Made by a program: the position numbers and the translations under genes
The notes under the pieces: generated by a model
Told to the model about the DNA's origin: nothing
The model's input: the letters and a program-made list of their open reading frames with translations, nothing else
Database searches by the model: none
Source: Patescibacteria group bacterium
GTDB lineage: Bacteria; Patescibacteriota; Patescibacteriia; UBA1558; GWA2-36-10
Length of the DNA stretch: 64,000 nt
Direction of reading: 5' to 3'
Assembly: GCA_028718865.1 (NCBI GenBank)
Contig: JAQUKX010000003.1
Location: 33,214-97,213, forward strand
In this document: positions 1-64,000 of the stretch, piece by piece
Layout of the letters: each line of letters begins with the position of its first letter
How positions within the stretch are numbered: position 1 is the first letter of the stretch

Positions 1-1123
1 CATAAAAATCAGCAATGGTTTGGATTATTTTTTTACCAGTTAGGCCGGCTTTTTTCGGGTTTATAGAAATGTCCCCCAAAATAGATTTAATGCTATCTAG
101 ATTGGGCTTTAAATTGTTTAATTGGTGGATGGCGATTATCCGATTTAAAGCACCTTCCAGCTCACGGATGTTTTCCTGGATATTTTCAGCCACATAATGA
201 ATTATTTCTTTGTCTAAATCGTAGTTTTTTTCTTGACACTTTAACTCTAAAATAGCCATTCTAGTTTCCAAGTCCGGTGAAGATATATCAGCAATCATCC
301 CCCATTCAAAACGGGAGATAAGACGACTTTCCACCCCTTGGATGGCTTTGGGTGGCCTATCAGATGATAAAACTATTTGTTTATTATTTTGATGCAAGGC
401 GTTGAAAGTGTGGAAAAACTCTTCTTGAGTCTGCTCTTTTCCGCTGATAAACTGGATATCATCGATTAAAAGCACGTCTACGCTACGGTATATTTCCTTA
501 AATTTTTCACTTTGTCCTGATTTTATAGCAAAAATAAAATCATTGGTGAATTTTTCACTGTTGATATAAAGTATTTTTTTATCAGGATCCTTGGATAAAA
601 TATAATTGCCTACTGCCTGGACAAGGTGGGTTTTACCCAAACCCACTCCGCCGTAAATAAATAAAGGGTTATATATTTCCCCGGGTTTTTGGGCAGCAGC
701 ATGGGCAGCAGCATGGGCCAATTCATTGCCTGGACCGACCACAAAGGACTTGAAAGTATAATTGGAATTTAGGCCAAAACGATGATTGTTTTTTGCTTGA
801 GAGTTATTAACAGCCTTGTTTTGAACAATGTTTTTTATTTGAGTATCTTCTCTAATATTAGCAGTTTTTTCCTTATCAGCCACCCTGTAGATAACCTGTA
901 GATTATTTTTTGATAGTGACTTTTCCAGAGCATTGAGGATGTTTTCATGATGCTTTTTTTCCAGCCAAGTTTTAACAAAAGAACTGGGCACCCCGATTAT
1001 TATCTGGTTGTTTTCCATTTCCAAAATAAAGGTATTTTTAAACCAAGTGGTGAAACTGGCTTTACTGATGATGATTTCCAGGTCACCAAGCACGCTTTGC
1101 CAAATTTTTTCCCTATTTTCCAT
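1..1123 (-). CDS. dnaA: Chromosomal replication initiator DnaA. The N-terminus is present (start codon at 1121-1123); the C-terminal DNA-binding domain is cut off by the window edge.
   Basis: Minus-strand translation gives MENREKIWQSVLGDLEIIISKASFTTWFKNTF...YNPLFIYGGVGLGKTHLVQAVGNY (Walker A) ...LLIDDIQF..., the classic DnaA AAA+ signature. The track ORFs at 15..197 and 947..1150 on the plus strand are antisense artefacts. Confidence 0.9.
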   Translation of the reverse strand, partial: MENREKIWQSVLGDLEIIISKASFTTWFKNTFILEMENNQIIIGVPSSFVKTWLEKKHHENILNALEKSLSKNNLQVIYRVADKEKTANIREDTQIKNIVQNKAVNNSQAKNNHRFGLNSNYTFKSFVVGPGNELAHAAAHAAAQKPGEIYNPLFIYGGVGLGKTHLVQAVGNYILSKDPDKKILYINSEKFTNDFIFAIKSGQSEKFKEIYRSVDVLLIDDIQFISGKEQTQEEFFHTFNALHQNNKQIVLSSDRPPKAIQGVESRLISRFEWGMIADISSPDLETRMAILELKCQEKNYDLDKEIIHYVAENIQENIRELEGALNRIIAIHQLNNLKPNLDSIKSILGDISINPKKAGLTGKKIIQTIADFY

Positions 1124-1129
1124 GCCAAA

Positions 1130-1283
1130 ATAATTACTATAATACTATAACACAAAAAATTTTTTCCTAAAACAAGACCTTTATTGATAAATTGTTAATA
1201 AGCTGTTAATAATTGTTGATAACTTTTATAACTTGAAAAAATATCATTAATATGGTATCTTTCCTTCGTTAAAATTAAAAAAT
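1130..1283. promoter_or_regulatory. dnaA-rpmH divergent intergenic region; candidate oriC/DnaA-box cluster.
   Basis: AT-rich sequence with repeated TGTTAATAA / TGTTGATAA 9-mers, which are the reverse complements of TTATTAACA / TTATCAACA and lie one mismatch from the TTATNCACA DnaA box. It sits between divergent dnaA and rpmH. Confidence 0.4.
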
Positions 1284-1421
1284 ATGCCAAAAAGAACATA
1301 TCAACCCAAAAAAAGAAAGAGAGCCAAGACTCATGGCTTTAGATCTCGGATGTCCAGTCCGACTGGTAAGCGAGTTTTGAAAAAGCGCCGCGCCAAAAAA
1401 AGAGCTAAGCTAGTTGTTTAA
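1284..1421 (+). CDS. rpmH: 50S ribosomal protein L34.
   Basis: [45 protein letters not shown] (46 aa, below the ORF-track cutoff). It is in the canonical position upstream of rnpA. Confidence 0.9.
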
Positions 1422-1430
1422 TCTTGGCTT

Positions 1431-1784
1431 ATGTTACCCAAAGCCAATCGTTTGACCAAAAATCAAACCATCAAAGATTTGGCTCAGAAAGGCAAAAGTT
1501 TTTTTTTACCAGAGTTTAGCATCAAATATTTAGCCAAGGACAATAAAGGAGGAGACAGTCAGTTTGCCTTTGTTGTTTCTGCCAAGGTGGATAAGCGGGC
1601 AGTAGTTAGAAATCGTCTTACCCGGCAGATGAGAGAAGTGGTTAGGAGTTTTTTACCCAATTTATCTAATGGATATTTTGTGCTAATAATAGCTAAAAAA
1701 AAGGCTTTGAATCTGGATTTTGCTAAAATTAGAGAACAGTTTAGCTTTGCTTTTAAAAAAATAAAAATCTATAATAGTCAGTAA
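1431..1784 (+). CDS. rnpA: RNase P protein component.
   Basis: 117-aa basic protein directly downstream of rpmH with the ...[19 protein letters not shown]... RnpA motif, in the conserved rpmH-rnpA-yidD-yidC order. Confidence 0.85.
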
Positions 1785-1786
1785 TA

Positions 1787-2023
1787 ATGATCGCCAAATT
1801 TTTATTATTTTTAATTAGAACTTATCAAAAGACCTTGTCTCCAGACAGTGGTTGGCTGCGTTTTTATTATCCCCATGGTTTTTGCCGCTACTGGCCGACT
1901 TGTTCGCATTATGCTTATCAAGCTATAGAAAAAAAAGGTGCTTTCAAAGGGGTTTTAAAAGCTATTTGGCGTATAATTCGTTGTCATCCCCTGTCAGCAG
2001 GCGGATATGACCCAGTAAAATAA
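1787..2023 (+). CDS. yidD: Membrane protein insertion efficiency factor YidD.
   Basis: 78-aa protein with the YQKTLSP...[15 protein letters not shown] motif typical of YidD; conserved synteny. Confidence 0.8.
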
Positions 2024-2029
2024 AAATTT

Positions 2030-2770
2030 ATGGCAATATTTTTTACCTTATTTTATCAACCGATTTTTAACTTTTTGGTTTGGCTCTATAATCATTTGCC
2101 TGGCCAGGATTTGGGTCTGGCAATTATAATCCTTACTTTGGTTATTCGTTTGATTCTTTATATTCCTTCCAAAAAAGCTATAAAAGCCCAAAAAGAATTG
2201 GCCAGCATCCAGCCGGAAATTGACAAAATCAAAGAAGAATACAAAAACGACAAAGAAAAAATGGGTCCGGCATTAATGGCTCTTTATAAAGAAAGGAAAA
2301 TCAATCCTTTTGCCTCTTGCTTGCCCATGCTTATTCAATTACCTTTTATTTTTGCTATTTTTAAGGTATTTTTTGATGGCTTGACCAAAGAAAATGCCAT
2401 GGAAGCGCTTTATCCTTTTGTAGCTAATCCCGGAGTGCTAAATCCAATGGCCTTTGGTTTTTTTGATCTATCAGAAAAAAGCATTATAGTAGCTATTTTG
2501 GCTGGTCTTGGCCAATTTTGGCAAACAAAAATGCTTAGTGCCAGCAATAAAAACGCCAAAGCTTCGCTTAGTTCGTCTTTGAACAAGCAAATGCTCTATA
2601 TTTTCCCGCTTTTCACGGTTTTTATTGGTTCCCGTTTTCCAGCTGGCGTTACTTTTTATTGGCTTTTAACTACTCTTTTTTCTATAGGTCAGCAGTATAT
2701 TGTTTTGGGACGCAAGAAAAAACAGCCGGCCGGCACAGCAGAAGTAGGTGAAGTAATAGATAAAAAATAA
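2030..2770 (+). CDS. yidC: Membrane protein insertase YidC (short form).
   Basis: 246-aa multi-TM protein with a KKQ-rich loop and C-terminal basic tail; synteny with rnpA/yidD. Confidence 0.8.
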   Translation: MAIFFTLFYQPIFNFLVWLYNHLPGQDLGLAIIILTLVIRLILYIPSKKAIKAQKELASIQPEIDKIKEEYKNDKEKMGPALMALYKERKINPFASCLPMLIQLPFIFAIFKVFFDGLTKENAMEALYPFVANPGVLNPMAFGFFDLSEKSIIVAILAGLGQFWQTKMLSASNKNAKASLSSSLNKQMLYIFPLFTVFIGSRFPAGVTFYWLLTTLFSIGQQYIVLGRKKKQPAGTAEVGEVIDKK

Positions 2771-2795
2771 TTCTCTTTTGATAAATAAACAAAAA

Positions 2796-2825
2796 ATGCC
2801 CTTTAAAAAAAGGGTTTTTTGGTGT
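2796..2825 (+). terminator. Intrinsic terminator after yidC.
   Basis: CCCTTTAAAAAAAGGG hairpin followed by a T-run. Confidence 0.5.
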
Positions 2826-2879
2826 TTATATAATTCTGGAGGGAATTAGCTATACGCCCGATGATCAATAGAATCCGCT

Positions 2880-3060
2880 TGTCATCTCACGCTTTCCCTT
2901 CTGTTATTCCCGTCCCCACCTTCGCGGGGATAAACTCCAGCGGCTTGCCTGCTGACAGGCAGGGAATCTGGTCTTTCTCTTTCGTCATTCCCTCGAAAGC
3001 GGGAATCTACTTTGAGATAAAGAAAAGCTAGATTCCGGCTCGGAGGCCGGAATGACAAAA
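2880..3060. repeat. Cluster of modular hairpin repeats (GTCATTCC-N-GGAATCTAG family).
   Basis: Concatenated ~25-30 bp palindromic modules, e.g. TCCCCACCTTCGCGGGGA, GTCATTCCCTCGAAAGCGGGAATCTA and TTCCGGCTCGGAGGCCGGAATGAC. The same modules recur at 5765-5965, 6925-7140 and 7500-7650 in shuffled order and in both orientations. Confidence 0.7.
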
Positions 3061-3065
3061 AGATA

Positions 3066-3812
3066 TTAATCAAAATTTCTCTCACTGCCAACTATGACTT
3101 TGAGTTTTTGCGGCGCTACAGTGATTTCCACCGGAGTCTTCATGATGATTTGTTGGTCAGTTAAAATAGATACTTGATCTTCCTGATTGCTGCCGATTTT
3201 AATTTTGGTAAAAGGCAAAATAGTTTCCGCTATTTTTTTTGAGCCAAAAAGCCCTGATTTTATAGGGGTAATCACTGCTTCTAGTATGCCATCAATAGGG
3301 TTGGACATGGACAGATTTTCATTGGTAGCGAAGTTGTAAAGAGTGATTTTATTTTTTTTGGTAGTGGGCTCTACTTTGAAATCATTGTATTCTATCACTA
3401 CGTCACCGTTTTCAATTTCAGCTGTGTTGATAAAATAGTGGTTGTTTATCTTGCCCAAGTCTATTTTTTTGATAATTCTAGAAGCCAGTACTTCGCAAGC
3501 AGCTTCTTTGGGCGGGATGCCCAGTATTTTGGCAATATTGTTATTGTTGTCTACTGGGATTAACCCTAGAGTCAAATCAAGATCTGCTACGATATTGATC
3601 ACCTTGGCAAAAGTCTGAGCATTGCCAATAGCCACAACCGTATGAATCCCCTCTTTGGCTGCGTCATTTATCAACTCTTTCATGTTTTTGAGTACAGACA
3701 AACGGGCGATTTTTCCTTTAATACCCAAATCAGTCAACCTTTTTTCTATTTTGATCAAAAGGTCAGTGTATTTTTTTTCATTTAAAAAAGAGTCGTAAAT
3801 GTATAAATACAT
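3066..3812 (-). CDS. Diacylglycerol/lipid kinase catalytic-domain protein (YegS/DagK-like).
   Basis: 248 aa; the N-terminal ...IHTVVAIGNAQTFAKVINIV... region matches the DAGK_cat fold arrangement. This is homology inference only. Confidence 0.5.
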   Translation of the reverse strand: MYLYIYDSFLNEKKYTDLLIKIEKRLTDLGIKGKIARLSVLKNMKELINDAAKEGIHTVVAIGNAQTFAKVINIVADLDLTLGLIPVDNNNNIAKILGIPPKEAACEVLASRIIKKIDLGKINNHYFINTAEIENGDVVIEYNDFKVEPTTKKNKITLYNFATNENLSMSNPIDGILEAVITPIKSGLFGSKKIAETILPFTKIKIGSNQEDQVSILTDQQIIMKTPVEITVAPQKLKVIVGSERNFD

Positions 3813-3826
3813 AAAAAATAAGAATT

Positions 3827-4255
3827 TTATTTTTCCTCAACTGTTTCCTTGGCTGATTTTGGCTTAGAAACCGGACTCTCGTCTTGATAGCTGATGTTGC
3901 TCACCGGCATATCAATATTGCCTTTGATTAGGGCTCCGCTTTCCATAGACAGAACTTGAGTTTTGACATCACCTAGAACAAGAGCAGTGCTGCTGAGCTC
4001 TAGCTTTCCTTTGATATGGATATTGCCCTTGACCTTTCCTGAAATAAAAGCATTATTGGCGCTAATATTAGCCTGAATTATAGCATTAGTGCCTATTTTG
4101 AGGTTGTTTTTGGTTTTGATATTGCCTATCAAAACACCTTCGATAATTAAATCTCCTTCGCCTTTGAAATCGCCTTCTACTTTGACAGATGGGCCAATGA
4201 TAGTTTCAACTCCTTTGGAGCTAGGAGCAGCACTGCTTTGCTGTTTATTAAACAT
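3827..4255 (-). CDS. Bactofilin-family cytoskeletal protein.
   Basis: 142 aa of repetitive beta-helix-like segments (GNIKTKNNLKIGTNAIIQANISANNAFISGKVKGNIHIKGKLEL) typical of the bactofilin DUF583 family. Confidence 0.65.
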   Translation of the reverse strand: MFNKQQSSAAPSSKGVETIIGPSVKVEGDFKGEGDLIIEGVLIGNIKTKNNLKIGTNAIIQANISANNAFISGKVKGNIHIKGKLELSSTALVLGDVKTQVLSMESGALIKGNIDMPVSNISYQDESPVSKPKSAKETVEEK

Positions 4256-4515
4256 ATTTTTTATATTTAGACAATTTAATTATAGAGATTTTCTGTTCCT
4301 TTATATTAGCTAAATTAGCGTTTAATGTAAAGAGCATGGACTTTTTTTGCTAGCTATATTAGAATATTTAAAGTAAAAAATGTTCTTATTTTATTTCAGG
4401 GGCATTAAAAATAGGGTAAAATTAAACAACTAAGCTATAAAATATATATTACGACACATTATTTATACTAATATAAAATAGAAAGTAAAAATTTAGTTAA
4501 AATCAAAACCCCTCT

Positions 4516-4590
4516 GACCCCATAGTTTAATGGATAAAACAAGAATCTCCTAAGTTCTGGATCCAGGTTCGATTCCTGGTGGGGTCACCA
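4516..4590 (+). tRNA. tRNA-Arg (anticodon CCT).
   Basis: Cloverleaf with acceptor GACCCCA/TGGGGTC, anticodon stem AGAAT/GTTCT, loop CTCCTAA, T-loop GGTTCGATTCC, and an encoded CCA. Confidence 0.8.
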
Positions 4591-4728
4591 CTTTTTAAAC
4601 CAAACAAAAGACAAAAAAGCACTTTCGTGCTATGATAAAAATATGAGTGCTAGCGACGAAGAAAATCAGTCTGTTTTTAATAAAAATTTAATCCTAATTT
4701 AAATAGGGCTTTTGGCCTGTTTTTTTAT

Positions 4729-5706
4729 TTGTCTATGCTTATAATCACTTTACTTATTTTGGTGTTTTTATCATCTTGGTTTTCCGGTATGGAAATCGCC
4801 ATGTTTTCGCTAACACCAGCCAAGGTAAAAGAGTTGGTTTTGGCCAAAAAGAAAAACGCCTTGCTTTTGGAGAGGCTTTTAAGCAAGAAACACCGGCTTT
4901 TGGTAGTAATTCTTTTGGGCAATAATTTGATAAATATAGTGGCAGCCAGCTTAGCAGCCGTAGCAGCAGTTGAAGCTTTTGGCTCCATTGGCGTGGGTTT
5001 GGCTACTGGCATTATGACTATTTTGATTTTGATCTTTGGTGAAATGTACCCCAAAGCCTATTATCAAATTCATGCGGCCAAAGTAGCTCTGCGCTTTAGT
5101 CCGTTGATTTATGTTTTACAAATTGTTCTTTGGCCTATAGTAGTACTTTTGGAAAAACTGCTCAATATTTTGACTGGCAATAAAAAAAGGGAAAAAGTTT
5201 CGGAAAAAGAGTTCAAAGCCTTGAGCCGTTTGGCTGTAGAAAAAGGAGTTTTGCAATTTAAAGAGCACGAGATGATTATGAATGTGTTGGAGTTCAATGA
5301 CATCAAAGTCAAGCAAATAATGGTACCAAAGTATAAAATGGAGCTTTTGCAGGCGGATGCTCATATTGATCAGGTGGCTTATTTTGTTGGCCAAACAGGC
5401 TTTTCTCGCTATCCAGTTTATCGTAATCAAAAAAACAATGTAATTGGCTATGTCCATGCCATTAGTATTTTGCAAGCCTTAAATAGCGAAAAAAGAGAAG
5501 ATCCAATTTTTGGCTTAGTTAAGCCAATTTTGAAAGTGAATGAAGAAGATAAAATCAATTTGGTGTTTAATCGCATGATCAAAACTCATACTCATATGGC
5601 TTTGGTTTTTAGAAAAAAAGAAGTGGTAGGATTGGTAACTTTAGAAGACTTATTGGAAGAAATAGTTGGAGAAATCAGAGATGAGACCGATGAACCGATT
5701 TCTTAG
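4729..5706 (+). CDS. HlyC/CorC-family (CNNM) transporter with DUF21 plus CBS domains.
   Basis: 325 aa with four N-terminal TM helices, then CBS-pair-like segments (…KVKQIMVPKYKM…VIGYVHAISIL…) and a C-terminal CorC-like region. Confidence 0.7.
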   Translation: MSMLIITLLILVFLSSWFSGMEIAMFSLTPAKVKELVLAKKKNALLLERLLSKKHRLLVVILLGNNLINIVAASLAAVAAVEAFGSIGVGLATGIMTILILIFGEMYPKAYYQIHAAKVALRFSPLIYVLQIVLWPIVVLLEKLLNILTGNKKREKVSEKEFKALSRLAVEKGVLQFKEHEMIMNVLEFNDIKVKQIMVPKYKMELLQADAHIDQVAYFVGQTGFSRYPVYRNQKNNVIGYVHAISILQALNSEKREDPIFGLVKPILKVNEEDKINLVFNRMIKTHTHMALVFRKKEVVGLVTLEDLLEEIVGEIRDETDEPIS

Positions 5707-5764
5707 GAATCAAAATTTTTTGGCTAATACTATATAAAAAACATCTTAAGAAGGTGTTTTTATG

Positions 5765-5965
5765 TTGGAAGTGATTTTCTTTGTCATTCCGATTCCGCCT
5801 GCGCCTGTGGGCTTCGGCGGACAAGCGAGACGAGTGAAACGAGGCGAGTGGAGGAATCTAGTTTTTTCTTTTCGTCATTCCGGCCCCCGAGCCGGAATCT
5901 AGTCTTTCCTTATCTCAAAGTAGATTCCCGCTTTCGCGGGAATGACGAAATAAAAATAATCGTCA
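5765..5965. repeat. Modular hairpin repeat cluster (same family as 2880-3060).
   Basis: Contains TTCGTCATTCCGGCCCCCGAGCCGGAATCTAGTCTTTCCTTATCTCAAAGTAGATTCCCGCTTTCGCGGGAATGACGAAATAAAAA. About 110 bp (5851-5960) reappears identically at 7041-7140. Confidence 0.75.
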
Positions 5966-6133
5966 TTGTAAGACTTTAGGTCTTTAATTTATAATTTTTT
6001 AGGTTTTAAGATAAGAAAAAACTCCGTCTCACTCGCCATTGTGCGAGAGTATTGAGACGGAGTGTTGAGGACTGGCTGATCTGCCAGTTGGAAGTGTTAG
6101 CCGGTCTTTGCTCCTGTGGAGCTACGACAAGAC

Positions 6134-6820
6134 TCAGGAAACTGACTGACGAGCGCGCAGAAAGCCAACGGCAAAGCCAGGAAAGAACCAGCCGACGCGG
6201 AGCCTGCCATTGCCAGCAAGCCAGAAGACGCACGGCACGCCGCCATCGCGGCCGCGCGAACCGGCGCAGAGAGTCCAGTTCTGGACATCAAGATGCTCGT
6301 TGGTCTCCGAGAAATACTTGAGCTCGTAGACCAGCCGCTCGAGCAGAGTCATGGCGTTGACGCCCTGCTGACGAAGCTTGTTGGCCGACAGATTTTTAAG
6401 TTCCTCGTCGGCCTCCACCCGCTCGCGAATCCGAATCGCGTAGTTGCAATCCGAGACACGAACGTTATCAATGACGTCCTTGTCCAGGTCGTCGATGTAG
6501 CTCGACACCGGAAAACACTTCTTCATGGCCTTGAGCACATCGTTGAGCTTCAACCCCTTGGGGATGAAGATGACGCGGTCAAAACCGCCGGCGTTGTCGG
6601 GGATCGAGGCATCGGAGAAGCTCACCGACAAGCGGAAGTACTTGCGGTAGAACTCCTGCCACTCGGACTGAATGTCGGAAATGGCGAAGGGATTCTGACG
6701 CTGGAGGAAAAGCTCCAGCTCTCGCACGGTGATCACACCGTGCTGCAGCTTGTGCATCAGGTCTGCCAGCAAGCCAAGCACTTTGCTCGGCAAGCTACCG
6801 ATCACTTGCTTCTTGCTCAT
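6134..6820 (-). CDS. DGR variable (target) protein, remote paralogue of 24717-25400. GC-rich with a C-terminal variable region.
   Basis: 228 aa and about 65% identical to the 24717-25400 product (shared NPFAISDIQSEWQEFYRKYF...GGFDRVIFIPKGLKLNDVL...RARQSVS). Its C-terminal ~35 codons align to the TR at 25687-25802, with most differences at TR adenines. It has its own TTGACA promoter and GAAAGGAA SD at 6822-6900 and an intrinsic terminator at 6010-6060. Confidence 0.75.
   Translation of the reverse strand: MSKKQVIGSLPSKVLGLLADLMHKLQHGVITVRELELFLQRQNPFAISDIQSEWQEFYRKYFRLSVSFSDASIPDNAGGFDRVIFIPKGLKLNDVLKAMKKCFPVSSYIDDLDKDVIDNVRVSDCNYAIRIRERVEADEELKNLSANKLRQQGVNAMTLLERLVYELKYFSETNEHLDVQNWTLCAGSRGRDGGVPCVFWLAGNGRLRVGWFFPGFAVGFLRARQSVS
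6146..6262 (-). other. DGR variable region VR2 at the 3' end of the remote target gene.
   Basis: Minus-strand sequence GGTTCGCGCGGCCGCGATGGCGGCGTGCCGTGCGTC...CTGCGCGCTCGTCAG aligns along its length with the TR. The 3' 15 nt (CTGCGCGCTCGTCAG, an IMH-like invariant) are identical. Substitutions are mostly at TR A positions, plus a few non-A changes. Confidence 0.7.
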
Positions 6821-6924
6821 GATCAGTTTCCTTTCATGTAAAGGTTCTAGGTATTACCTCGGCCAATTCCGAAGTAATGTATAAGCATAGCTATATTTAC
6901 TATTTTGTCAATGTTTTGGAGTTG

Positions 6925-7140
6925 TCATTCCCGCGAAGGCGGGAATCTAGCCTCTTTTTGGTTCAAAGTAGATTTCTCGACTACGCTCGAAATGACAGAA
7001 GGGAAAGGCTAGATCCCGCAATCCGCCAGCTGGCGGACGAGTGGAGGAATCTAGTTTTTTCTTTTCGTCATTCCGGCCCCCGAGCCGGAATCTAGTCTTT
7101 CCTTATCTCAAAGTAGATTCCCGCTTTCGCGGGAATGACG
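6925..7140. repeat. Modular hairpin repeat cluster.
   Basis: Modules GTCATTCCCGCGAAGGCGGGAATCTAG and others, plus the exact ~110-bp copy of 5851-5960. It flanks the remote DGR target on the opposite side to the 5765-5965 cluster. Confidence 0.75.
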
Positions 7141-7221
7141 AAATAAAAAATCATGGTTTGACATTTGACAATTAGCATGCTATGATACCCCCATAGGGTA
7201 TAATGATATTTATTTAAAACA

Positions 7222-7482
7222 ATGAAAAAAGCCTGTTGTCCAGAAAAAATAATTTCCCAGCTCCATCGTATTGAAGGGCAAGTGCGTTCGGTGGAGAAAA
7301 TGTATAATGAAAAAAGGGACATTGAAGAAATTGCCAGAGTAGTCAAGGCTGCTCGGGCTTCTATGGATTCTTTGAGCAAACTGCTTATCAATGATAAGAT
7401 AAGTGGGTGCTATGATGGCAAAAAATCAGTGGATAAAAAAGAAGTTGGTCGCTTGATAAATATTTTATTTGATATAACATAA
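7222..7482 (+). CDS. CsoR/RcnR/FrmR-family metal-sensing transcriptional repressor.
   Basis: 86 aa; KIISQLHRIEGQVRSVEKMYNEKRDIEEIARVVKAARASMDSLSKLLI matches the RcnR/CsoR helix pattern. An N-terminal CC and an internal Cys are present. Confidence 0.6.
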   Translation: MKKACCPEKIISQLHRIEGQVRSVEKMYNEKRDIEEIARVVKAARASMDSLSKLLINDKISGCYDGKKSVDKKEVGRLINILFDIT

Positions 7483-7499
7483 AAAAGTTTAGAAATTAA

Positions 7500-7650
7500 C
7501 TAGATTCCCGCTTTCGCGGGAATGACAGAAGGGAAAGGCTAGATTCCCTGCCTACCGGTCTTCGACTCCGAGGTCGCTCAGACTTGAGGAGCAGGCAGGT
7601 CGCTGGAGCTTATCCCCGCGAAGGTGGGGACGGGAATGACATAAATAACA
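7500..7650. repeat. Modular hairpin repeat cluster.
   Basis: TAGATTCCCGCTTTCGCGGGAATGAC ... CCCCGCGAAGGTGGGGACGGGAATGAC. It is an inverted arrangement of the modules seen at 2880-3060. Confidence 0.7.
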
Positions 7651-7667
7651 ATTAATTAAAAAATAAC

Positions 7668-7994
7668 ATGGCATTAGAAATTACCGATCAAAATTTTGAT
7701 CAAGAAGTAAAAAATTTTAAGGGACTAGTCTTGGTAGATTTTTGGGCTGCTTGGTGTGGACCTTGTAAAATGCAAGGACCAATAATTGATCAATTAGCCG
7801 AGGAATTAAAAGATAAAAGTGAAGTAAAAATAAGCAAGTTGAATGTGGATGAAGCTCGAGTCAAAGCTCAAGAAGAAGAGGTGATGAGCATCCCTACTTT
7901 AAAACTTTTTAAAGACGGGCAAGTAGTGGAAACTTTAGTTGGTTTACAAAGTAAGGAAAGTTTACTAGAGCTTATCAATAAACATTTAGCCTAA
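7668..7994 (+). CDS. trxA: Thioredoxin.
   Basis: 108 aa with the WAAWCGPCK active site. Confidence 0.9.
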   Translation: MALEITDQNFDQEVKNFKGLVLVDFWAAWCGPCKMQGPIIDQLAEELKDKSEVKISKLNVDEARVKAQEEEVMSIPTLKLFKDGQVVETLVGLQSKESLLELINKHLA

Positions 7995-7999
7995 AAAAT

Positions 8000-8953
8000 A
8001 TGGAAAATCAGCTTTATGATGTAGTGATAGTCGGCGGTGGACCAGCCGGACTGACATCTGCTATTTATACTTCTCGCCGAGCAATGAAAACTTTGGTAAT
8101 TTCTCGGGACATTGGTGGTCAACTTTCTTTGACCGATGATGTGGAGAATTATCCTGGTTTTGAATCTATAGGCGGACTGGAACTTTCTCAAAAATTTCAA
8201 GTTCAGGCGGCCAAAACGGGCGTAGAATTTTTGTTTGAAGGAGCGGAAAATATTATCAAAGAAGATAGTGGTTTTTTGCTAGAGACCTCATCGGGCAAAA
8301 AAATAAAAGCCCGCAGTATTATTTTGGCTTTTGGTTTGACGCCACGCTCTTTGGGCGTGCCAGGAGAAAAAGAATTAAGTGGTCGGGGTGTGACTTATTG
8401 TGCTACTTGCGATGGACCGCTTTATCGGGGCAAGGAAGTGGTGGTAGTTGGCGGTGGCAACTCAGCTCTAGATGCGGCTGAGTATATGTCTAAGATTGCC
8501 AAAAAAGTTTATATGCTAGCTCGAGGGGAACTTTTTCGAGGGGAACAGATTTTGGTAGATCAGGTAAAAACAGCTGCTAATGTGGAAATATTTTTCCGTG
8601 CCAATGTCAAAGAAATAAAAGGCAAAGACAGAGTAGAAGCGGTTGTTTTTAGCGTAGAAGGTCAGGAGGATAAAGAAATTCCAGTGGATGGTATTTTTGT
8701 AGAAATAGGTCATGTGGCCAAAAGCGATTGGCTAGCTGGTCTGGGGGTAGCTCTCAATGAACGCCGAGAAATAATCATCAACAGCGACAATGAAACCAAT
8801 GTCAAAGGAGTGTTTGCGGCTGGTGATATTACCGAAGTTAGTTATAAGCAGGCAGTTATTTCTGCTGGCGAGGGCTGTAAAGCAGCTTTGCAGGCCTATC
8901 GTTATTTACAAGGAGGCAAGCCACTTACGCCAGATTGGACGCCGAAGAAGTAG
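8000..8953 (+). CDS. trxB: Thioredoxin reductase.
   Basis: 317 aa with the VIVGGGPAG FAD motif, the CATCDG redox centre and a GGGNSA NADPH motif. Confidence 0.9.
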   Translation: MENQLYDVVIVGGGPAGLTSAIYTSRRAMKTLVISRDIGGQLSLTDDVENYPGFESIGGLELSQKFQVQAAKTGVEFLFEGAENIIKEDSGFLLETSSGKKIKARSIILAFGLTPRSLGVPGEKELSGRGVTYCATCDGPLYRGKEVVVVGGGNSALDAAEYMSKIAKKVYMLARGELFRGEQILVDQVKTAANVEIFFRANVKEIKGKDRVEAVVFSVEGQEDKEIPVDGIFVEIGHVAKSDWLAGLGVALNERREIIINSDNETNVKGVFAAGDITEVSYKQAVISAGEGCKAALQAYRYLQGGKPLTPDWTPKK

Positions 8954-8990
8954 TTTATGGCTTATGGCTTATGGCTTATGGCTTATGGCT
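8943..8990. repeat. Heptanucleotide tandem repeat (TTATGGC) of about 5-6 units.
   Basis: GTTTATGGCTTATGGCTTATGGCTTATGGCTTATGGCTGTATGG overlapping the trxB stop. Confidence 0.8.
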
Positions 8991-9031
8991 GTATGGTAGA
9001 AATTTATAAAATTTAATTTTAAACTAAAAAT

Positions 9032-10261
9032 ATGAATGCTTACGACAATGCTATTAGGCAGTTGGAAAAAGCCGCTCAGTTAATTGACTTGGATAAAGAT
9101 GTTTTGGCCAAATTGTCTGTTCCGGAAAAAATAATTATGGCTTCTTTGCCTGTGCGCCTAGATGATGGAACGCTCAAGATTTTTCAAGCTTACCGCGTAC
9201 AATATAACAGTGCTCGCGGACCATACAAAGGAGGAATTAGATTTCATCCTCAAGTTGATCTGGATGAAGTCAAAGCTTTGTCTTTTTGGATGACCATAAA
9301 AACAGCAGTAGTAGATTTGCCCTTGGGCGGAGCCAAAGGCGGAGTAGTAGTAGATCCCAAGTCTTTGTCACAAAGCGAAATAGAAAGATTGTCTCGCGCT
9401 TGGGTCAGAGCTTTTCGACCAGTTATTGGTCCAGAAAAAGATATTCCCGCCCCTGATGTTTATACTAATCCGCAAATCATGTCTTGGATGGCGGATGAAT
9501 TTTCTCAGTTGGAAGGCAAGCCTTCTTTGGGAGTAGTCACTGGCAAGCCCTTGGAATATGGTGGCTCTAAAGGACGCGACACAGCCACGGCCACTGGTGG
9601 TTTTCAGGTTTTGATGGAAGCTATAAAACTCAAAGGACTAGATCTCAAAAAAACCAGAGTGGCTATTCAGGGTTTTGGTAATGCCGGTAGTGTGATGGCC
9701 AGTTTACTTTATCAAGCGGGCGCCAAAATAGTAGCTTTGGCTGACTCTCGTTCTCTTATTTATTCTGACCAAGGATTGAATATTGAAAAAGTTTTGGAAC
9801 ACAAAAAACAAAGCGGATCTTTGGCCGGATTTTCTGGGGCTAAAGAAATCAGTCAAGAGGAATTTTTCCAATTGGCAGTAGAAGTGATAGTGCCAGCGGC
9901 TTTGGAAAATCAAATTGATAAAAATAATGCCAAAGATATCAAGGCAAAAATAATTTTGGAACTAGCCAATGGTCCAACTACACCGGAAGCTGATGAGCTT
10001 TTGACCAAACAAGGTGTTTTGGTGGTGCCCGATGTTTTGGCCAATGCCGGCGGAGTAACAGTTTCTTACTTTGAATGGCTACAGAACATTTCCCATAATT
10101 ATTGGAGTGAGGAAGAAGTAGAGGCAGAACTCAAAGAAAGAATGATCCCTAGCTTTGAAGCTGTTTGGCAAATTGCCCAAGAGTATAAAACTGATTTACG
10201 AACCGCTTCTTTTATTCTAGCTTTAAAAAGATTGGAAAAAGCAATTAAAGTCAGAATTTAA
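9032..10261 (+). CDS. gdh: Glutamate dehydrogenase (Glu/Leu/Phe/Val dehydrogenase family).
   Basis: 409 aa with the LPLGGAKGGV catalytic lysine-region motif and a GFGNAG Rossmann motif. Confidence 0.85.
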   Translation: MNAYDNAIRQLEKAAQLIDLDKDVLAKLSVPEKIIMASLPVRLDDGTLKIFQAYRVQYNSARGPYKGGIRFHPQVDLDEVKALSFWMTIKTAVVDLPLGGAKGGVVVDPKSLSQSEIERLSRAWVRAFRPVIGPEKDIPAPDVYTNPQIMSWMADEFSQLEGKPSLGVVTGKPLEYGGSKGRDTATATGGFQVLMEAIKLKGLDLKKTRVAIQGFGNAGSVMASLLYQAGAKIVALADSRSLIYSDQGLNIEKVLEHKKQSGSLAGFSGAKEISQEEFFQLAVEVIVPAALENQIDKNNAKDIKAKIILELANGPTTPEADELLTKQGVLVVPDVLANAGGVTVSYFEWLQNISHNYWSEEEVEAELKERMIPSFEAVWQIAQEYKTDLRTASFILALKRLEKAIKVRI

Positions 10262-10339
10262 AAACAAAATATAAATATAAATAAAGCGCCGAATTTTTTC
10301 GGTGTTTTATTTTTACTCAAAAAGGTATAAGATAAGTCT

Positions 10340-10915
10340 ATGGCTAGAAAATGTATCATGGGCATAGATGAAGTTGGTCGTGGATCTTTAGCCGGACCAA
10401 TAGTAGCGGTTGCTTTGTTTTCTCAAGGCCTTCCCCGGGAAAAAGAGATTTTGGCTCAGCTAAAAGAATCAAAGTCTTTGACAGTTGCCAAAAGAGAATT
10501 TTTCTTTGCGCAAATTGTCGGCACTTTTCTTTGGTCAGTCAGTGTTTTGGATAATCAATTTATTGATCGCTATGGAATTCAAAAAGCTAATTTATTGGTT
10601 TTTCAGGAAGCCAGTGAAAAATTATTAAAAGAAATTGATCGACCAGTTGAGATTTTGGCTGACTACGTTGGTGGCGCTAGTGATTATTTACGTCAGATGT
10701 CTTTTTTTAAAAAAGGGGACAAGCAGTTTGCTGAGATTGCGGCTGCTTCTATTATTGCCAAAGTGTATAGAGATAATTTGATGGAGGAGGCTAGTCGGAT
10801 TTTTCCCTTGTATAATTTTGCCAGTAATAAAGGCTATGGAACTAAAGCACACTATAAAAAAATTTATCAATTTGGTTTATCTCCTTTACATAGAAAAAGT
10901 TTTATAAAAATTTAG
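10340..10915 (+). CDS. rnhB: Ribonuclease HII.
   Basis: 191 aa; the N-terminal MGIDEVGRGSLAGPIV motif is typical of RNase HII. Confidence 0.8.
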   Translation: MARKCIMGIDEVGRGSLAGPIVAVALFSQGLPREKEILAQLKESKSLTVAKREFFFAQIVGTFLWSVSVLDNQFIDRYGIQKANLLVFQEASEKLLKEIDRPVEILADYVGGASDYLRQMSFFKKGDKQFAEIAAASIIAKVYRDNLMEEASRIFPLYNFASNKGYGTKAHYKKIYQFGLSPLHRKSFIKI

Positions 10916-10955
10916 CCCCTGCTTTTGAGCAGAGGCTAGGATCTCGTGAAGGAAC

Positions 10956-11294
10956 TTAGCTGTTGTTGTTTAGGGAGCGAGGCTCCACAGCGCGGCCTTC
11001 ATTTAAGGCTCTTATGATTCCCTGGACCATGCCTTGGGATATGCCACGATCCAGATAGACGACAGTGGCCGTAGCTTTTTGGCCCCAGGCCAGCCCGGCT
11101 TCTATACCTAATCTTCTTTGTTCGGGCACAGTGTCGTCCAACACGCCCTCTTGAGTATAGAGTAGGTGAGAAGCAAAGGGTGCCTCGCCTCTCTTAAGAC
11201 AGTCAAGCAGGCAGGCGCGAGCGTATTGAATGTTGGTCGCCACTTCTTCAGGTGTACCAGCGAAAGGGCTTTCTATGATGACTAAACGTATCAT
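10956..11294 (-). CDS. Hypothetical protein with elevated GC (~52%), possibly horizontally acquired.
   Basis: Starts at MIRLVIIESPFAG, directly preceded by an AAGGAGGAG SD. The track ORF extends to 11354 without a good RBS. Function is unknown. Confidence 0.5.
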   Translation of the reverse strand: MIRLVIIESPFAGTPEEVATNIQYARACLLDCLKRGEAPFASHLLYTQEGVLDDTVPEQRRLGIEAGLAWGQKATATVVYLDRGISQGMVQGIIRALNEGRAVEPRSLNNNS

Positions 11295-11493
11295 GAGGAA
11301 CTCCTCCTTTGGTTTTGGCCTTGGATATTTGAGACAACTAATATTTATTAACATATAAAAAACATTTAGGCAAGCTATTGGTGGAAAGGCCTAGTTTGTA
11401 TTAATGTTGTTTTTCTATTTTTCATCGCCGCAGTTTTCTCAGAAATTTATTTTAAGAGCCGTCTCATTTTCATTATCCACAGACGGCTTTATT

Positions 11494-11600
11494 GACAGCG
11501 TTTTTGGTAGTGCTATTATTATCTTGAAGACAAGAGACGCCGTGTAACAACCCGACGGCTCTAACAAAAGCCCCCCACGTTAGTAGGGGGCTTTTGCGAA
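11494..11600 (+). ncRNA. Candidate small transcript: TTGACA-N17-TATTAT promoter followed by a hairpin and an intrinsic terminator.
   Basis: TTGACAGCGTTTTTGGTAGTGCTATTATTAT, then GACGCCGTGTAACAACCCGACGGC, then AAGCCCCCCACGTTAGTAGGGGGCTTTTG. There is no ORF. It precedes a repeated GAAGAAAAGCGATTTTGAGA motif. Confidence 0.3.
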
Positions 11601-11732
11601 GAAAAGCGATTTTGAGAGCTAACTAGGTTAGTCTCATTTGATAGAATAATACAAAGGCGTTGTTCTGTCAAGATTAATTAATTAATTTTTCTCTGAGAAG
11701 AACAGGGAAAAAAAGAAAGGAAAGCGATTTGT

Positions 11733-12143
11733 ATGGATTTAAACAAAGTAAGCCTGATAGGCAATTTGACAGCTGATCCGCTGCCCAAAACATTGCCTTC
11801 AGGTCAGAGTCTGGCATCTTTTAGCATTGCCACCAATTATACTTGGCGCGATGCCCAGAGCAAAGAAAAAAAATCTCGGGCTGATTTTCACAAAGTAGTG
11901 GCTTGGGGACGGCTAGCGGAAATCATTACTGTTTATTTGAAAAAAGGATCAAAAGTTTTTTTGGAAGGCCGTTTGCAAAACAGAAGCTGGGAGGATAAAG
12001 AAGGTAAAAAGCGTTATACTACGGAAATTGTCGCCTCTGATCTGATAATGCTCGGTGGTAGTCACAAAAAAGAAGTCAAAGGGGATGAAAATGCCAAAGA
12101 GGATGTAGACATGGAAGAAATTCAAATAGAAGAAGAGGATTAG
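11733..12143 (+). CDS. ssb: Single-stranded DNA-binding protein.
   Basis: 136 aa with an OB-fold N-terminus (KVSLIGNLTADP...FHKVVAWGRLAE...) and an acidic C-terminal tail (DMEEIQIEEED). Confidence 0.8.
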   Translation: MDLNKVSLIGNLTADPLPKTLPSGQSLASFSIATNYTWRDAQSKEKKSRADFHKVVAWGRLAEIITVYLKKGSKVFLEGRLQNRSWEDKEGKKRYTTEIVASDLIMLGGSHKKEVKGDENAKEDVDMEEIQIEEED

Positions 12144-12383
12144 AGAGTTAATCAAAAGATAATTATTATCTTAGGCCAAGGCCTGAAGTTTGCCTGTATC
12201 TTCAGGCCTTGCCCAAGTGAATAATCTCAGAAGAAAAGCGATTTTTGAGACTTGGTTCACTGGTTGGTCTTTTTGATTGGGCAAAAAGATTGGCCGTTTG
12301 GTTCTTTAGCATCAAGCAAAGGAGGAGTAAGGCGATTTTTTCTCCCAAAAAACCAGAAACTTTCTTTTTCCAAGGAGAAAGCC

Positions 12384-13112
12384 ATGAAAGGCAAAGCGTT
12401 TCTTTTGGTTCTGCTGATTGCTGTCGGAGCAGCCCTGTGGCTGGCCGGCTGTGATCATCAGGAGGCCGGTCCAGTAGCGCCGGTGGCAGTGGAGCAGTCG
12501 GAAATTCTGCCCGATGAAAGCGAGGCTTTCAGCGAGCTGAACATTTCGGCCGAAGAAGTCAATGCAGCTGGGCAACTGGCTTATCAGGAGCAGGTCAGGG
12601 AAAACGGCGAGAAAAACGCCTGCGTTTCCGTGTATTTGCCCTATGTCAGTCAGCTGGACAGTCGCTGGAAAAACCAGTCTTTGGGCTACAACTACAATGG
12701 CACTTCTACGATAGGCAACCAGGGTTGCTATCTGACCTGTCTGGTGATGCTCTACCAGAAGTGGGGTTATTCTTCTATGACCCCGCCGGTGCTCAACAAC
12801 TGGTCCTACCAAGGGCAGGCGCATTACGCCTTTTCCACTTCCGGAAACGGCGATCTTATCTACTACCCTCAGGCCTTGCAGTACGGCTATATGAGCCGGC
12901 CCACTCGTTTTATCAGTAGTTACAATCTGATTTATAACGAGTTGGCAGCTGGTAGGCCGGTGGTCGCTCAGATTCGGACTGCAACTATGCCTAGCCACTT
13001 TGTGGTTATCTACGCCTTCAACGGCACCAGCTATTTAGTGCGCGATCCTTTGGGTCAGAGTAGTCGGCCTTTGTACGGCACTATTGTCTCCTTGCGAGTC
13101 CATGGTGTCTAA
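12384..13112 (+). CDS. Lipoprotein with a papain-like (C39-like) cysteine-peptidase domain; GC-rich (~55%).
   Basis: MKGKAFLLVLLIAVGAALWLAGC lipobox; Cys in GNQGCYLTC and His in PSHFVVIY, consistent with a C39-like peptidase. The track start at 12252 is upstream of the SD (AAGGAGAAAGCC-ATG), so 12384 is the more likely start. The antisense ORF 12312..12998 is spurious. Confidence 0.55.
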   Translation: MKGKAFLLVLLIAVGAALWLAGCDHQEAGPVAPVAVEQSEILPDESEAFSELNISAEEVNAAGQLAYQEQVRENGEKNACVSVYLPYVSQLDSRWKNQSLGYNYNGTSTIGNQGCYLTCLVMLYQKWGYSSMTPPVLNNWSYQGQAHYAFSTSGNGDLIYYPQALQYGYMSRPTRFISSYNLIYNELAAGRPVVAQIRTATMPSHFVVIYAFNGTSYLVRDPLGQSSRPLYGTIVSLRVHGV

Positions 13113-13195
13113 GGCCAAAGGGCGGGTTATGGTTATAACCCGCCCGAACATTCTTGTTTTATTTGTGATATAATTTGGTAGTCAGAACTTAGAAT

Positions 13196-14266
13196 ATGTT
13201 AAATAAAAAAATAGTAATTATCATTTTGTTTTTAGTGCTTATAGTATTAGCTTATTTTTTATTTAGCAAAATTGAAAACCAAAAAATAGACTCCGGACCT
13301 TATTTTTTGGTTTTGTGGGATGTTAGAGAAGAGTCTTATTTTGATAATATCCATCCTTCTTATCGTTTAGACAAATGCAGTTTGGATAATTGTGAAAAAA
13401 TAGATATTTTTCAGACGGATCATTTTTTGGAGAAAATACTTAGAGAAGGAACTAATTTGTTTTTTATTCGCGGTGATAAAGTCATTAAAAGAAACTTTGT
13501 TGATAAAATGGAGATAGTTGTTTACCAGATGTCTTCCGGTCATAGGATTGTTGGCCCTCTACATAAAAATGGTCAGTATTTGGCTTGGGAGTCAGTAGAT
13601 AATTTGATTGACCCAGCAAGTAGATTTATAAATATTTTTGATCTAGAGAATAACTCTCATCATTTGTTGGATTTGGATTATATAAGCGTTGATGAGCAGG
13701 TTATTTTATATTTGGATAACCAGGGTCAGGTAGATACTTTAATTTTGGAAATTAAAAATGATATTCAGGAGTCAGAACTGCATTTTAGTTATTATGATTA
13801 TTCTCAAAGGGGAAAATACCCCTTAGTAGCCAACACTCATCATCTATTTGGGGTGATAAAAAAAGAGGATAAAATATTATTTCCGGAAAAAGAAGGGATT
13901 TTTTCTCTGGATATAAAAAGCGAGCAAAAAGAACCTGTTTATCTGGTTCCGGAGAATAACTGTTATTTTTCTTCTATGTCTGACAACGGTCAGTGGCTAG
14001 CGGAAAAAAATTATTTGTCTGGCGAGGAAGCGGCTAATCTTTATTTGGTGAATTTGAAAAGCGGAGATAAATATTGGCTGGAAAAACAAAATGCTAATTG
14101 CTCTTATTATCATGGGTATTGGCCGGATAATCAATACTATTTGGAAAAAAGAATTGGTTATTATTTTTTACTGGATTTAAATAATTGGCGGATTTATAAG
14201 CCTAATTGGCCCCAGTCAGATTATTTGTTGCTTGACTTGGAGCCTTACCCAAAAAATTATGAATAA
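13196..14266 (+). CDS. Hypothetical membrane-anchored protein.
   Basis: 356 aa with an N-terminal TM segment (IVIIILFLVLIVLAYFLF); rich in W/Y; no recognisable motif. Confidence 0.5.
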   Translation: MLNKKIVIIILFLVLIVLAYFLFSKIENQKIDSGPYFLVLWDVREESYFDNIHPSYRLDKCSLDNCEKIDIFQTDHFLEKILREGTNLFFIRGDKVIKRNFVDKMEIVVYQMSSGHRIVGPLHKNGQYLAWESVDNLIDPASRFINIFDLENNSHHLLDLDYISVDEQVILYLDNQGQVDTLILEIKNDIQESELHFSYYDYSQRGKYPLVANTHHLFGVIKKEDKILFPEKEGIFSLDIKSEQKEPVYLVPENNCYFSSMSDNGQWLAEKNYLSGEEAANLYLVNLKSGDKYWLEKQNANCSYYHGYWPDNQYYLEKRIGYYFLLDLNNWRIYKPNWPQSDYLLLDLEPYPKNYE

Positions 14267-14759
14267 CAAAATAAAAACAAGTTTAGTAATTTTTAGCTCG
14301 ATTTTTTTGATTGCTTTTTCCGTTTTTTTCATATTTAAGGAAAAAGACCAGGAAGCTTTGGTCAAAGTAGAAAATTTTGATTTATATCAAGAGATGCTTG
14401 ATCCAGAGGAAAAAAACTTGAATGCTGATTGCGCTAATGAGGAATTCAATCAATTGAGGAAATTGACCGAGCTTGGTCAAATGAAAAAGCTGGTATTGGT
14501 CGGAGGCTTGGAAATAAGAATTACTCCCAATTATTATAATTGGAATAATGAAAAATTTTTAAGCTTTAACGATCCTGAATCAGGCGCTTTTTGCGGAGAG
14601 GGCGGATTTTTTCCTTTATACGCTGATAGAGAAAATCTCTGGTGGATACAAAGCTGTAGCAGTGGTTATAGGCCAAATGAAGATGATATAAATTATCAGG
14701 ACTTTATTAATTGTCAGGAGTCTGAGAAAATTGTCCTAGATTATTTTGCCAAAAAATAA
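14232..14759 (+). CDS. Hypothetical membrane-anchored protein.
   Basis: 175 aa with an N-terminal TM; overlaps the upstream gene (operon-like). Confidence 0.5.
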   Translation: MTWSLTQKIMNNKIKTSLVIFSSIFLIAFSVFFIFKEKDQEALVKVENFDLYQEMLDPEEKNLNADCANEEFNQLRKLTELGQMKKLVLVGGLEIRITPNYYNWNNEKFLSFNDPESGAFCGEGGFFPLYADRENLWWIQSCSSGYRPNEDDINYQDFINCQESEKIVLDYFAKK

Positions 14760-14784
14760 TTTAAATAATTTTTAAAAACTTAAT

Positions 14785-17322
14785 ATGGGAAGAAAAGCGA
14801 TCGTCTATTTTGGCTTGTTTGGATTTTTTCTACTGGCCAATATAATTTTTTTAAACAAAGTCAGCGCTCTAGAGAGTGACTTACTTTTTTCTGAAATAAT
14901 GTATGATGTCCCTGGCAGTGACAGCGGTCAGGAATGGGTAGAGGTCTATAATGCTGGCCAGGAAGAAATAATTGTCACCAGTAGCTGGCGTTTTTTTGAC
15001 AGCGCCAAACACATTCTCAATTTGGTTCAAGGAACTAGCACCATTGCCTCAGGCGAATTTTTTATTTTAGCGGACAATACTACTAATTTTTTAGTAGCTT
15101 ATCCTGACTATTCAGGCACGCTGTTTGATACAGTAATTAGTCTGCCCAATACCAGTTCTACTATTTATTTGAGCTTTGACAGCGGCGCAACTTATCCAAT
15201 TGAGGCTAGTTACAATTCTGCTTGGGGAGGGTCTGGCAATGGTTATTCTCTGGAAAAAGTGATTTTGAGCCAAGATAGCAGTCAAAGCAACTGGCAGGAG
15301 AGCAGTATTTTAGGCGGTACGCCGGGCTGGCCTAATAGTGAGCCAAGTAATGACCCGCCCGATGAGGAAGATCCACCAGAAGACGATAATCCGTCCGATG
15401 ATTTGCCTGATCAGAATATTCAAGCCAGCTGGGCTCAGATTATAATTTCTGAATTTTTACCCAATCCGGTGGGCAGTGATGACTATGAATGGATAGAGCT
15501 CTACAATCGCGGCCCTTTAGCTGTGGATTTGATCGGTTTTGGGCTGAGTGATGACACAACTCGGGTTTTTATATTAGCTCCTAGCAATGTAGAAAATATA
15601 ATTTTAGAGCCCTATCAATTTATTGTTTTCTATCGGCAAACTACTAAAATAGCTTTGAATAATTCCGGCGGCGATTCAGTCCAGCTTTATGATCCTTTGG
15701 GCAATATTTTGGAAATAGTTGAGTATAGAGAAAGCGCGCCTGAAGGCAAAAGCTATGGGCGGGAAAATAATCAGTTTTTTTGGACCAAAATACTTACTCC
15801 TGGACAAGCCAATCAAATCAGTCGCAACCAAAATCCAATAGCGCAAATCGCAGTGAGCGGAGAAAAGTTTGTTGTGGGAGAAAAAATAGAATTTTCCGCC
15901 ACTGGCTCTTCTGATCCCGAAGGCGATGAGCTTGATTATCAGTGGGATTTTGGCGATAGCGGCAAAAGCACCAAGGAAATCATCAAATACGCCTATAAGC
16001 AGGCCGGTGCTTATACTGTTATTTTGACAGTCAAAGACAGCGAGGGCGGCACAGGTGAGACCCGCTACAGCTTAAACATCAAAGTTGAAGAAAAAGCAGA
16101 TAGCGCCAAAGATGAAGGCAAAAAAGCCAGTGAGAGCAAAATTATTTTTGAGCCGGATTTTAACGTAGATGATTTTTTTATTTCCGAATTTTTGCCCAAT
16201 CCAATCGGTAGCGATGATTATGAATGGATAGAGCTCTATAACGCTTCCAATAAAGAGATTGATCTTTTTCTCTGGCAGGTAGATGATATAGAAGGCGGTA
16301 GCAAGCCTTATGTTTTTTCCACTAGCACTATTTTGGCTGGCAATTCTTTTTTAATTTTAGAGCGTCAAATTAGTAAAATCGCTCTCAATAATGATAGTGA
16401 TTCAGTTCGTCTTTTGACGCCAGTTGGCGATCTTTGGCAGGAAGTAAAATATGAAAAAATTCCCGAAGGCAAATCCTATGCTTGGGATCTGGAAAATAAA
16501 GAATGGCGAGTGCTTGATGAGCCTAGTCCGGGCCAGGCTAATTATTTTTTGGTACTGATTGACCAAGCATCGGCTGTTTTGGCCGGCTTTGAGCTGGCGG
16601 CTATGGCCAAAAACTCTTCGGTGCAAATAGAAGGCGTGGTTTTACGCGATTATATTAAAGGAGAAAGCAGTCTTTATCTGGCGGATTATTCCCAAGGCCA
16701 GCCGGACTTTGAAGAGCTGATAGAAGTATATTGCTATTACAAGGATTTTCCTGCGTTGCAAGCTGGCCAAGTGGTCTTGGTCAGCGGCCAGCTCACCAGA
16801 AATGAGGCTATTGTCAGAGTAAAAATAAAAAACCAAAGCGATATTACTCTAAGTGGCAAAAAAATTAATTTGGCGCCATCGGATTTGCTGCTGGTTGAGG
16901 ATTTAGACAGCGGCCAGCTCAACTCTTTTGTTAGTGTCAAAGGCTTGGTAGTGAAAAAATCCGGTAAAAATATTTATTTGGCTAGCCAGGCCGGCGGCGA
17001 TTATCTGGTTAGGGTTTATGCCAAATACGGCTGGGGTGATTGGGAAATAAAAAAAGGCCTGACCATTGTTGCCTCGGGCATTTTAACCGAGCTAGACAAT
17101 GCTTTTAAGCTCAGTCCTTTATCTGATAAAGACATTGCTTTGGCAGAAGAAGTTTTGGGCGAAAAAATAGAGGAGGATATTGCGGTTTTAGAAAACAGCC
17201 GGGTTTTTGAATCTAGTCAGCCAGCTGGAGCAAAGAAAAAAGTTTGGATTTTTGTTTTAGGCGGGGCAGGTTTATTGGCTGGAGTTTATTTTTTTAAAAA
17301 AAGAAAAACAGAAGTTGAGTAA
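14785..17322 (+). CDS. Large surface protein with three lamin-tail-domain (LTD) repeats, a PKD domain and a C-terminal membrane anchor.
   Basis: Three repeats of the form FSEIMYDVPGSDSGQEWVEVYN and ISEFLPNPVGSDDYEWIELYN; a PKD-like segment DPEGDELDYQWDFGDSG...YTVILTVKDSEGG; signal peptide; C-terminal VWIFVLGGAGLLAGVYFFKKRK. Confidence 0.65.
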   Translation: MGRKAIVYFGLFGFFLLANIIFLNKVSALESDLLFSEIMYDVPGSDSGQEWVEVYNAGQEEIIVTSSWRFFDSAKHILNLVQGTSTIASGEFFILADNTTNFLVAYPDYSGTLFDTVISLPNTSSTIYLSFDSGATYPIEASYNSAWGGSGNGYSLEKVILSQDSSQSNWQESSILGGTPGWPNSEPSNDPPDEEDPPEDDNPSDDLPDQNIQASWAQIIISEFLPNPVGSDDYEWIELYNRGPLAVDLIGFGLSDDTTRVFILAPSNVENIILEPYQFIVFYRQTTKIALNNSGGDSVQLYDPLGNILEIVEYRESAPEGKSYGRENNQFFWTKILTPGQANQISRNQNPIAQIAVSGEKFVVGEKIEFSATGSSDPEGDELDYQWDFGDSGKSTKEIIKYAYKQAGAYTVILTVKDSEGGTGETRYSLNIKVEEKADSAKDEGKKASESKIIFEPDFNVDDFFISEFLPNPIGSDDYEWIELYNASNKEIDLFLWQVDDIEGGSKPYVFSTSTILAGNSFLILERQISKIALNNDSDSVRLLTPVGDLWQEVKYEKIPEGKSYAWDLENKEWRVLDEPSPGQANYFLVLIDQASAVLAGFELAAMAKNSSVQIEGVVLRDYIKGESSLYLADYSQGQPDFEELIEVYCYYKDFPALQAGQVVLVSGQLTRNEAIVRVKIKNQSDITLSGKKINLAPSDLLLVEDLDSGQLNSFVSVKGLVVKKSGKNIYLASQAGGDYLVRVYAKYGWGDWEIKKGLTIVASGILTELDNAFKLSPLSDKDIALAEEVLGEKIEEDIAVLENSRVFESSQPAGAKKKVWIFVLGGAGLLAGVYFFKKRKTEVE

Positions 17323-17508
17323 GGAGCAAAACAAAATTTAAATATTTTTATTTATACTAAGCTATTTCCAATAAAATTACGGTGCCTATTCCTAGAATTA
17401 TACCAGCTATTTGTACAGGCGATAGAGTTTCTTTGAAATAAAACCAGCTGACAATAGATCGTGACCAGTCTTCTTGGTGCCTCTCAAGGTTAATTTGTAG
17501 AGGCTTTT

Positions 17509-18564
17509 TTATTCGCTAGCTAGGCTTACCTGCAGAGAGTTGCTTATCACAGTCGGTATTTGATGGATTTCGATTATATTTTTATCTTCAAAGATAACTT
17601 CAAAAATAATTCCCTCCATAGTTTCTTTGGAAAATGTCTGGTCAAAGATGAAGTTCCCCAGACTATAGACAATAAAAGCATCTTGATATTTTTCTATATC
17701 TTGAACCACATGGGGATGGTGGCCGATTATTAGATCGGCGCCACTATCTACTGTCAGACGAGCCAGCTCTCTTTGATAGTTATTAGCCTGTTTTTGGTAT
17801 TCTTCACCAAAATGATAGGAAACAATTAAAATGTCAACTATATTTTTAGCCTTGCTTACATCCTCTATTATTTTTTCTCGGTTAAAATCAGTCAATCCCA
17901 CCTGCTCAAGTGTTGCCCGGCTAAAATTATTGACAAAAGGCGTGTAAGCCAACCAACCAAACTTGATATTATTTTTTTCTATGATTTTTACTTCCTGGGC
18001 TTGAGCGCTGTTATGGTCTGCTCCTACAGATTGAATATTATTTTCTTCCAAAATATTTAGAGTATCTTCTAGCGCTATTTTTCCCCAGTCCAGAGCATGG
18101 TTATTAGCCAAAGACAAGACATCAAAGCCAGCTAATTTTAAACCTTCTATAACTCGTGGATTAGCCCGAAAACTGTAGGGGCTGCCTCTGTCTGCTCCTC
18201 GGGCAGAAATAGGCCCCTCTAGATTGCCAAATAAAATATCGGCCTGTTGACTGAAATCAGCTATTTTCAAAAAAGGCCAGCTCCAATCATTTTGTTTTTC
18301 CATTTGGCTGCCAACAGCACGCGACAGCATAATATCACCGACAAACATCAGTCGAGTTATTTGGCCGCCTTCAGGCAGGCCAGCGCCAGGGAAATAGACA
18401 GGGGTTTCTTTTTGTTTCTTTGTATTTTTTACTATCGAAGTTTCGCCGGCCTTGGCTACTTGGTCAGTCTGGTAGCTATTTATATAACCAAAAGCAGCTA
18501 TACCTAGGCTAGTCATAGCTAAACCCATTAAAATAAACGGTAGTATTAGTCGGCGCTTTTTCAT
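17509..18564 (-). CDS. CapA-family metallophosphoesterase (poly-gamma-glutamate synthesis-like).
   Basis: 351 aa; signal/TM, GDIMLSR...NLEGPIS...GHHPH metallophosphatase motifs. Confidence 0.6.
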   Translation of the reverse strand: MKKRRLILPFILMGLAMTSLGIAAFGYINSYQTDQVAKAGETSIVKNTKKQKETPVYFPGAGLPEGGQITRLMFVGDIMLSRAVGSQMEKQNDWSWPFLKIADFSQQADILFGNLEGPISARGADRGSPYSFRANPRVIEGLKLAGFDVLSLANNHALDWGKIALEDTLNILEENNIQSVGADHNSAQAQEVKIIEKNNIKFGWLAYTPFVNNFSRATLEQVGLTDFNREKIIEDVSKAKNIVDILIVSYHFGEEYQKQANNYQRELARLTVDSGADLIIGHHPHVVQDIEKYQDAFIVYSLGNFIFDQTFSKETMEGIIFEVIFEDKNIIEIHQIPTVISNSLQVSLASE

Positions 18565-18618
18565 TTATTTTTCTTCACGGAATTTTTCTATAGAGAGCAA
18601 ATTTATAAGGGTTTATTT

Positions 18619-19125
18619 TTACGGCACATATATTGGCGCTGTTGTCACTTTGAAGGTATTATCAATTTTTTTTACTTCAAAGTTAAATTTATTTTGAGAA
18701 GGCATTTCTTCTTCAGTTGCTCCACAACATGGTCCCAGCACAAAAGTGCTACCATCAGCTTTTTGAAATTGGACAAGCAGATTGTAGGTGCCATTATTTT
18801 CTTTTTTTATGTCAATTACTTTTGCCCTAAGGCAGGTGCCAGTTGCCTCACAATACCTTTTGAGTATTTTGGCCTTGTCATTTCTATCTTCTGGCAAGCT
18901 GAAGATTTCAAGGTTTTCCCAGGAGCTTGTTGAGCCGTCTAATTCAAACAATGTTAGCGCTTTATCAAAGTCTTGATCGTTAAGATATGTAAAAAAAGAA
19001 ATCAAGGTTTGTTCTGCTTTTACTGCTTCATTTATAATTTTAGGTTTATTTTCAAAACTTATTTTGTATATTCCAAAACTAGCCAATAGTATTATTGCTA
19101 GGAGGAAAATTTTTTTGGTCGTCAT
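18619..19125 (-). CDS. Hypothetical secreted protein.
   Basis: 168 aa with an N-terminal signal peptide; no motif recognised. Confidence 0.45.
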   Translation of the reverse strand: MTTKKIFLLAIILLASFGIYKISFENKPKIINEAVKAEQTLISFFTYLNDQDFDKALTLFELDGSTSSWENLEIFSLPEDRNDKAKILKRYCEATGTCLRAKVIDIKKENNGTYNLLVQFQKADGSTFVLGPCCGATEEEMPSQNKFNFEVKKIDNTFKVTTAPIYVP

Positions 19126-19201
19126 AGTTTTATGATGAGTTATCTTTATTTATTTTGTGAACCTCGCATCCGCTGTTAGCGAACGCATTTTTTCTATTTT
19201 T

Positions 19202-19600
19202 TTAGATATTTGAAATTTCTTTTCCCGTTCCCGTTTTAGACTTTTTTTTCAAAAAATATTTTTGAATCAAGTAACCCAAAAACGCAAAAAATAATCCAGA
19301 GACAAGAAAGGTAATGATAACAACTCCGGCCACATCCTCATTTGGATTCAGATAGCGCAAAGTTGCTATTACGCCACCAGCAACTATCTCGCCGAAAATA
19401 AATCCGCTAATTAATCCTGTTTTGGCCTGCTTTTCTGTAAGTTCATACGCAAAGCCTGCGCCAAACAAGACGATGCCGAAAAAAGCAAAAGCAGTCCAAG
19501 GCCAATCCCACCCATCAACAAGCATATTTCCAAAGAATGGAATCAGTAAAATGGCTATAGTTAAGAGCAATGGCCTAATAATAATTTTTGTATTTTGCAT
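19202..19600 (-). CDS. Hypothetical small membrane protein (cassette ORF).
   Basis: 132 aa with 3-4 TM helices. Its ATG lies inside the L-type site (GTGTTATG on the minus strand). Confidence 0.5.
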   Translation of the reverse strand: MQNTKIIIRPLLLTIAILLIPFFGNMLVDGWDWPWTAFAFFGIVLFGAGFAYELTEKQAKTGLISGFIFGEIVAGGVIATLRYLNPNEDVAGVVIITFLVSGLFFAFLGYLIQKYFLKKKSKTGTGKEISNI

Positions 19601-19640
19601 AACACACTGGGATATCTGAAGTTGCCGAATTTACTTTTTT
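19598..19640. repeat. Degenerate L-type cassette site.
   Basis: CATAACACACTGGGATATCTGAAGTTGCCGAAT; compare the L consensus CATACAACAGACAAGCGTATCTGAAGTCCCGAA. A degenerate R-type site lies at 19155-19190 (GAACCTCGCATCCGCTGTTAGCGAACG). Confidence 0.5.
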
Positions 19641-20569
19641 CTTTCTCGGTTGTGAATATATTTGTCCAAAGCTTCTTTTGAGCTTAGCCAATTACGGCCA
19701 TCCTTTTGAGCTTCTAGTTTACCCTGTCTAGTTAGTAGATTAAGATATTTGGCTGAGTATGGTGTGCCTTTAGCTAAGACGGCCAGGGACACTAATTTTT
19801 CTTTAGTGTTTTGAGGGGCTAAAGTTTTAAGATAAATATCAAAAGATCTTTCTACTGTTTGAGCGATGAAATTTACAAGCGGAGCATAATCACCCTTGTC
19901 GGCTTTGGCTAAAACATTGTAGTATTTTTTTCGATCATTTTTAAGAATGATAGCTAGAGGATAGCCAGCTTTCATTAATATCAAATTCATAGCCAGTCTA
20001 GCAGTGCGGCCATTGCCGTCAAAAAATGGATGAATATGCACTAGTTTATGGTGAAACAAGGCGGCTAGCTCAATAGTAGGTATATTTTTAAAATTGTTTT
20101 TTAACCAAGCTAGTAGTTGTTCCATTAATTTCGGTACCTCATAGGCATCAGGCGGATTATGCGCAGCGCCAGCTATATAGACATTAGCACTTCGGTATTT
20201 GCCAGCTTGATCTTTTTCAGTTTCTTGCACAATGATTTGATGCAAAGAGCGGATCAATCTTTCAGAGACGGTATTTTGTTTATCGCTATCAATCAAATCA
20301 TATAGATACTCCAGAGCCGCATAATGGTTTTTGGCTTCTAGATGATCTTTGAGCGGCTTGCCTTTGACAGTAATGCCCTCATTGATCACTAAAAAAGTTT
20401 CTTTTAAAGTCAAGCTATTACCCTCGATAGCGTTAGAATTATAGGTCATCTCCAGTCTAAATCTTTCTTGCAGTTTTTTGACCCCGGCTTTAGGCAAGGG
20501 CCGTAATTTATTTAGTTCTTTTTTTTTTGCTTCTAGTCTAGAAGCAATTTGTTTATTTAAGTAATTCAT
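19631..20569 (-). CDS. Fic/Doc-family protein (cassette ORF).
   Basis: 312 aa with the canonical Fic motif HPFFDGNGRTARL. Confidence 0.8.
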   Translation of the reverse strand: MNYLNKQIASRLEAKKKELNKLRPLPKAGVKKLQERFRLEMTYNSNAIEGNSLTLKETFLVINEGITVKGKPLKDHLEAKNHYAALEYLYDLIDSDKQNTVSERLIRSLHQIIVQETEKDQAGKYRSANVYIAGAAHNPPDAYEVPKLMEQLLAWLKNNFKNIPTIELAALFHHKLVHIHPFFDGNGRTARLAMNLILMKAGYPLAIILKNDRKKYYNVLAKADKGDYAPLVNFIAQTVERSFDIYLKTLAPQNTKEKLVSLAVLAKGTPYSAKYLNLLTRQGKLEAQKDGRNWLSSKEALDKYIHNRERKK

Positions 20570-20799
20570 ATAAATAATTTAATATGGTATATCTAACTTT
20601 TTATATTATACCATATTAAGAAAAAAAGTAAATTCGGCAATTTCAAGTGAAGCCAAGAAAAGAAATAGAGCTTTATAGTCTATTTCTTCTGGTGATGGTT
20701 GATGTTCAAAATGCTCGTTCATAATATTTTATTTAGTCCGCCTCTGGCGGGAACCGCATACGTGATGTTGGGCGATGTATTGCGCAGTTATTAATTTAT

Positions 20800-21080
20800 A
20801 ATAAATGCTCTTAGGGGATGAGGGAAGCGTGGGCTTCCCTCTGAGGAAGTATAGTACTGACCATGAGTTGGTCAGTTATTTCTCCTGCGGAAAAGTCGAT
20901 GGAGAAAATTGTGCCTTTTTCTCGGTGGCATGCAAGGAATGGGCGGACCGAGGTAGCCGAGCATACGCTGGTCAGCTCTCCGTGAGTACTCCTGTGCGAG
21001 ACGGAGGTAATTACGAGAAACCGCACCCTGTTTTTTCATAAGAAAACCTTTCCTGTTGGAGGTGAACGAACGTGGTCATC
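20800..21080. ncRNA. GC-rich (~55%) structured element with 12-bp terminal inverted repeats; candidate ncRNA of unknown class.
   Basis: CTTAGGGGATGA...TCATCCCCTAAG termini. Internal hairpins include GGGAAGC/GCTTCCC, CTGACCA/TGGTCAG, GAGAAAA/TTTTCTC and CTCCGT...ACGGAG. The two overlapping track ORFs here (20805..21041 plus, 20811..21026 minus) are mutually exclusive and are most likely artefacts of GC richness. Confidence 0.3.
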
Positions 21081-21340
21081 CCCTAAGAGTATTTAATTTT
21101 AAAAGTATCAACAAATAAGTTTAATCTCTATAAATATCATTGTCAATATAGAGCAATATTTTGCCTAACTGTCTTCAGTATGCGAAGTTGCCTCGCATAT
21201 TTCAGTGATATAATTTTACCATCACTGAAATAAAGAGGCAATTTGCACGAAACCCTAGCTTTTTAGGCTAGGGTGTAGTCGCATACTGGGTGTTGTGCGT
21301 TTTTTAATAAATATTTTTTAATTATATATTTTGATAGGTT

Positions 21341-22045
21341 TTAGTTGTTTTTTAATACACAAGCATTGTTTGATCTATAGTATCCAGAGTTACATGTCCA
21401 ACCATTGCCTAAATAATTTAAGCTAGCATTTGTTGGAGGCTGAACTTTTATACAACTATTGTTTGATCTATAAAAACCATAATCACATGTCCAACCGTTA
21501 CCTAGGTAATTTAATTTTGCATTTGCAGGAACATCGACAGCTACACAAGCATTGTTTGATCTATAGTATCCAGAGTTACATGTCCAACCATTGCCTAAAT
21601 AATTTAAGCTAGCATTTGTTGGAACAATGATAGTTTTTTTAGCGCTAAGATTTTGGTTTGTGGTATTTAAGTTTATACTTGAGCCGGAGTTTTTATTTTC
21701 ATATAATGATTTTCCTACGTAGTAGTCTGGGTCCGTTGTCCAAGTTGGCGTGTCCCAAGTTGATCCTTTTGTTCCGTAAGTTTTATTATATAAACCTTGG
21801 GATGATGTCCAGCTATAATTGTCATATTTTAATCCATTTGGATTACTACGAACATGTGGTTGGACATATGTGCCATTGCTTCTGTAGTAGCCTTTTACTG
21901 AAACATATGCGTCAGCATTGTTTATAAAAGTAGTTGAGCCAATAATTACTACTAAGGTAAAAATAGCTATAAATTTTTTGAATAAATTTTTCATAGTTTT
22001 GATAATAATATTTAGTATATTACCATAAAATTGTATTATTGTCAA
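21341..22045 (-). CDS. Secreted repeat protein with three ~31-aa Cys-containing tandem repeats (cassette ORF).
   Basis: Signal peptide; repeats P[TA]NA[SK]LNYLGNGWTC[ND][SY]G[YF]YRSNN[AS]C[VI]. The underlying 93-bp DNA repeats at 21350-21620 are nearly identical. Confidence 0.6.
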   Translation of the reverse strand: MTIIQFYGNILNIIIKTMKNLFKKFIAIFTLVVIIGSTTFINNADAYVSVKGYYRSNGTYVQPHVRSNPNGLKYDNYSWTSSQGLYNKTYGTKGSTWDTPTWTTDPDYYVGKSLYENKNSGSSINLNTTNQNLSAKKTIIVPTNASLNYLGNGWTCNSGYYRSNNACVAVDVPANAKLNYLGNGWTCDYGFYRSNNSCIKVQPPTNASLNYLGNGWTCNSGYYRSNNACVLKNN

Positions 22046-22244
22046 GGTTATTTTTTTGTCTACAAAAACCTATCAAATTCTTTATTATAAGAAAAATATT
22101 TATTAAATTGCGTACAACAGGCCAGGATATGAGAAGTCCCGAAACCTACTAATATGATACAATAAATCACCCTAAAGGGCGATGCATTATATTAGCAGTT
22201 GAGGGATTTTGATAAAAAAGTTGTAAATTTTAAGCTATTTTTAA

Positions 22245-22295
22245 TATTGACAAGTTTATTTAAATATGATATAATGATACATTAAATTCCGGCCA
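22245..22295 (+). promoter_or_regulatory. Consensus sigma70-like promoter for the GC-rich ORF 22328-22618.
   Basis: TTGACAAGTTTATTTAAATATGATATAATG (TTGACA-N17-TATAAT), followed by the SD AACAGGAGGGTAATACTGTG. Confidence 0.55.
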
Positions 22296-22327
22296 ACCTT
22301 AGTGTTAGTTAACAGGAGGGTAATACT

Positions 22328-22618
22328 GTGAAGAAAGTCGTTCTTATCATCATCGCGATCTTCGCGCTCCTGCTCGTTTCCGGTTGCGCCGGGACCAATT
22401 CGGTTCAGAACACGCCTGGTAGCAATGGCGTGGCTGGGTTCTGGTCTGGCCTCTGGCACGGCATGATCGCGCCGATCAGCTGGTTAATCTCCCTCTTCAA
22501 CTCCAACGTGAACATCTACGAGGTTCACAACAACGGTGGCTGGTACGACTTTGGTTTCGTGCTTGGCGCCGGGATTCTGGCCAGAGGGAGCCGATCCTCA
22601 CGTAGGCGCGAGCACTGA
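22328..22618 (+). CDS. Small GC-rich (~60%) lipoprotein; a self-contained expression unit inverted relative to neighbouring cassettes.
   Basis: MKKVVLIIIAIFALLLVSGCAG lipobox, GTG start with a strong SD, and a terminator hairpin ACTAGTTGTCCCTAACAACTAGTTTTCTTTT at 22630-22665. Confidence 0.6.
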   Translation: MKKVVLIIIAIFALLLVSGCAGTNSVQNTPGSNGVAGFWSGLWHGMIAPISWLISLFNSNVNIYEVHNNGGWYDFGFVLGAGILARGSRSSRRREH

Positions 22619-22734
22619 ACAAGATCATGGGTTTACTAGTTGTCCCTAACAACTAGTTTTCTTTTACATAAAAAATTTACAACTTTTTTATCTCATATCC
22701 GGTGTTGGGCGATGTTTATGAATTGACAAATTTA

Positions 22735-23148
22735 TTACAGGTTAGTTTCTAAAATTAAATCATAATCTTTGAAACTGTTTTTTCTATAGAAGTTGATGCC
22801 TTTAATATTTTGAGCAGATGCAACTACGCGTAACCTGCTAATGTTTTTCGACTTACTCCAATTAATAAATGATTGGCAAAGTTTTGAACCTATACCGATA
22901 CCTCTGTATCTTTCCAATACAAACGTACTTTCAAGTTCAGCATAATTTAGTATAGACCTATAAGCATCTTTACTATTGACGAGACTGCCCGTTAGATAGC
23001 CTACAATCTCATTATCTATATAAACCACAAAAGCGCAACTATCATTTTTACTAATACATTTTTTAAAATATTCAGTACCATGCTTACTAAATGTCCATTT
23101 ACAATCAATGGTATCATCAAATTCCGCATACTCCTTTTTAAGTAGCAT
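22735..23148 (-). CDS. GNAT-family N-acetyltransferase (cassette ORF).
   Basis: 137 aa; acetyl-CoA-binding motif RYRGIGIGSKL. Confidence 0.75.
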   Translation of the reverse strand: MLLKKEYAEFDDTIDCKWTFSKHGTEYFKKCISKNDSCAFVVYIDNEIVGYLTGSLVNSKDAYRSILNYAELESTFVLERYRGIGIGSKLCQSFINWSKSKNISRLRVVASAQNIKGINFYRKNSFKDYDLILETNL

Positions 23149-23214
23149 TAGGTTTAATTCTTGAATTTTTTTAAATCTTTATTTGTAGCGTCTTTGATTT
23201 CAAATTTCATATAT

Positions 23215-23400
23215 TTATTTGTCAATTTATAAATTTCGCATAACATCGCGATTATCTGAAGTTTCAGCGAAGCTGAAATTTGGGGATTTTTCGCAGGAAA
23301 ATCCCAGATAATCGCTGTTATCTGTCCTGAGCCGAAGGCGAAAGTCTGCAAGACGTGGCGAGGATTTGCGAAGCAAACCGCAGAGTTAATTTGGAATTTG
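23215..23400. repeat. L-type cassette site (long variant).
   Basis: GCATAACATCGCGATTATCTGAAGTTTCAGCGAAGCTGAAATTTGGGGATT...; compare 27905-28005. The track ORF 23154..23351 overlaps it and is judged spurious. Confidence 0.5.
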
Positions 23401-23428
23401 TGGATGGTGGGAAGGTTATTTGGGCACC

Positions 23429-24328
23429 TTATATTAAGGCGATAATCTCTGGAAGATAAAGCAACACAACACCAAAGACAATTAACAAAATTGGAGCAAT
23501 ATTTTTATTAAAATTGTTTTCTACACTTATCTTTATCCCAATTTTGTGAGCAATGGACTCCAAGATTAATACTGCAAATGGTTGTGTTGCTGCTATTGAA
23601 GAAACAATTGTTGCAGGTAATCCTGCCATTGCGAAATAGGTTGTAAATATCCCCAAAAAAGTTAAACTTTCATTGAGCAATGCCCATTTAATATTTTTTA
23701 GCTCTTTGGGAAACCCCAATCTTATCTTTTTATTGAATAAACCGGGCAGTATAATTAAGCCAACACAAATACTGCTTATAGCTATGCCATTTAATTCTGG
23801 CAAGTTATTTGTTGCAATTTTAATAAAGAACTCGTAAAGAGCAACAACAATGATAAGCGAAATAATCATCCACAAAGAAACTTTTAATCTAATTTGTTTC
23901 GCTTTGACAGAAAGAAAAATTACTCCTAATAATATCATACTCATTCCAAAATAGCTTATCAAGGATAATTTTTCGTTAAGGAATAGGAAAGATAAGATTG
24001 CAACAATAATTGGATAAACATAAACAAAACCTATTACATTTGAAACATCTTCTTTTCCTAGCATATAATAATATAGAAAAAATTGGGAGCCAAAAATTAA
24101 ACCTGCGATTGCGGGGAAAAGCAAATCATTTATAGCTATGTTTGTCCAATTAAGAAAAAGAGCTAAAATAATTCCAATTGCTAAATTTACAATTCCTGCA
24201 ACAATTGTAAAACTGAGGGTATTTTTAACTCTATGAGAAACTACAAATTTATCAAGCACATTCATAAATCCCCAAATAAATGGAGAGATTATCGCAAAAA
24301 TTAATGGTAAAAATATGGGTGTTGTCAT
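23429..24328 (-). CDS. EamA/DMT-superfamily transporter (cassette ORF).
   Basis: 299 aa with ~10 predicted TM helices in two repeats. Confidence 0.55.
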   Translation of the reverse strand: MTTPIFLPLIFAIISPFIWGFMNVLDKFVVSHRVKNTLSFTIVAGIVNLAIGIILALFLNWTNIAINDLLFPAIAGLIFGSQFFLYYYMLGKEDVSNVIGFVYVYPIIVAILSFLFLNEKLSLISYFGMSMILLGVIFLSVKAKQIRLKVSLWMIISLIIVVALYEFFIKIATNNLPELNGIAISSICVGLIILPGLFNKKIRLGFPKELKNIKWALLNESLTFLGIFTTYFAMAGLPATIVSSIAATQPFAVLILESIAHKIGIKISVENNFNKNIAPILLIVFGVVLLYLPEIIALI

Positions 24329-24617
24329 TTTCCTCTTTTACAATTAATTGATTTCTTATTTATTAAGCTATCGTAAGGTGCCCACAAATTAGGAGATGGT
24401 GGTCAGGGGTTACAAATTCCAAATTAATTACAGATAACACACCAGGATATCTGAAGTTGCCGAATAAATATCCGTGATAGAATAATTATAACATCACGGA
24501 TATTTAGAGGCAATTTGTAGTGGAACTCAAGAAAAAATAGAGCATAGTATAAAAATGGCCAAAATCAGATAAAAGTATATAAATTTTACCTAATATTAGC
24601 CAATATTTGCCATTTAT

Positions 24618-24716
24618 GCTTGACAGATTGTGGTATATATGGTATCATTATATATTACTTTGGGAATAAGCCTGAAGTAAGTACCTGAACAAAGTTTCAA
24701 TGAAAGGAAGCTGGTC
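24618..24716 (+). promoter_or_regulatory. Promoter and SD of the DGR target gene.
   Basis: GCTTGACAGATTGTGGTATATATGGTATCATTATAT (TTGACA ... TATCAT/TATAT) and the SD GAAAGGAAGCTGGTC-ATG. Confidence 0.5.
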
Positions 24717-25400
24717 ATGAGCAAGACGCAAGTGGTCGGCACGATGTCCGAATGGTCGGGCATTATCCGCGACATGTTCCGTCAGTTCGACGACGGCTCG
24801 TTGACCCTGGCTCACGCCAAGGCCTTCACCGAGCATCGGAACCCTTTCGCCATTTCGGACATCCAGTCCGAGTGGCAGGAGTTCTACCGCAAGTACTTCC
24901 GCATCAGCGTGGACTTCTCGGATGTCTCGATTCCTGCCGATCCCGGTGGCTTTGACCGCGTCATCTTCATCCCCAAGGGGTTGAAGCTCAACGATGTGCT
25001 CAGGGCCATCCGCAAGCAGTTCCCGGCTTGGAGCTACGAGGAGGATCTGGACAAGGACGTCATCGAGAACATCCGCAAGTCGGATCGCAACTACGCGATT
25101 CTGATTCGCGAGCGGGTGGAGGCCGATGAAGAGCTCAAGAACATCTCGGCCAACCAGCTGAAACAGCAGGGCGTCAACGCCATCACCCTGCTGGAGCGTC
25201 TGGTACTCGAGCTGAAGTACTGGTCCGAGACCGGCCAGCATCTCGATGTCAGCAACATCACCCTGTGCGCCGGTTCGCGCAGCCGCTTTGGTAGCGTGCC
25301 GAACGTCGACTGGAGCGCTGACTGCGGCAAGCTCCACATCTACTGGTTCAGCACTGGCCGTGCCAATGGCCGTCTGCGCGCTCGTCAGTCAGTTTCCTAA
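24717..25400 (+). CDS. DGR variable (target) protein with a C-terminal variable region; GC-rich (~60%).
   Basis: 227 aa. The last ~35 codons (…GSVPNVDWSADCGKLHIYWFSTGRANGRLRARQSVS) are encoded by the VR, which matches the TR at 25687-25802 except at TR adenines. The antisense track ORFs 24648..25337, 24752..24955, 25091..25339 and 25246..25434 are artefacts. Confidence 0.85.
   Translation: MSKTQVVGTMSEWSGIIRDMFRQFDDGSLTLAHAKAFTEHRNPFAISDIQSEWQEFYRKYFRISVDFSDVSIPADPGGFDRVIFIPKGLKLNDVLRAIRKQFPAWSYEEDLDKDVIENIRKSDRNYAILIRERVEADEELKNISANQLKQQGVNAITLLERLVLELKYWSETGQHLDVSNITLCAGSRSRFGSVPNVDWSADCGKLHIYWFSTGRANGRLRARQSVS
25271..25388 (+). other. DGR variable region VR1.
   Basis: 118 nt aligned to the TR with 16 substitutions, all at TR adenine positions (A>G ×10, A>T ×5, A>C ×1). 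A GC hairpin TCACCTCTTTCCCTTGAGGTGA lies just downstream of the IMH-like 3' end CTGCGCGCTCGTCAG. Confidence 0.85.
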
Positions 25401-25686
25401 CACTTCCAACTTTCACCTCTTTCCCTTGAGGTGAGATAGGAGTGTGCAATCACGCCCCGTGTGTGTCAATTCGTTTGACGCCCGGGGCTTTCTTTTTATA
25501 TAATAATCTCGGCTAATACAATCGGTCTTGATTTTTCAGGATAGCGATTTGCCATTTCTTTGGAAACTGCTTGTTAAGTTCTGGCTGGATTAAGTCCACA
25601 CATATTACAAACTCTTTGAAGTTTGACGATTAGTAATATTTATTTAATATCACTCGTCGGCCAAGATGGAATTTAGCAAAAATTGG

Positions 25687-25802
25687 GTTCGCGCAACCGC
25701 AATGGTAACGTGCCGAACGTCAACTGGAACGCTGACAACGGCAAGCTCCACATCAACTGGTACAACACTGACAATGCCAATGACCATCTGCGCGCTCGTC
25801 AG
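25687..25802 (+). other. DGR template region (TR).
   Basis: GGTTCGCGCAACCGCAATGGTAACGTGCCGAACGTCAACTGGAACGCTGACAACGGCAAGCTCCACATCAACTGGTACAACACTGACAATGCCAATGACCATCTGCGCGCTCGTCAG. It is rich in AAC codons, non-coding in context, and located just upstream of avd/RT. The track ORF 25666..26085 over it is spurious. Confidence 0.85.
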
Positions 25803-25838
25803 AAGTTTTCGACAAAAAAGTCCCGTTTTTACTCGGGA

Positions 25839-26198
25839 CTATTTGTTTAAATATTTTATCCACCCGCTCGCCATTTTCGAAATTTGCATCATTTTTTCAG
25901 CTAGGAGTAGGTATTTTTTGTCAGCGATTATTTTTAATTCCCACATTAGTCTAGTCAATCTTTTTGCTACTTCAATTTGTATCTTCAGTTTGGCAACCAC
26001 CACAGATTTTTTATCTCTAGCGGTCAAAGCCGCCAGTGTTCCTAATTCCAAACAATCAATGATAATATTTTCAATTTTTTGGTAAAGCCCAAAGCGTTCC
26101 ATTTTGGCAATTTGTTTTCGTCTGGTGTATAATTCCCGATATAAAGTAGTAAGCTCATGAATTATCGGCAAGCTAACATCGTTGGGGGGGGTAAACAT
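25839..26198 (-). CDS. avd: Avd-like accessory protein (four-helix-bundle family), tentative.
   Basis: 119 aa, basic/helical (…LYRELYTRRKQIAKMERFGLYQKIENIIIDCLELG…). Size and position between the TR and RT fit Avd. It is on the opposite strand and overlaps the RT start by ~40 nt. Confidence 0.45.
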   Translation of the reverse strand: MFTPPNDVSLPIIHELTTLYRELYTRRKQIAKMERFGLYQKIENIIIDCLELGTLAALTARDKKSVVVAKLKIQIEVAKRLTRLMWELKIIADKKYLLLAEKMMQISKMASGWIKYLNK

Positions 26199-27158
26199 AG
26201 TAGTCTTTTTTTAAAAATTATTTCTTTAGATAATTTGCTTTTATCATGGCGAGAATTTAAGCGTGGTAAAGCCACAAGGCGTGATATTCAGCAGTTTGCC
26301 TTTAATTTGGAAGAAAATATTTTTTGTCTTCACAAAGAGCTTGAAAATATGACGTATTGCCACAGTCCTTATCAGTCATTTTTCATCCAAGATCCAAAAA
26401 CTAGGCATATTCATAAGGCTGGCGTCAAAGATAGAGTTGTCCACCAAGCTTTATTTAGAGTATTATATCATTATTTTGATAAGAAGTTTATTTTTGATTC
26501 ATATTCTTGCAGGCTAAAGAAAGGTAATCATAAGGCTGTCTATCGCTTGGATAAGTTGATAAGAAAGGCCAGCCTTGATTATCAAAAACCAGTTTTTGCC
26601 TTAAAGTGCGATATCAGAAAATTTTTTGCCAACGTTGACCAAAAAATATTATTGTCTTTATTACAAAAAACTATTAAAGACCAAGATACTCTTTGGCTAG
26701 TTAAAAAAATTATTGATAGTTTTACATGTAGTCAAAATAAAGGTTTGCCTCTGGGCAATGTTACTAGTCAATTATTTTCCAATATTTATCTTAATGAGCT
26801 TGATTATTTTGTAAAACATACTTTAAGGCAAAAGTTTTATATCAGATATTGCGATGATTTTATTATTTTACATCAAGACAAAAAATATTTAGAAAATTTA
26901 GTTGCCACTTTAGCTAATTTTTTGCAAGCTAGACTAAAGTTAGATTTGCACCCTAATAAAATAACAATAAGGAAAGTAAATCAAGGTGTGGACTTTTTAG
27001 GTTATGTGGCTTTGACACGCTATCGAGTGTTGAGGACAAAAACAAAGAAGAGAATTTTGCGTCTTGCCAGTAGTAAAAATTTACAGTCTTATCTAGGAGT
27101 ATTACATCATGCCAATGCTTATGAATTAAAGCAGGTATTGATAAAAAAGATTGTTTAG
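26157..27158 (+). CDS. DGR-type reverse transcriptase.
   Basis: 333 aa; RT motifs HKAGVKDRVVHQAL (motif 2), LPLGNVTSQLFSNIYLNELD (DGR-specific [I/L]GxxxSQ in motif 4), RYCDDFII (YxDD) and GVDFLGY. Confidence 0.85.
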   Translation: MNYRQANIVGGGKHSSLFLKIISLDNLLLSWREFKRGKATRRDIQQFAFNLEENIFCLHKELENMTYCHSPYQSFFIQDPKTRHIHKAGVKDRVVHQALFRVLYHYFDKKFIFDSYSCRLKKGNHKAVYRLDKLIRKASLDYQKPVFALKCDIRKFFANVDQKILLSLLQKTIKDQDTLWLVKKIIDSFTCSQNKGLPLGNVTSQLFSNIYLNELDYFVKHTLRQKFYIRYCDDFIILHQDKKYLENLVATLANFLQARLKLDLHPNKITIRKVNQGVDFLGYVALTRYRVLRTKTKKRILRLASSKNLQSYLGVLHHANAYELKQVLIKKIV

Positions 27159-27299
27159 TTTTTTATATAATAGATAGCTCTATTTTTTCTTGAGTTCCAC
27201 CAGATATCCGGTGATAGACGATGTCACGACTATATAAAAAAACAAAAAAGTTTAGAAAAATATCTAAACTCTTTTTATTTGTATGAGTATTATTTTAGT

Positions 27300-27545
27300 A
27301 TGCAAGTAGTCGTGATTTCTGTCTATCAGTCGTGCGTATGCGACGTCCCGAAACGAGCTTTGCGGTAAAATAGTGCGGAGCACATCGCAAAGGCGAGTAG
27401 AGGGATGTAGGCTAAAGCTCACACATACTAAAAGAATAAAATTAAAAGTGCCTAAGCTAATTTAAGCACTTTTAACTATAAATTTCAAATGTAGTATAGG
27501 TGTAAGCTAAGCCGCATACGCGGTGTTGTGCGCTGTAATAAAGTC
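27300..27545. repeat. Compact complete cassette site (L half plus central hairpin plus R half).
   Basis: CGTGCGTATGCGACGTCCCGAAACGAGC ... GAGTAGAGGGATGTAGGC ... AAAAGTGCCTAAGCTAATTTAAGCACTTTT ... GCCGCATACGCGGTGTTGTGCGCTG. Confidence 0.65.
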
Positions 27546-27546
27546 C

Positions 27547-27831
27547 TTATTTCTTTTGGTTCAGAAATTCTTTATATAGTTCTTGAATTCTAGTCGCTTT
27601 TTCAGCAGCCTCAAGTATTTCTTGTTGTCTACCCTCTTTTAATGTATTGGCAATATTTTCAGGTCTTAGAGAATCATTCATATAATCATTAAGATATCGT
27701 CCCACTATATCACTACCAGCTTCTAATGCCTGGTGTAATTTTTCTGAATCAGGAAATTCAGCTTTTACTCTTTCAATGAAATCTTGCGGGTAGCCAGACT
27801 CGCCCTCTGTTTTTGGTTTTTCCATGTTCAT
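27547..27831 (-). CDS. Hypothetical protein (cassette ORF).
   Basis: 94 aa, acidic, no motif. Confidence 0.45.
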   Translation of the reverse strand: MNMEKPKTEGESGYPQDFIERVKAEFPDSEKLHQALEAGSDIVGRYLNDYMNDSLRPENIANTLKEGRQQEILEAAEKATRIQELYKEFLNQKK

Positions 27832-27904
27832 AATTTTTTTCGTTAATTATTAATTCAATATGTATAATATATTATTATATTTTAAATGTAAATAGGACTT
27901 TATT

Positions 27905-28005
27905 ATGGCGTATAACAGACAAGCGTATCTGAAGTCCCGAATGAGCGGGGCGGTATAATTTCAGCGAAGCTGACCGCCCAAGTGAATGAGGGATTTGGGC
28001 GGAGC
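27905..28005. repeat. L-type cassette half-site.
   Basis: GGCGTATAACAGACAAGCGTATCTGAAGTCCCGAATGAGCGGGGCGGTATAATTTCAGCGAAGCTGACCGCCCAAGTGAATGAGGGATTTGGGCGGAGCTAG. Confidence 0.65.
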
Positions 28006-28020
28006 TAGTAAAATAAATAT

Positions 28021-28440
28021 TTAATTTTCTATTACACTGGTATATTTAAAATCCTTATAATTCAAACTCGTTTTACCTAATAGATCTTTTCTCATATTTA
28101 ATACTATTTCACCTATTACTTTTTGTCCATCTTCTGGATTAGGAGCCTTACCTTCCTCAGAGATGAGTAGTTGGACTAAACGATTAAGTGATTTTACTAC
28201 TTCATCTGAACAGTAGAGCCATGAGCTATATTGTTCTTCAAAGAATTTCTTTTTTAAATTTCCAGAAGTTGTATTACCAACAAAACCTTGTAAATATATA
28301 AGTAGCTTGGCATATTTTTCTTCTTTAAATTTAAGCATAGCTTCGGTCTTTTTTGATTTTATTCCGAAATAATATGTAAGCCAAGCGCCTAATCCGCCAG
28401 AAGCTAGAGAAGTTATTATTGTTAGAATGATATTATCCAT
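28021..28440 (-). CDS. Hypothetical membrane-anchored protein, located between an R and an L half-site.
   Basis: 139 aa with an N-terminal TM. Confidence 0.45.
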   Translation of the reverse strand: MDNIILTIITSLASGGLGAWLTYYFGIKSKKTEAMLKFKEEKYAKLLIYLQGFVGNTTSGNLKKKFFEEQYSSWLYCSDEVVKSLNRLVQLLISEEGKAPNPEDGQKVIGEIVLNMRKDLLGKTSLNYKDFKYTSVIEN

Positions 28441-28454
28441 AGTAGAAAATTAAA

Positions 28455-28500
28455 TATTTATTTTACGTCTAGCGGAGCCAGATACGCGGTGTTGTGTGCT
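28455..28500. repeat. R-type cassette half-site.
   Basis: GTCTAGCGGAGCCAGATACGCGGTGTTGTGTGCTG. Confidence 0.6.
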
Positions 28501-28504
28501 GTTG

Positions 28505-29023
28505 CTAATTTGCCTCTAATATTTCTTTTGCTTTTTTTAAAAAAGTTAGGTCTCTTTTTTGGATAAAAGAACCCTCATAATTATCAGGTTTATCATTTTC
28601 TAAAGTCTTTATAGCGTCTTCTAAACTAAACCAAACAAGTTTAAAGCCCTCTGCTATTTCGCCTTTATCAAAACTAGGTAAATTATTTTTGTTAGTTATG
28701 TTACCTAAATAACAGTAAGAAGTTTGTTTTAGATTATCATGCCAGTTAAAATTAATAGCAGATCGATATTCAATAATTTGTCCAATTTCTTTTTCTACCT
28801 CTATTTCACAGCCAGTTTCTTCTAAAAGTTCCCTTCTTAAACCTTGCATTTTATCTTCGCCCTCTTCAATCCCACCACCAGGTATTTTATGATAATTATG
28901 TTTGGATACGAAAAGCAGAGGAGTGAGTCCTTGATTATCAAAAACTATAGCTCTAGTAGCTTCTCTTATTTTAAAATTATCAGAAGGGAAATTTTCGTCT
29001 CTTAATTCTTTTAATGTTTCCAT
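28505..29023 (-). CDS. NUDIX hydrolase (cassette ORF).
   Basis: 172 aa; Nudix box GGGIEEGEDKMQGLRRELLEETGCEI. Confidence 0.8.
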   Translation of the reverse strand: METLKELRDENFPSDNFKIREATRAIVFDNQGLTPLLFVSKHNYHKIPGGGIEEGEDKMQGLRRELLEETGCEIEVEKEIGQIIEYRSAINFNWHDNLKQTSYCYLGNITNKNNLPSFDKGEIAEGFKLVWFSLEDAIKTLENDKPDNYEGSFIQKRDLTFLKKAKEILEAN

Positions 29024-29069
29024 ATTGGGGGGTTCTTTTATTAGGTATATTTAATGAGTAGCAAATTAG

Positions 29070-29290
29070 CAATGGCATACAACAGACCAGCGTATGCGAC
29101 GTCCCGAAACGAGCGGGGCGCTATACTTACGGCGGAGCCGAGCGCCCAAGCGAGTAAGGGATGTAGGCGTAAGCTTACACTTCTATAGGTTAAAATTAAA
29201 AGTGCCTAAGCTAATTTAAGCACTTTTAACTATAAATTTCAAATGTAGTATAGGTGTAAGCTAAGCTGCATACGCGGTGTTGTGTGATGT
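29070..29290. repeat. Compact complete cassette site.
   Basis: CATACAACAGACCAGCGTATGCGACGTCCCGAAACGAGCGGGGCGCTATACTTACGGCGGAGCCGAGCGCCC...GAGTAAGGGATGTAGGCGTAAGCTTACAC...AAAAGTGCCTAAGCTAATTTAAGCACTTTT...GCTGCATACGCGGTGTTGTGTGATG. The ends form a ~22-bp imperfect inverted repeat with extrahelical bases. Confidence 0.7.
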
Positions 29291-29430
29291 CGTGTTTTCC
29301 CTTATTTTAAGGGGATTTTAATTATTGACAAAATAACTAAAATATGCTATTATTATATGTTATGTGGCGCCGATGCCGTAACCCCCGCCTCAGGGATTGA
29401 GGTATATACTTCTCAGGAGGTTACTACACC

Positions 29431-29853
29431 ATGAAGCGCATGACCTACGTTCTTTCGATCGTGATCCTGCTGATCTCGTCCATGGCCTTCGCGGCCAGCC
29501 ACCCCATCGTCAACAAGGACGACACCGCCAAGGTTCCGAGCTGGGACTGGGTCGACGTCCTGAACCAGGAAGTCGTCTACAGCGGCAACAACGAGTTCAC
29601 CTACGGCGAGACCTGCGGCATCGAGTGCGGCGGCACCGTGACCGTCATCGGCGAGGTCGACGAGGGCAACGTCCTGGTACGCTACACCAGTCCCCATGGC
29701 CAGACCTACGGTACGCCTTGTCCCTCCGGCATCATCTTCCAGCTCTCCAAGGAGCGCTTCACGCTGATGACGGCGGAGTACCTGGCCAACATGAAGGCCG
29801 AGCAGGAGCACCGGCAGAAGATCGCCAACATCATCAAGGAAGCCGAAGGCTAG
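29431..29853 (+). CDS. GC-rich (~62%) secreted protein; inverted self-contained unit.
   Basis: Signal peptide MKRMTYVLSIVILLISSMAFAAS. Upstream TTGACA at 29327 and SD CTCAGGAGGTTACTACACC-ATG. Terminator TGAGCAAGTCATAAAACTGCTCACTCTTTTTTT. The overlapping track ORFs 29397..29873 and 29413..29877 are GC artefacts. Confidence 0.65.
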   Translation: MKRMTYVLSIVILLISSMAFAASHPIVNKDDTAKVPSWDWVDVLNQEVVYSGNNEFTYGETCGIECGGTVTVIGEVDEGNVLVRYTSPHGQTYGTPCPSGIIFQLSKERFTLMTAEYLANMKAEQEHRQKIANIIKEAEG

Positions 29854-30126
29854 GCCATCGGCGCCAGACCTGAGCAAGTCATAAAACTGCTCACTCTTTT
29901 TTTACTCAAAAATAAAATAACCTCGTAAGAGATTATTTATATAGAAAGGGGAAACACGATTTCACATAACATCGGGATTAAGGGAAGTTGCGACCGCAGG
30001 GAGCAATTTGGGAAAATGCCGAGCTGAGGCATTTTCCGTTTAAGCCCTGTTATACGCCCCGACGACTGAAAGGAGGAGAGCGCAGCGTGGTTCGACCGAA
30101 GGGAGAAAGTCCGCCGTAGCCCGCCG

Positions 30127-30609
30127 TTAAAGCGCAGAAATTTTGTCTGGAAGATGGTCAATTCCGCCAAATTCTTTAATGGGAATAGATGTTATTTTTT
30201 TCTTAATCTCAGGTTTTACATGAGTGATAGTCATTTCATCTATTCCGCCGATAGATTCGCAGTCATCTTCAATTAGAACATCCGGAATAATTCTTTCTGC
30301 GACATCTTTGTATTCTTCATTTTTTTGGCGGAATAGTAATTGACCATCTGGAAACTTAAATTTCTTGAGAACATTTTGTATTTGCTGGATTTCTTCCGGT
30401 TTTCTGCGAGAAGTCAAATACAAAATTTCTGCGCCATCATTTTTCCAATTCTGCAATTTTTTAACCGCATTACCAACAGGAACATATGACTTATAATCAT
30501 GCACAGATTCTTCTTTATTTTCAACTTGTTTGACAATTTCATTGCGAGTATGACCTACTGCATTTTTGTGCATGATTATTGTTCCCTCTGTAAAGATTAG
30601 TATTCTCAT
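30127..30609 (-). CDS. Hypothetical protein (cassette ORF).
   Basis: 160 aa, no confident motif. A degenerate site remnant lies at 29940-30125. Confidence 0.45.
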   Translation of the reverse strand: MRILIFTEGTIIMHKNAVGHTRNEIVKQVENKEESVHDYKSYVPVGNAVKKLQNWKNDGAEILYLTSRRKPEEIQQIQNVLKKFKFPDGQLLFRQKNEEYKDVAERIIPDVLIEDDCESIGGIDEMTITHVKPEIKKKITSIPIKEFGGIDHLPDKISAL

Positions 30610-30649
30610 ATTATTAGTTAAAAAATTGCTTTATATAAAAGTATCGAGG

Positions 30650-30885
30650 CGGGCGGAGGCGGATTGCGTATAACAGACAAGCGTATGCGACGTCCCGAAA
30701 CGAGCCTTGCGGTAAAATAGTGCGGAAGCACACCGCAAAGGCGAGTAAGGGATGTAGGCGTAAGCTTACACCTATTATATAGGTAAAATTAAAAGTGCCT
30801 AAGCTAATTTAAGCACTTTTAACTATAAATTTCAAATGTAGTATGGGTGTAAGCTAAGCCGCATACGCGGTGATAGATGATGTAC
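30650..30885. repeat. Compact complete cassette site.
   Basis: Same architecture as 29070-29290, including the AAAAGTGCCTAAGCTAATTTAAGCACTTTT hairpin and ending GCCGCATACGCGGTGATAGATGATG. Confidence 0.65.
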
Positions 30886-30967
30886 ATTTTTCCTTAATTT
30901 TTGTATTTTTAAAAGTAGAATTTGATTTTTATAAAAAATTAGAGGCCCAGTTAAGAGCCTCTAATTT

Positions 30968-31159
30968 TTAGCGCGTTCTTCTACCAGCTCTGATCTCCTG
31001 ACAGTTTTTACACAGTCTTCTGCCTCCAGTTCCGCGTCTTAATTTATCCCTTTCAATGTTGTTTCCCAGGACACAATCTGAATAGATGTGATATACCTCC
31101 TGATCAACTGAATGATAGGGCATAGATGGTCTAGCCATTTTGGTTAAACCTTTCACCAT
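30968..31159 (-). CDS. Small basic Cys-containing protein (possible regulator).
   Basis: 63 aa, CxxC-like spacing (SDCVLGN...CKNC). A perfect palindrome CCATCCTGATCTAGAATTCCAGTTTTCTAAATCAGGATGG overlaps its start. Confidence 0.35.
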   Translation of the reverse strand: MVKGLTKMARPSMPYHSVDQEVYHIYSDCVLGNNIERDKLRRGTGGRRLCKNCQEIRAGRRTR

Positions 31160-31456
31160 CCTGATCTAGAATTCCAGTTTTCTAAATCAGGATGGCGTTT
31201 ATCCTAGTTGTTAACAACTAAGCTGGACATTTGACCTATTATCATTTAGAATGACAATAGGGTACTAGCATCTGGAAATGCTAGGTCCAATAAATTATAT
31301 CTCCAAAAAGGTTCCAATATCTGGAGCCTTTTTGGCTATTTTCAGTCTAACATGCTAGAAATTTTTTGTCAAATTTTGCGATTAACAAAAAGTTATTATT
31401 CATTTGTTATTCACTAGATATTGACAAATTTGAAACATATGCTATACTTATGACAT

Positions 31457-31849
31457 ATGGATAAAAAAAGTTTAAATTTACAAAAATTTCCTGGTAAAGG
31501 AACTAAGATTAGTAGAAAAATTAGTATTACAAAGTCTAATTCCTTTGGAATACCCCCTACTTTTTATAAAGAAAACGATCTAGACAGTTATGATTATGCT
31601 AATTTGTATTATGACCCAGGTAATAAAATCATAGGACTGGAATTTTCTAACAATAGTGAGCCTGGTTCATTTAAGTTAACTAGGCATGGAACTGGAGATA
31701 AAACTAGTGCTAGTTTTGTCGCCCGTTCGTTTTTTAAGACGTATAATATAGATTCTAAAAAGTATTATGGAAGATATTCTCCAGACGATATTATGCAAGA
31801 TGGAAATAAGATTTTTTTGATAGAAATTAAAGAAAGGGACGATAGTTAA
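31457..31849 (+). CDS. Hypothetical protein with its own TTGACA-N17-TATACT promoter.
   Basis: 130 aa. Promoter at 31426-31455. Divergent from 30968-31159, with palindromes (TAGTTGTTAACAACTA) in between. Confidence 0.45.
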   Translation: MDKKSLNLQKFPGKGTKISRKISITKSNSFGIPPTFYKENDLDSYDYANLYYDPGNKIIGLEFSNNSEPGSFKLTRHGTGDKTSASFVARSFFKTYNIDSKKYYGRYSPDDIMQDGNKIFLIEIKERDDS

Positions 31850-31969
31850 TCTAAATTTGTGACAAAAAATTTCGTCAAATGACGGAGTTTTTTATTTGTT
31901 AAAATAAATAAAAATCAAATTCTTGTGATTACCAAAAAAGCTGGTTAAAAACCAGCAAAGGAAAAATGT

Positions 31970-32085
31970 ATTTCATCTATCAGACAAGCGTATGCGAAGT
32001 CGTGATTGAGCGAATATGATAAAATTATTTGAAATCATATTCGCGAAAGAACGATTTGGGTGAGCGGACGTTAAGAATAAAATAT
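31970..32085. repeat. L-type cassette half-site.
   Basis: TCATCTATCAGACAAGCGTATGCGAAGTCGTGATTGAGCG-[hairpin]-CGAAAGAACGATTTGGGTGAGCGGACG. Confidence 0.6.
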
Positions 32086-32661
32086 TTATTTTATGATTTG
32101 TTCTATTAATTCAGGAAATTTTTCAGTACCCATATCACCAATAACATAATGTCCATGATTTTTTAGGTCTACAATTTCCCCACCTAATGCTTCATGAAAA
32201 ATTTTTAAACTTTCTTTTCCTTCTGGCTCTTCATTATCAGAGGTAAACATTACTACTTTATTTATGCTATCCTTAATTGATTTATCTATATCATAAGTAT
32301 AAAACTTTTTTCTACCTTCATCATTTCCATCTGGTATTTTCCATGGAGCTACTAAAATTAGTTTAAAAATTTTCTTCTTTGTTTCTCCAAGCCAACGAAC
32401 TAAAAAAGCACAACCACAGCTATGCCCTATTAGGATAGTGTTTTCATCAACTGTATATTTTTCAAATTCCTCTTTAAATTTTTCATAATTTGGGCTCCAA
32501 GGTTCTGGCATTAGGGGAGTCTCTGTTGGAATATTGTTTTGAGAGAGTTGTTTTTTTGTCCATGGTATCCAATGTTTATCATGGGTTCTTTTCTCTGGAT
32601 CCATAGCCTTTTCAATATTAGAGGGACATCCATGGATTATAATACATTTTAAATTTGTCAT
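32086..32661 (-). CDS. YdeN/RBBP9-like alpha/beta serine hydrolase (cassette ORF).
   Basis: 191 aa with the GHSCG nucleophile-elbow motif. Confidence 0.6.
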   Translation of the reverse strand: MTNLKCIIIHGCPSNIEKAMDPEKRTHDKHWIPWTKKQLSQNNIPTETPLMPEPWSPNYEKFKEEFEKYTVDENTILIGHSCGCAFLVRWLGETKKKIFKLILVAPWKIPDGNDEGRKKFYTYDIDKSIKDSINKVVMFTSDNEEPEGKESLKIFHEALGGEIVDLKNHGHYVIGDMGTEKFPELIEQIIK

Positions 32662-32669
32662 AAAATAAA

Positions 32670-32715
32670 TATTTTATTTAGTCCGCGAACCGCATGCGCG
32701 GTGTTGTGTGATGTT
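32670..32715. repeat. R-type cassette half-site.
   Basis: GTCCGCGAACCGCATGCGCGGTGTTGTGTGATG. Confidence 0.6.
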
Positions 32716-32732
32716 TAAATCGGCCAGAATAT

Positions 32733-33473
32733 TTAACTGAGATTTGCAAGTCTATAGCCTCCATCAATAGTAAGAACTTCGGCACAGACGGCGTCATTTT
32801 TTATTAGAAATACTATTGCATCCGCAATTTCTTCTGGTTGTATCATTCTTTTGATTAAATGCACTGAACCAAGTTTTTTTTGTTCTGCTGCCGTTGGATT
32901 ATCCCACATAGACGTAGCAACTCGTCCAGGAGCTATGGCATTAACTAAAATTTGTGGTGCCAATTTTTTCGCTAAATTCTTAGTGTAATTTTCTAAAGCT
33001 GCTTTAAAAGCAGCGTAGGCAATCGCTGTTGGTCTTCCATATCCAAGCCGGCCATGAATAGAGGATATATTAATAATTTTTCCTTGCCGCATAATATTAA
33101 GAGCGTATTTTGTTACCATAAAAGCTCCAAGCAAATTATTTCTAAATATATTTTCAAATACTTGAATGTTAGTATGATTATCATTTTCATCAAAAATTCC
33201 AGCATTATTTACTAATATATGAAGTGAGGAAAAATTTTTTTTGATTTGTGTAATCATTTTTTTAATATCATCCTCATTTGTAATATCAGCTTTAATAGCA
33301 ATATTGTGTTTTGAATAAATATTGCATTTAGCTAATACTTTATCAGCAGATTTTTTATCTGTTTTATAGTTAATAATCACCGAACAACCTTCTTTAGCTA
33401 AAGCGATTGCCGTAGCGGCACCCATACCTTTTGATGCTCCTGTGATTAGAGCTACTTTATTTTGTGTTTTCAT
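32733..33473 (-). CDS. Short-chain dehydrogenase/reductase (cassette ORF).
   Basis: 246 aa; TGASKGMGAATA (TGxxxGxG) and YAAFKAAL (YxxxK) motifs. Confidence 0.8.
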   Translation of the reverse strand: MKTQNKVALITGASKGMGAATAIALAKEGCSVIINYKTDKKSADKVLAKCNIYSKHNIAIKADITNEDDIKKMITQIKKNFSSLHILVNNAGIFDENDNHTNIQVFENIFRNNLLGAFMVTKYALNIMRQGKIINISSIHGRLGYGRPTAIAYAAFKAALENYTKNLAKKLAPQILVNAIAPGRVATSMWDNPTAAEQKKLGSVHLIKRMIQPEEIADAIVFLIKNDAVCAEVLTIDGGYRLANLS

Positions 33474-33489
33474 AAGATTATTGTAAGGC

Positions 33490-33600
33490 CGATTTAAATT
33501 TCACATAACAGACAAGCGTATGCGACGTCCCGAAACGAGCTTTGCGGTATAATTGTGCGGAGCACACCGCAAAGGCGAGTAAGGGATGTAGGTGAAGACA
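33490..33600. repeat. L-type cassette half-site.
   Basis: TTTCACATAACAGACAAGCGTATGCGACGTCCCGAAACGAGCTTTGCGGTATAATTGTGCGGAGCACACCGCAAAGGCGAGTAAGGGATGTAGG. Confidence 0.6.
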
Positions 33601-33612
33601 AAAACAGAAAAG

Positions 33613-34206
33613 CTAATCTAATTTCTTAATAGCATTTTCATACCACGGCCGAGCAATTTGTTTAGCTTTTTCAGATGTTATTCTATTAAACATCCAGTCA
33701 AATTTACCTCTTATTTTTTCTTTACCATCTTGCTTTACTAAGACAGTTAAAAAATGATCAATTTGATTTTCAAGAAAGCTTAGACTATCGGCATCTTTAA
33801 TTAGATTTTGTTCATCATTTCCACCTTCTTCATGTCTAGAAACAAGCATTTTCACTTTAGCTATTATTTGGTCATCAGCATTTTGTTTCTTTAAAAACTC
33901 TGCTATTACCTCCGCACCCCTTTCTTCATGAGGTCGCAAAATTTCAGTAGCAGTATAGCTAAGCTTTTCTATATTTTCCATTACATCATTTTGTCTGAAA
34001 GCTCTTTCTATATCATGAGCGACTGCGGCTATTTGCATAGCTTCATCAGCCTGAGGATCTAATTCTTTTAGCCAATAGACTGTTCTTAAAAAATGCTTAA
34101 TCCCTTGGGGCTTATTGGCTTTGTTGAAAGAATCAATAACAAATTGCTCGGCTTTTTTGTATAATTTATTATCCATAATATTTAACTGTTTTTGTCTGAA
34201 CCGCAT
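33613..34206 (-). CDS. HD-domain phosphohydrolase (cassette ORF).
   Basis: 197 aa with the HD motif AVAHDIER. The likely true start is MDNKLYKK at ~34176; the upstream ATG lies inside the R-site. Confidence 0.6.
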   Translation of the reverse strand: MRFRQKQLNIMDNKLYKKAEQFVIDSFNKANKPQGIKHFLRTVYWLKELDPQADEAMQIAAVAHDIERAFRQNDVMENIEKLSYTATEILRPHEERGAEVIAEFLKKQNADDQIIAKVKMLVSRHEEGGNDEQNLIKDADSLSFLENQIDHFLTVLVKQDGKEKIRGKFDWMFNRITSEKAKQIARPWYENAIKKLD

Positions 34207-34230
34207 ACGCGGTGTTAGGCGATGAATGTG
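34185..34230. repeat. R-type cassette half-site carrying a canonical GTTAGGC core.
   Basis: CTGAACCGCATACGCGGTGTTAGGCGATG. Confidence 0.6.
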
Positions 34231-34868
34231 GCGTTAATAATCATTGTTATAGTTATTGAAAAAGTTGTAAGAATAATAAAAATTCCGAAATGTTTGAAAG
34301 CCCTAGAAAGACGATAGTTAGTTGCGGATTTCAATATATCATACACACATTCATATTCACATATTTTATCAAAATGGTTTTTATTTTTATATTTTGTGGA
34401 GCACGTGGTTAAAAAAGATTTATGATATTTTTTCATATTTAAATAATCTTCAAATATTGGTAGGTCAAAAAAATCATCCACTACAGTAGGTAAGTTTATG
34501 TCAATATTATGACTACCAATGTCAAATTGTACTTGTGGGTTCTTTAATTCCCCCATTATAGCCTCTCCATTTAGTAGTTTAGTAAAACTACTTCTTTTTA
34601 AAAATGGCCACCTTCTCCATCGTTTTTCTTTTTTTATGTCATCATAAAATATGGATAAATTTTCTTTGAACCGTTCAATTTTATCTCTTTCCCATAAATC
34701 GGCTAATGTTATTAGGGCAATACCCAAACCCACAATAATAGAGCTAGAGGCTATGATATTATTTATTTCGGAATTTTTACTAATTAAAAGGTCTATTAAA
34801 AATATGGCAGTTAAAATTCCAGATATTTTTGCAATTAAATTTAATTTCATATATTTTGTATTTACCAC
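34215..34868 (-). CDS. Hypothetical membrane protein (cassette ORF).
   Basis: 217 aa with 2-3 TM helices. Confidence 0.45.
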   Translation of the reverse strand: MVNTKYMKLNLIAKISGILTAIFLIDLLISKNSEINNIIASSSIIVGLGIALITLADLWERDKIERFKENLSIFYDDIKKEKRWRRWPFLKRSSFTKLLNGEAIMGELKNPQVQFDIGSHNIDINLPTVVDDFFDLPIFEDYLNMKKYHKSFLTTCSTKYKNKNHFDKICEYECVYDILKSATNYRLSRAFKHFGIFIILTTFSITITMIINATFIA

Positions 34869-34995
34869 ATTTTTCGCCTAACAGCGCGGGTAGCTGAAGT
34901 TCCGCCCTGTTCGATTATTCTATTATTATAGCGCGAAGTGGGGGCGAAGCACTAGATAGTGCAGCAAGAATGGGCGGAATTTGGGCGGAGCCTAT
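34868..34995. repeat. L-type cassette half-site carrying a canonical GCCTAAC inverse core.
   Basis: CGCCTAACAGCGCGGGTAGCTGAAGTTCCGCCC...GAATGGGCGGAATTTGGGCGGAGC. Confidence 0.6.
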
Positions 34996-35007
34996 ACATA
35001 TTTAACA

Positions 35008-35481
35008 CTAATAAGTGCAACAACATCTAGGGCAGGTACAATTTTCAGGTGGCAAGGGTTGTTTTTGTATCGCTTCATCGATATTATATTCCTTTCCATC
35101 AAGTTTTTTACAAGCATCACAGCAATCATCTGTACAAGTAATAATAACTATTGAACACCCACTTTTTTTATATTCAAGTAAATCATAATAAAGTCTTTTT
35201 TGAGTGGTCTTGTTTGATTTTTTACCCTCTGACTCAAGTATTCTTTCCATTTGATAATAAAGAGCTCTAATATTTCTAGTATTACCTGATTGCATATTTT
35301 TTAAAATATATTCATTACATATAGACCATATTGTGTCATTTAAATTTACACTTTTTTGTCGGCGAGCAAAAACAACCTGTTCCGTGATTCCGCAGGTGTC
35401 GCCGACTGCAGATAGGAACTTGTTAACGGGTGTTTTTTCACCACGTACCCATTCTATCTTTTGCTTGTTTTTGAAAAACAT
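35008..35481 (-). CDS. Hypothetical Cys-rich protein (cassette ORF).
   Basis: 157 aa; CTDDCCDACKK ... CTCPRCCCTY cluster. Confidence 0.45.
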   Translation of the reverse strand: MFFKNKQKIEWVRGEKTPVNKFLSAVGDTCGITEQVVFARRQKSVNLNDTIWSICNEYILKNMQSGNTRNIRALYYQMERILESEGKKSNKTTQKRLYYDLLEYKKSGCSIVIITCTDDCCDACKKLDGKEYNIDEAIQKQPLPPENCTCPRCCCTY

Positions 35482-35484
35482 TTA

Positions 35485-35540
35485 AGTGTTAAATATGTAT
35501 TGGCGTAGCCAGGTACCCGCTGTTGTGCGATGTTCTCTTT
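35485..35540. repeat. R-type cassette half-site.
   Basis: GGCGTAGCCAGGTACCCGCTGTTGTGCGATG. Confidence 0.55.
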
Positions 35541-35582
35541 TGTGAAAAAAATCTAATATAATTTTGGCACTTTTTATCCGTT

Positions 35583-36383
35583 TTAATATTGTTCAAGAAT
35601 TTCTATGTTCTCACCATCAATAGAAACTTTGGCTTTTATTGTATTTTTCACAGTTCCGCCAAAAGCATTTTTTCCTCTAAATGTTGTATTAACAATAAGA
35701 TGATTTTTCATGTCCCAATAAGTCGTTTCTACATGTTCATAGCTTTTAGGGTCATTCATTGCATTTTTTATCAATTTTGTAAGTTGAATGTGAGAGCCGT
35801 CCCAAGCACTAAATTGTTTTTCAATCATTTTTTTTCTTGCCTCCGCCTCTTCTTCAGCCTTTTTTCTTTCATACTCAACTAATTCTTTCTCAGTGAAAAT
35901 ACGATTGACTATTATTTTTTGTTCGGATTGTCCATTGCTATTTGAAACTTTTAAAGTAAAGGTATTTTTTTCGTCTGATAATTTTGCAGCATAGCTGAAT
36001 GTTCCATTTTCTGTTTTTATTACTACCCCGTTTATGTCAAGTATCGCATCTTTTGGATCAATAGTACCTTTTATGGTCGTTTCACTAGCTTGAATAGCAA
36101 ATCCTTCATTTGGCTCGGTAATCGCCAAGCTGGGGGTTCTGTTGAGGTGAGAATAAAGTCCGAGGAGTACGACGAAAAGCACAATTGCTAAAACAGTACC
36201 AATATATTTTTTCTTTTTATTCAATTTTGATTTTTTCCAAATATACCAAGTGAGAATTACAGGGATTGATATATACCAAATCCCTATAGCGAGAATAACC
36301 AAAAAGGCTTTTCCGATCCATTTTAGAATTTTTTTATCTTTATCACCAACGGAAGCTGGCGATTGTTCGTTTGGACTTGTCAT
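35583..36383 (-). CDS. Hypothetical membrane-anchored protein with a coiled-coil (cassette ORF).
   Basis: 266 aa; two TM helices near the N-terminus; KKAEEEAEARKK coiled segment. The antisense ORF 35589..35882 is spurious. Confidence 0.45.
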   Translation of the reverse strand: MTSPNEQSPASVGDKDKKILKWIGKAFLVILAIGIWYISIPVILTWYIWKKSKLNKKKKYIGTVLAIVLFVVLLGLYSHLNRTPSLAITEPNEGFAIQASETTIKGTIDPKDAILDINGVVIKTENGTFSYAAKLSDEKNTFTLKVSNSNGQSEQKIIVNRIFTEKELVEYERKKAEEEAEARKKMIEKQFSAWDGSHIQLTKLIKNAMNDPKSYEHVETTYWDMKNHLIVNTTFRGKNAFGGTVKNTIKAKVSIDGENIEILEQY

Positions 36384-36449
36384 AGTTTTACTTATTATAA
36401 TTAATAATAAAAAGTGCCAAAATTATCCTTTATCTTTATTTTTTCACAA

Positions 36450-36660
36450 AAGATAATTTCGCACAACAGTCGTGCATACGCGAAGTCGCGAGTGAAAGTG
36501 GCGGTGGTAAAATTACGAGCGAAGCGAGGAGACCACCGACACGAAACGAGCGATTTGCGCGAGCTTAATATCTACTTTTTAAATTGCAGAAAAATATTCT
36601 TTTACTTGAAACATTTTTGATACTACTGGCTTGCCGCGTATGCTGTGTTAGCTGATGTAG
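36450..36660. repeat. Compact complete cassette site.
   Basis: TCGCACAACAGTCGTGCATACGCGAAGTCGCGAGTGAAAG...CGAAACGAGCGATTTGCGCGAGC...TTGCCGCGTATGCTGTGTTAGCTGATG. Confidence 0.6.
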
Positions 36661-36680
36661 CGAAAAGCAGACTATGTTTC

Positions 36681-37736
36681 CTATTCAGTCTCTTCTGGAG
36701 TCGAGTCTTCCAAGTATCTATCACATTCTGTGGCAATCAGTTCACGTAGATTTGAGGTTGTATCTTTGTCGAAGTTGAGGCGCGCTTTGTTGTGAATGGC
36801 AGTCAAAGGACGTAATGTCTCGGTCGTTTTTGATAGCCCAAATCCTTCGGCATCGCCTAGCATAGTAAGGCGACCGCGCTTGATGTATGACTTGAGCATT
36901 TTTATTGCGGTTTCATCATCATACGAATCTATAATAGTTCGGATAGCATGCTGTGTTTCATTCCAGTCCTCGGAGCGACGCAGTTCCTCGATGCCGATGC
37001 TCATGGTAAAGTCGAGAAGATCAGTCGTCTTTTTATCAATCTCGCTGGTTTGCTTTTCTTTGTTATAGACTATATCAGGAATGTTGAGTACTGGTTCCGA
37101 AACGTCGACACCCTCTTTTTTTCTGAAGATAATGTCACTCGGCAGCACTTCCCCAATTGCTCCATATTCATCGTGGATGTTACGGATGTAGCGAGCCGAC
37201 TGGGCAAGTGCTTCAAAACGGTCAATCTCATCAAGGTCGTCGCCCTCAATCATATCTGAGCGAAAAATATCTTGAAGGGGTCGGCTCGCGCGGTAGATAT
37301 CGGGATCTTTGATCTCGATGCCCCATTCATGCGAAGCATACTCATTTTCGAGTCCAAGACGTTTCGCGTTTTCAGCTATTTCCTCTGGTGTACCTCGGTA
37401 ACGTTTCGTACCCGGAGCCAAGAATCTGAAAAACCAGCGAGGATGTTTCTTAAGCATTTCCACTGGGTTTTTGACCGTGTGTTCGTCATAGGTACGAAGA
37501 ACTGCGTCGCCCATCCGATCAACTTTCGAAATCATACCGCGCATGTCAAATACCATGCGGTCGCCATCATAGTTTACTTTTCCTCCGTATACACCAACGG
37601 TACTTTCATAGCCAAGCGCCTCCTTGGTTGGAAGATGAGACTCCTGCATTTTTTCTTGAACGCGAGAACGAACACTATCAAGTATTCCTTTTTTCTCGGG
37701 TTCGTTTGGTACGGGAGCTTGTTCAAATTTATTCAT
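36681..37736 (-). CDS. Hypothetical protein, 351 aa (largest cassette ORF).
   Basis: No recognisable motif; acidic C-terminus. The antisense track ORFs 36796..37068, 36948..37259 and 37272..37802 are spurious. Confidence 0.5.
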   Translation of the reverse strand: MNKFEQAPVPNEPEKKGILDSVRSRVQEKMQESHLPTKEALGYESTVGVYGGKVNYDGDRMVFDMRGMISKVDRMGDAVLRTYDEHTVKNPVEMLKKHPRWFFRFLAPGTKRYRGTPEEIAENAKRLGLENEYASHEWGIEIKDPDIYRASRPLQDIFRSDMIEGDDLDEIDRFEALAQSARYIRNIHDEYGAIGEVLPSDIIFRKKEGVDVSEPVLNIPDIVYNKEKQTSEIDKKTTDLLDFTMSIGIEELRRSEDWNETQHAIRTIIDSYDDETAIKMLKSYIKRGRLTMLGDAEGFGLSKTTETLRPLTAIHNKARLNFDKDTTSNLRELIATECDRYLEDSTPEETE

Positions 37737-37764
37737 ACAATTTTATTTAGTTGCTTTTCGCTAT

Positions 37765-37870
37765 TTCAGCTAACAGGCCAGCGTATGCGAAGTCGTGATT
37801 GAGCCTATGTGGTAGAATTCGCGAAGCGACCACGTAGGCGAAAGAACGATTTGGGTGAGCGAGCTAAGAC
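37765..37870. repeat. L-type cassette half-site.
   Basis: CAGCTAACAGGCCAGCGTATGCGAAGTCGTGATTGAGCC...CGAAAGAACGATTTGGGTGAGCGAGC. Confidence 0.6.
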
Positions 37871-38151
37871 CAACGATTATTTTTATATTCTCTAACTCTT
37901 TTAATAAATTCTTGTATATCATCTTTATGAATTAGTAATTCATGGTACTCGCTAGGATCCCCTTGAAAACGTAAATCGTCACCTAGACTTGGGTATCCTT
38001 CAATTTTTCCATTCACATAACGACTAGCGTATTGTGATTGTTGTCGCAGTAGATCAAGAGCAATATCGCCAAAATGTACATATCCATTTTCATCAACATC
38101 AAATAGTTTACCCTCAATTTCTATTTGATCTTTAGGTTGTTCAAATTTCAT
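37864..38151 (-). CDS. Hypothetical small protein (cassette ORF).
   Basis: 95 aa. Confidence 0.45.
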   Translation of the reverse strand: MKFEQPKDQIEIEGKLFDVDENGYVHFGDIALDLLRQQSQYASRYVNGKIEGYPSLGDDLRFQGDPSEYHELLIHKDDIQEFIKRVREYKNNRWS

Positions 38152-38159
38152 ATTTTTTA

Positions 38160-38210
38160 TTGTTAGCTCGCGAACCGCATACGCGGTGTTGTGCGCTGTC
38201 AGATGTATTG
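38160..38210. repeat. R-type cassette half-site.
   Basis: GCTCGCGAACCGCATACGCGGTGTTGTGCGCTG; itself a ~33-bp imperfect palindrome. Confidence 0.6.
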
Positions 38211-38227
38211 AATTTTAAAAATTTGCA

Positions 38228-38331
38228 GCTCTTGACATATTATTAGATATATTATATTATAATATATCGGCTTTAATGGCCGAAACCCAGCTACGAGGCG
38301 GTCGTAGCAGTTCTTTCAAAGGAGTTGTCAC
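38228..38331 (+). promoter_or_regulatory. Consensus promoter and SD for the GC-rich ORF 38332-38859.
   Basis: CTTGACATATTATTAGATATATTATATTATAATAT (TTGACA ... TATAAT) and CAAAGGAGTTGTCAC-ATG. Confidence 0.5.
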
Positions 38332-38859
38332 ATGACGGCCAAGAATGCTGTCGCCGACGATGTCCTCGGACGGATCACTCGTAAGCTTCTGGACTTGTTG
38401 CGTCGAATCCTTGAGGGTTCGGTGGAAACCACTCGGGCCTCATTCTTCATCCAGCGTGCAATCGAGAATCCGCCGACCCCCAAGACCCCCGGTCCGGGAG
38501 AAGCGGGCATCTACGTACTCGAGAGCTACTGGTGCTACGACAAGGCGAACTACGATTTCGCTACGATCAGCTTGGAGTGGGGTGGTGAGCCTACTTGGTT
38601 TTTCGAAGATCTTCTCAAGGAAGACATCTCGGAGGACGCTAGGGGCTTTTTGCTGCGCACGCTTCGGCGGATTTACGAAGCGCAGATCCCAGATCATGGT
38701 CGGCGGAGGATGATGCGGCTCTATCGCGTCTCTTACCGCAATTGTCTGGGAAATTTCGAGGGTTCTCTGGGTCGTCCACTTCGTGACCTTCATTTCTCGC
38801 TTGAGCCTGTTTGTGAGTTCGACGAACAAGGCGAACCCCTTCCCGTCGGAACACTGTAG
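38332..38859 (+). CDS. GC-rich (~58%) hypothetical protein; inverted self-contained unit.
   Basis: 175 aa, no signal peptide. The overlapping ORFs 38345..38713, 38440..38871, 38639..39028 and 38328..38510 are GC artefacts. Confidence 0.55.
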   Translation: MTAKNAVADDVLGRITRKLLDLLRRILEGSVETTRASFFIQRAIENPPTPKTPGPGEAGIYVLESYWCYDKANYDFATISLEWGGEPTWFFEDLLKEDISEDARGFLLRTLRRIYEAQIPDHGRRRMMRLYRVSYRNCLGNFEGSLGRPLRDLHFSLEPVCEFDEQGEPLPVGTL

Positions 38860-38939
38860 TCTCAAGTACAAGGCAACATGATATCGTTCCCGCCGAGTAG
38901 CGTAAGCAAAAGGCGGGTTTTTTATTTGTATAAAATTTT

Positions 38940-39180
38940 AGATTAAGAAAATACATCTGATTGCGTACAACAGTCAGGCGTATGCGATGTCCCGAACGAG
39001 CTTTGCGGTAAAATAGTGCGGAGCACACCGCAAAGGCGAGTGAGGGATGTAGGCTAAAGCTTACACCTATTATATAGTAAAATTAAAAGTGCCTAAGCTA
39101 ATTTAAGCACTTTTATTCTTTCTTTACAAGCAAACTCTAGTGTGAGCTTAGCCGCATACGCGGTGTTGTGTGAAGTACAT
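38940..39180. repeat. Compact complete cassette site.
   Basis: TGCGTACAACAGTCAGGCGTATGCGATGTCCCGAACGAGC...GAGTGAGGGATGTAGGC...AAAAGTGCCTAAGCTAATTTAAGCACTTTT...GCCGCATACGCGGTGTTGTGTGAAG. Confidence 0.65.
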
Positions 39181-39248
39181 GTTTTCCTTAGAAATTGTTT
39201 TATCAAATTTACTAGAAAATCCGATTTTGTTTTTAAAGATAGGTTATT

Positions 39249-40502
39249 TTATGCCCCAAAAGCAAATATTTGTTGTTGTGAATATGTGGGTTCTTCTATT
39301 TCTTCTTCAATCTCACCATTTAACATTTTTATTAAGTTGGTACCTATGTGATAGCCAAGATTTACTGGCACGGCATTGCCAATTTGTTTATATTGTTGAG
39401 AAACTGAGCCAGAAAATTTCCAATTGTCTGGGAATGTTTGTATTCTTGCATATTCTCTCACAGTGAGAGGCCTTGTTTCTTCTGGGTGACATCTCTCTGT
39501 TTGTTTTTGTGCGGGGCTACAAGTTAAAGTCAATGAAGGTTCATCCCAAGATAGTCTTCTTGCCATTCCAGTTTTGCCACCGCCCATATAAAAACTTGCC
39601 CCCATGTATTCTTTCTGTAAGTTTTCCGGTAAATCTCTCCAATATCCACCTGGTGGTATAAGTTTTAGAATTTTTTTCTTTTTTTCAGGGTACTCTTGTC
39701 CTTCAGATTTTGGACATTTATCAAAAGCTTCTCGTAGTGAAATTATATAGTCTTTTTCTTTTGGGAATACTATCGGAATATTTAGATCATTTCTAACGCC
39801 TATAATAATTAGACGCTCTCTTTTTTGCGGAACATCTAAATATTGGGAACGGAGGACTTTGTATTTTACCTTATAACCAATTTCTTCTAAAACAGAAATC
39901 ATAGTTTTTAAAGTTCTTCCATTATCATGAGTTAGTAAGCCCCGCACATTTTCACCAATAGCTATTTTTGGCTGTACTTCTTTTACACATCTGGCAAATT
40001 CAAAAAACAATGTTCCTCTGATATCTTCAAAACCCATTTTTCTTCCAGCGTATGAAAAAGTTTGACAAGGAAAGCCGCCCTGGACAATATCAGCTTGTCC
40101 TTTTGTAAATTTTAAATTACGAATGTCATCTTCAATTACATTCCAATGAGGTTTGTTTATTCTTAAAGTTTGGCAGGCGTGTTTATCATATTCATTTAAT
40201 AGAACGTGTTGAATGCCCGCATTTTCCATTCCTAATGCAGTGCCCCCAGCTCCAGCAAATAACTCAATAGCGGTGTAAGGGGATGATTCTTTATTTTTTA
40301 AAATTTTAAATTTATTGCTTTTGGTTCCTTGTGTTTTATTTTGTACCCGTTTGATTTCTTCTAAGCTAAAAATGCGGGCATTTTTGTCATCCCTAAAAGA
40401 TTTTACAAGGCCTCTTTTGTCCCAACGCCTTATTGTATCGACTGAAATGTTTAGTAGATTTGCTGTTTGACCAGCAGTAAAATGTTTTTGTTTATTTTTC
40501 AT
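39249..40502 (-). CDS. DNA (cytosine-5)-methyltransferase with an N-terminal MerR-like HTH.
   Basis: 417 aa; N-terminal QTANLLNISVDTIRRWDKRGLV; MTase motifs LFAGAGG (I), GFPCQTFSYAGR (IV), ENVRGL (VI), QIGNAVPV (X). Confidence 0.85.
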   Translation of the reverse strand: MKNKQKHFTAGQTANLLNISVDTIRRWDKRGLVKSFRDDKNARIFSLEEIKRVQNKTQGTKSNKFKILKNKESSPYTAIELFAGAGGTALGMENAGIQHVLLNEYDKHACQTLRINKPHWNVIEDDIRNLKFTKGQADIVQGGFPCQTFSYAGRKMGFEDIRGTLFFEFARCVKEVQPKIAIGENVRGLLTHDNGRTLKTMISVLEEIGYKVKYKVLRSQYLDVPQKRERLIIIGVRNDLNIPIVFPKEKDYIISLREAFDKCPKSEGQEYPEKKKKILKLIPPGGYWRDLPENLQKEYMGASFYMGGGKTGMARRLSWDEPSLTLTCSPAQKQTERCHPEETRPLTVREYARIQTFPDNWKFSGSVSQQYKQIGNAVPVNLGYHIGTNLIKMLNGEIEEEIEEPTYSQQQIFAFGA

Positions 40503-40567
40503 ATAAAAAATGATAGAGGATATCTATCATTAGTATATCATAATAACCACTGCCTATGCAAAGGTTA

Positions 40568-41275
40568 TTATGTGGAAAAAGCCATTTGGAATAATTTAAA
40601 GTATTCCCTCATTTCTTTTTGGCTAAGATTATATTTATGTTTGTCCATTATAACCTTTGGCAATACTTCAAATAATTCTTGTAGAGCCTTTTCTCTTCCG
40701 GTTGCCAGCGCATAAAAACTAACGCCATCTATAACTCTTATTTTATTGTTGGAAGGGCGGCGTTTTCCATTCTTTTTATTATCTGAAGGCACGAAGGGCT
40801 TGTCATATTTTTTCTTTCCTTGTGGTATGATCTCTACAAAGTAACCAGTATAACCACTATATCTTTCCATTTTTAATTTTGATTTTATTGAATCATAAAT
40901 CTCAACTTTATGGTTGCCTTTTGTAGTATTAAATTTATTTTTTACTTCCGCAATAATTTTCATTTTTTCATTTATGACGTCTAAGCCGCCCCCTTTACCT
41001 AAATTTTGCCAGTCATTAACAGAACCTAAAATATCTTGGTGAAAATCACCAATAGCATTTTGCATTGTTTTTTGAATTTGTCTAGCTTTTTCTAATTCCA
41101 GCCAGTCTTTACAAGATATTGAGTGAGTTACACCATGAAACAAGGCCGAAAAAGGGTCTATTACATTTTTATACAATTTTTTTTCTGCGTCATTTTCTGC
41201 AGCATCTATTACTGTAATAACTTTTTTTACTGCAGCGCATAGATCTTTGTCTGATATAAATTTTAGATAAGGCAT
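40568..41275 (-). CDS. Candidate type II restriction endonuclease, partner of the C5-MTase.
   Basis: 235 aa directly downstream of the MTase in the same cassette. Possible PD-(D/E)xK arrangement GLDVINEKMKIIAEVK. Assignment is by context only. Confidence 0.4.
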   Translation of the reverse strand: MPYLKFISDKDLCAAVKKVITVIDAAENDAEKKLYKNVIDPFSALFHGVTHSISCKDWLELEKARQIQKTMQNAIGDFHQDILGSVNDWQNLGKGGGLDVINEKMKIIAEVKNKFNTTKGNHKVEIYDSIKSKLKMERYSGYTGYFVEIIPQGKKKYDKPFVPSDNKKNGKRRPSNNKIRVIDGVSFYALATGREKALQELFEVLPKVIMDKHKYNLSQKEMREYFKLFQMAFST

Positions 41276-41389
41276 GGGTATTTAAAAAATTATTTACTAA
41301 AGATATTATAGCTTAATTACTATATTAAATAAACAATTAAAAAAAATCGGATTTTTAATATTTCAAGCTTAATGATTTACTTAGGAAAA

Positions 41390-41510
41390 CATGTATTTCA
41401 TACAACAGACAAGCGTATGCGAAGTCACGAAGTGAGTGAAGGGGCTATAATTTCGGCAGAGCCGAGCCCCGAAATGAACGAGTGATTTGGGTGAGCGAGT
41501 TAAATATTAT
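41390..41510. repeat. L-type cassette half-site.
   Basis: TCATACAACAGACAAGCGTATGCGAAGTCACGAAGTGAGTGAAGG...GAACGAGTGATTTGGGTGAGCGAG. Confidence 0.6.
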
Positions 41511-41761
41511 TGTTGTTTTATTTTAGTTTTCCCTAATTTACTTAATAGCTCCGCAATAAATCCGGATAATATTCCCACAATAGCTCCTTTTAGGAGTATT
41601 AACCAATTAAAATTATTACCTTGGAATTTTAATGCCAAAGAAATGATAGCTCCAATAATAATGCCCAATGTCAGTCCGCCCCACACTGCATTTTTTGATT
41701 TCCAATACATTAATAATAATATGATTGCTATTACGCCTAATATTATCCAAATTGTGTTCAT
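41507..41761 (-). CDS. Small membrane protein (2-3 TM).
   Basis: 84 aa; MNTIWIILGVIAIILLLMYW... The antisense ORF 41487..41783 is spurious. Confidence 0.45.
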   Translation of the reverse strand: MNTIWIILGVIAIILLLMYWKSKNAVWGGLTLGIIIGAIISLALKFQGNNFNWLILLKGAIVGILSGFIAELLSKLGKTKIKQQ

Positions 41762-41777
41762 GTTTTTATTTAAATTT

Positions 41778-41822
41778 ATTTAACTCGCGAACCGCATACG
41801 CGGTGTTGTGTGATGTTTGAAC
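41778..41822. repeat. R-type cassette half-site.
   Basis: ACTCGCGAACCGCATACGCGGTGTTGTGTGATG. Confidence 0.6.
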
Positions 41823-41828
41823 CCTTTT

Positions 41829-42680
41829 TTATATTTTTTTAATATGATTATTTTCTAATACATATTCAGATTCGAAATTGAAGACATTTTTAGGAAGTGG
41901 ATTTTTAGCAAAGGGATTATGGACTAATACTACCCGTTTACCCAATTTTTCATTTACAAGATTGATTAAATGATCAGTGCAGTAGATTATTGCTGAGATT
42001 TCTTTATGACTATTATTGCAAAAATAGGTTGTGTCAATTTCAATACCATTTTTCTTTTTTATTTTAGGGCGCAGTGAGTAGCCAGATTCTTTTGTTTTTA
42101 AATTTATTTGTTGATGCCCAACTGCAAAAACGGCACTGAGGATAAGAGGAAATCCAGGGTCAATATGTTGTGTTTCATATCTATTTATAGCAATAATAAA
42201 TGGTTCATTATCTTTTACTTGTTGGTTTAAATATTTATTGATAAAAATATTATATTTTATATCTATCGCATTAGTTATTCTAATGATCATTTGTTCTTCT
42301 GGTAAATCTTGACACTGGATTTCTGACAGATCTTCAGCTACATACATTTCGTCTACAGCGTCATTTCCTCTTGATGCAGTAGTTGTTTCACACCAAGCTA
42401 TTGAGTCTTCAATTTCGAATTTAATATCAGGGCCAGAGTTTGATTTAGAATATATTTTTATTTTTTGATCAAGAAATATACATGCAAGATACATTTCCCA
42501 TAATCTTTGATGAAATTGATTTCTGGTTTCAATTAAAAAATTATCATCAGCATAGGGGTAATATTTTTTCCAAAGATTTTCAATAAAAATACGAAAATAT
42601 TCTCTTTCCTTTTCATCTCGGTTGAAGATATAATTTTTATCTTGTGCTGATTTATTGTTAAAAAAGGGTTCAAATTTCAT
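41829..42680 (-). CDS. Hypothetical protein, 283 aa (cassette ORF).
   Basis: Its start codon is the CAT of the L-site CATACAACAG; on the minus strand this reads GTTGTATGAAATTTGAA, i.e. the start overlaps the GTTRRRY-like core. Confidence 0.5.
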   Translation of the reverse strand: MKFEPFFNNKSAQDKNYIFNRDEKEREYFRIFIENLWKKYYPYADDNFLIETRNQFHQRLWEMYLACIFLDQKIKIYSKSNSGPDIKFEIEDSIAWCETTTASRGNDAVDEMYVAEDLSEIQCQDLPEEQMIIRITNAIDIKYNIFINKYLNQQVKDNEPFIIAINRYETQHIDPGFPLILSAVFAVGHQQINLKTKESGYSLRPKIKKKNGIEIDTTYFCNNSHKEISAIIYCTDHLINLVNEKLGKRVVLVHNPFAKNPLPKNVFNFESEYVLENNHIKKI

Positions 42681-42822
42681 ACAACAGACAAGCGTATGAG
42701 AAGTTGACCGTGGAGTAGCTATGATAAAATTATATCATCATAGCTACGAACGGGCAATTTGCGAAAACCAGCCTTTTTTGGCTGTTTTTCCTCATACGCG
42801 GTGTTGTGTGATGTCGAATTTT
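42678..42822. repeat. Compact complete cassette site (shortest, ~145 bp).
   Basis: CATACAACAGACAAGCGTATGAGAAGTTGACCG-[hairpin ATGATAAAATTATATCATCAT]-...CCTCATACGCGGTGTTGTGTGATG. Confidence 0.65.
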
Positions 42823-42864
42823 CTTAATATAAAGGCCATTATTTAGGGGAATTTTTATTATTTT

Positions 42865-42966
42865 TAAGATTGACAGAATGTAGTATTTATGATATAATAC
42901 ACTATTCGCCAAAAATAGACTAATTCTGGCTATTGGCGTGTACACCACAGTCAGGAGGTAAGAAAG
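42865..42966 (+). promoter_or_regulatory. Consensus promoter and SD for 42967-43266.
   Basis: GATTGACAGAATGTAGTATTTATGATATAATAC (TTGACA-N17-TATAAT) and AGTCAGGAGGTAAGAAAG-ATG. Confidence 0.55.
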
Positions 42967-43266
42967 ATGTACGGACCTCTTTTTCAAATCAGTGACGAGC
43001 TCGTTTGGAAGGACGAGCCTGCCCCAGGGCACGAAGAGGCTGGCCCCTTCAAGGTGGCCACTGTCGAGAACAACAACGACCCTGATGCTTGCGTATGCGG
43101 TGCATCCCGCAAGAACGGTTACATTCACTACGACGACGTCGAAGAAGGTGACTGCTGCGGTGAACTGCCGGCACAGTGGGTGACGATCACCTGCAACGGG
43201 ATCATCGTCAAGAACCGTGATGGCTCTGACGCCGTCTTCTGCTCTGACTGGTTCCGCAAGGCCTGA
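42967..43266 (+). CDS. Small GC-rich (~58%) Cys-rich protein; the cassette nearest the recombinase, inverted.
   Basis: 99 aa with 7 Cys (CVCG...CCGE...C...C). A palindrome CCCGGGTTAGAATAGGGTCTC follows the stop. The ORF 42992..43183 is spurious. Confidence 0.55.
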   Translation: MYGPLFQISDELVWKDEPAPGHEEAGPFKVATVENNNDPDACVCGASRKNGYIHYDDVEEGDCCGELPAQWVTITCNGIIVKNRDGSDAVFCSDWFRKA

Positions 43267-43377
43267 ACGGCCAGCCCTCTACGAGACCCGGGTTAGAATA
43301 GGGTCTCATTTTTTTACTTCAAAAAATTCCCAAACTAAAAAATAATCTCTAAAAGATTATTTATCTAATGAATAGAA

Positions 43378-43466
43378 AATTCGATTTCATACAACAGCTT
43401 GTTTGTGCACCTATTGACAGTTTAGCCAATATCAGCCAACATGTAAATAGATATCATTAATCACAA
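43378..43466. promoter_or_regulatory. Terminal L-type site plus candidate attI / recombinase promoter region.
   Basis: TTCATACAACAGCTTGTTTGTGCACCTATTGACAG... immediately upstream of the recombinase gene. It is the last site of the array. Confidence 0.4.
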
Positions 43467-44366
43467 ATGCTTATGAAGAAAAGCAATTTGTCCCGTTTTC
43501 CACGGGATATTGAGAGCAAGTCTCGTTTTTTAATTGATCTGTCAACTGGTCATCCTCTGGCCAATCTGGTCCAAGAGCTCATTATCAGAGGATTTTCTCG
43601 TCGTACTATCAAAAGCTATTTGTCGCAGAACCAGCGATTTTTGGACTGGTTAGGCTCTTCAGCAAAAGAAGTCAGTTCTCAAGACATCAAAAATTATCTG
43701 CTTTATCTAAAATCTCAAGGCCAGAGCAATACTTCTCTCAACCAGACTATTTCCGCTCTAAAATTTTATTACAGCCAAATCTTAAAGAGGAAGCTGTTTT
43801 TTAATATCAAGCGGCCAAAAAAAGAAAAATTTTTACCGGTGGTTTTGACCAGAAATGAAGTTATAAAAATTATCAATGCTTCTTCTAATTTAAAACATAA
43901 ACTACTTTTGTCTTTACTCTATGGCTCAGGACTAAGAGTGTCTGAAGTAGTCAAAATAAAAATCAGTCATTTGGATCTAGCTAGCAAAAGCTTGTTGGTC
44001 AAAGATAGCAAAGGCGCCAAAGATAGATATACATTATTAAGTGGTATTAGCTTGAAATTTTTAAATTTATACTTAGCACGATTGCCACGGGAGCAAAAAT
44101 ATTTGTTTGCCGGTCAGTCGGAACAAAGCCGATTAAGTCAGCGTAGTGCTCAAAAAATATTTGAGCATGCTTTGGAAAAGTCCGGCTTAAAAAAAGAAGC
44201 GTCTTGCCATAGTTTGCGTCATTCTTTTGCCACGCACCTCTTAGAAAAGGGAGTAGACATCCGCCATATTCAAAAATTATTAGGCCATCAGAATATCAAG
44301 ACTACTGAAATCTATACTCAAGTAGTCAGAGATTTTTGGCAGGGCATCAGGAGTCCTTTGGATTAG
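43467..44366 (+). CDS. Tyrosine site-specific recombinase with an IntI-like C-terminus (integron-integrase-like).
   Basis: 299 aa; catalytic R...HxxR...Y (SLRHSFATHLLEKGVDIRHIQKLLGHQNIKTTEIYTQVVRDFWQGIRSPLD). The ending GIRSPLD parallels GVRSPLD of IntI1. Its length is Xer-like, so the IntI-specific extra domain may be absent; this is not resolved. Confidence 0.7.
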   Translation: MLMKKSNLSRFPRDIESKSRFLIDLSTGHPLANLVQELIIRGFSRRTIKSYLSQNQRFLDWLGSSAKEVSSQDIKNYLLYLKSQGQSNTSLNQTISALKFYYSQILKRKLFFNIKRPKKEKFLPVVLTRNEVIKIINASSNLKHKLLLSLLYGSGLRVSEVVKIKISHLDLASKSLLVKDSKGAKDRYTLLSGISLKFLNLYLARLPREQKYLFAGQSEQSRLSQRSAQKIFEHALEKSGLKKEASCHSLRHSFATHLLEKGVDIRHIQKLLGHQNIKTTEIYTQVVRDFWQGIRSPLD

Positions 44367-44427
44367 TTTTTTAAAATTAGAAAACCGCTTCGCTCTGGCG
44401 AGCGAAGCGGTCGGGGTCACGAGGAGG

Positions 44428-44610
44428 CTACTTCTTGGTGGGAGGATCTTCTACCTGGATCTCTTCGTAGATCTCGCCACGGTAGACGGGGATAGAGCGC
44501 GGGGCATCAATGCCCAGCTGGACTTGCCCACTGTCAATGCCGACGACCATGATGGTGATGTTATCACCGATTTGGATTTTTTCTTCTACTTTTCTGGTGA
44601 GAATCAGCAT
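44428..44610 (-). CDS. csrA: Carbon storage regulator CsrA.
   Basis: MLILTRKVEEKIQIGDNITIMVVGIDSGQVQLGIDAPRSIPVYRGEIYEEIQ (60 aa), preceded by the SD AAGGAGGAAGAC. The track ORF extends upstream to 44691 through non-coding sequence. Confidence 0.8.
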   Translation of the reverse strand: MLILTRKVEEKIQIGDNITIMVVGIDSGQVQLGIDAPRSIPVYRGEIYEEIQVEDPPTKK

Positions 44611-44894
44611 GTCTTCCTCCTTGAGGACCTGAGAGTTTGTAAGCTTGAAACGAGCTGGGCTTACTTTAAGATTTTTCTTTATTTTTGTCAACTTGAAGCT
44701 GGCCAGGTTAGCAATCTTTGACTTTTTCGATTTTTTTGGGTATAAATATAGGCGTTAATATTTTGAAATACTAGCTGGAGTGGCATTTGCCCGCCGTAGT
44801 CCCGCATAGCGGGACGTAGGCGGGACTACGAGAATTGTGCATTGATAATAATATTTAAAAACTAAAGTTTTAATTTATACTTTAGAATATTTAA

Positions 44895-44982
44895 GCCGGA
44901 GTGGTGGAATTGGTAGACACGCTAGCCTTAGGAGCTAGTATCCGCAAGGATGTGGGGGTTCGAGTCCCTTCTCCGGTACCAA
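44895..44982 (+). tRNA. tRNA-Leu (anticodon TAG).
   Basis: Long-variable-arm cloverleaf GCCGGAGTGGTGGAATTGGTAGACAC...CTTAGGA...GGGGGTTCGAGTCCCTTCTCCGGTACCA. Confidence 0.8.
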
Positions 44983-44993
44983 GTATTTATAAA

Positions 44994-45070
44994 GGGTGTG
45001 TAGCTCAGCTGGTTAGAGCGCTACATTGACATTGTAGAGGTCAGAGGTTCGAGTCCTCTCATACCCACCA
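44994..45070 (+). tRNA. tRNA-Val (anticodon GAC).
   Basis: GGGTGTGTAGCTCAGCTGGTTAGAGCGCTACATTGACATTGTAGAGGTCAGAGGTTCGAGTCCTCTCATACCCACCA. Confidence 0.8.
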
Positions 45071-45240
45071 GAAAATTTATTTTATTTATAGAGCGCCAAT
45101 AGATTGTTTTACGACCAAAGTGATATTGCCTGCTGTTTTCCGAGCAGATTTTTATTATGGACAAAAAGTCCTTTTCGTGCTAGCCTTATTAGTTGTTTCT
45201 TGTCCCTTGTCTTGCTAGAGTCACAAAGAGGAGGCAAGCT

Positions 45241-45693
45241 ATGAAGGCTGTCTTGTCGCTGGTTTTATCGTTGGTTTTGCTTGGAACCTGCATCACAGCG
45301 TCGGCCGATTATTATCGGCCATCCCTGGAGGAGACCTTGGTTCTTCCCGGCATTGATCCTTATTATTTCGGAGAATTTCTCGAGAGCGGCAACATCGTCA
45401 CCAGCCCGCCTTATCAAGACATCTTTTTCTGGGTGGCTTATCACCACTCCGGCTGGGAAAAAATCACCATGATCCTATATTTCCCTCTGGATTTGGATCA
45501 CGAAGAGGAGCTGGACGATTTTTGCCGGCAAAGAAACCTTAGTTGGTTTTATTACAACCTCTTATTAGATGGCGAGCATTGCACGGTTTTTTCCTTTATG
45601 TCTGCTGGCGAAGATGCCAGTCAGGAGTTGATAAAGCAGCTTTGGCATTTAGTTGACCTCTCTTTCATTTGCGAGATAAATATTGACTACTAG
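45241..45693 (+). CDS. Hypothetical secreted protein (GC ~50%).
   Basis: Signal peptide MKAVLSLVLSLVLLGTCITASA; SD AAGAGGAGGCAAGCT-ATG. The track start at 45193 is upstream of the RBS. The antisense ORFs 45265..45447 and 45281..45472 are spurious. Confidence 0.5.
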   Translation: MKAVLSLVLSLVLLGTCITASADYYRPSLEETLVLPGIDPYYFGEFLESGNIVTSPPYQDIFFWVAYHHSGWEKITMILYFPLDLDHEEELDDFCRQRNLSWFYYNLLLDGEHCTVFSFMSAGEDASQELIKQLWHLVDLSFICEINIDY

Positions 45694-45868
45694 CAGTCAG
45701 CTTGCCCCCGAGCATTCGCTTGCCGCGGGGGCTTCTTTATTTTTTTCAAAATACAGAATAATTTCTTGGCCAAAGCCGTGGTGACTAGGAAAAAAATTTT
45801 GGCTTTACAAAGCAGGGATAAAATTTTATAATACAAGCAATGCTAGTATAAAAAATAAAAAGAAAAAT

Positions 45869-46285
45869 ATGGCAAAAAATAATATTGAAGCCAGAGAAAT
45901 CCCGCTCAAAGACAGTGATGATTACATTGAAGAGCCTGACGGTGAGCTGGAAGAAGAAGGCCAGCTGTCGGTAGATGTTTATCAGGACGGCCCTAACATC
46001 TATATAAAATCAACCATTGCCGGCGTAGAGCCAGAAGATATTGATATTACTTTTGACAGCGATATGATCACTATTCGCGGCAAAAGGGAAAAAGATAAAA
46101 GCATCCGCCAGGAAGATTATTTTTATCAGGAATGCTATTGGGGCGGCTTTTCCCGCTCAATCATACTGCCGGTGGATGTCCAGGAGGAAAAAATAAAAGC
46201 TGAGCTGAGAAATGGAGTGCTTACCATTACTTTGCCCAAGGCCAAGCGCCGCGATATTAATATAAAAGTTAAAGACAACGACTAA
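45869..46285 (+). CDS. Hsp20/alpha-crystallin small heat-shock protein.
   Basis: 138 aa; the ...GVLTITLPKAKRRDINIKV ending is typical of the ACD fold. Confidence 0.7.
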   Translation: MAKNNIEAREIPLKDSDDYIEEPDGELEEEGQLSVDVYQDGPNIYIKSTIAGVEPEDIDITFDSDMITIRGKREKDKSIRQEDYFYQECYWGGFSRSIILPVDVQEEKIKAELRNGVLTITLPKAKRRDINIKVKDND

Positions 46286-46494
46286 TGTTTATCAAAGACT
46301 TAGCTCTTTACTTTGACCGGCAGGAGCAAGACAAAACTTACTTCAAAGATCAAGCGGGCCGAGAAATTGCCATAGATAGCGGCCTGCTTTTAGATTATAG
46401 TGAAAAGAGCAAGCTGCTTTATCTCAGTCTTTCCTCTCAAAAGCAGGCCGAGGTCAAGGCCAAAGAAATTTTGAACGAGATTTTAAAGGATTAG
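46285..46494 (+). CDS. Hypothetical small protein.
   Basis: 69 aa, start overlapping the hsp20 stop. Confidence 0.35.
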   Translation: MFIKDLALYFDRQEQDKTYFKDQAGREIAIDSGLLLDYSEKSKLLYLSLSSQKQAEVKAKEILNEILKD

Positions 46495-46510
46495 TTTAAT
46501 AGCACGTTTT

Positions 46511-48379
46511 ATGAGGAGTATAAAAATTTCCAATATAAAGAAGAAAAAAGCTTTACTTTGGCCGCTTTTGTCTTTGGCGATTTTGGGCTTTTTGTTTCTG
46601 CTGTCCTGGGGCGGCAATTTTTTGCTTAACAAAAGCTACCAAGGCACTTTTTTAAAAGGCACTAAAGCCGGCGGCATAGATATCGGCGATCTTACTTTTG
46701 AAGAGGCCAAAAGCAAATTGGACAAACGCATTGAGTTCGTCAACCGCCGCGGCTTTGTCTATGTTGCCCCGACCAAAACCGTCACTATTTATCCAGTGGC
46801 CATGGCTACGGAAACAGGCGACAGTGTCCGTTTGATAGTTTCCTGGGACACGGTCCAGACTTTGGAAAACATCCAAAAAGAACAGGCGGACAGCCGCTGG
46901 CGGGATTTTTTCCGTAAACTGCGGATTTTTGCCATAGGCCGGAATTATCCTTTGGTGCATCGCTGGGATCAAGAGCAGCATTTGGCTCTGCTGAAAGAAA
47001 ATTTTGCTGATGTTTTGACGGAAAAAGTTGAAGCGGGTTTTGAGTTTGTCTCGGCTAATCAAATCAGAATCATAGAAGAAAAACCGGGCAATTCTTTTGA
47101 TTATGAAAAAGCCTTGATCCAGACCAGGCCGCTGATAGAAGAGCTTGATAGTTTTGATATTATGCTTTATTCCAGCCAGGATTATCCGGCTATAAATAGC
47201 CAGGCAGTCGGGAGTCTGGAGCCGGTTATTTTAGCTTCTTCTCAAGCCGGTGATATTTTACTCACCAGCCAGGATAGGCAGTGGTCAGTAGCCAATGATA
47301 CTTGGCGCCATTGGCTCAAAGTAAAAACCAAAGCCAATGGCCGTGATTTTTATCTCGGTATCAGTCAAGAACTTTTTGACGCTTATTTGCAAGAAGCAGG
47401 TATCAAAGAAAAAGTAGAAAAGCCAGTGCAAAATGCCCGTTTCAAGTTATTGGATGGAAAAGTGAGTGAGTTTATCAATAGTCAGGATGGAGTGTCCATT
47501 GATTTGTCGTCCAGTGTCAGCCAGCTGGAAGAGCTTGTTATCTCTGGTCAAGAATTAGCTTTGGAGCTGACTCTTAGCACAGTCGAGCCGGCAGTGGCTG
47601 TTACCGATGTCAATGATTTGGGGATAAAAGAAATTATCGGTACGGGCATTTCTGATTTTAAAGGCAGTCCGGCCAATAGAATTCACAATATCGGTGTTGG
47701 CGCCAGCACCTTAAACGGCATGCTGATAGCCCCGGGCGAGGAATTTTCCGTAGTCAAAGCTTTGGGTAAAGTAGACGCCGAGCATGGCTATAAGCCGGAG
47801 CTGGTGATAAAAGGCAATCAGACCATACCAGAGTACGGCGGCGGCCTTTGTCAGGTCAGCACCACTATTTTTCGCGGCGCCCTAGACACGGGACTGCCCA
47901 TTACAGAAAGGCGCAATCATTCTTATCGAGTGATTTATTATGAGCCGGCCGGCACCGATGCTACTATTTATAGTCCTTGGCCGGATTTGAAATTCAAAAA
48001 CGACACGGGCCATCATATTCTCATCCAGTCGCGCATGGAAGGCAGCAAGCTTTATTTTGATTTTTGGGGAACAGGCGATGGTCGCATAGTACGCATGACT
48101 GAGCCTATTGTTTATAATATAGTTGCGCCGCCACCAAAAAAAGTCATCAAAACCACGGACTTGGCTCCGGGCCAGGAAAAGTGCACGGAAAAAGCTTATA
48201 ACGGCGCTTCCGCCAAGTTTGATTATAGTGTTCAGTATTTCAATAAGCCCGAGCCGGTAGAAACCACTTTTTATAGCCATTATGTGCCTTGGCAGGAAGT
48301 CTGTCTTTTGGGGGTAAGCGAAGAGGAACTAGCCGAGTCAAACAATGGCAATGCCACTTCCACGCCGGATAACTCCTAA
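46511..48379 (+). CDS. VanW-family protein.
   Basis: 622 aa; N-terminal TM; VanW signature region ...GGGLCQVSTTIFRGALDTGLPITERRNHSY... Confidence 0.65.
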   Translation: MRSIKISNIKKKKALLWPLLSLAILGFLFLLSWGGNFLLNKSYQGTFLKGTKAGGIDIGDLTFEEAKSKLDKRIEFVNRRGFVYVAPTKTVTIYPVAMATETGDSVRLIVSWDTVQTLENIQKEQADSRWRDFFRKLRIFAIGRNYPLVHRWDQEQHLALLKENFADVLTEKVEAGFEFVSANQIRIIEEKPGNSFDYEKALIQTRPLIEELDSFDIMLYSSQDYPAINSQAVGSLEPVILASSQAGDILLTSQDRQWSVANDTWRHWLKVKTKANGRDFYLGISQELFDAYLQEAGIKEKVEKPVQNARFKLLDGKVSEFINSQDGVSIDLSSSVSQLEELVISGQELALELTLSTVEPAVAVTDVNDLGIKEIIGTGISDFKGSPANRIHNIGVGASTLNGMLIAPGEEFSVVKALGKVDAEHGYKPELVIKGNQTIPEYGGGLCQVSTTIFRGALDTGLPITERRNHSYRVIYYEPAGTDATIYSPWPDLKFKNDTGHHILIQSRMEGSKLYFDFWGTGDGRIVRMTEPIVYNIVAPPPKKVIKTTDLAPGQEKCTEKAYNGASAKFDYSVQYFNKPEPVETTFYSHYVPWQEVCLLGVSEEELAESNNGNATSTPDNS

Positions 48380-48709
48380 ACAAAAAACCTCCTAATCAAG
48401 GAGGACTTTGTTCTATCTTTTAGAGCAACTGTGCCCAAGAAAATCATTTCTTGAAAAAAATTCAGCCGGAGCCGAATTTCATCGGAAAAATGATCCCCAT
48501 GCTTGTCGTGGACACAGTTGCCCGAAAAGATAGATTTTGGAGATCGGATTTTATTTTTGTTTCATTATGACTAGGAATAATAGCATAGGATTGGAATCTT
48601 GTCAATACCCCCTGTTTTTTGCTATAATTTAAGGGATTTTTCAGCTTGACGTGGCATTTTTTTTGCGTTATCATCTTTATCATCTAAATAAGCTAATTTT
48701 AATAAAATC

Positions 48710-48904
48710 ATGGGACTGCCATCACAAAAAAGGACCAAGTCTTCAGCTCGTCGTCGAGCAGCTCACTTTGCCTTGAAAAATTTCGGCAAGAACAAATGCA
48801 GCAATTGCCAAGCCAGCATTTTGGCTCATCGCGCTTGCCCCAAGTGCGGCTACTTCAAAGGTGAGAAAAAAATAGCCACTGGCGGCCGCTTGAACAAAAA
48901 ATAG
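48710..48904 (+). CDS. rpmF: 50S ribosomal protein L32.
   Basis: 64 aa; basic N-terminus and the C..C...C..C zinc-ribbon (CSNCQ...CPKCG) typical of L32. Confidence 0.7.
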   Translation: MGLPSQKRTKSSARRRAAHFALKNFGKNKCSNCQASILAHRACPKCGYFKGEKKIATGGRLNKK

Positions 48905-48914
48905 TTTTAAGCTA

Positions 48915-49778
48915 ATGGCGAACCGACACTTATCAAGAACACTGGCTTTGCAAGTTCTGTTTGAATGGGATTTTAGCAAAGGCAGTCATCAAGTGGAAGA
49001 AACCCTAGAGTATCTCCGACGGGAATTTGCTCCTGATTTTGATGATCAGGGCTTTTCTTTGCAGCTGGTAAAAAACATTATTGACCATCACCGAGAAATA
49101 GATGCTCTGATAAGCAAGTTCGCACCAGAATGGCCGCTGGAGCAGATAACTACCAGCGACCGCAATGTTTTGCGTATTGGCGTCTATGAACTGAAGCTGG
49201 CAGCGGAAATTCCTCCCAAGGTGGCGATAAATGAAGCAATAGAACTGGCCAAGGCCTACGGCGGCGATAGTAGCGGCAAGTTTGTCAATGGAGTACTGGG
49301 CAGCATCTATAGAGAGATGGTTCAAAAAGGAGAAAAACAAAGTTTGTCCAGCCAAGGCATCAAAGAAGTCTCGGTCGGCGGAGTTATCTATCGCCAAGCC
49401 GATGATGGGCTTTACTTTGTCTTAATCTTGGATGCTTACGGCAAATGGACTTTTCCCAAGGGTGGCATTAAAGAGGGCGAGGATGAACAAGCAGCAGTAA
49501 AGCGCGAACTGGAAGAGGAGACCGGCCTGAAAAATCTAAGAATTTTGGGCTACTTGGGAGAAAGCGAAGTCAAGGTGCACAAGCCGGACAAGCGTCCTTA
49601 TCGCAAAATAATCAAATACTTTTTGATAGAAACCCCTGACAGCAAATTGGTAGTGCCGCAAGTGAGCGAGCTCAAGGACGTCAAATGGTTTAGCCGTCAA
49701 GAAGCGCTGGAAATTATTGGCTACGAAAACGCCAAAGATATTTTTGTCCAGGCCCTAAATGAAATAAAACAAGGATAA
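48915..49778 (+). CDS. nusB: NusB-like antitermination domain fused to a C-terminal NUDIX hydrolase domain.
   Basis: The N-terminal ~140 aa has the NusB pattern (LALQVLFEWDF...DRNVLRIGVYEL...AINEAIELAKAYGGDSSGKFVNGVLG). The C-terminal ~140 aa has a Nudix box GGIKEGEDEQAAVKRELEEETGL. Confidence 0.7.
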   Translation: MANRHLSRTLALQVLFEWDFSKGSHQVEETLEYLRREFAPDFDDQGFSLQLVKNIIDHHREIDALISKFAPEWPLEQITTSDRNVLRIGVYELKLAAEIPPKVAINEAIELAKAYGGDSSGKFVNGVLGSIYREMVQKGEKQSLSSQGIKEVSVGGVIYRQADDGLYFVLILDAYGKWTFPKGGIKEGEDEQAAVKRELEEETGLKNLRILGYLGESEVKVHKPDKRPYRKIIKYFLIETPDSKLVVPQVSELKDVKWFSRQEALEIIGYENAKDIFVQALNEIKQG

Positions 49779-50473
49779 TGCAAAGGGATATAAAAAAATT
49801 GGAAGCCAATCTGGGAGTAAGATTCAAAGATAAAAATCTTTTGCGCAGCGCTTTGGTGCATCGCTCTTATTTGAATGAACACAAGAATTTTACTTTGGAG
49901 CATAATGAGCGCTTGGAATTTCTGGGTGATGCTGTTTTGGAGCTGGCGGTGACAGCTTATCTTTACCGTCGTTATAGCGATCCGGAAGGAATCTTGACCA
50001 ACTGGCGCTCTTCTTTGGTCAATGGCGAGCGCTTGGCGGCTATTGCTGAGGATTTGGGAGTTTATAATTTTCTTTATTTGTCCAAAGGCGAAGCCAAAGA
50101 CAGCAACAAAAAAGCCAGGCAGTATATTTTGGCCAATGCCTTTGAAGCCATAGTCGGAGCGATTTATCTGGATCAGGGATTTCGAGCAGCCGACAAGTTT
50201 GTCCGCAAAACTCTTGTTATCCAGCTGGGTCGTATCATTAAGCAAAAATTATATATTGACGCCAAAAGTCGTTTTCAGGAAAGAGCTCAAGAGCAAACCG
50301 GACTGACGCCTTATTACAAGGTGTTGTCCGAGTCTGGGCCGGATCATCACAAAAAATTCGTGGTGGGCGTGTTTTTGGAAAAAGAAATGATAGGCAAGGG
50401 TGAGGGCTATAGCAAGCAGTCCGCCCAAGTTCAGGCTGCTGGCCAAGCACTGGAAAAAAAAGGCTGGCAATAA
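49778..50473 (+). CDS. rnc: Ribonuclease III.
   Basis: 231 aa; catalytic signature ERLEFLGDAVLELAV plus a C-terminal dsRBD. Confidence 0.85.
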   Translation: MQRDIKKLEANLGVRFKDKNLLRSALVHRSYLNEHKNFTLEHNERLEFLGDAVLELAVTAYLYRRYSDPEGILTNWRSSLVNGERLAAIAEDLGVYNFLYLSKGEAKDSNKKARQYILANAFEAIVGAIYLDQGFRAADKFVRKTLVIQLGRIIKQKLYIDAKSRFQERAQEQTGLTPYYKVLSESGPDHHKKFVVGVFLEKEMIGKGEGYSKQSAQVQAAGQALEKKGWQ

Positions 50474-50559
50474 TTAGAATTGATTATCAAGGCGTTCCGA
50501 CTGGGACGTTTTTTGATTTGCTCCAGTTTCTGACGAGAAACTGGGTTGACAGTAAAATG

Positions 50560-50935
50560 TTTTTTGTTATGATAGAAAAGATCAGAGTTCCCCCCGGCCG
50601 CCGCTAAAGACAGGAAAGGGGCTCGGTTGTCCTTGAGTCGCATCTTGGACGCCTTTCCACTAAGTTGACGCATCTTCAGACGTGCAACTTTAGCGGCGGC
50701 CTCAAATTCAGGCGCCGTAGGGTCATGCCTTTGATCGGCGGGCTGGTCATTGGTATTTTTTTGAGAGATGGGCTTTGGTCGCTTAGGACACAGTGGCCAA
50801 AACTACCGAAGGTCTTTCAAAATACGGCTTAAGAAACCTCCCTTGAGCCGACAAATCAGCGACCTACCCTACGGCGCTCCCTTACTGACCGTTTAGCTTT
50901 TGCTAGGCGGTCTTTGCTTTTTCCGGCTTAGTGAT
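50560..50935 (+). ncRNA. GC-rich structured non-coding transcript; candidate RNase P RNA (rnpB). Class not established.
   Basis: TTGACAGTAAAATGTTTTTTGTTATGATAG promoter at 50533-50562. The ~370 nt have no ORF. Long-range inverted repeats GGCCGCCGCTAAAG/CTTTAGCGGCGGCC and GCGCCGTAGGGT/ACCCTACGGCGC. AGGAAAGGGGCUCGG (compare P4 AGGAAAGUCCGGGCUC) and CCGGCUUAG near the 3' end (compare CCGGCUUA). rnpA is present in the genome, so an rnpB is expected. Confidence 0.35.
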
Positions 50936-50991
50936 TTTTATCAATATTTGTGTTAAAATAAGACAGTGTTATTTAACTGCAAGATCAATGT

Positions 50992-53541
50992 ATGTATTTA
51001 GAGAAGTTAGAAATTCAAGGATTTAAATCTTTTGCCAATCCAGTGGAATTGGTTTTTAACCGCCAGCTGACTGCTATAGTCGGCCCAAACGGTTCGGGTA
51101 AATCCAATGTGGCTGACGCTGTGCGCTGGGTTTTGGGCGAGCAGAGCAATAAGACTTTGCGCAGCAAAAAAGCCGAGGATGTTATTTTTGCCGGCTCAGA
51201 CAAAAAAAGCCGCTTAGGCTTTGCCCAAGTGAGCCTTTTTCTCAACAACGCCGGCCGCCAGGCTGACCTTGATTATGATCAGGTAGTTGTCAGTCGTCGG
51301 GTGGAGAGAAACGGCGAAAGCGAATATTTGATAAACAACAACAAAGTCCGCCTGCTTGATGTCCAGCTGCTTTTGGCCAAAGCCAATTTTGGCCAAAAGA
51401 CTTATAGTGTTATTGGTCAGGGCACAGTTGACTCTATTTTATTGTCTTCAGCTCAGGAGAGGAAAGAGTTTTTTGACGAAGCCACCGGCGTCAAACAGTT
51501 TCAAATAAAAAAAAGCCAGTCGGAAAATAAATTGACTGCGGCTAAAGAAAATTTGGCACAAGGCGATAAAATTCTAGCTGAGCTGGAGCCAAGATTGCGC
51601 AGTTTGACTCGCCAGGTCAGGAAATTGGAAAAGCGGGAAAAGCTCCAAGTTGAGCTGAGGCAAAAACAGACTGATTATTACAGTTTTTTGTCTTTTGGCC
51701 TAAGCAAGGATTTAAAAGAAAAAAAAGAAATTTGCCGCGGCCTAGAAAAGGAGGCGTCTGATCTCAATCAAAAATTGGTGGAAATTCAAACTGCTTTAGA
51801 CAAAGAAAGCCGAGCTTCTTCCCGTCAGGAAGTTTTTGAAGAGCTCCGCCGCCAGCTAGCGGCCGGCCAGGAAAAAATAAACAGCCTGCTCAAGAAAAAA
51901 GCAGTTTTAGAAGGTCAAGGCGACCTCAAGCTGATTGCCAAGGGTCAAGGTGATTTGGTCTGGCTGGGCAAAAGAGGCGAAGAAATAGAAAGAGCTTTAA
52001 AAAACAGCCAAAATTTGCTGGCTGAAAAAGAAAGAGCCGCCCAGAAAGCAATTGCCGAGCTGGCGACTTTAGAAGAAAATCGAGCCAGAATTCTTTTGGA
52101 ATTTCAAGAGCTGGAGGACAAGCTGCTCAATCAAGATTTGCCACCGCAAGAGCTAGCCAAAAAAATGGAAGATATTTGCCGCCAGCAAGATGATTTTGAA
52201 AAGTCATTGGCCACTATCAGCAGCCTAGAAGAACTGTCGGCTTTGCGCGATGCTTGTCGCCGTCTCAATCATGATTTGCAGGAGCTCTATGGCCGGATAA
52301 AAAACAACAGCGATAAAGATCGTTCTTTGTGGCAAAAAGAATTCAATCAGCTTTTGTCAACCAAGGATAATCTAGTGTCAGAAATCAGCGGCGCCAAAAC
52401 CAAAAAAGCTTTGCTGGAAAGCGACTGCCAGCGCCTCCAAGAAGAAATAAAAAATCTCCAAGCCGAGCGGACAGCGGTGCAAAAAGATAAAAAATTGCTA
52501 GCTGGCCAATCTGATGCCGATAGCGATCTGGCCGGCCAGCTGGCTGAACTGGATAAGGTCATTGCTCAGGAAGAAGTCAATCTGCAAAAGAGCGAAGAGG
52601 AGATAAAAAATTTCAATCAAGAGGAAGAGAACAAGCGCCGGCAGCTTTTGGAGGCGCAAAAAGATTTCCAGGGCTTGCAAAATTCGTTTAACCAAAAAAA
52701 CAGCCACTTGGGTGAAATCAAGGTAGAATTGGCTAGACTGGAAACTCGGCAAGAAGAGTTAAATAAAGAAATATCTCAAGAAGCCGCTAGTTTTGATCTG
52801 CGGCCGGTAGATGATTTGAACCCGGAAAAAAGCAAAGCGGAAATTTTGTCTTTGAAAAATCAATTGGCTATTATTGGCGGCATTGATGAAGAAGTGATAG
52901 ATGAGTACAAGGAAGTCAAAGAGCGTTATGATTTTTTGAAAAATCAAAGCGAGGATCTCAAAGAAGCTATCAGTCATTTGGAAAAAATTATTAAAGATCT
53001 GGATCAGTCTATTGCTTCTCAGTTTGATCAGGCCTTTAAAAATATCAATAAATATTTTAGCGAATATTTCAAAAAATTGTTCAATGGCGGCAAGGCCGAG
53101 CTGATTTTAAATATTGAAGAAACTAAATCAGAAAAAAATAATTCAGCAGAAGAAGGCGGTCAAGTAGAAATTGAGATCAAAAAACAGTATGGCATAGAAA
53201 TCAAAGCCACACCGCCGGGTAAAAAGCTCTCCAGCATCAACATGCTTTCCGGAGGAGAAAAAGCCCTGACCTCCATTGCTCTTATTTGCGCTATTATTGC
53301 CAATAATCCTTCGCCTTTTGTGGTTCTAGACGAAGTGGACGCGGCTTTAGACGAGGCCAATTCCATTCGTTTTACGGAAATTTTGGGAGAGCTGTCCAGC
53401 AAAACTCAGTTTATTACCATTACTCATAATAGGGCAACAATGTATAAGGCAAAGATTATCTATGGTGTGACTATGGATGATGAGGGTGTATCGCGTCTTT
53501 TGTCCATGAGTTTTGAAGCGGCTGACGAAATTGCCGCTTAA
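50992..53541 (+). CDS. smc: SMC-family chromosome segregation ATPase (short, 849 aa).
   Basis: N-terminal Walker A GPNGSGKSN; long coiled-coils; C-terminal LSGGEKALTSIALICAI...VLDEVDAALDE signature/Walker B. The antisense track ORFs within it are spurious. Confidence 0.8.
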   Translation: MYLEKLEIQGFKSFANPVELVFNRQLTAIVGPNGSGKSNVADAVRWVLGEQSNKTLRSKKAEDVIFAGSDKKSRLGFAQVSLFLNNAGRQADLDYDQVVVSRRVERNGESEYLINNNKVRLLDVQLLLAKANFGQKTYSVIGQGTVDSILLSSAQERKEFFDEATGVKQFQIKKSQSENKLTAAKENLAQGDKILAELEPRLRSLTRQVRKLEKREKLQVELRQKQTDYYSFLSFGLSKDLKEKKEICRGLEKEASDLNQKLVEIQTALDKESRASSRQEVFEELRRQLAAGQEKINSLLKKKAVLEGQGDLKLIAKGQGDLVWLGKRGEEIERALKNSQNLLAEKERAAQKAIAELATLEENRARILLEFQELEDKLLNQDLPPQELAKKMEDICRQQDDFEKSLATISSLEELSALRDACRRLNHDLQELYGRIKNNSDKDRSLWQKEFNQLLSTKDNLVSEISGAKTKKALLESDCQRLQEEIKNLQAERTAVQKDKKLLAGQSDADSDLAGQLAELDKVIAQEEVNLQKSEEEIKNFNQEEENKRRQLLEAQKDFQGLQNSFNQKNSHLGEIKVELARLETRQEELNKEISQEAASFDLRPVDDLNPEKSKAEILSLKNQLAIIGGIDEEVIDEYKEVKERYDFLKNQSEDLKEAISHLEKIIKDLDQSIASQFDQAFKNINKYFSEYFKKLFNGGKAELILNIEETKSEKNNSAEEGGQVEIEIKKQYGIEIKATPPGKKLSSINMLSGGEKALTSIALICAIIANNPSPFVVLDEVDAALDEANSIRFTEILGELSSKTQFITITHNRATMYKAKIIYGVTMDDEGVSRLLSMSFEAADEIAA

Positions 53542-53567
53542 ATTGGGTATAAAATAATAAAATCCGG

Positions 53568-53673
53568 CTTAGCGTCGGATTTTTACATTGACAAAAATAT
53601 AAATCTTCAGTTATGATTAAAATTGCCGTGCCCTAAAGGCAATTAATAAAAACTCTCGTTCCAAGGAGGAAAG
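53568..53673 (+). promoter_or_regulatory. Consensus promoter and SD for 53674-53880.
   Basis: ACATTGACAAAAATATAAATCTTCAGTTATGATTAA (TTGACA-N17-TATGAT) and CAAGGAGGAAAG-ATG. Confidence 0.5.
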
Positions 53674-53880
53674 ATGACTGCTCAAGCCGCTGCCAATAAC
53701 GGGATCGAAGATCTGTTGGTTAACCACAATGTGGTAGCCATCACCTTCAACGATGGTTTCGTCCAGGTGAGTAAGATCACCAGCATCAATCAGACCAAGG
53801 GCACGGTTCGCTTCATTCCCTTTGCCGGCCAGCCACAGAGCCGGCTGCTGGTGGACATCCAAAAAGTCCACATCGCCTAG
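53674..53880 (+). CDS. Small GC-rich (~55%) protein; self-contained unit outside the array.
   Basis: 68 aa. Terminator CAGCCCAGCCGCTCTCAAGTGGCTGGGCTAAATTTTTT. The overlapping ORF 53617..53871 minus is spurious. Confidence 0.5.
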   Translation: MTAQAAANNGIEDLLVNHNVVAITFNDGFVQVSKITSINQTKGTVRFIPFAGQPQSRLLVDIQKVHIA

Positions 53881-54016
53881 TAGTCAGCCCAGCCGCTCTC
53901 AAGTGGCTGGGCTAAATTTTTTATTTGACAAATCAGTTTTTAACGATTATGTTTTATTTGTTTGTCAATGTCCTTTGTCACTGAGGTGTCTGTTTTCTCT
54001 AACCAGGAGGCTGGCC

Positions 54017-54397
54017 ATGAGTTACTTTCTTTTGACTATCAATGCTCTTTCTGAAGCAGAGAAGTCCGATTCTGGCAACCCGTTGTTTGGGGCGGTTATT
54101 ATTTTTATTATGGCGATTTTGATACTTTGTATTTGGTTTACGGTAAAACCACCAAGAAAAAGCAGGGAAACAAAATTGGGCCACCAAGCTTCCGTTGAGG
54201 AAGTCTGGCAAATTATTTTGGAACTCAAGTCCAAACGCAAGCGCTCTTTTTCCGCTTTCTATATTTCCGAAAAAATACAAGGAAGTAATACTAGGCAGGT
54301 AGGCCAGGTTCTTTTGCAACTAGTAGACCAAGGCAAGCTAGAGAGGGACTATGGCGATTGTGTTCATGAAGAAGTGTTTCTCATCGTTTACGACTAG
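54017..54397 (+). CDS. Hypothetical membrane-anchored protein.
   Basis: Start MSYFLL with SD CCAGGAGGCTGGCC-ATG; one TM (VIIFIMAILILCIWF). The track ORF 53822..54397 begins upstream within the previous gene's terminator. Confidence 0.5.
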   Translation: MSYFLLTINALSEAEKSDSGNPLFGAVIIFIMAILILCIWFTVKPPRKSRETKLGHQASVEEVWQIILELKSKRKRSFSAFYISEKIQGSNTRQVGQVLLQLVDQGKLERDYGDCVHEEVFLIVYD

Positions 54398-54451
54398 ATA
54401 TATTGGCTTTGCCTCAGAATAAATCCAGCGACCGCAAGGCCGCTGGATCTT

Positions 54452-55291
54452 TTATTTTCCGTAAACGTTTTTTAGAAGATCAAGGTTTTTACCACTGTCT
54501 CTCAAGTAGCGGACATTGAGGTCGCGCAACTTGGCGCAAGCTTCTTTTTCTTCGGGAAGGTCATTTTTTTCCAGCATTTCTATAAAAGCTTCAAAGTCCT
54601 TGATAAAGCAATGCCCGCCAGCGCCGCGTCCGCCTTGGTGTATCACTGACAAGTGAGTCGGGCCAATACGGGGATCAGCTGAGAGAGCTTCTTTGATAAT
54701 TTCAAAATCCAAATTGTGCTTAACTATCAAATCATAAAAAATATTCATAAACACTACTTTGAAATAAAACCAGCAATTGCCGCCATATTTGATCATTTCG
54801 GCATTTTCGCAAGAAGTAATTAGATTGTAAGGCGCCGGCGGCAAAGTGCTCATGACTAACTCAGCTTTTTGGTAGAGATCAGCATTGTTGATATCGGTGA
54901 TACCGACAATATTTCTATTGGGATGGCGAGCATCATAGGCCGCGGTTTTTTCGGTTAAAAATTCTGGACTATGCATGATTTTTATTTGTGGATAAAGCGC
55001 CTGCATTTTTTGGGTAGTGCCCAGTTGAATAGTGGATTTTATGACAGCGATTTTTCCTTTTCCGATTAGTCCCAGCACTTCTTTAAGAATTGAGTCATCA
55101 AAACCTTTGGGGGTGGTGGGGGTAGGCACGGCAATTAGAGTGATATCGCAAGCCTTAATTTTTTCTTTGTTATCTTTGTATTTTTCAATATCATAGCGGA
55201 CTATTTGATATCCGCGATTTTCAAAATCATCGGCATAGTTTTTGCCGATAAAACCCTGGCCAATAAAGCCGATAAGCGGTTTGTTTGCCAT
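54452..55291 (-). CDS. UDP-glucose/GDP-mannose dehydrogenase-family protein (short).
   Basis: 279 aa; N-terminal GFIGQGFIGKNYA Rossmann; catalytic-Cys motif GAGGHCFIKD (compare GGxCxxKD). Confidence 0.6.
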   Translation of the reverse strand: MANKPLIGFIGQGFIGKNYADDFENRGYQIVRYDIEKYKDNKEKIKACDITLIAVPTPTTPKGFDDSILKEVLGLIGKGKIAVIKSTIQLGTTQKMQALYPQIKIMHSPEFLTEKTAAYDARHPNRNIVGITDINNADLYQKAELVMSTLPPAPYNLITSCENAEMIKYGGNCWFYFKVVFMNIFYDLIVKHNLDFEIIKEALSADPRIGPTHLSVIHQGGRGAGGHCFIKDFEAFIEMLEKNDLPEEKEACAKLRDLNVRYLRDSGKNLDLLKNVYGK

Positions 55292-55551
55292 TTTTTTGAC
55301 TCAATTATTAAAATTAACTGCTTAATTATAGCAATTAGTTAAATATTGTCCATCTTTATCAATCATTTTTTTGTTAGTTTGGTATTGACAAAGATAGAGC
55401 AAATATAGTAATATTGACCCCGTTATTATAAGGGCGTATAGCATATGGCTAATGGCCGAAAAAAGTAATATAGATTATAAATTATATTAAAGATAAACAG
55501 CTTATAGAATTGTATACCATTGGCAACAAACTATAAGTCATAAGCAAAATT

Positions 55552-55953
55552 ATGTTAGCAATCAGATTTCAAAGAACAGGCCGAAACAAACAACCTTATT
55601 ATCGGGTGGTAGTTTCGGAAAAGACCAAGGATATGTATGGCCGGCATTTGGAGATTTTGGGCACCTACAATCCCCGCAGCAAAGAGATAGCTCTGAAAGT
55701 TGAGCGGATTAAATATTGGCTGGAAAAAGGAGCGCAAGCTTCCGATGTTGTTTTCAATCTTTTTGTCCGAGAAGGGATACTGGCCGGCAAAAAGAGAAAA
55801 GCCGTGGCTATTTCCAAGCGCCGCCAAGCCAAGCAGGCCGAAGCGCAAAAAGCCAAGGAAAAAGACCAAGTTCCAGCTGATCAAGTTGGCAGCGAATCTG
55901 AGTCAAAAACAGAGCCTGAAGCAAAAGCCGAAACTGAGTCAAAAACAGAATAA
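55552..55953 (+). CDS. rpsP: 30S ribosomal protein S16 with a C-terminal K/E-rich extension.
   Basis: MLAIRFQRTGRNKQPYYRVVVSEKTKDMYGRHLEILGTYNP... Confidence 0.85.
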   Translation: MLAIRFQRTGRNKQPYYRVVVSEKTKDMYGRHLEILGTYNPRSKEIALKVERIKYWLEKGAQASDVVFNLFVREGILAGKKRKAVAISKRRQAKQAEAQKAKEKDQVPADQVGSESESKTEPEAKAETESKTE

Positions 55954-56039
55954 AATTGACCTTTGAAATAAATAACGCTATAATTGATTTGAAGTATTTT
56001 TATTAACACTTAATTAAGAAGATAATTAACCAAAAAGAA

Positions 56040-56342
56040 ATGGACGATAAAGCATTTTTAGAGACCGTTGTCAAAGCTTTGGTCGACAAGCCGGAAGACG
56101 TAGTAGTCGAAAGGAATATCGACGAAAGAGTCGTTCTTTTAACCTTAAAGGTTAACCCAGAAGAAATGGGGAAAATTATCGGCAAGCAGGGCCAGACTGC
56201 CCGCTCCCTTCGCACTTTGTTGCGCATCATTGGCAACAAAAATAATTCCTATGTAAACCTCAAGGTTTACGAGCCGGAAAAAGAAGGTCGCAGCGGCGGA
56301 CAGCGTTCGGAAGCTAACGACGTGGACGATCTCAAATTGTAA
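56040..56342 (+). CDS. khpA: KH-domain RNA-binding protein (KhpA/YlqC-like).
   Basis: 100 aa; GKIIGKQGQTARSLRTLL KH GXXG loop; located between rpsP and trmD. Confidence 0.75.
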   Translation: MDDKAFLETVVKALVDKPEDVVVERNIDERVVLLTLKVNPEEMGKIIGKQGQTARSLRTLLRIIGNKNNSYVNLKVYEPEKEGRSGGQRSEANDVDDLKL

Positions 56343-56431
56343 TATAAATTTGTACATAAAAATCTTGAAAGACCCCGGGCTGTAAGTCTAGGGGTCTTTC
56401 GTTTTTTCATGATTTATAGTATTTTTACTTT

Positions 56432-56863
56432 ATGAAAATAACTATTTGTAGCAGTTTGGATTTTTCTCAAGCAGTAGGCGAGGTAGCCAAAGAGTTAAAT
56501 TTGCTCGGTCACCAGATTTTTTTGCCAGCTACGGCAGAAAAAATATTACAAGGGCAGGTCAAATTAGAAGACATTAAAAAGGCCAAGGCTGACGGCAGTA
56601 TTGCTAAGCAGGCTATAGAAAATAATGTCATTATGACCCATTACAAAAAAATACTAGCTTCAGAGGCTATTTTAGTTTTGAATTATTCCAAAAACAATAT
56701 AGCCAATTATATAGGCGGCAGTGTTTTTTTGGAAATGGGACTAGCTTATGTGAATAATAAAAAAATATTTTTATTAAATAACATGCCAGACATGCCTTAT
56801 TCAGATGAGCTCTTGGCTATGGAGCCAATAATTTTAAGCGGTGATTTAAAGAGAATTAAATAA
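56432..56863 (+). CDS. Hypothetical protein occupying the usual rimM slot; weak resemblance to the nucleoside 2-deoxyribosyltransferase-like fold.
   Basis: 143 aa; GGSVFLEMGLAYVNNKKIFLL resembles the xGTxxEIGxAxAxGKPV motif. Low certainty. Confidence 0.35.
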   Translation: MKITICSSLDFSQAVGEVAKELNLLGHQIFLPATAEKILQGQVKLEDIKKAKADGSIAKQAIENNVIMTHYKKILASEAILVLNYSKNNIANYIGGSVFLEMGLAYVNNKKIFLLNNMPDMPYSDELLAMEPIILSGDLKRIK

Positions 56864-56864
56864 T

Positions 56865-57584
56865 ATGAAATTTGAAATACTGACAATTTTTCCGGACAGC
56901 TTGGACAGTTATTTTAATTGTTCTATTTTGGCCAAAGCTCAGCAGAAAAAATTGATTAGCATAAATACTCACGACATCAGAGCCAATTTTACTGATAAGC
57001 ACAAACGGGTTGATGATACGCCTTATGGTGGCGGGCCAGGCATGGTTATCCAAATAGAGCCGGTTTATAAAACTCTTAAAAAAGTTTATCCCGGCCTTTG
57101 CCAAGGCTCTGGCTCTCAGGCGCGCAAAAATAAATCAACGCGGGTAATACTGCTGTCGCCTCAAGGAAAGACCCTTGATCAAAATGAAGTCAAAAGACTA
57201 GCCAAGTATAAAAAATTGATTTTGATAGCTGGCCATTATGAGGCAATTGATGCCAGAATTGATAATTTTGTTGATGAAAAAATATCTTTAGGCAATTTTG
57301 TCCTCACTGGCGGCGAGCTGGCGGCTGCTTGTTTGGTGGATGCGGTTTCTCGGTTGGTACCGGGCGTGGTGGGCAAAGAGGAGTCAGTCCAAGACGAGTC
57401 TTTTTCCCATTATGACAGCCAGACCAAGGAATTCAATGTGGAATATCCTCAATATACCCGGCCAGAAGTATTCTATCCCCAGGGTAAAAAAGGCCAAGGC
57501 CTAAAAGTACCGTCGGTTTTGCTTTCTGGCAATCATAAAAAAATAGAAGAATGGCGGGCTAGTCAGACCAAAAGCAAGTCTTGA
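56865..57584 (+). CDS. trmD: tRNA (guanine37-N1)-methyltransferase.
   Basis: 239 aa; MKFEILTIFPD...DDTPYGGGPGMV SPOUT/TrmD signature. Confidence 0.85.
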   Translation: MKFEILTIFPDSLDSYFNCSILAKAQQKKLISINTHDIRANFTDKHKRVDDTPYGGGPGMVIQIEPVYKTLKKVYPGLCQGSGSQARKNKSTRVILLSPQGKTLDQNEVKRLAKYKKLILIAGHYEAIDARIDNFVDEKISLGNFVLTGGELAAACLVDAVSRLVPGVVGKEESVQDESFSHYDSQTKEFNVEYPQYTRPEVFYPQGKKGQGLKVPSVLLSGNHKKIEEWRASQTKSKS

Positions 57585-58025
57585 CAAACTTCAATTTTTC
57601 CTCTATCATAGTGGAGCATTAATTTTAAGGTAAAAGCAAACGTAGCTGATTGAAAACAATTGATCCGTCTGCTGGCGGAGCAAATAAAAAGACAGTAGTG
57701 TCTAAAATTTTCAGACCTGGCTGTTTTTTCTTAACGTTTTTTCTTAAGTAGTTACCAGATCGGCTATTTGTCGCTTTGAGCTTAAAAATAGTTATTTGAC
57801 AATTTAAACATGCGTTTAATAACTTGGAAGTGATAGGTTTTTAGTCCCCTGTATTTTACAGGGTCCGCCTTAGGCGGAAATTCCAAATTTTTTTTCAAAT
57901 CAAATTTGAGCAAAGCTCAAATTCTATAAATTTTATTTAAGAGTTTTCCCGCCTTTGGCGGTGGGATCCTGTTGATTTTTATCTTTTGATAAAGATTAAT
58001 AAGATTTTACTCTTTCTTAAAACTT

Positions 58026-59605
<1,580 letters not shown>

Positions 59606-59816
59606 AGGAGTTATTTGTCGGCAATCCTCACGATTGACCGATAGTCGACCTTCCCTTTTTGGGAAGGAAATAGGCTAAAAACCTTCACTTCTAAGTTATT
59701 AAAATATTACCCCGCTAGCAGCGGGGTCTTTTATTAAAAAGGCTATTACTTCTTGTCAAAAATTAGTTTTTCTGTTATTATCCCCCTTGTTATGAAATTT
59801 TAAATTATTGTTTTTA

Positions 59817-59893
59817 GGGCATGTAGCTCAGCTGGTTAGAGCACTACACTGATAATGTAGGGGTCGGAGGTTCGAGTCCTCCCATGCCCACCA
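59817..59893 (+). tRNA. tRNA-Ile (anticodon GAT).
   Basis: GGGCATGTAGCTCAGCTGGTTAGAGCACTACACTGATAATGTAGGGGTCGGAGGTTCGAGTCCTCCCATGCCCACCA. Confidence 0.85.
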
Positions 59894-59966
59894 GGAATAA
59901 TTGTGTAATAGCACAATTGTTAATTGATGAGTGCTATTAACTTATTAATCAATTATGCAATTAAGC

Positions 59967-60051
<85 letters not shown>

Positions 60052-60074
60052 TAAAACATTCGCTTCGCTCAGGT

Positions 60075-60260
60075 TTATGGCGCAACCATTATATTTACAT
60101 CTGGTAGCGCCGTGAACTCGAGTCGCAAAGCGACGAGTAGTTCACGGGGTGTGGCGCCCGCGCCCGGTACGCCTACGGCGATAGCCGTGGCGGACGGGCA
60201 GTTTTCGCCAAAGACGAACCAGCCTCTGGCTGGTGCTAGCGTAAACGCATCATAAAACAA
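60075..60260. other. GC-rich (~62%) structured non-coding element inside the tRNA cluster.
   Basis: Long hairpin CCGTGAACTCGAGTCGCAAAGCGACGAGTAGTTCACGG, palindrome GGCGCCCGCGCC and hairpin CCAGCCTCTGGCTGG. A 5S-like GGCGATAGCCGTGGCGG motif is present, but the overall order does not fit 5S. The track ORF 60075..60260 minus is spurious. Confidence 0.3.
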
Positions 60261-60289
60261 ATATAAATTGTAATTTAATAAATTAACTT

Positions 60290-60366
60290 CGGGGTGTGGC
60301 GCAGTTGGCTAGCGCGCGTGCTTTGGGAGCATGAGGTCGGAGGTTCGAGTCCTCTCACCCCGACCA
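60290..60366 (+). tRNA. tRNA-Pro (anticodon TGG).
   Basis: CGGGGTGTGGCGCAGTTGGCTAGCGCGCGTGCTTTGGGAGCATGAGGTCGGAGGTTCGAGTCCTCTCACCCCGACCA. Confidence 0.85.
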
Positions 60367-60445
60367 ATTTAATACAATAGTTTAATAGCGTAATAGAATA
60401 ATTGCTATTAACCTATTAATCAATTATACAATTCTCAATTAGTTC

Positions 60446-60521
60446 GCGGGTGTCGTATAGTGGCTCATTATGTCAGCCTTCCAAGCTGAAGAGGGCGGTT
60501 CGATTCCGCTCACCCGCTCCA
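60446..60521 (+). tRNA. tRNA-Gly (anticodon TCC).
   Basis: GCGGGTGTCGTATAGTGGCTCATTATGTCAGCCTTCCAAGCTGAAGAGGGCGGTTCGATTCCGCTCACCCGCTCCA. Confidence 0.85.
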
Positions 60522-60591
60522 AGAAATTCGCCATAGATGGCGTTTTTTTGCTATACTTTTGCTATACTTAAAACATTATTAAAATAAGACA

Positions 60592-61134
60592 ATGACAAAA
60601 AATAATCAAAATTTTCATCATTTAAAATTCGCTAGCGATAGATACACTATCAATCAATCAGTAGCTGTACTTTGTGACGGCAATAATATAGAAATGAGCA
60701 TCCACGATGTTTCTAAAAACAAAAATACCATGATTGATTTTGATAAGGTTATTCCTCGCTTATTAAATGGCCGTGGTTTGAACAGATTATTGTATTTTCG
60801 GGAGGGAAGGTCTATTTCATCTAAATTTGCCGAAAGACTACACGAAAATTATTATGGATCGGTCATAGCTTGCCATAAATCAGCTGACATCCCCCTTACT
60901 ATCAAAGCCACTCAACTGGCTTCTAAAGTAGACACCATTATTATAATGTCAGGGGATTCAGATTATATAGACTTAGTGGAGCATCTCAAAGGCGAGGGAG
61001 TGAGAGTGGAGATAGCAGCAGTTAAAAAAACAGCAGCTCAAGCCTTGATTGAGGAAGCGGATTATTTTTATGAGATCACCAAAGAGGATTGGTTTGTCTA
61101 TAAAGCGCCTAGGCCATATCTGGGAAAAAAATAA
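60592..61134 (+). CDS. NYN/LabA-like domain protein.
   Basis: 180 aa; VAVLCDGNNI ... TIIIMSGDSDYIDLVEHLKGEGVRVEIAA matches the NYN (PIN-like) domain. Confidence 0.65.
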   Translation: MTKNNQNFHHLKFASDRYTINQSVAVLCDGNNIEMSIHDVSKNKNTMIDFDKVIPRLLNGRGLNRLLYFREGRSISSKFAERLHENYYGSVIACHKSADIPLTIKATQLASKVDTIIIMSGDSDYIDLVEHLKGEGVRVEIAAVKKTAAQALIEEADYFYEITKEDWFVYKAPRPYLGKK

Positions 61135-61342
61135 TTAGATAACAAAAAATCCTGCTAGCAGGATTTTTTGTTTGCTTTGTCTTTTTTATTTTTTCTTACT
61201 AAGATTGCTGTCCGGCTAAAAATTTATCATTATTAGCTAACACAGGCGTTTTTTGACATTACCTAAATTCATTGACAGGTTTATAAGCATGTGATATAAA
61301 TAAATGTTTTAGACAAGTTGTTCCTAGTCAAAGGAGGAGGTC

Positions 61343-61621
61343 ATGAAGCGTGAAGAGTTTGCGACCAGATTTCACTGGTCAAAGATGGTCTGGCTGGGCG
61401 GTATTATGAATGTGGCAGCTATGTTGCCACAGCTTATCAGTTTGATCAAGACAAAGGAGACAGCCGGACTGTCCATAGCCATGTTTTACATCTTTCTGGT
61501 AGTGCAAATAATCTTTGCCACGCAGGGATATTTTACCAGAAGCAAAGCCCAGCTCATCACCATGGTACTGAGTGCCATGGAATCAATACTTATCATTATA
61601 TTGATCAGTTCTTATAGCTAA
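61343..61621 (+). CDS. Small membrane protein, hypothetical.
   Basis: 92 aa, 3 TM; SD AAAGGAGGAGGTC-ATG. Confidence 0.45.
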   Translation: MKREEFATRFHWSKMVWLGGIMNVAAMLPQLISLIKTKETAGLSIAMFYIFLVVQIIFATQGYFTRSKAQLITMVLSAMESILIIILISSYS

Positions 61622-61718
61622 AAATACGATCCCTTCTCCAGAAACAGCTTAGTAGCTTCGGCAAAAGGCTGTTTTCTTTTTATTTGTCTTTTTTATTTTC
61701 TCTTGCTAAGATTTCTCC

Positions 61719-62927
61719 ATGGCAAATAAAAATCAGACACCTTTGGCCGATAGAATGAGACCCAAGAAATTGGAGCATTTTTTTGGGCAGGAAAATATTG
61801 TTGGTCAGGGCAAGATGCTCCGTCAAGCCATAGAGAGCGATAGCGTACCGCCAATGATTTTTTGGGGGCCACCCGGCTCGGGCAAGACTACTTTGGCGCA
61901 CATAGTAGCTCACTCTACCAATTCAGATTTTGTACAAATATCAGCGGTTACTAGTGGTGTAGCTGAGTTGAGACAATTTATCACCAGAGCAGAGCAAAAT
62001 AAAAGACTTGGTCAGCAGACTATATTGTTTATAGATGAGATTCATCGTTGGAATAAATCTCAGCAGGACGCTCTGCTGCCACATGTAGAAAAAGGCACTA
62101 TAGTTCTCATAGGTGCTACTACAGAAAACCCTAGTTTTGAAGTGCGGGGAGCTTTACTTTCTCGTTGTCGGGTTTTTGTTTTGGAAAGATTAGGTAAAGA
62201 ACATATTCGAAGTATCATAGAGCAAGCACTCAGCGATAAAGAAAATGGCCTGGGTAATTTAAAATTAAAGATTTCAGACAAGGTAAAAGATTTGATAGCG
62301 GATTTTAGCAATGGTGATGCTCGGGCAGCACTCAATGTTTTGGAATATGCGGCTTCTCTTAGCAAAAAAATTAGTGAAGAAAATATCAAAGAGGCTTTTC
62401 AAAAATCACATTTACTCTATGATAAAGATGGTGAAGAGCATTATAATATTATCTCCGCTCTGCACAAATCAATGCGTGGCAGCGATGCTAACGCAGCTTT
62501 GTATTGGCTGGCTCGTATGTTGGAGGCTGGCGAGGATCCGCTTTATGTGGCCAGACGCTTGGTGCGTTTTGCCTCTGAAGACATAGGCCTAGCCAATTCT
62601 CGTGCTTTGGAGCAGGCAGTGGCCGCTTATCAAGCCTGTTCATTTATCGGCATGCCGGAGTGCAATGTGATACTGGCTCAAGTAGTGGTTTATATGGCCA
62701 AATGCAAAAAATCCAATGATTTATACATTGCTTATGGCCGAGCAGCCAAAGATGTCAGAGAGCAAGGCAATTTAGCAGTGCCATTGCATATCAGAAATGC
62801 CCCGACCAAGTTGATGAAAGATTTGGGATACGGCAAAGATTATAAATATAGTCCGGAACATAATTATCAGGAAAAACAAGAGTATTTGCCCGAGGAATTG
62901 AAAAATAGAAAATATTTGAAAGATTAA
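61719..62927 (+). CDS. rarA: Replication-associated recombination protein A (MgsA/RarA AAA+ ATPase).
   Basis: 402 aa; MRPKKLEHFFGQENIVGQGKMLRQAI...FWGPPGSGKTTLAHIVA Walker A; C-terminal MgsA helical domain. Confidence 0.85.
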   Translation: MANKNQTPLADRMRPKKLEHFFGQENIVGQGKMLRQAIESDSVPPMIFWGPPGSGKTTLAHIVAHSTNSDFVQISAVTSGVAELRQFITRAEQNKRLGQQTILFIDEIHRWNKSQQDALLPHVEKGTIVLIGATTENPSFEVRGALLSRCRVFVLERLGKEHIRSIIEQALSDKENGLGNLKLKISDKVKDLIADFSNGDARAALNVLEYAASLSKKISEENIKEAFQKSHLLYDKDGEEHYNIISALHKSMRGSDANAALYWLARMLEAGEDPLYVARRLVRFASEDIGLANSRALEQAVAAYQACSFIGMPECNVILAQVVVYMAKCKKSNDLYIAYGRAAKDVREQGNLAVPLHIRNAPTKLMKDLGYGKDYKYSPEHNYQEKQEYLPEELKNRKYLKD

Positions 62928-62979
62928 AAACCCTGTTTATAGGGTTTTTTAAATAGTTTTTTTCTGCTATAATATAAAA

Positions 62980-64000
62980 ATGCAAAAAATAAAGGCAATT
63001 ATACTGCCTATTATCATATATATTTTAATTTCCCCGCCTTTTAATGTCAGCGCTCAAGAAGTGCGAGATATTGTTTTTCCCATTGAAGAAGGCTGGGATT
63101 ATAATTTTACTGACACTTATGGAGCGCTGCGTTCTGGTGAGCGTACTCATTTGGGCATTGATCTAATGGTTGATCAGATGACGCCACTACTGGCAGCAGT
63201 AGATGGCCGAGTCAGTTATTTGGTAGAAAAAGATCAAGGCTGGGGTTTGGCAATCTATATAGAAGATGCCCAAGGTTATTCTTATCGTTATCTTCATATA
63301 AACAATGACACGCCAGGCACCAATGATAATAAAGAAATCAGAGCCTATGCTTTTCCCAGAGACATAGTTCGCGGCTCAGTTGTATCAGCTGGTCAAATTA
63401 TTGCTTTTGCCGGCAACAGTGGCAATGCCGAAGGCGTTGCTCATCATTTGCATTTTGAAATATGGACGCCTAGCAGACAATCCATCAATCCTTATCCTAG
63501 TTTGATGGCAGCGATTGGCCAGCCTATAACTCAGCCAAACGGAGAAATAGGAAATATAAATACTTATCAATTTACCAGAGATTTGAAATTGGGCAGTACT
63601 GGCGAGGATGTCAGAGAGCTACAAAAATATCTCAATCAAAGCGGTTTTATAGTTAGCAGTAGCGGTGCTGGCTCGTCTGGCAACGAAACAACTTATTTTG
63701 GGCCAGCTACTGAAGCTGCTTTGATCAAATTTCAGCAAGCTAAAGGTATTAGTCCGGCGGCTGGATATTTTGGGTCTATTACCCGTACTTTTGTAAATAG
63801 TAGACCAATAGAAACAATTGAAGAAATAGTTTCTCCAATTACTAATGACATTGTTAGGGCTGGTTGGTTGGTCAAAGACAAGCTGTCTCCGCGGGTTTAT
63901 TATGTGGCTCCTAATTTGGAATTGCAATGGATAGTTAGCGAAGAAGCGGCTGTGAGAAATTTTGGCTCAAATTGGTATTTAGAGATAAGAGAGTTTGATG
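62980..64000 (+). CDS. M23-family metallopeptidase with a peptidoglycan-binding domain; C-terminus beyond the window.
   Basis: Signal peptide; HxxxD/HxH-type motifs (ERTHLGIDLM ... AHHLHFEIW); PG_binding_1-like LKLGSTGEDVRELQKYLNQSGF. Absent from the track because no stop occurs before the window end. Confidence 0.7.
   Translation, partial: MQKIKAIILPIIIYILISPPFNVSAQEVRDIVFPIEEGWDYNFTDTYGALRSGERTHLGIDLMVDQMTPLLAAVDGRVSYLVEKDQGWGLAIYIEDAQGYSYRYLHINNDTPGTNDNKEIRAYAFPRDIVRGSVVSAGQIIAFAGNSGNAEGVAHHLHFEIWTPSRQSINPYPSLMAAIGQPITQPNGEIGNINTYQFTRDLKLGSTGEDVRELQKYLNQSGFIVSSSGAGSSGNETTYFGPATEAALIKFQQAKGISPAAGYFGSITRTFVNSRPIETIEEIVSPITNDIVRAGWLVKDKLSPRVYYVAPNLELQWIVSEEAAVRNFGSNWYLEIREFD

Follow-up and report, generated by a model that had tools for sequence, protein, structure and literature searches.

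What are the short hairpin modules that occupy four adjacent intergenic spaces in this Patescibacteria MAG, and what might they do around the remote DGR target that lies among them? The window analyzed is one 64-kb stretch of DNA. A preliminary description of it had reported four intergenic clusters of REP-like palindromic repeats drawn from a small, shuffled vocabulary. All four are present, all are intergenic and of that character, and the quoted modules were located. The clusters are here called arrays A to D and are 1.7-6.5 kb away from dnaA/oriC (Table 1). Copies of module GTCATTCCGGCCCCCGAGCCGGAATCTAG lie at 5874-5902 and 7067-7095, and a minus-strand variant differing by 1 nt lies at 3028-3056; TAGATTCCCGCTTTCGCGGGAATGAC occurs at 5921-5946, 7114-7139 and 7501-7526; and TCCCCACCTTCGCGGGGA lies at 2914-2931 and, as the reverse complement, at 7612-7629. 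The unit ends are GTCATTCC...GGAATCTAG. The unit k-mers GTCATTCC, GGAATGAC, GGAATCTAG and CTAGATTCC are confined to one 4.8-kb stretch of the window; the sole GTCATTCC outside the arrays is a chance occurrence within the 16S gene.

Table 1. Positions of the arrays, their units and the enclosed island in the 64-kb window. dG and z refer to folding as ssDNA, z relative to shuffles.
Feature	Position	Strand	Remarks
Array A	2881-3057		Between yidC 3' end and 3' end of DAGK-like gene
Long mosaic segment A (RS-like)	2903-2971	+	Bounds GTTATTCCC...GGGAATCTGG; fold no better than shuffles, z -1.5
NTS unit CGTCATTCCCTCGAAAGCGGGAATCTAC	2983-3010	+	2 mismatches to NTS; weakened stem, dG -3.6, z -1.1
22-bp-palindrome unit GTCATTCCGGCCTCCGAGCCGGAATCTAG	3028-3056	-	8-bp stem, dG -8.0, z -3.8
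Array B	5783-5947		Between CNNM/CorC gene 3' end and DGR-target 3' end
Long mosaic segment B, GTCATTCC...GGAATCTAG	5783-5861	+	79 nt; fold not significant, z -0.2
Exact 112-bp direct repeat (D1)	5845-5956 = 7038-7149	+	Copies 100% identical
22-bp-palindrome unit GTCATTCCGGCCCCCGAGCCGGAATCTAG	5874-5902	+	dG -8.0, z -3.95
NTS unit CGTCATTCCCGCGAAAGCGGGAATCTAC	5920-5947	-	1 mismatch to NTS; SRM match; dG -9.0, z -4.0
GC-rich island with remote DGR target	5957-6922	-	50-56% GC vs about 36% in genome
Array C	6923-7140		Between divergent promoters of DGR target and csoR
NTS unit TGTCATTCCCGCGAAGGCGGGAATCTAG	6923-6950	+	1 mismatch to NTS; SRM match; dG -8.9, z -3.3
Degenerate unit GTCATTTCGAGCGTAGTCGAGAAATCTAC	6968-6996	-	ATTTC/GAAAT variant; weak hairpin, fold not significant
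Long segment C, CTAGATCCCGCAATCCGCCAGCTGGCGGACGAGTGGAGGAATCTAG	7009-7054	+	Kin to inner part of long segment B; z -1.75
22-bp unit, array C	7067-7095	+	Within second copy of 112-bp repeat
NTS, array C right end	7113-7140	-	Within second copy of 112-bp repeat
Array D	7500-7640	-	Between csoR stop and trx start
NTS unit TGTCATTCCCGCGAAAGCGGGAATCTAG, array D	7500-7527	-	1 mismatch to NTS
Long mosaic segment D	7539-7640	-	102 nt; 12-nt linker between segment and NTS

By sequence, the hairpin modules are members of the known and widespread NTS/SRM family of dRS3-type hairpins and not a new repeat class. The published 28-nt consensus of the NTS (Neisseria Transformation Sequence), CGTCATTCCCGCGMAVGCGGGAATCYRG, contains dRS3 (Chenal et al., Nat Commun 2025, PMC11893778), a palindrome whose published definition is ATTCCCN8GGGAAT. 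The SRM (Ssn-related motif) is defined as HGTCWYN(0-2)YYVSBRHN(0-5)WNVSBRGN(0-2)RNCYNB (Chenal et al. 2025, PMC11893778). Four NTS matches in the window have 1 mismatch (27/28 positions) and one has 2 mismatches; the cut-off used for NTS by Chenal et al. 2025 (PMC11893778) is 1 mismatch or fewer. With ≤3 mismatches allowed, the consensus is found 5 times in the window vs 0.00 times in 100 dinucleotide-preserving shuffles, and there are 4 true SRM matches vs 0.12 expected in shuffles. The units are no undescribed REP/MITE class; they belong to a published family of ssDNA substrates of Ssn GIY-YIG nucleases.

The canonical unit is a 20-22-bp palindrome that can form an 8-bp hairpin once the DNA is single-stranded, and its orientation is set by conserved non-palindromic flanks (5' GTC, 3' C-YRG). 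The view that the modules fold holds for the short units, which form clean 8-bp ssDNA hairpins (dG -8 to -9, z -3.3 to -4.7), but not for the long modules, including the inner TCCCCACC...GGGGA element, whose folds are no better than those of shuffles. NTS-type motifs form hairpins in ssDNA, and GIY-YIG nucleases of the Ssn family cut them; SsnA, a ~95-aa single-domain GIY-YIG nuclease, binds and cuts the hairpins as ssDNA only, and the non-palindromic flanks of the NTS matter for both binding and cutting (Chenal et al. 2025, PMC11893778). In characterised systems an NTS-gene-NTS layout makes transforming DNA replace the gene inside it less often (Chenal et al. 2025, PMC11893778), and the repeats are also recombination substrates.

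The arrays are very compact, with linkers of 12 or 18 nt. Array A combines a long mosaic segment with the eroded end of a unit, an NTS that has decayed and a 22-bp-palindrome unit in inverted orientation. The order in array B is long segment, 12-nt linker, 22-bp unit, 18-nt flip linker and inverted NTS, and that in array C is NTS, flip linker, degenerate inverted unit, linker, long segment, linker, 22-bp unit, flip linker and inverted NTS. The arms of array A recur, inverted, in array D (I3/I4, 88-91%) and in the right half of each of arrays B and C (I1/I2, 90 nt, 91%), and the long segment of array A is an internal-deletion variant of that of array D. Units are in both orientations, their spacing is irregular and the linkers are repeated; a CRISPR was rejected on these grounds, in agreement with the preliminary description. 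The exact duplicate reported there is real and 112 bp long, but the coordinates given, 5851-5960 and 7041-7140, are slightly off. The two copies flank the GC-rich island that carries the remote DGR target. The duplication would be a recent product of array-to-array recombination or gene conversion, and the recombination role suggested earlier is plausible.

The island contains a gene (6134-6820) with its own promoter-like site (6911-6884), a VR (6146-6262) and a downstream hairpin (6021-6063). The VR, on the minus strand, aligns to a TR at 25686-25802 with all core mismatches at TR adenines, and the DGR RT gene is at 26157-27158, so the arrays do bracket a remote DGR target as had been claimed. 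The protein encoded on the island has the same sequence as NCBI PHO91_01420, 'Patescibacteria group bacterium', which confirms the CPR host. In its scaffold (aa 1-185) the remote target has 86% identity to targets of other organisms vs 68.5% to the local target of the same genome.

The presence of the arrays is lineage-specific. One relative, whose CNNM protein is 68% identical, has the same gene order, dnaA-rpmH-rnpA-yidD-yidC-DAGK-bactofilin-CNNM-X-csoR-trx-trxB, with a yidC/DAGK gap of 100 bp vs 295 bp in the window and a csoR/trx gap of 92 bp vs 185 bp. In a second relative, whose CNNM protein is 74% identical, the region 3' of CNNM is without units. The slot between CNNM and csoR is variable: the DGR target occupies it here, one relative has PNP_UDP_1 at this place and another an unrelated 125-aa ORF, and the relatives have no repeats beside these other genes. 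In ~61 kb of related Patescibacteria there was one inverted pair of units (in L141) and no others.

Beyond this lineage, the hairpin GTCATTCCCGC-N4-GCGGGAATC is found in >120 viral contigs with a GC content of 0.32-0.72, including obvious Neisseria NIME arrays. The 22-bp-palindrome unit type of array B is also in 11 viral contigs, and low-GC metagenome contigs share the 3' extension CTACTTTGA and the layout as inverted doublets. Five of the fetched loci (L042, L003, L166, L186 and L102) carry single-domain GIY-YIG ORFs (Pfam PF01541, E about 1e-16). The gene directly adjoins units in three of these five gene-carrying loci (L042, L003 and L166), and in L186 it is about 1.7 kb from the scan-matched unit. 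No GIY-YIG/Ssn homolog was detected in the 64-kb window by motif scan, by tblastn or by Pfam searches of about 50 ORFs. The Ssn paper names mainly Pseudomonadati and symbionts, and no Patescibacteria are named in its text (Chenal et al. 2025, PMC11893778).

The arrays resemble the NTS/Ssn systems (Chenal et al. 2025, PMC11893778) in the consensus (27/28 in four units), dRS3 core, oriented flanks and ssDNA hairpin, and in the clustering of units around particular genes as NTS-gene-NTS; the family spans phyla. They differ in that the host is a Patescibacteria (CPR) MAG with no ssn gene within 64 kb, the linkers are 12 or 18 nt whereas the RS elements there are ~50-150 bp, copies are apparently few, and the gene between the arrays is a DGR target. 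Neisseria dRS3/NIME (Parkhill 2000; Bentley et al. 2007, PMC1797815) likewise have ATTCCC-N8-GGGAAT palindromes alternating with reshuffled spacer segments, in arrays of dynamic content beside hypervariable genes, with GC-rich palindromes in a lower-GC context. NIMEs were stated to be absent outside Neisseria (Bentley et al. 2007, PMC1797815). The present arrays have a non-Neisseria host, their spacer families are unrelated and shorter, the flanked gene varies via a retroelement (DGR) whereas there variation is by transformation-driven allele exchange, and the Piv-type recombinase of Nf phage was not seen here. Integron attC sites are also imperfect palindromes that work as folded ssDNA and flank promoter-less or mobile gene cassettes, but there is no IntI integrase, attI or R/L-box architecture here, and the enclosed gene has its own promoter.

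The best explanation, which we consider probable, is that NTS/SRM hairpins have formed compact NIME-like mosaic arrays at a recombination-prone variable gene slot of this Patescibacteria genome. Counting against it, no unit in the window falls outside one 4.8-kb stretch, so the genome may hold few copies. Genomes with expanded NTS usually have hundreds. The repeats could instead be orphan or decaying, having come with horizontally acquired DNA or remaining from a lost Ssn element, with no cognate nuclease in the genome and with passive RecA-type recombination (duplication, inversion, cassette exchange) as their only effect. The lack of an Ssn gene in the 64-kb window, the restriction of units to 4.8 kb of it, the degenerate units (broken stem at 2983-3010, weak stem at 6968-6996) and the relatives mostly without units are all consistent with such decay, and recombination among arrays fits, since A/D and A/B/C share inverted copies of ~90% and B and C have an exact 112 bp in common. 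However, four units are still 27/28 to the NTS consensus, including the non-palindromic flanks, and this conservation leads one to expect selection or very recent arrival, which makes the orphan reading rather unlikely. There is also a slight chance that the assembly was mis-joined through the repeat, in which case the 112-bp duplication and, with it, the position of the island between arrays B and C would be artefacts. Short-read contigs from SRR22315506 that are identical to the window end exactly within units, one of them within the NTS of array D, and 112 bp is below or near usual maximum k-mers. Against this, unique island sequence abuts NTS units directly on both sides (5947/5957 and 6922/6923), and therefore the island is array-flanked wherever it is placed; relatives, too, vary at the CNNM-csoR slot.

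Terminators had been proposed, and a REP-like role in RNA would also include 3' hairpins that stabilise mRNA. Three 22-bp units do score as terminator-like (a hairpin and then a T-rich tail), and arrays A, B and D are at gene 3' ends. Further, the expressed Francisella sRNA FtrB (Rfam RF02748) contains GTCATTCCCGCGTAGGCGGGAATC, an NTS-like hairpin that is included in the FtrB probe sequence, and four window units match FtrB weakly, at 24.6-29.8 bits, below the gathering score of 66. FtrB is, however, a defined 115-nt transcript, and the window matches span the shared hairpin only and do not represent FtrB genes. Two divergent promoter-like sites flank array C, a canonical bidirectional terminator of yidC itself (2798-2815) precedes array A, the units are in both orientations and mostly without a U-tract, and the substrate of SsnA is ssDNA, not RNA. 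The terminator proposal is thus improbable. REP/BIME elements mobilised by a RAYT (IS200/IS605-type Y1 transposase), or MITEs of a conventional transposon, would also be short, GC-rich, extragenic palindromes in mosaic clusters, with inverted doublets as in REPINs and BIMEs, and the 18-nt flip linker does have GTAG ahead of the inverted unit. The upkeep of REP/REPIN repeats is thought to depend on a domesticated, single-copy nuclease or transposase able to recognise hairpins in ssDNA. Yet most units have CTAG, not GTAG, the consensus is that of NTS, whose partner protein is a GIY-YIG and not an HUH-Y1 enzyme, no Y1 (RAYT) or other transposase is among the about 50 window ORFs, and target-site duplications are not visible. 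This origin is very improbable.

On the most likely reading, the arrays were gained in the present lineage only, at four adjacent intergenic spaces beside oriC, and mark the recombination-prone variable slot between CNNM and csoR, now occupied by the remote DGR target. Because the window alone was read and is without an Ssn gene, we infer the function in the host: an Ssn nuclease encoded elsewhere in the Patescibacteria genome may act on the array sites, and the arrays may affect recombination or transformation. The repeat family (NTS/SRM) is already known; what is new is its setting in a Patescibacteria MAG, in very compact arrays near dnaA/oriC that flank a variable slot.

The four intergenic clusters of shuffled modules that the preliminary description proposed are present, as seen on direct reading of positions 2700-7900 and by repeat detection, and the modules share termini as it had claimed, the unit ends being conserved as GTCATTCC...GGAATCTAG. 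The clusters (arrays A to D) hold about 12 units in total, all in four adjacent intergenic arrays, and the remaining 59 kb of the window hold none. The diagnostic unit k-mers have no other occurrence in the 64 kb except for one chance 8-mer within the 16S gene. Units in the same orientation are joined by a 12-nt pyrimidine-rich linker, and units at an orientation flip by an 18-nt linker that ends in TCAAAG. The non-palindromic flanks are also conserved, with (C/T)GTC on the 5' side and C-T-A-G/C on the 3' side. Array A matches array D, and likewise the right half of arrays B and C, in inverted orientation at ~90% identity. The exact duplicate reported between arrays is a direct repeat of 112 bp (5845-5956 = 7038-7149), with one copy on either side of a GC-rich island.

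Coordinates of the array units, the diversity-generating retroelement (DGR) and a restriction-modification pair. NTS, Neisseria Transformation Sequence; VR, variable repeat; TR, template repeat; RT, reverse transcriptase. Mismatches are to the NTS consensus.
Feature	Position	Strand	Remark
Array A, long segment	2903-2971	+	
Array A, NTS	2983-3010	+	2 mismatches; dRS3 at 2987
Array A, 22-bp unit	3028-3056	-	
Array B, long segment	5783-5861	+	
Array B, NTS	5920-5947	-	<=1 mismatch; dRS3 at 5924
Array B, 22-bp unit	5874-5902	+	
Array C, long segment	7009-7054	+	
Array C, NTS	6923-6950	+	<=1 mismatch; dRS3 at 6927
Array C, NTS	7113-7140	-	<=1 mismatch; dRS3 at 7117
Array C, 22-bp unit	7067-7095	+	
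Array C, degenerate unit	6968-6996	-	
Array D, long segment	7539-7640	-	
Array D, NTS	7500-7527	-	<=1 mismatch; dRS3 at 7504
Array D, no 22-bp unit			
Remote DGR target	6134-6820	-	3' 117 nt = VR
VR of remote target	6146-6262		aligned to TR
Local DGR target	24717-25400	+	
TR	25686-25802		
RT gene	26157-27158		adjoins TR
C5 cytosine methylase with N-terminal MerR-type HTH	39249-40502	-	
Eco47II-family endonuclease	40568-41275	-	

Modeled as ssDNA, six short units form perfect 8-bp stems with a dG of -8 to -9 kcal/mol and z-scores of -3.3 to -4.7. The description of the modules as hairpins is thus correct for the short units, but the long segments and degenerate units fold no better than shuffles. 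The arrays also give rise to spurious ORFs at 2882-3091(-), 6877-7095(+), 7092-7391(-) and 2861-3031(+), with the peptide strings VIPAKAGIY, SFPRRRESS and SRFRGND. Strings of this type are presumably read-throughs of NTS-type hairpins, recurring in the "hypothetical proteins" of many bacteria.

In Neisseria, dRS3 borders RS elements of 19-214 bp (typically 50-150 bp) in NIME arrays beside variable genes, and dRS3/NIME was described as not occurring beyond the genus (PMC1797815). dRS3 lies within the 28-nt oriented hairpin NTS, CGTCATTCCCGCGMAVGCGGGAATCYRG, and NTS-like "Ssn-related motifs" (SRMs) are present across bacterial phyla, spatially associated with ssnA, a ~94-aa single-domain GIY-YIG gene (cd10448); SsnA binds and cuts the NTS hairpin solely as ssDNA, and in N. 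meningitidis the integration of transforming DNA is lowered by the NTS it carries (Chenal et al. 2025, PMC11893778). Under the search rule of that study, which allows at most one mismatch to the NTS consensus, four units of the window match (shuffles 0.00), and a fifth matches at two mismatches. The SRM pattern HGTCWYN(0-2)YYVSBRHN(0-5)WNVSBRGN(0-2)RNCYNB has five matches in the window, four of them true units and one a chance match in the local DGR target (shuffles 0.12). The dRS3 palindrome ATTCCC-N8-GGGAAT is present in five copies.

The window units have the dRS3 palindrome consensus in common with the Neisseria NIME. The palindrome-plus-segment logic is comparable, but with shorter segments of unrelated sequence, and the host is not Neisseria but a Patescibacteria group bacterium. 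The DNA between palindromes in the window consists of 12- or 18-nt linkers and of mosaic segments of 46-102 nt that have been recombined from array to array. We consider it fairly probable that the short units are NTS/SRM-family hairpins, most likely the ssDNA sites of an Ssn-type nuclease encoded elsewhere, and that they mark the bounds of a slot prone to recombination. Both the repeat family and its partner enzyme are known from published work; the host from the Candidate Phyla Radiation (CPR), the very compact arrays and the DGR-target setting are new. No paper linking NTS/Ssn to Patescibacteria was found in the literature searched.

Related repeats are widespread. The pattern GTCATTCCCGC-N4-GCGGGAATC matched more than 120 IMG/VR contigs with a GC content of 32-72%, typical Neisseria arrays among them, and the 22-bp variant unit matched 11 contigs. 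The flip linker plus unit matched 25 metagenome contigs, mostly of low GC content, and the inverted-doublet layout recurs in many of these, with compensatory changes in the inner stem (CTGC/GCAG, CGAA/TTCG, CCGC/GCGG and CGCA/TGCG). In viral contigs (L007, L008, L022, L089 and L144-L150), many NTS copies of other taxa follow the half-site GTCATTCCCGC and a pyrimidine-rich stretch of 9-10 nt. This arrangement resembles the 12-nt pyrimidine linkers of the window, and could be conserved in the way that units are duplicated.

ORFs of ~95-100 aa with a GIY-YIG domain (Pfam PF01541, E ~1e-16) are present in five of the other loci fetched (L042, L003, L102, L166 and L186), and in three of the five (L042, L003 and L166) the ORF directly adjoins the units. 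Against NCBIfam these ORFs gave sub-threshold matches to group-I-intron endonucleases only. The low-GC metagenome contig L166 (4400-5214) has a 101-aa GIY-YIG gene at 4772-5077, NTS-like doublets 5' of it, and at least three tandem units of ~58 nt of a divergent type (GTCATTCAGAAGGAGGAACGACTGAAGAATCTCTAG) following it; this locus is a textbook NTS-ssn-NTS element of differing specificity. The top 120 of at least ~8000 matches to the low-GC GIY-YIG query from L186 were all from Flavobacteriaceae and are uninformative for Patescibacteria.

The distance of the arrays from the presumed origin of replication is 1.7-6.5 kb. The gene order is dnaA (-, the window begins inside it), rpmH, rnpA, yidD, yidC, array A, a DAGK-like gene (-), bactofilin (-), tRNA-Arg(CCT), CNNM/CorC, array B, the island gene (-), array C, a csoR-like gene, array D, trx and trxB, with gdh, rnhB and ssb further on. 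Within positions 1-1430 the first 381 aa of dnaA are visible and rpmH (L34) diverges from it at ~1290-1430, so that the gap between them (~1150-1290) is likely oriC. From this gap onward the cumulative GC skew climbs, and the first intergenic regions past the rnpA-yidD-yidC operon are NTS arrays. The palindrome ATACCCCCATAGGGTAT (7185-7201), just upstream of csoR, overlaps the -10 region and is probably the CsoR operator; it is kept at the 3' end of the available sequence (L188) of a relative whose CNNM protein is 74% identical.

A second relative, with 68% CNNM identity, has the same gene order in its gene table and shorter intergenic gaps: 100 bp vs 295 bp in the window between yidC and DAGK, and 92 bp vs 185 bp between csoR and trx. 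Between CNNM and csoR it has a PNP_UDP_1 gene, and the 74% relative has an unrelated 125-aa ORF there, with no units. By these sequence comparisons the arrays are therefore judged to be lineage-specific additions at conserved intergenic sites, and CNNM|csoR a variable slot.

The island between the copies of the 112-bp repeat has a GC content of 50-56%, vs ~36% in the genome, and its protein is identical to PHO91_01420 of NCBI, encoded on a 101-kb contig of a Patescibacteria group bacterium MAG. The remote DGR target suspected here is real: the VR at the 3' end of the gene aligns to the TR, and every core mismatch is at a TR adenine. The complete DGR, with local target, TR and RT, lies in the region 24633-27158. 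At their 3' IMH-like end both VRs read TCAGTCAGTTTCC, and the TR reads AAGTTTTCG at that place. The non-variable scaffold of the remote target shares 86% identity with targets from other Patescibacteria vs 68.5% with the local target of its own genome, and the remote target is therefore no recent internal duplicate. The comparison suggests that the gene arose by horizontal capture or old paralogy. One of these targets from other organisms adjoins an RT that, over the 22 N-terminal residues visible, shares 95% identity with the window RT. The exact 112-bp repeat has to be far more recent than the island gene, and it indicates that array-to-array recombination, gene conversion or single-crossover integration is ongoing.

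Six of the seven distinct loci that encode target homologs lack NTS units, so a general association of NTS with DGRs is unsupported. In the seventh, the Patescibacteria contig L141, an inverted unit pair lies 3' of the gene: a convergent NTS-like pair (1742-1851), GTCATTCCCGCGAAAGCGGGAGTC and inverted GTCATCCCGGACTTGATCCGGGATC, just past the terminator-like hairpin of the target homolog (73% identity).

Several other readings of the arrays were considered. The arrays are not CRISPR-like, as the preliminary description had noted, and a CRISPR reading is excluded: units occur in both orientations and at irregular intervals, the linkers are repeats too, and the scanned window ORFs have no cas domain. 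It is scarcely credible that they are REP/BIME elements mobilized by a RAYT, or MITEs. The GT(A/G)G required 5' of a REP palindrome is replaced in most units by CTAG, GTAG occurring only in the flip linker; no Y1 transposase is found among the scanned window ORFs, nor does the 64-kb window hold a RAYT or other transposase (motif scan, tblastn and Pfam on ~50 ORFs). The MITE reading was rejected, as was that of integron attC sites. A role as terminators or RNA elements is very improbable: only the three 22-bp units score as terminator-like, array C is flanked by divergent promoter-like sites, and yidC possesses a terminator of its own. Rfam gave no family above threshold in the window and only weak matches to FtrB, a Francisella sRNA that itself contains an NTS-like hairpin, which explains them.

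It is very unlikely that the 112-bp duplication is an assembly mis-join, even though contigs that match the window exactly are broken within units and the matches to trx and bactofilin are 1.5-kb contigs ending there. A somewhat stronger candidate, itself unlikely, is that the units are orphan repeats serving solely as homology for recombination. No GIY-YIG/Ssn homolog was found in the 64-kb window by motif scan, tblastn or Pfam on ~50 ORFs. The unit-linker-unit junction GGAATCTRGNNTTTNNNTTNNGTCATTCC has no match among viral contigs and no real match in the species-representative genome collection, where the array architecture of the window is therefore not found; the sole match there, in a KSB1 MAG (L123), is a chance match within coding sequence.

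On the reading of the units as NTS/SRM hairpins, a further and quite doubtful proposal is that the NTS arrays of this CPR lineage serve to capture and shield DGR target cassettes. A target gene more similar to those of other lineages would have recombined into an array-flanked variable slot beside oriC. The resident DGR would then service the captured target, whose VR differs from the resident TR by adenine-specific changes, and the NTS-gene-NTS layout together with an Ssn-type ssDNA nuclease would limit overwriting of the diversified allele by transforming DNA. If true, a ssDNA-restriction repeat system would be functionally coupled to a diversity-generating retroelement.

Further short GC-rich islands (>=50% GC) occur at 10901-11300, 12251-13150, 22301-22700, 29351-30000, 38251-38900 and 42901-43350. 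They hold no NTS units; some have ORFs without a Pfam match, and 12252-13112 encodes a Peptidase_C39_2 protein. Because the TR has no match at any other place, these islands are ruled out as VRs. A type II restriction-modification pair is at 39249-41275. A Fic-domain protein (19631-20569) and a Xer-like tyrosine recombinase (43467-44366) adjoining tRNA-Leu and tRNA-Val (44895-45070) show no link to the arrays. The region 58026-60521 contains the 16S rRNA gene, after which come tRNA-Ile, Phe, Pro and Gly and protein-coding genes but no 23S gene. The rRNA genes are thus not linked, which is often the case in CPR.

With these observations the NTS/Ssn hairpin-repeat system, defined only recently, would reach into the Candidate Phyla Radiation, and the repeat sequence here hardly differs from the one in pathogenic Neisseria. 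The arrays yield spurious ORFs and break short-read assemblies, with consequences for annotation. The locus is a compact natural example of NTS-type arrays around a DGR-diversified hypervariable gene in a variable slot, and echoes the long-noted link in Neisseria of dRS3/NIME arrays with variable surface genes. Patescibacteria rely heavily on DNA uptake, and repeats that restrict ssDNA or guide recombination would therefore be relevant to gene exchange in these small genomes.

Follow-up and report, generated by a model that had tools for sequence, protein, structure and literature searches.

Targets that do not adjoin their DGR have been catalogued before, for example the TvpA paralogues of Treponema denticola (Wu et al. 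2018, PMC5758913), and the basic finding of a non-adjacent target is therefore not new. The DGRs of Patescibacteria/CPR bacteria have been assigned to DGR clade 2 (Roux et al. 2021, PMC8144416) and to a 'CPR set' (Wu et al. 2018, PMC5758913). Separately, NIME arrays have been proposed to promote the insertion or exchange of array-flanked genes (Bentley et al. 2007, PMC1797815). Here, a stand-alone target gene (T2) was analysed in a 64-kb window, by which we mean the whole stretch of Patescibacterium DNA under study, on a 101-kb contig. A DGR-type RT, Avd and TR are present in the same genome, 18.8 kb from T2.

6134..6820, minus strand: T2 (PHO91_01420), stand-alone DGR-type variable-protein gene; 228 aa, C-type-lectin/FGE-like fold
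6146..6262, minus strand: VR2, the 117-nt variable region at the 3' end of T2, from ungapped alignment to the TR at 25686-25802
24717..25400, plus strand: T1 (PHO91_01520), RT-adjacent target gene carrying VR1 at 25272-25388
25686..25802, plus strand: template repeat (TR), 117 nt
25839..26198, minus strand: Avd accessory gene (Pfam bAvd 2e-8, NCBIfam DivGenRetAVD 2e-10, both matches falling short of the curated cut-off)
26157..27158, plus strand: DGR reverse transcriptase (RVT_1 6e-20; LGNVTSQ and YCDD in the translation)

The 228-aa T2 protein is a paralogue of the local DGR target, as the initial annotation had proposed: 152 of 228 residues are identical (67%, E 8e-110; BLASTP against 24717-25397 on the plus strand), and the sequence motifs quoted as common to the two proteins fall inside this alignment. 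It has a C-type-lectin (CLec/FGE-like) fold with the variable residues at its C-terminal end, and is compact, its N-terminal segment being helical and lacking an evident signal peptide. No Pfam or NCBIfam match of any weight and no PDB sequence match was found, and T2 did not match annotated families such as FGE-sulfatase, DUF1566 and similar. Its family is a large, unannotated and Patescibacteria-specific group of C-type-lectin-fold variable proteins, with 2299 cluster representatives (50% identity) at E <= 1e-3. The architecture target(+)-TR-Avd(-)-RT(+) was seen in 34 of 83 family copies, and 21 of the 38 members having at least 4 kb on both sides had no RT in the fetched locus, which extended up to 6 kb on each side. 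About half of the family thus lies away from any RT, and surveys requiring RT-adjacent VRs would have missed those genes.

In a neighbour-joining tree, T2 groups with P0002/P0004 (86% outside the VR) and T1 groups with P0014/P0015, and T2 is phylogenetically nearer to targets of other genomes than to T1. The tree and the non-homologous flanks together rule out T2 as a recent in-genome duplicate of T1. At 90% identity, the T2 protein forms a cluster with a single member from a single contig, and it shares 80% identity with its nearest homologue. Logan contains the RT and CNNM proteins but neither T1 nor T2 in exact form, and a search of metagenome contigs for population variants, with an exact 27-mer that covers four variable VR2 codons, gave no match.

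The last 117 nt of T2 align to the TR without a gap over their whole length. About 24 of 28 substitutions had been placed at TR adenines; the bias was borne out but the counts were not, and recounting gave 33 mismatches, 28 at TR adenines and 5 elsewhere. Substitutions therefore affect 28 of the 33 TR adenines and 5 of the 84 non-adenines (Fisher p = 5e-17). Non-adenine divergence was 6% in the VR (to the TR) compared with 25% nucleotide divergence from T1 over the upstream 185 codons (p = 2e-5), and third-position divergence was 10% in the VR compared with 35% upstream (p = 0.002). Across the family, entropy was 2.81 bits at A-containing TR codon positions and 0.95 elsewhere (p = 2e-6). VR2 is a genuine DGR-type variable region, because its substitutions are adenine-specific, it forms the C-terminus of a C-type-lectin fold and it ends in a GC-rich element identical to that of the TR. 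The tail of T2 was clearly hypermutated in the past. As a separate observation, only 5 of the 33 TR adenines are still A in VR2, whereas six other VRs (VR1, L001, L004, L005, L006 and L007) keep 12-17 of the 33 when set against this TR, and this low retention is unaccounted for by the orphan-cassette explanation put forward below.

The T2 cassette contains the following elements.

6146..6160, minus strand: GC-rich 3' element CTGCGCGCTCGTCAG (IMH-like), 15 nt, identical in VR2, VR1 and TR
6099..6135, minus strand: 37-nt insertion with a GCTCC-ACA-GGAGC hairpin, between the T2 coding end and AACACTTCCAACT (from alignments and fold)
6086..6098, minus strand: conserved post-stop motif AACACTTCCAACT, common to T1-type cassettes
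6015..6066, minus strand: T2 intrinsic terminator, stem ACTCCGTCTCA/TGAGACGGAGT followed by a T run (inverted repeat I9)
6884..6911, minus strand: T2 promoter-like site, TTGACA, 16 nt, TATGCT, where homology to the T1, L001 and L006 cassettes starts

The identical 3' end noted earlier for VR2 and the TR is CTGCGCGCTCGTCAG, of which the window has exactly three copies (VR2, VR1 and TR), followed by TCAGTTTCCT in both VRs and by AAGTTTTC in the TR. We take this element to act as an IMH by analogy with the Bordetella phage model. VR2 equals VR1 over the GC-rich element and the next 10 nt, and since this priming end is retained, VR2 could in principle accept local cDNA. Homology is also present on the 5' side (GGTTCGCGC). 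The promoter and terminator layout had been described as the same as that of T1, which holds for the promoter and 5'UTR no further than from the -35 box onward and for TAACACTTCCAACT, found downstream of both genes and set apart from the coding end in T2 by the 37-nt insertion, but not for the terminators themselves, which are non-homologous. The T2 stop codon, TGA, also differs from that of T1. Insertions related to the 37-nt insertion of T2 occur at the same point in orphans L004, L005 and L007, compared with none of five RT-linked copies. The linked copies have a TCACCTC-N8-GAGGTGA hairpin at +15 from the stop, which T2 lacks; T2 instead has GCTCC-ACA-GGAGC at a similar offset within the insertion, and ACTGGC-N6-GCCAGT further on. 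An Rfam search gave no match in the T2 region.

The repeats and hairpin clusters around T2 are the following.

5845..5956, plus strand: left copy of an exact 112-bp direct repeat
7038..7149, plus strand: right copy of the repeat, ending directly before the conserved csoR promoter/operator
5765..5965, no strand assigned: left dRS3/NIME-like hairpin cluster
6921..7149, no strand assigned: right dRS3/NIME-like hairpin cluster
2860..3063, no strand assigned: further dRS3/NIME-like cluster, in which part of the 112-bp repeat recurs inverted over 84 bp (93% identical)
7500..7645, no strand assigned: further dRS3/NIME-like cluster, with the csoR-like and thioredoxin genes on its two sides

The synteny dnaN-dnaA-...-CNNM-[slot]-csoR-trx-trxR is conserved, and the slot between CNNM and csoR is empty in relative L080 and holds different cargo genes in two other relatives. 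The polarity (insertion rather than loss) rests on these three relatives, whose CNNM proteins are just 66-68% identical. Comparison with genomes lacking the gene had been proposed as a check on the flanking boundaries, and the empty site between the same two flanking genes argues that T2 and its repeats were inserted. The copy of about 110 bp reported in both flanking clusters proved exact over 112 bp. Independent support for this repeat came from Logan unitig L205, which stops at 5874, after 30 nt of the repeat, where a true repeat would break it at k=31. No donor of the T2 cassette was found. In the case of another orphan, L022, the flanks carry a direct duplication of the rplT 3' end (188 bp, 99.5% identical).

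The suggestion that the target gene was mobilised as a module was upheld to the extent that the gene looks inserted as one: the empty slot, the alternative cargo, the exact repeat and the phylogeny all agree with it, while two of the marks first offered for it, the GC island and the hairpins, do not serve. The GC content is 57% for T2 and 59% for T1, the window averaging 39% and the flanks about 30%, but target ORFs are GC-rich relative to their flanks throughout the family (median +11 points), RT-adjacent or not, so high GC is no mark of recent foreign DNA or of T2 mobilisation. Hairpin clusters do lie on both sides of T2, as first described, but the same modules also occur at 2860-3063 and 7500-7645, and the clusters therefore bracket more than T2. 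Between 2860 and 7645, the four intergenic clusters contain modules in both orientations and in shuffled order, including exact copies of the 20-bp inverted repeat ATTCCCNNNNNNNNGGGAAT at 2987-3006, 5924-5943, 6927-6946, 7117-7136 and 7504-7523. Variants of the form ATTCCGG...CCGGAAT are also present, and dRS3-type matches (consensus as defined in PMC1797815) number 9 compared with 1.4 expected by chance. The modules are generic palindromes of dRS3/REP-like type. The palindrome core was found in more than 120 unrelated IMG/VR contigs of 43-72% GC and is therefore not lineage-specific. A role for the hairpins as a DGR- or target-specific mobilisation signal was rejected, as the flanks of T1 lack them and neighbouring intergenic regions have them. 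Elsewhere in the family they were limited to single sites at loci L017 and L058, and no dRS3-specific recombinase or filamentous phage was seen in the neighbourhood of T2.

The further claim that one RT/TR diversifies both loci is not supported as it stands. VR2 differs from the local TR at 5 of 84 non-adenine positions compared with 0 of 84 for VR1, and TRs from other genomes fit VR2 equally well, with 4/80 non-adenine mismatches for the L001 TR and 4/82 for the L006 TR. The linked VRs of L001, L006, L082 and L083 show 0-1 non-adenine mismatches to their own TRs which, together with VR1, argues that this RT clade is not sloppy. Four of the five non-adenine differences in VR2 are synonymous third-position transitions (codons read by hand). 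At positions 21 and 45, VR2 has the state found in all four foreign TRs (L001, L006, L082 and L083) and at position 81 the state found in three of the four, while the difference at position 100 is an allowed adenine change if starting from the foreign TRs. Within VR positions 1-79, VR2 and the L083 VR, which comes from another metagenome, agree at 12 of the 14 sites mutated in both, compared with a background of about 38% among other pairs of VRs (binomial p about 3.5e-4, hand-calculated), and their nucleotide identity is 90% over positions 1-79 compared with 60% over 80-117. For the 3' third of VR2, the local TR is the best fit among all TRs examined, and states specific to it occupy the last 16 nt and most of this third. 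VR2 reads as a mosaic, on few informative sites for which convergence under selection could be an alternative. At non-adenine positions, foreign VRs and TRs agree with the local TR in 87-90% of cases, and with a TR/VR scaffold so conserved across the family, an adenine-biased match to the local TR is no proof of authorship. On these comparisons, the present VR2 sequence does not appear to have been simply written by the local TR.

We consider it probable that T2 is an orphan target cassette inserted separately from the local DGR, with a true VR whose sequence is more than a simple copy of the present local TR. T2 would have entered the chromosome as a small promoter-gene-terminator cassette, landing within a dRS3/NIME-like array, in a variable slot bordered by the CNNM/CBS transporter gene and the csoR-like gene, and its insertion would have left the exact 112-bp direct repeat on each side. 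VR2 would be the product of adenine-mutagenic reverse transcription from a same-family TR, its 5' two-thirds descending from a VR allele that is also found beside a related DGR in another metagenome, and the local TR may have rewritten at most the 3' third. The paralogy, the adenine bias, the fold, the insertion as judged from relatives, the repeats and the mosaic VR are shown by the data, whereas the horizontal origin, recombination in the repeat array as the mode of entry, and any servicing that the local DGR provides or once provided are inferred.

Among the alternatives, it is possible, but in our view not probable, that T2 is a frozen relic: its VR would owe its diversity to a different or an ancestral DGR that acted no later than acquisition, would have ceased to be an acceptor and would now change by ordinary mutation only. 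In favour of this, the five non-adenine mismatches are spread along the VR and are mostly synonymous C-to-T changes in an AT-rich genome, and it also agrees with the equally good fit of foreign TRs, the apparent identity by descent with the L083 VR, the 37-nt insertion where linked copies have the cis hairpin, and the lack of a nearby RT for over half of the family members examined (21/38). Such a relic fits poorly with an ORF, a promoter and an exact IMH-like element that are all intact, with a non-adenine divergence from the local TR (6%) well under the paralogue divergence (25%), or with the local-TR-specific states that fill the final 16 nt and the greater part of the 3' third.

Somewhat more doubtful is that T2 is a currently active trans target, with the local Avd, RT and TR rewriting both VR1 and VR2 and the five non-adenine differences arising as RT or integration errors. 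The shared 3' element and following 10 nt, the 5' homology, the adenine bias (p = 5e-17), the fit of the local TR to the 3' third and the intact ORF, promoter and terminator of T2 all point this way, and orphans L009 and L032, from one MAG, differ chiefly in the VR (97% identical upstream, 87% in the VR). Non-adjacent targets and multiple non-adenine substitutions have both been reported for DGRs, especially those of CPR bacteria, and five such mismatches are within the literature range for non-adjacent and CPR targets (PMC5758913), which leaves some likelihood to the simpler account of an active trans target with a sloppy RT. Against this, VR1 has no such mismatch and the linked VRs have 0-1, synonymous third-position transitions are expected from drift or another template, the states at positions 21, 45 and 81 match foreign TRs and position 100 is adenine-derivable from them, a foreign VR has many of the same variable-site states over positions 1-79, and the conserved downstream element is displaced by the 37-nt insertion.

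We regard as improbable that a second DGR outside the 64-kb window owns T2, with a TR having C21, T45, T54, T81 and A/T100 and the same 3' end. Such a hypothetical TR, with AAT for AAC at three codons, would make every VR2 difference an adenine change, the L083 TR is a natural 'AAT CTG CGC GCT' version, and multiple DGRs occur in about 10% of the genomes that carry any (PMC5758913). Against this reading, only two family proteins among the top matches have this MAG's locus-tag prefix. No other RT on the 101-kb contig was found among the 120 best RT homologues listed, for which locus tags were given for only a minority of matches, and no third target, second TR or other TR/VR-like sequence was found in the window. 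Beyond it, the ORF at the right end had no record and the left end led to just a 1.8-kb unitig. Finally, ordinary paralogue conservation, in which 6146-6262 resembles the TR through conserved scaffold codons and no retroelement was involved, draws on the high conservation of that scaffold but is refuted by substitutions falling 28:5 on TR adenines, only 33 of 117 positions, rather than equally at other sites, and by family-wide hypervariability exactly on A-containing TR codons.

As a tentative extension of the orphan-cassette reading, the orphan genes of this family may be mobile promoter-VR gene-terminator cassettes that move between Patescibacteria independently of an RT and are adopted by a resident DGR, which would rewrite them from the 3' end inward with the stop-codon insertion as a cis element. 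If so, such cassettes would land in repeat arrays or make long (112-188 bp) direct duplications, adoption by a DGR whose TR 3' end matches the IMH-like element would yield mosaic VRs like VR2, and the hairpin insertion inside the stop codon (4/5 orphans, 0/5 RT-linked copies) would mark, enable or block trans-homing. T2 offers a well-defined target arriving separately from the retroelement, and a case for studying how DGRs gain and lose targets and which cis elements make a remote VR competent. It is also a cautionary control for assigning VRs to a local TR.

The hairpin clusters resemble the NIME/dRS3 arrays of Neisseria in the ATTCCC-N8-GGGAAT 20-bp inverted repeat, present here in five exact copies, in the string CGTCATTCCCGCGAAAGCGGGAATCTAG, which is identical to gonococcal sequence, and in forming intergenic arrays with short spacers around a variable gene; they differ in their host, here a Patescibacterium MAG, and in being short (100-230 bp). 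The local DGR conforms to Patescibacteria/CPR DGRs in host lineage, in its target(+)-TR-Avd(-)-RT(+) order and in its small unannotated targets, but differs in the share of family copies without a nearby RT. Among the CLec variable proteins, such as Mtd (1YU0), TvpA (2Y3C) and TaqVP (5VF4), and the FGE-sulfatase-like domains, T2 stands apart in its lack of any sequence-level match to Pfam or NCBIfam families or PDB sequences and in its compact 228 aa. A further parallel is with remote DGR targets such as the TvpA paralogues of Treponema denticola, which, like T2, are second paralogues with a CLec fold lying kilobases from Avd, TR and RT, with a C-terminal VR that differs from the TR mainly at adenines and shares its GC-rich 3' end. 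T2 departs from them in the five non-adenine mismatches of VR2, where the adjacent VR has none and foreign TRs fit equally, in belonging to another clade of the family than the adjacent target, and in its form as an inserted cassette with 112-bp repeats.

The window is chromosomal DNA from a Patescibacteria MAG; one gene for 16S rRNA and seven for tRNAs lie in it, and its proteins correspond to PHO91_01420 and PHO91_01520 at NCBI, on a contig of 101,175 bp. A canonical DGR occupies 24.7-27.2 kb of the window, and a second, stand-alone target gene (T2) lies apart from it:

24717-25400, plus strand: T1, the RT-adjacent target gene (PHO91_01520), which contains VR1
25272-25388, plus strand: VR1, the variable region of T1
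25686-25802, plus strand: template repeat (TR)
25839-26198, minus strand: Avd
26157-27158, plus strand: RT (RVT_1 at 6e-20; LGNVTSQ and YCDD motifs)
6134-6820, minus strand: T2 (PHO91_01420), 228 aa, 67% identity to T1
6146-6262, minus strand: VR2, the variable region of T2, the last 117 coding nt ahead of the final three codons

This identity bears out the initial annotation, which described T2 as a 228-aa paralogue of T1; its observation of a remote target is confirmed and the interpretation placed on it is partly supported. As had been noted, VR2 can be aligned to the TR, without gaps over 117 nt. The 33 differences fall at 28/33 TR adenines and 5/84 other positions (Fisher p = 5e-17), so the adenine-dominated substitution pattern stands, with the earlier count of 24/28 corrected to 28/33. 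VR1 differs from the TR at 16 adenines and at no other position. Within the window, CTGCGCGCTCGTCAG is confined to VR2, VR1 and the TR, and is followed by TCAGTTTCCT in both VRs versus AAGTTTTC in the TR. At non-adenine positions VR2 diverges from the TR by 6%, compared with 25% between T1 and T2 over the upstream 185 codons (p = 2e-5); for third positions these values are 10% and 35% (p = 0.002). Across 120 homologues, residue entropy is 2.81 bits at A-containing TR codons and 0.95 bits at the remaining VR residues (p = 2e-6). Plain paralogue conservation as the source of the likeness between VR2 and the TR is ruled out by the adenine bias. On this evidence VR2 is a DGR variable region, and it almost certainly carries DGR-made diversity. 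Only 5/33 TR-adenine positions are still A in VR2, versus 12-17/33 in six other VRs compared with the same TR (VR1 and those of family loci L001, L004, L005, L006 and L007).

The initial annotation also proposed that the same RT and TR write both loci. The adenine bias favours this reading, but it is weakened by the poor specificity for the local TR, since VR2 has 5/84 non-adenine mismatches where VR1 has none, and foreign TRs fit VR2 equally well (4/80 for L001 and 4/82 for L006). When RT-linked VRs from other genomes and metagenomes are compared with their own TRs, L001 has no non-adenine mismatch and L006, L082 and L083 have one each. Foreign VRs and TRs match the local TR at 87-90% of non-adenine positions, and the VR/TR scaffold is too conserved to diagnose the source TR. 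Four of the five non-adenine differences in VR2 are synonymous third-position changes; positions 21, 45 and 81 have the state of foreign TRs, from which position 100 could be derived by a normal adenine substitution, and the final 16 nt carry local-TR states.

L083 is a contig from a different metagenome, and its RT shares 84% identity with the local one. VR2 and the L083 VR (L083 277-393) have the same non-A base at 12/14 co-mutated sites in VR positions 1-79, against a background of ~38% for 20 other VR pairs (binomial p ~3.5e-4). At the nucleotide level T2 and the L083 target are 64-78% identical across most of the gene (~74% outside the shared stretch); identity rises to 89-93% from ~36 nt upstream of the VR through VR position 79, and drops to 60% over positions 80-117. 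These shared sites and the raised identity make the 5' two-thirds of VR2 appear identical by descent to the foreign allele, passed on without later re-randomisation. The best fit for the 3' third is the local TR, from which it differs at two non-A positions, 81 and 100. It is possible, judging by few sites, that the local DGR partially rewrote VR2 in an immigrant target, in which case rewriting would have started at the priming end and moved inward. We put slightly below even odds on the local TR ever having written into VR2, even in part, and lower odds on VR2 being an active acceptor now. Logan has no record of the exact T1 and T2 proteins, although the RT protein and that of a CNNM/CBS transporter gene (CNNM) are present; microdiversity of the VRs, or assembly broken by repeats, could account for this.

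A neighbour-joining tree built on the non-VR part of the targets placed T2 with the homologous proteins P0002 and P0004 (86%) and T1 with P0014 and P0015 (81-82%), the P0014 contig carrying an RT 85% identical to the local one. T2 thus did not arise by recent duplication of T1. The gene order dnaN-dnaA-rpmH-rnpA-yidD-yidC-DAGK-bactofilin-CNNM-slot-csoR-trx-trxR is kept in relatives with CNNM proteins 66-68% identical. Comparison with genomes lacking T2 showed that this slot between CNNM and csoR is variable: L080 has nothing there but 150 bp of spacer free of hairpin modules, and two other relatives have a PNP_UDP_1 gene, accompanied in one of them by a 144-aa ORF. The right 112-bp repeat of the window is directly followed by the conserved csoR promoter/operator (TTGACA...ATACCCCCATAGGGTAT). 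Because the slot is empty or filled with other cargo in these relatives, ~5765-7149, comprising a hairpin cluster, the T2 cassette and a second cluster, is an insertion relative to the compared genomes. The palindrome ATACCCCCATAGGGTAT (window 7185-7201; L080 ~8090-8106), which is conserved in a relative, overlaps the -10 region upstream of the csoR-like gene; it is probably the operator of the csoR-like repressor. By synteny with relatives over window positions 1-8953, the window begins a short way downstream of the dnaA/origin region.

The exact copy reported in both hairpin clusters is a 112-bp direct repeat (5845-5956 = 7038-7149). An independent Logan unitig (SRR22315506) is identical to the window up to 5874, 30 nt inside the repeat, which is where a genuine repeat should break an assembly made with k=31. 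Another orphan, L022, with no RT within 6 kb, has a 188-bp direct duplication (99.5% identical) on both sides and is thus a second cassette insertion accompanied by a long duplication:

L022 5706-5893 and 6780-6967: 3' end of the upstream ribosomal-protein gene, which we take to be the L20 gene (rplT), and its terminator

The hairpin modules conform to the dRS3 consensus of Neisseria, ATTCCC-N8-GGGAAT; five copies are exact, and ATTCCGG...CCGGAAT variants also occur. They form four small intergenic arrays resembling neisserial intergenic mosaic elements (NIME):

2860-3063: NIME-like array
5765-5965: NIME-like array
6921-7149: NIME-like array
7500-7645: NIME-like array

All four are confined to 4.8 kb beside the replication-origin gene block, and the remaining 56 kb of the window contains no dRS3 module save one loose pattern match at 30161. 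Logan unitigs L204, L205 and L206 (SRR22315506), identical to the window, stop at 2842, 5874 and 25446, each at the margin either of a repeat array or of the region where the cassette is conserved. A Neisseria gonorrhoeae repeat printed in PMC7593972 matches the 28-nt sequence CGTCATTCCCGCGAAAGCGGGAATCTAG exactly. A core 22-mer occurs in >120 IMG/VR contigs with GC of 43-72%, which rules out the palindrome as a DGR-specific signal. The proposal that the target was mobilised as a module is supported in substance by the insertion, the exact flanking repeat and the foreign phylogenetic affinity, but the hairpins are generic and GC content is no evidence for it.

Outside the coding region, T1, L001 and L006 have ~170 nt in common upstream and >150 nt downstream, whereas T2 homology to these cassettes is limited to the -35 box through AACACTTCCAACT. 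The promoter and UTR layout attributed to both targets is common from the -35 box on but not further upstream, and the supposedly common terminators are unrelated. The conserved post-stop motif AACACTTCCAACT is in both, although in T2 a 37-nt insertion parts it from the coding end. Related hairpin-forming insertions of 19-37 nt occur in 4/5 T2-subfamily orphans and in none of the five RT-linked copies (T1, L001, L006, L082 and L083), exactly at ...GTTTCCT / AACACTT, within the ancestral TAA stop (TCCT/AACACTT):

window 6099-6135: stop-codon insertion in T2
L004 ~6680-6710: stop-codon insertion
L005 ~6665-6700: stop-codon insertion
L007 ~1670-1690: stop-codon insertion

The distance from the stop codon to the start of the hairpin inserted in T2 is about that of the canonical TCACCTC/GAGGTGA hairpin in linked copies; the insertion could enable, substitute for or block recognition of the target. 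Most family loci (e.g. L038, L045 and L008) also have a pyrimidine-rich, roughly 8-nt periodic motif (e.g. CCTTGTACCTTGTACCTTGTACC) 3' of the stop codon and ahead of the terminator hairpin, of which TAACACTTCCAACTTTCACCTCTTTCCCTT is the T1 version (window 25398-25430).

A profile search for the T2 protein family, counted as representatives of 50%-identity clusters, gave 2299 hits at E <= 1e-3, of which 1049 reach E <= 1e-30. Among the best 150, the majority are 190-280 aa in length and align through to the C-terminus; no family member found carries any annotation. Among 83 copies fetched from GTDB genomes with up to 6 kb of flank per side, 34 have the layout target(+)-TR-Avd(-)-RT(+), and RT is absent from the fetched locus in 21/38 copies having at least 4 kb on both sides. 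Two such orphans, L009 and L032, on two contigs of one MAG (JANLHG01) and with no RT within 6 kb of either, are 97% identical over the 300 nt before the last 141 nt. These last 141 nt, which hold the VR, are 87% identical, with differences clustered at discrete positions; in remote family copies, therefore, most of the difference lies in the VR. Across the family, target ORFs have a higher GC content than the DNA around them (median +11 points for L001-L079 and the window; GC3 ~0.8). The T2 GC island is real (57%, GC3 0.77, versus 31% for RT) but is therefore a family trait and not a sign of mobilisation. Promoters, UTRs, Avd and RT of GC-rich targets have host-like low GC. A separate GC peak (54-58%) in AT-rich surroundings at 22328-22618 is a small 96-aa ORF with a lipoprotein-like signal sequence.

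The arrays flanking T2 have the consensus palindrome of neisserial NIME arrays, but their host is a Patescibacterium. Neisserial arrays have been proposed to promote recombination and insertion of the genes they flank (Bentley et al., PMC1797815), and such recombination, a reasonable candidate mechanism here, may have inserted the T2 cassette. Non-adjacent DGR targets are already established (73 targets in 45/372 DGRs; PMC5758913), so T2 is not new in kind. The same study finds non-A substitutions in 23% of DGRs and describes them as frequent among those of CPR (PMC5758913), and Patescibacteria DGRs correspond to clade 2 of Roux et al., a survey that did not extend to remote targets (PMC8144416). 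T2 is thus a remote DGR target as already known, and its interest lies in its arrival separately from the local retroelement, its mosaic VR2 and its non-specific match to the local TR.

What the first reader, a model, noticed from the sequence alone, without database searches (positions are those of the whole stretch)
19130..44366. Integron-like 24-kb gene-cassette array with an IntI-like recombinase in an AT-rich CPR-like genome
From ~19.1 to 43.4 kb, more than 25 short ORFs are packed with tiny intergenic gaps. Almost all are on the minus strand, and a single family of structured repeats separates them. The array ends at a tyrosine recombinase (43467-44366) transcribed divergently from the cassettes. 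Its C-terminus (TEIYTQVVRDFWQGIRSPLD) parallels the IntI1 ending (MIYTHVLKVGGAGVRSPLD), not XerC/D. The repeat ends are imperfect inverted repeats of each other: CATACAACAGACAAGCGTATGCG versus CGCATACGCGGTGTTGTGTGATG, with extrahelical bases as in attC R/L boxes. Some copies carry canonical cores, GTTAGGC at 34208 and GCCTAAC at 34871. Cargo is classic cassette content: Fic, GNAT, Nudix, SDR, HD, an RM pair, and small secreted or membrane hypotheticals. An integron-like array of this architecture, with a DGR embedded in it, in a CPR-like genome would be unusual.
Basis: partly seen in the sequence, partly recalled or inferred. Interest (0 to 1): 0.9.

Follow-up and report, generated by a model that had tools for sequence, protein, structure and literature searches.

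The report
Integron-like cassette array, domain-less recombinase
A 24-kb stretch of a Patescibacteria (CPR) chromosome is built like an integron, with a recombinase gene, an insertion site beside it and about 16 swappable gene cassettes separated by folding recombination sites, but its recombinase lacks the extra domain thought to define integron integrases and about half of its sites carry whole genes inside their hairpin.

Summary
Two repeat ends, L (AACAGACAAGCGTATGCGA) and R (GCATACGCGGTGTTGTG), alternate 16 times between 19.16 and 42.8 kb. All are on one strand and none occurs elsewhere in the window (9 and 11 hits against 0.01 and 0.03 expected).

Each L pairs with the next R through a 9-bp box that covaries (12 variants). 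An outer box reads RYYYAAC/GTTRRRY-like. A conserved attI-like site shares only the L-type half and abuts the recombinase gene.

A DGR unit is about 95% identical in a related MAG. There it abuts attI; here it lies 16 kb away, and similarity ends at ...AT|CAG. Each cassette's outer R box matches its own far end, not its array neighbour (0/10000 permutations), which is the signature of circularisable integron cassettes.

The same design recurs upstream of homologous recombinases across CPR (38-92% identity).

It is not a canonical integron:
- The 299-aa recombinase lacks about 41 residues of the IntI additional domain and scores below the IntI cut-offs, though it keeps the IntI-like SPLD tail.
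- The site asymmetry is inverted and there are no L-box extrahelical bases.
- Half the sites enclose genes (0.4-2.7 kb, including the DGR) bracketed by perfect 19-24-bp inverted repeats.
- A -10-like motif sits in an internal hairpin.

No description was found in the literature searched.

The parts
43467..44366 (+). Tyrosine recombinase, 299 aa, Xer/IntI-type simple YR that lacks the IntI additional domain and ends in GIRSPLD
43382..43466 (.). attI-like site plus the recombinase promoter region. It reads ATTTCATACAA|CAG-CTTGTTTGTGCACCTATTGACA..., with the inferred crossover between 43394 and 43395. The part left of the bar belongs to the first cassette.
   Evidence: Conserved upstream of every homologous recombinase gene. 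The L008 DGR cassette joins it at ...CTAT|CAG.
19163..43394 (.). Whole cassette array, from the orphan leftmost R-type end to the attI crossover; about 16 cassettes
19163..19186 (+). Leftmost R-type end (CTCGCATCCGCTGTTAGCGAACG) with no L partner; marks the end of the array
19601..20778 (+). Degenerate site: the L box GGATATCTG does not pair with its R box. The Fic gene (19631-20569, minus strand) sits inside the P2 hairpin, closed by TTGCCGAATTTAC/GTAAATTCGGCAA.
21167..21303 (+). Compact attC-like site (L box CAGTATGCG / CGCATACTG)
22116..22715 (+). attC-like site enclosing a + strand ORF (22328-22618) with its own promoter; 20/20-bp closing inverted repeat 22212-22231 / 22672-22691
24436..27224 (+). 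attC-like site (GGATATCTG / CAGATATCC) enclosing the whole DGR; 24/24-bp closing inverted repeat 24520-24543 / 27177-27200. Together with 27225-27326 it forms one cassette shared with L008.
24717..25400 (+). DGR target gene, with VR at 25272-25388
25686..25802 (+). DGR template repeat
   Evidence: All 16 of 16 TR/VR differences are at TR adenines
26157..27158 (+). DGR reverse transcriptase
   Evidence: RVT_1, E 6e-20; 89.5% identical to L008
27325..27536 (+). Compact attC-like site (three-way junction type A)
27914..28502 (+). attC-like site (GCGTATCTG / CAGATACGC) enclosing ORF 28021-28440 (minus strand); 24/24-bp closing inverted repeat 28008-28031 / 28443-28466
29081..29290 (+). Compact attC-like site
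30672..30883 (+). Compact attC-like site with an ATAG-type R end
31979..32714 (+). attC-like site enclosing the serine-hydrolase ORF 32086-32661 (minus strand); 21/21-bp closing inverted repeat
33507..34225 (+). attC-like site enclosing the HD-domain ORF 33613-34206 (minus strand); its R end carries GTTAGGC
34880..35533 (+). attC-like site (GGGTAGCTG / CAGGTACCC, one mismatch, spacer 1 nt shorter) enclosing ORF 35008-35481 (minus strand); preceded by GCCTAAC
36465..36658 (+). Compact attC-like site (GCATACGCG / CGCGTATGC)
37772..38199 (+). attC-like site enclosing ORF 37864-38151 (minus strand)
38969..39176 (+). Compact attC-like site
41404..41816 (+). attC-like site enclosing ORF 41507-41761 (minus strand)
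42683..42814 (+). attI-proximal compact attC-like site (GCGTATGAG / CTCATACGC): R stem, asymmetric spacer, L stem, P2 hairpin and a terminator-like P3 hairpin
   Evidence: 94% identical to L037 136-280
42815..43394 (+). Body of the first cassette: a reverse-oriented ORF (42967-43266, + strand) with a consensus promoter at 42870-42898 and a terminator
39249..41275 (-). Cassette carrying a restriction-modification pair (Eco47II-type endonuclease 40568-41275; HTH plus C5 methylase 39249-40502)
41829..42680 (-). Cassette ORF similar to the PD-T7-5 / PD-T7-1 defence candidates; its ATG lies within the R' box (GTTGTATG)

Best explanation
This is a sedentary chromosomal gene-cassette platform that works like an integron.

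**Components.** The recombinase encoded at 43467-44366 would act on two kinds of site.
- A double-stranded attI-like site lies just upstream of its own gene.
- attC-like sites are read as folded single strands.
- In a folded attC-like site on the + strand (the strand complementary to most cassette ORFs, i.e. the 'bottom' strand), an outer R stem forms from ...CATACAA-CA with TG-TTGTGTG...
- Next comes an asymmetric unpaired spacer, then a 9-bp L stem (GCGTATGCG with CGCATACGC).
- These close a variable terminal structure made of a conserved hairpin (P2) and a second arm (P3).

**Crossover.** Strand exchange would occur between the second and third base of the AAC (or ATC) triplet on the L side, 7 nt from the L box. 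This is the same position as in integrons.

**Cassette unit.** In + coordinates a cassette runs from that C through its attC-like site and the following body to the next ..AA.
- Cassettes would excise as circles, in which the R'' box pairs with the cassette's own other end.
- They would insert at attI, so new cassettes push old ones away from the recombinase.

**Shown here.**
- The anatomy.
- The covariation.
- The conservation of the attI-like site.
- The boundary of one shared cassette.
- The own-end complementarity.
- The strand bias.
- The recurrence of the design across CPR.

**Inferred.**
- That this recombinase is the catalyst.
- That the substrate is single-stranded.
- The exact cleavage bond.
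- Present-day activity.

**Departures from canonical integrons.**
- The recombinase has no IntI additional domain, and accordingly the sites have no extrahelical bases in the L box.
- The terminal structure often holds whole genes, clamped by perfect 19-24-bp inverted repeats.
For: **Repeats.** The repeats are far above chance and have a single polarity.

**Covariation.** In 33 L-R pairs from the window and 7 related loci the L stem is 99.7% paired. Seven of its 9 pairs show double changes, and there are 12 different box sequences. This includes pairs separated by 0.4-2.8 kb.

**Folding.** Compact sites fold with z-scores of -5.8 to -8.6. The + strand is 2-3 kcal/mol more stable than the - strand. 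The R arm has 71 G.T pairs against 13 A.C on the + strand. [quoted passage not shown]

**attI-like site.** All 14 close relatives tested carry the conserved sequence [cassette end]A(A/T)|CA(G/C/A)-TGTGTTTGCGCACCTGTTGACA directly upstream of the gene.

**Shared cassette.** Window 24436-27329 matches L008 at about 95% identity.
- It abuts attI in L008 and the next attC-like L box in the window.
- Similarity stops at ...CTATCAG on the right and begins at AACAC on the left.

**Own-end complementarity.**
- The outer R box matches the 9 nt before the next L site at 6.55 of 9 positions, against 4.86 +/- 0.21 in permutations (0 of 10000).
- It matches the 9 nt before its own paired L site only at random level (4.82).

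**Association with the recombinase.** In 18 related loci there are 14 R-type hits in 60.7 kb upstream of the recombinase gene, all in the same orientation. There are none in 134.7 kb downstream.

**Recurrence.** Recombinases at 38-45% identity carry arrays with an 11-bp covarying L box and canonical RYYYAAC / GTTRRRY boxes.

**Variable content.** Cassette content is almost entirely different between related genomes.

**Gene-bearing sites.** They still fold in the minimum-free-energy prediction and carry perfect closing inverted repeats.
Against: - The recombinase fails the accepted definition of an integron integrase: it lacks the additional domain and scores below the curated cut-offs. That domain is reported as necessary for IntI activity (Messier and Roy 2001, as cited in PMC9668308 and PMC4889954). 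[quoted passage not shown] This is opposite to the extrahelical bases that give strand choice in attC sites (PMC5027507).
- Folding across 0.4-2.7 kb of enclosed genes is kinetically unfavourable.
- No excised circle, empty site or within-population polymorphism was observed. Only one cassette boundary is documented by direct comparison.
- Outside the window, L-R pairs were picked with a complementarity filter, which inflates the paired percentage.
- The L-box covariation alone could also come from an RNA structure. That RNA would have to be made from the + strand, because the R-arm wobble pairs favour it.
- I could not run the IntegronFinder attC model.
Confidence: 0.8

Rival explanations
1. 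The array is made of Xer-dependent modules of the pdif / IMEX type. The recombinase would be the cell's Xer enzyme and the attI-like site its dif. L and R ends would be ordinary double-stranded Xer sites in alternating orientation flanking gene modules, as in Acinetobacter pdif modules.
For: - The protein passes only the XerA-type model NF040815.
- Structurally it is as close to XerA as to IntI.
- L and R ends alternate, and genes lie in both L-to-R and R-to-L intervals.
- Candidate-phyla recombinases have been assumed to stand in for Xer (PMC8138268).
Against: - The L side has 7 nt between the R arm and the L box but the R side has only 4, so an R end is not a double-stranded equivalent of an L end.
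- The L box covaries through 12 sequences instead of being conserved as a protein-binding arm would be.
- attI and the documented cassette boundaries use only the L-type end.
- GC skew keeps the same sign on both sides of the locus, so it is not at a replication terminus.
- There are at least 16 sites in one place rather than one dif.
Confidence: 0.07
2. The repeats act mainly as RNA or transcription signals: processing stems, terminators and promoters that bracket each gene of a long operon region. They would have no role in recombination.
For: - Stems bracket individual ORFs exactly.
- P3 looks like a terminator, and P2 carries a positionally fixed -10-like motif.
- Base-pair covariation is equally expected for an RNA.
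Against: - This does not explain the attI-like half-site next to the recombinase gene or the shared cassette ending at AA|C.
- It does not explain the own-end complementarity of the outer R box.
- It does not explain the strict link to one recombinase family.
- G.T pairs favour the + strand, which is antisense to most genes.
- No Rfam family matches.
Confidence: 0.05
3. The repeats are miniature inverted-repeat or foldback transposable elements that accumulated in a permissive region. The neighbouring recombinase would be unrelated.
For: - The ends are imperfect inverted repeats.
- Many MAG contigs break at them.
Against: - There are no copies outside the array in 64 kb.
- All copies are in one orientation.
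- There are no target-site duplications.
- The elements are always upstream of the same recombinase family and never downstream.
- Their ends correlate with cassette ends in the integron manner.
Confidence: 0.03
4. It is a canonical integron whose integrase is simply a divergent IntI.
For: - The SPLD tail aligns with VchIntIA to the last residues.
- The TIGR02249 hit has E = 1e-60.
- The R boxes are RYYYAAC / GTTRRRY-like.
Against: - About 41 residues of the additional domain are missing in this protein.
- The whole clade is about 290 aa long.
- Scores fall below both IntI cut-offs.
- The L box has no extrahelical bases.
Confidence: 0.05

Closest known systems
Sedentary chromosomal integrons (for example the Vibrio superintegron with VCR sites) and archaeal integrons (PMC9668308)
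   Same: - The recombinase gene is divergent from a long array of mostly promoterless-looking small ORFs.
- An attI lies next to the gene.
- The attC-type sites are imperfect palindromes with R and L boxes.
- The crossover is at AA|C in the bottom-strand R' box.
- The R' box is a hybrid between neighbouring cassettes.
- The bottom strand is richer in G.T pairs.
- Sites within one array are homogeneous.
- The cargo includes defence, toxin-like and unknown genes.
   Different: - The recombinase has no IntI additional domain.
- The L box has no extrahelical bases; the asymmetry is a 3-nt surplus in the spacer on the AAC arm.
- The terminal structure is a conserved three-way junction with a fixed -10-like motif.
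- Half of the sites enclose genes of 0.4-2.7 kb clamped by perfect inverted repeats.
- The host is Patescibacteria.
XerA / XerCD-dif, and elements that integrate at dif using Xer (CTX-phi type, via a folded single-stranded attP)
   Same: - The recombinase is a simple Xer-type tyrosine recombinase of about 290 aa.
- A site lies beside the recombinase gene, as with xerS-difSL (from my own knowledge).
- The incoming element uses a folded single-stranded site, and successive integrations build an array (from my own knowledge).
   Different: - The locus is not at a skew switch.
- There are many sites.
- The cassettes are single genes, not phages.
- The site architecture is the R/L-box type of attC.
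- The C-terminal SPLD tail is shared with IntI, not with the Xer profiles.
pdif modules of Acinetobacter plasmids
   Same: Gene modules sit between recombination sites of alternating orientation, and a Xer-type enzyme is assumed to act on them.
   Different: - Here the two orientations are not equivalent (7-nt against 4-nt spacer).
- They pair with each other, with covariation.
- Only one orientation is used as a boundary.
CALIN (clusters of attC sites lacking an integron integrase, PMC4889954)
   Same: By IntegronFinder's rules this locus would probably be called a CALIN at best, because the neighbouring recombinase lacks intI_Cterm.
   Different: Here a specific recombinase family and an attI-like site are consistently attached to the array. 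It is therefore not an orphan cluster.

Membership tests
Integron (integron integrase IntI) | Tyrosine recombinase with the IntI-specific additional domain near patch III (PMC9668308, PMC4889954) | tested here: not met
   Against VchIntIA (2a3v), query residues 193-222 (30 aa) stand opposite chain residues 171-241 (71 aa). The hit to TIGR02249 is split into two stretches. The whole clade is about 290 aa long.
Integron (integron integrase IntI) | Score above the curated cut-off of the IntI models (TIGR02249, NF011946) | tested here: not met
   205.6 against 265 and 142.3 against 435. The IntegronFinder intI_Cterm profile itself could not be run.
Integron (integron integrase IntI) | IntI-type C-terminal tail (...G-x-x-SPL-) | tested here: met
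   GIRSPL aligns with GVLSPL at the end of VchIntIA. 115 of 120 homologues end in SPL(D). That this tail is typical of IntI rests on my own knowledge.
Integron (attC sites) | Imperfect palindrome with R''/R' boxes (RYYYAAC / GTTRRRY) and L''/L' boxes that pair in a folded single strand | tested here: met
   Canonical heptamers occur in some copies here (GCCTAAC, GTTAGGC) and throughout the distant family.
Integron (attC sites) | Extrahelical bases near L'', on the arm opposite the AAC triplet of the recombined strand (PMC5027507) | tested here: not met
   The L stem is 9-11 bp with no bulge. The 3 surplus bases are in the spacer on the AAC arm: 7 nt against 4 nt here and 4 against 1 in the distant family.
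Integron (attC sites) | Compact site of roughly 57-141 bp | tested here: inconclusive
   Seven sites are 132-212 bp. Nine span 0.4-2.8 kb with genes inside. Sites of the distant family are about 80-150 bp or 0.4-0.7 kb.
Integron (attC sites) | Match to the IntegronFinder attC covariance model | not testable with these tools
   The model is not in Rfam. An Rfam scan of 19-44 kb at E <= 1 found nothing.
Integron (platform) | An attI site next to intI that shares only the R-box half with attC sites | tested here: met
Integron (platform) | Cassette boundary at AA|C, with the R' box a hybrid of two cassettes and each cassette's R'' complementary to its own first bases | tested here: met
   One shared cassette shows the boundary. 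In the permutation test on 33 cassettes, 0 of 10000 permutations reached the observed value.
Integron (platform) | Bottom strand folds better than the top strand (more G:T pairs) (PMC5027507) | tested here: met
   71 G.T against 13 A.C. The + strand is 2.3-3.0 kcal/mol more stable.
Integron (platform) | Demonstrated excision and insertion of cassettes by the integrase | not testable with these tools
   No reads or experiments were available. The exact-match metagenome scan with the attI sequence returned only the L008 contig.
Xer / dif chromosome dimer resolution (XerA type) | Protein passes a Xer family model | tested here: met
   NF040815 scores 234.9 against a cut-off of 220. That model's own name reads 'site-specific tyrosine recombinase/integron integrase'.
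Xer / dif chromosome dimer resolution (XerA type) | A single dif site at the replication terminus (GC-skew switch) | tested here: not met
   Cumulative skew rises on both sides of the locus. There are at least 16 sites. The neighbouring housekeeping genes differ between genomes.
pdif modules | Equivalent double-stranded XerC/XerD sites with a 6-bp spacer in alternating orientation | tested here: not met
   The spacers are 7 and 4 nt, and the boxes covary rather than being conserved.
Diversity-generating retroelement (embedded cargo) | RT plus a TR/VR pair that differ only at TR adenines, with VR at the 3' end of a target gene | tested here: met

The most novel reading that the evidence does not exclude
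This may be a separate and possibly ancestral integron lineage that is widespread in CPR bacteria.

**Recombinase.** A Xer-sized recombinase without the IntI additional domain would run a full cassette platform. That would show the domain and the extrahelical bases are a co-evolved refinement rather than a requirement. It would also offer a living intermediate between Xer/dif (or CTX-type integration at dif) and integrons. The same enzyme type could be the missing partner of some attC clusters reported without an integrase.

**Sites.** The sites may do more than recombine.
- The P2 hairpin presents a TGnTAnAAT motif as a pre-melted fork junction on the recombined strand. It could act as a single-strand origin or primer site that converts an excised single-stranded cassette circle into a duplex.
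- The perfect inverted repeats that clamp genes inside the site may be a trace of how cassettes are made.
Probability: 0.35. Interest if true: 0.92.

Novelty: new variant of a known kind. Interest (0 to 1): 0.82.

Why it matters
**Definition of an integron.** Integrons are defined, and searched for, by an integrase that carries the additional domain. The standard survey concluded that recombinases lacking it next to attC sites are not integron integrases (PMC4889954). Candidate-phyla recombinases have been filed as Xer stand-ins (PMC8138268).

**What this locus shows.** A large CPR recombinase family without the domain is consistently attached to an attI-like site. The attached arrays hold up to about 16 cassettes and obey the integron junction rules.

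**If the system is active:**
- Integron-type gene capture extends to a major, poorly known part of the bacterial tree with tiny genomes, where it could be a main route of gene gain. The cargo seen here includes defence genes, a DGR, Fic and a restriction-modification pair.
- The idea that the additional domain is indispensable becomes testable.
- The system offers a simpler route to studying the origin of integrons.
- Current integron finders would be shown to miss a whole class.

**Open questions it bears on.** The genes enclosed in the hairpin and the promoter-like hairpin touch two open questions: how cassettes arise, and what happens to the excised single strand.

Tried and rejected
- **Exact look-up of the window's recombinase:** not on record.
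- **Exact-match metagenome scan with the attI sequence:** returned only the contig already held as L008, so there is no population-level polymorphism data.
- **Rfam:** at gathering threshold it gave only rRNA and tRNAs. At E <= 1 on the array it gave nothing.
- **Literature searches for integrons in CPR, Patescibacteria or Parcubacteria, and for DGRs with recombinases in CPR:** nothing relevant.
- **A second Xer-like gene in the window:** none found.
- **A partner for the leftmost R end:** none found.
- **Crossover at the R-type end (top-strand recombination):** considered and rejected. The shared DGR cassette keeps its right-hand body and loses its left neighbour. attI carries an L-type half.
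- **The attI-like site as dif:** rejected on GC skew.
- **P2 as a standard -35/-10 promoter:** the -35 is poor in most site types and the spacing is 15 nt here and 4-8 nt in the distant family. Only the -10-like element is conserved.
- **Inversion or deletion routes from compact sites to gene-bearing sites:** no simple recombination path produces them.
- **L037 comparison:** it showed the same attC type linked to different bodies. I did not over-interpret this, because sites within a lineage are homogeneous.
- **More distant homologues** in an archaeon (L014), Brevinematales (L013), Bacteroidales (L026) and another Patescibacteria MAG (L018): no array found.
- **Messier and Roy 2001:** could not be read.

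Full report
**1. The observation**

The region from 19.2 to 43.4 kb holds about 36 short ORFs, about 29 of them on the minus strand. Its G+C content is patchy (0.32-0.43) and its GC skew is flat, while skew is positive on both flanks.

- Fic
- GNAT
- EamA
- Nudix
- SDR
- an HD-domain protein
- a serine hydrolase
- an Eco47II-type endonuclease with a C5 methylase
- a PD-T7-5-like protein
- many ORFs with no family

Two repeat ends are present.
- The L end (...ATTTCATAC-AACAG-ACAA-GCGTATGCG-AAGT...) occurs 9 times at up to 3 mismatches, against 0.01 expected.
- The R end (...CGCATACGC-GG-TGTTGTGTGATGT) occurs 11 times, against 0.03 expected.
- With looser matching there are 16 L and 17 R ends. 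All are on the + strand, all lie between 19.16 and 42.8 kb, and they alternate L,R,L,R apart from an orphan R at the left end.

The window is chromosomal. It carries a 16S rRNA gene, seven tRNA genes and housekeeping genes.

The closest relatives of the recombinase are in Patescibacteria MAGs, so the CPR guess is right.

**2. Anatomy of a site**

Each L end pairs with the next R end. On the + strand the fold has four parts.
- An outer R stem (CATACAA-CA with TG-TTGTGTG, extendable to about 13 bp with G.T pairs).
- An asymmetric unpaired spacer.
- A 9-bp L stem.
- A terminal structure.

The seven compact sites (132-212 bp) fold with z-scores of -5.8 to -8.6. The + strand is always 2.3-3.0 kcal/mol more stable than the - strand.

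I assembled 33 L-R pairs from the window and seven related loci.
- The L stem is paired in 99.7% of cells.
- Seven of its nine pairs show changes on both sides.
- Twelve different box sequences occur, for example GCGTATGAG/CTCATACGC, GGATATCTG/CAGATATCC and GGATTGCCG/CGGCAATCC.
- Caveat: pairs outside the window were selected with a filter of at most one mismatch, so the percentage is partly built in. The window's variant pairs were found by consensus alone and each sits next to its matching partner.

The terminal structure is a conserved three-way junction.
- It contains a hairpin P2 whose outer and inner stems both covary (7 of 15 sequences changed on both sides at several pairs).
- It contains an arm P3 that in compact sites ends in a terminator-like hairpin.

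**3. The attI-like site**

Directly upstream of the recombinase gene lies ATTTCATACAACAG-CTTGTTTGTGCACCTATTGACA... (43382 onward).

The part from CAG rightward is conserved upstream of every close homologue examined (14 loci). The 9-12 nt to its left vary and look like the end of a cassette.

The site therefore shares with the attC-like sites only the L-type R-box half. That is how attI relates to attC in integrons.

Many public contigs end 100-340 bp upstream of the gene. This is what repeat-rich arrays do to short-read assemblies.

**4. Evidence that cassettes are units of recombination**

*(a) A shared cassette.*
- Window 24436-27329, which contains a complete DGR, is about 95% identical to L008 (about 4556-7447).
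- In L008 its right end joins attI. In the window it joins the L box of the next site, 16 kb from the recombinase.
- Similarity ends exactly at ...TCTGTCTATCAG. On the left it begins at AACAC, with unrelated sequence before it.
- The AT before CAG travels with the cassette. The CAC/CAG travels with the following L box or attI.
- This places the crossover at A(A/T)|C. That is the position reported for integrons: between the A and C of the AAC in R' of the bottom strand (PMC5027507).

*(b) Own-end complementarity.*
- In integrons the outer bases of each R' box belong to the next cassette. A cassette's R'' therefore matches its own first bases rather than its partner in the array.
- I tested this on 33 cassettes.
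- The 9 nt after GGTG in each R end are complementary to the 9 nt preceding the next L site at 6.55 of 9 positions. Permutations give 4.86 +/- 0.21, and 0 of 10000 reach the observed value.
- They match the 9 nt preceding their own paired L site only at random level (4.82).
- Rare variants match strikingly: ATAGATGAT with TTCATCTAT, TTAGCTGAT with TTCAGCTAA, and TTAGGCGAT with TTCGCCTAA.
- This test alone cannot tell whether the crossover is at the L-type or the R-type end. The DGR comparison and attI decide for the L-type end.

*(c) Strand bias.* The R arm contains 71 G.T against 13 A.C pairs on the + strand. This is the same bottom-strand bias reported for attC sites (PMC5027507).

*(d) Association with the recombinase.* In 18 related loci, R-type ends occur 14 times in 60.7 kb upstream of the recombinase gene, always in the same orientation. 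They never occur in 134.7 kb downstream.

*(e) Variable content.*
- Cassette content is almost completely different between genomes whose recombinases are 75-92% identical.
- The flanking housekeeping genes also differ between lineages.

*(f) Recurrence in distant relatives.*
- Recombinases only 38-45% identical (Uhrbacteria, Kerfeldbacteria and others) carry arrays of the same design.
- These have an 11-bp covarying L box, canonical RYYYAAC and GTTRRRY boxes and a 4-against-1 spacer.
- Several consecutive sites I checked by eye show the same own-end matches.

**5. The recombinase**

Family models.
- It has the SAM-like N-terminal domain and the catalytic domain.
- The only NCBIfam model it passes is NF040815 (XerA type, named 'site-specific tyrosine recombinase/integron integrase'), at 234.9 against a cut-off of 220.
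- The integron-integrase models are missed: TIGR02249 at 205.6 against 265, in two stretches, and NF011946 at 142 against 435.

Comparison with solved structures.
- Against VchIntIA, residues 39-192 and 223-298 align. The query has 30 residues where IntI has 71, so about 41 residues of the additional domain are absent.
- The tail GIRSPL aligns with GVLSPL at the very end of IntI.
- The tail is not covered by the XerA profile.
- An AlphaFold model (pLDDT 81) hits XerA and VchIntIA equally well.

The family.
- Among 120 homologues at 54-92% identity, the median length is 292 aa and 115 end in SPL(D).
- The protein is therefore a Xer-sized enzyme with one IntI-like trait.

**6. How it departs from integrons**

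*(i) No additional domain.*

*(ii) No extrahelical bases in the L box.*
- Canonical extrahelical bases lie near L'' on the opposite arm (PMC5027507).
- In VchIntIA those bases contact the integrase specifically (PMC5027507).
- A link between losing the domain and losing the bases is my inference.

*(iii) Genes inside the sites.*
- Nine of 16 sites in the window, and many in related loci, enclose genes between L'' and L'. Inserts of 371-694 nt hold one ORF. One insert of 2747 nt holds the whole DGR.
- These genes are bracketed by perfect inverted repeats that extend the stem:

| Left arm | Right arm | Paired |
|---|---|---|
| 24520-24543 | 27177-27200 | 24/24 |
| 28008-28031 | 28443-28466 | 24/24 |
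| 32076-32096 | 32658-32678 | 21/21 |
| 22212-22231 | 22672-22691 | 20/20 |
| 34990-35009 | 35485-35504 | 19/20 |

- Predicted single-strand folds of two such sites keep the R, L and clamp stems.
- The Fic gene sits in P2 rather than P3. It is shared with L004 (84% aa identity), with compensatory changes in its clamp, but in a different site background.
- I found no simple recombination route from compact to gene-bearing sites.

*(iv) A fixed -10-like motif.*
- A -10-like hexamer TAnAnT lies 22-25 nt after the L box in 31 of 38 sites (background 16%).
- It is preceded by TG in 21 of 38 (background 1.3%).
- It sits at the junction of the P2 stem and loop on the + strand, and it is also present in the distant family.
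- Its role is unknown. Candidates are a promoter for antisense or reverse-oriented genes, or a single-strand initiation site on the excised strand.

**7. Rivals**

- **pdif-type or dif-type Xer system.** It fits the protein family and the alternation of ends. It does not fit the unequal spacers, the covarying boxes, the exclusive use of L-type ends as boundaries, or the skew.
- **Purely RNA-level role.** It does not explain attI, the junction rules or the strand bias.
- **Dispersed transposable elements.** Excluded by distribution and polarity.
- **Canonical integron.** Excluded by the protein tests.

**8. Novelty**

- Searches of the held literature found no description of integrons or integron-like arrays in CPR.
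- Candidate-phyla recombinases are treated as Xer-related (PMC8138268).
- Recombinases without intI_Cterm next to attC sites were judged not to be IntI (PMC4889954).
- I therefore rate this a new variant of a known kind. It works like an integron but is not a member by the current definition.
- The main uncertainty is activity. No circles or polymorphic junctions were seen, and only one cassette boundary rests on a direct comparison.

Noticed in passing
window 24436-27329 (VR 25272-25388, TR 25686-25802, RT 26157-27158): A complete DGR is itself a cassette, enclosed in an attC-like site. The TR and VR differ at 16 positions, all at TR adenines. In L008 and L011 the DGR RT lies immediately next to the attI-like site.
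   Followed up: yes
window, 22-25 nt after each L box (e.g. 42727-42735, 21208-21216, 27365-27373): A positionally fixed TGnTAnAAT (-10-like) motif sits at the stem-loop junction of hairpin P2 on the + strand. It occurs in 31 of 38 sites and also in the distant arrays L025 and L028. Its function is unknown; possibilities are a promoter, an antisense RNA, or single-strand initiation.
   Followed up: partly
window 22236-22275, 29314-29353, 42859-42898 (also 31421-31448, 38232-38260): Near-consensus TTGACA-N17-TATAAT promoters on the + strand sit ahead of + strand ORFs, in most copies just after an R end. Reverse-oriented cassettes therefore bring their own promoter.
   Followed up: partly
window 43419-43447 (minus strand) and 43413-43447 (+ strand): Face-to-face candidate promoters lie between the attI-like site and the recombinase start. 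On the minus strand, TTTACA-17-TAAACT points into the cassettes. On the + strand, TTGACA...TGTAAAT points to the recombinase gene. This resembles a Pc/Pint arrangement.
   Followed up: no
window 21341-22045: The cassette ORF contains three tandem 93-nt repeats (82-nt cores, two of them identical) that encode a cysteine-rich repeat protein.
   Followed up: no
window 41829-42680 and 39249-41275: Defence cargo is present: a PD-T7-5 / PD-T7-1-like protein (E 3e-24) and an Eco47II-type restriction-modification pair whose methylase has an N-terminal MerR-type HTH.
   Followed up: partly
window 44895-45070 and 58026-60521: tRNA-Leu and tRNA-Val lie 0.5 kb downstream of the recombinase gene. The 16S rRNA gene is followed by tRNA-Ile, Phe, Pro and Gly. 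No 23S rRNA gene was found in the remaining 4.4 kb of the window.
   Followed up: no
L001, L003, L005, L006, L009, L010, L012, L021, L023, L027, L039, L041: Public contigs very often end 100-340 bp upstream of the recombinase gene, which suggests these arrays systematically break short-read assemblies. Such arrays are probably under-represented in MAGs.
   Followed up: partly
L020 631-3120; also L001, L006 and L010 just upstream of attI: GC-rich tandem copies of attC-like sites have only about 20 nt between an R end and the next L end, i.e. 'empty' cassettes. A 184-nt unit is repeated three times in L020.
   Followed up: no
window 19601-20778 versus L004 480-1645: The Fic gene with its 13-bp clamp lies in hairpin P2 of two different site backgrounds (different L box and P3). 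The clamped gene module may therefore move or recombine independently of the rest of the site. In the window copy the L box no longer pairs with its R box.
   Followed up: partly
L037 26-149 and 136-280 versus window 43275-43397 and 42674-42816: In the closest relative (recombinase 92% identical), the end of the window's first cassette lies to the left of a 94% identical attC-like site instead of to its right. A different gene abuts attI. The cassette order near attI therefore differs.
   Followed up: partly
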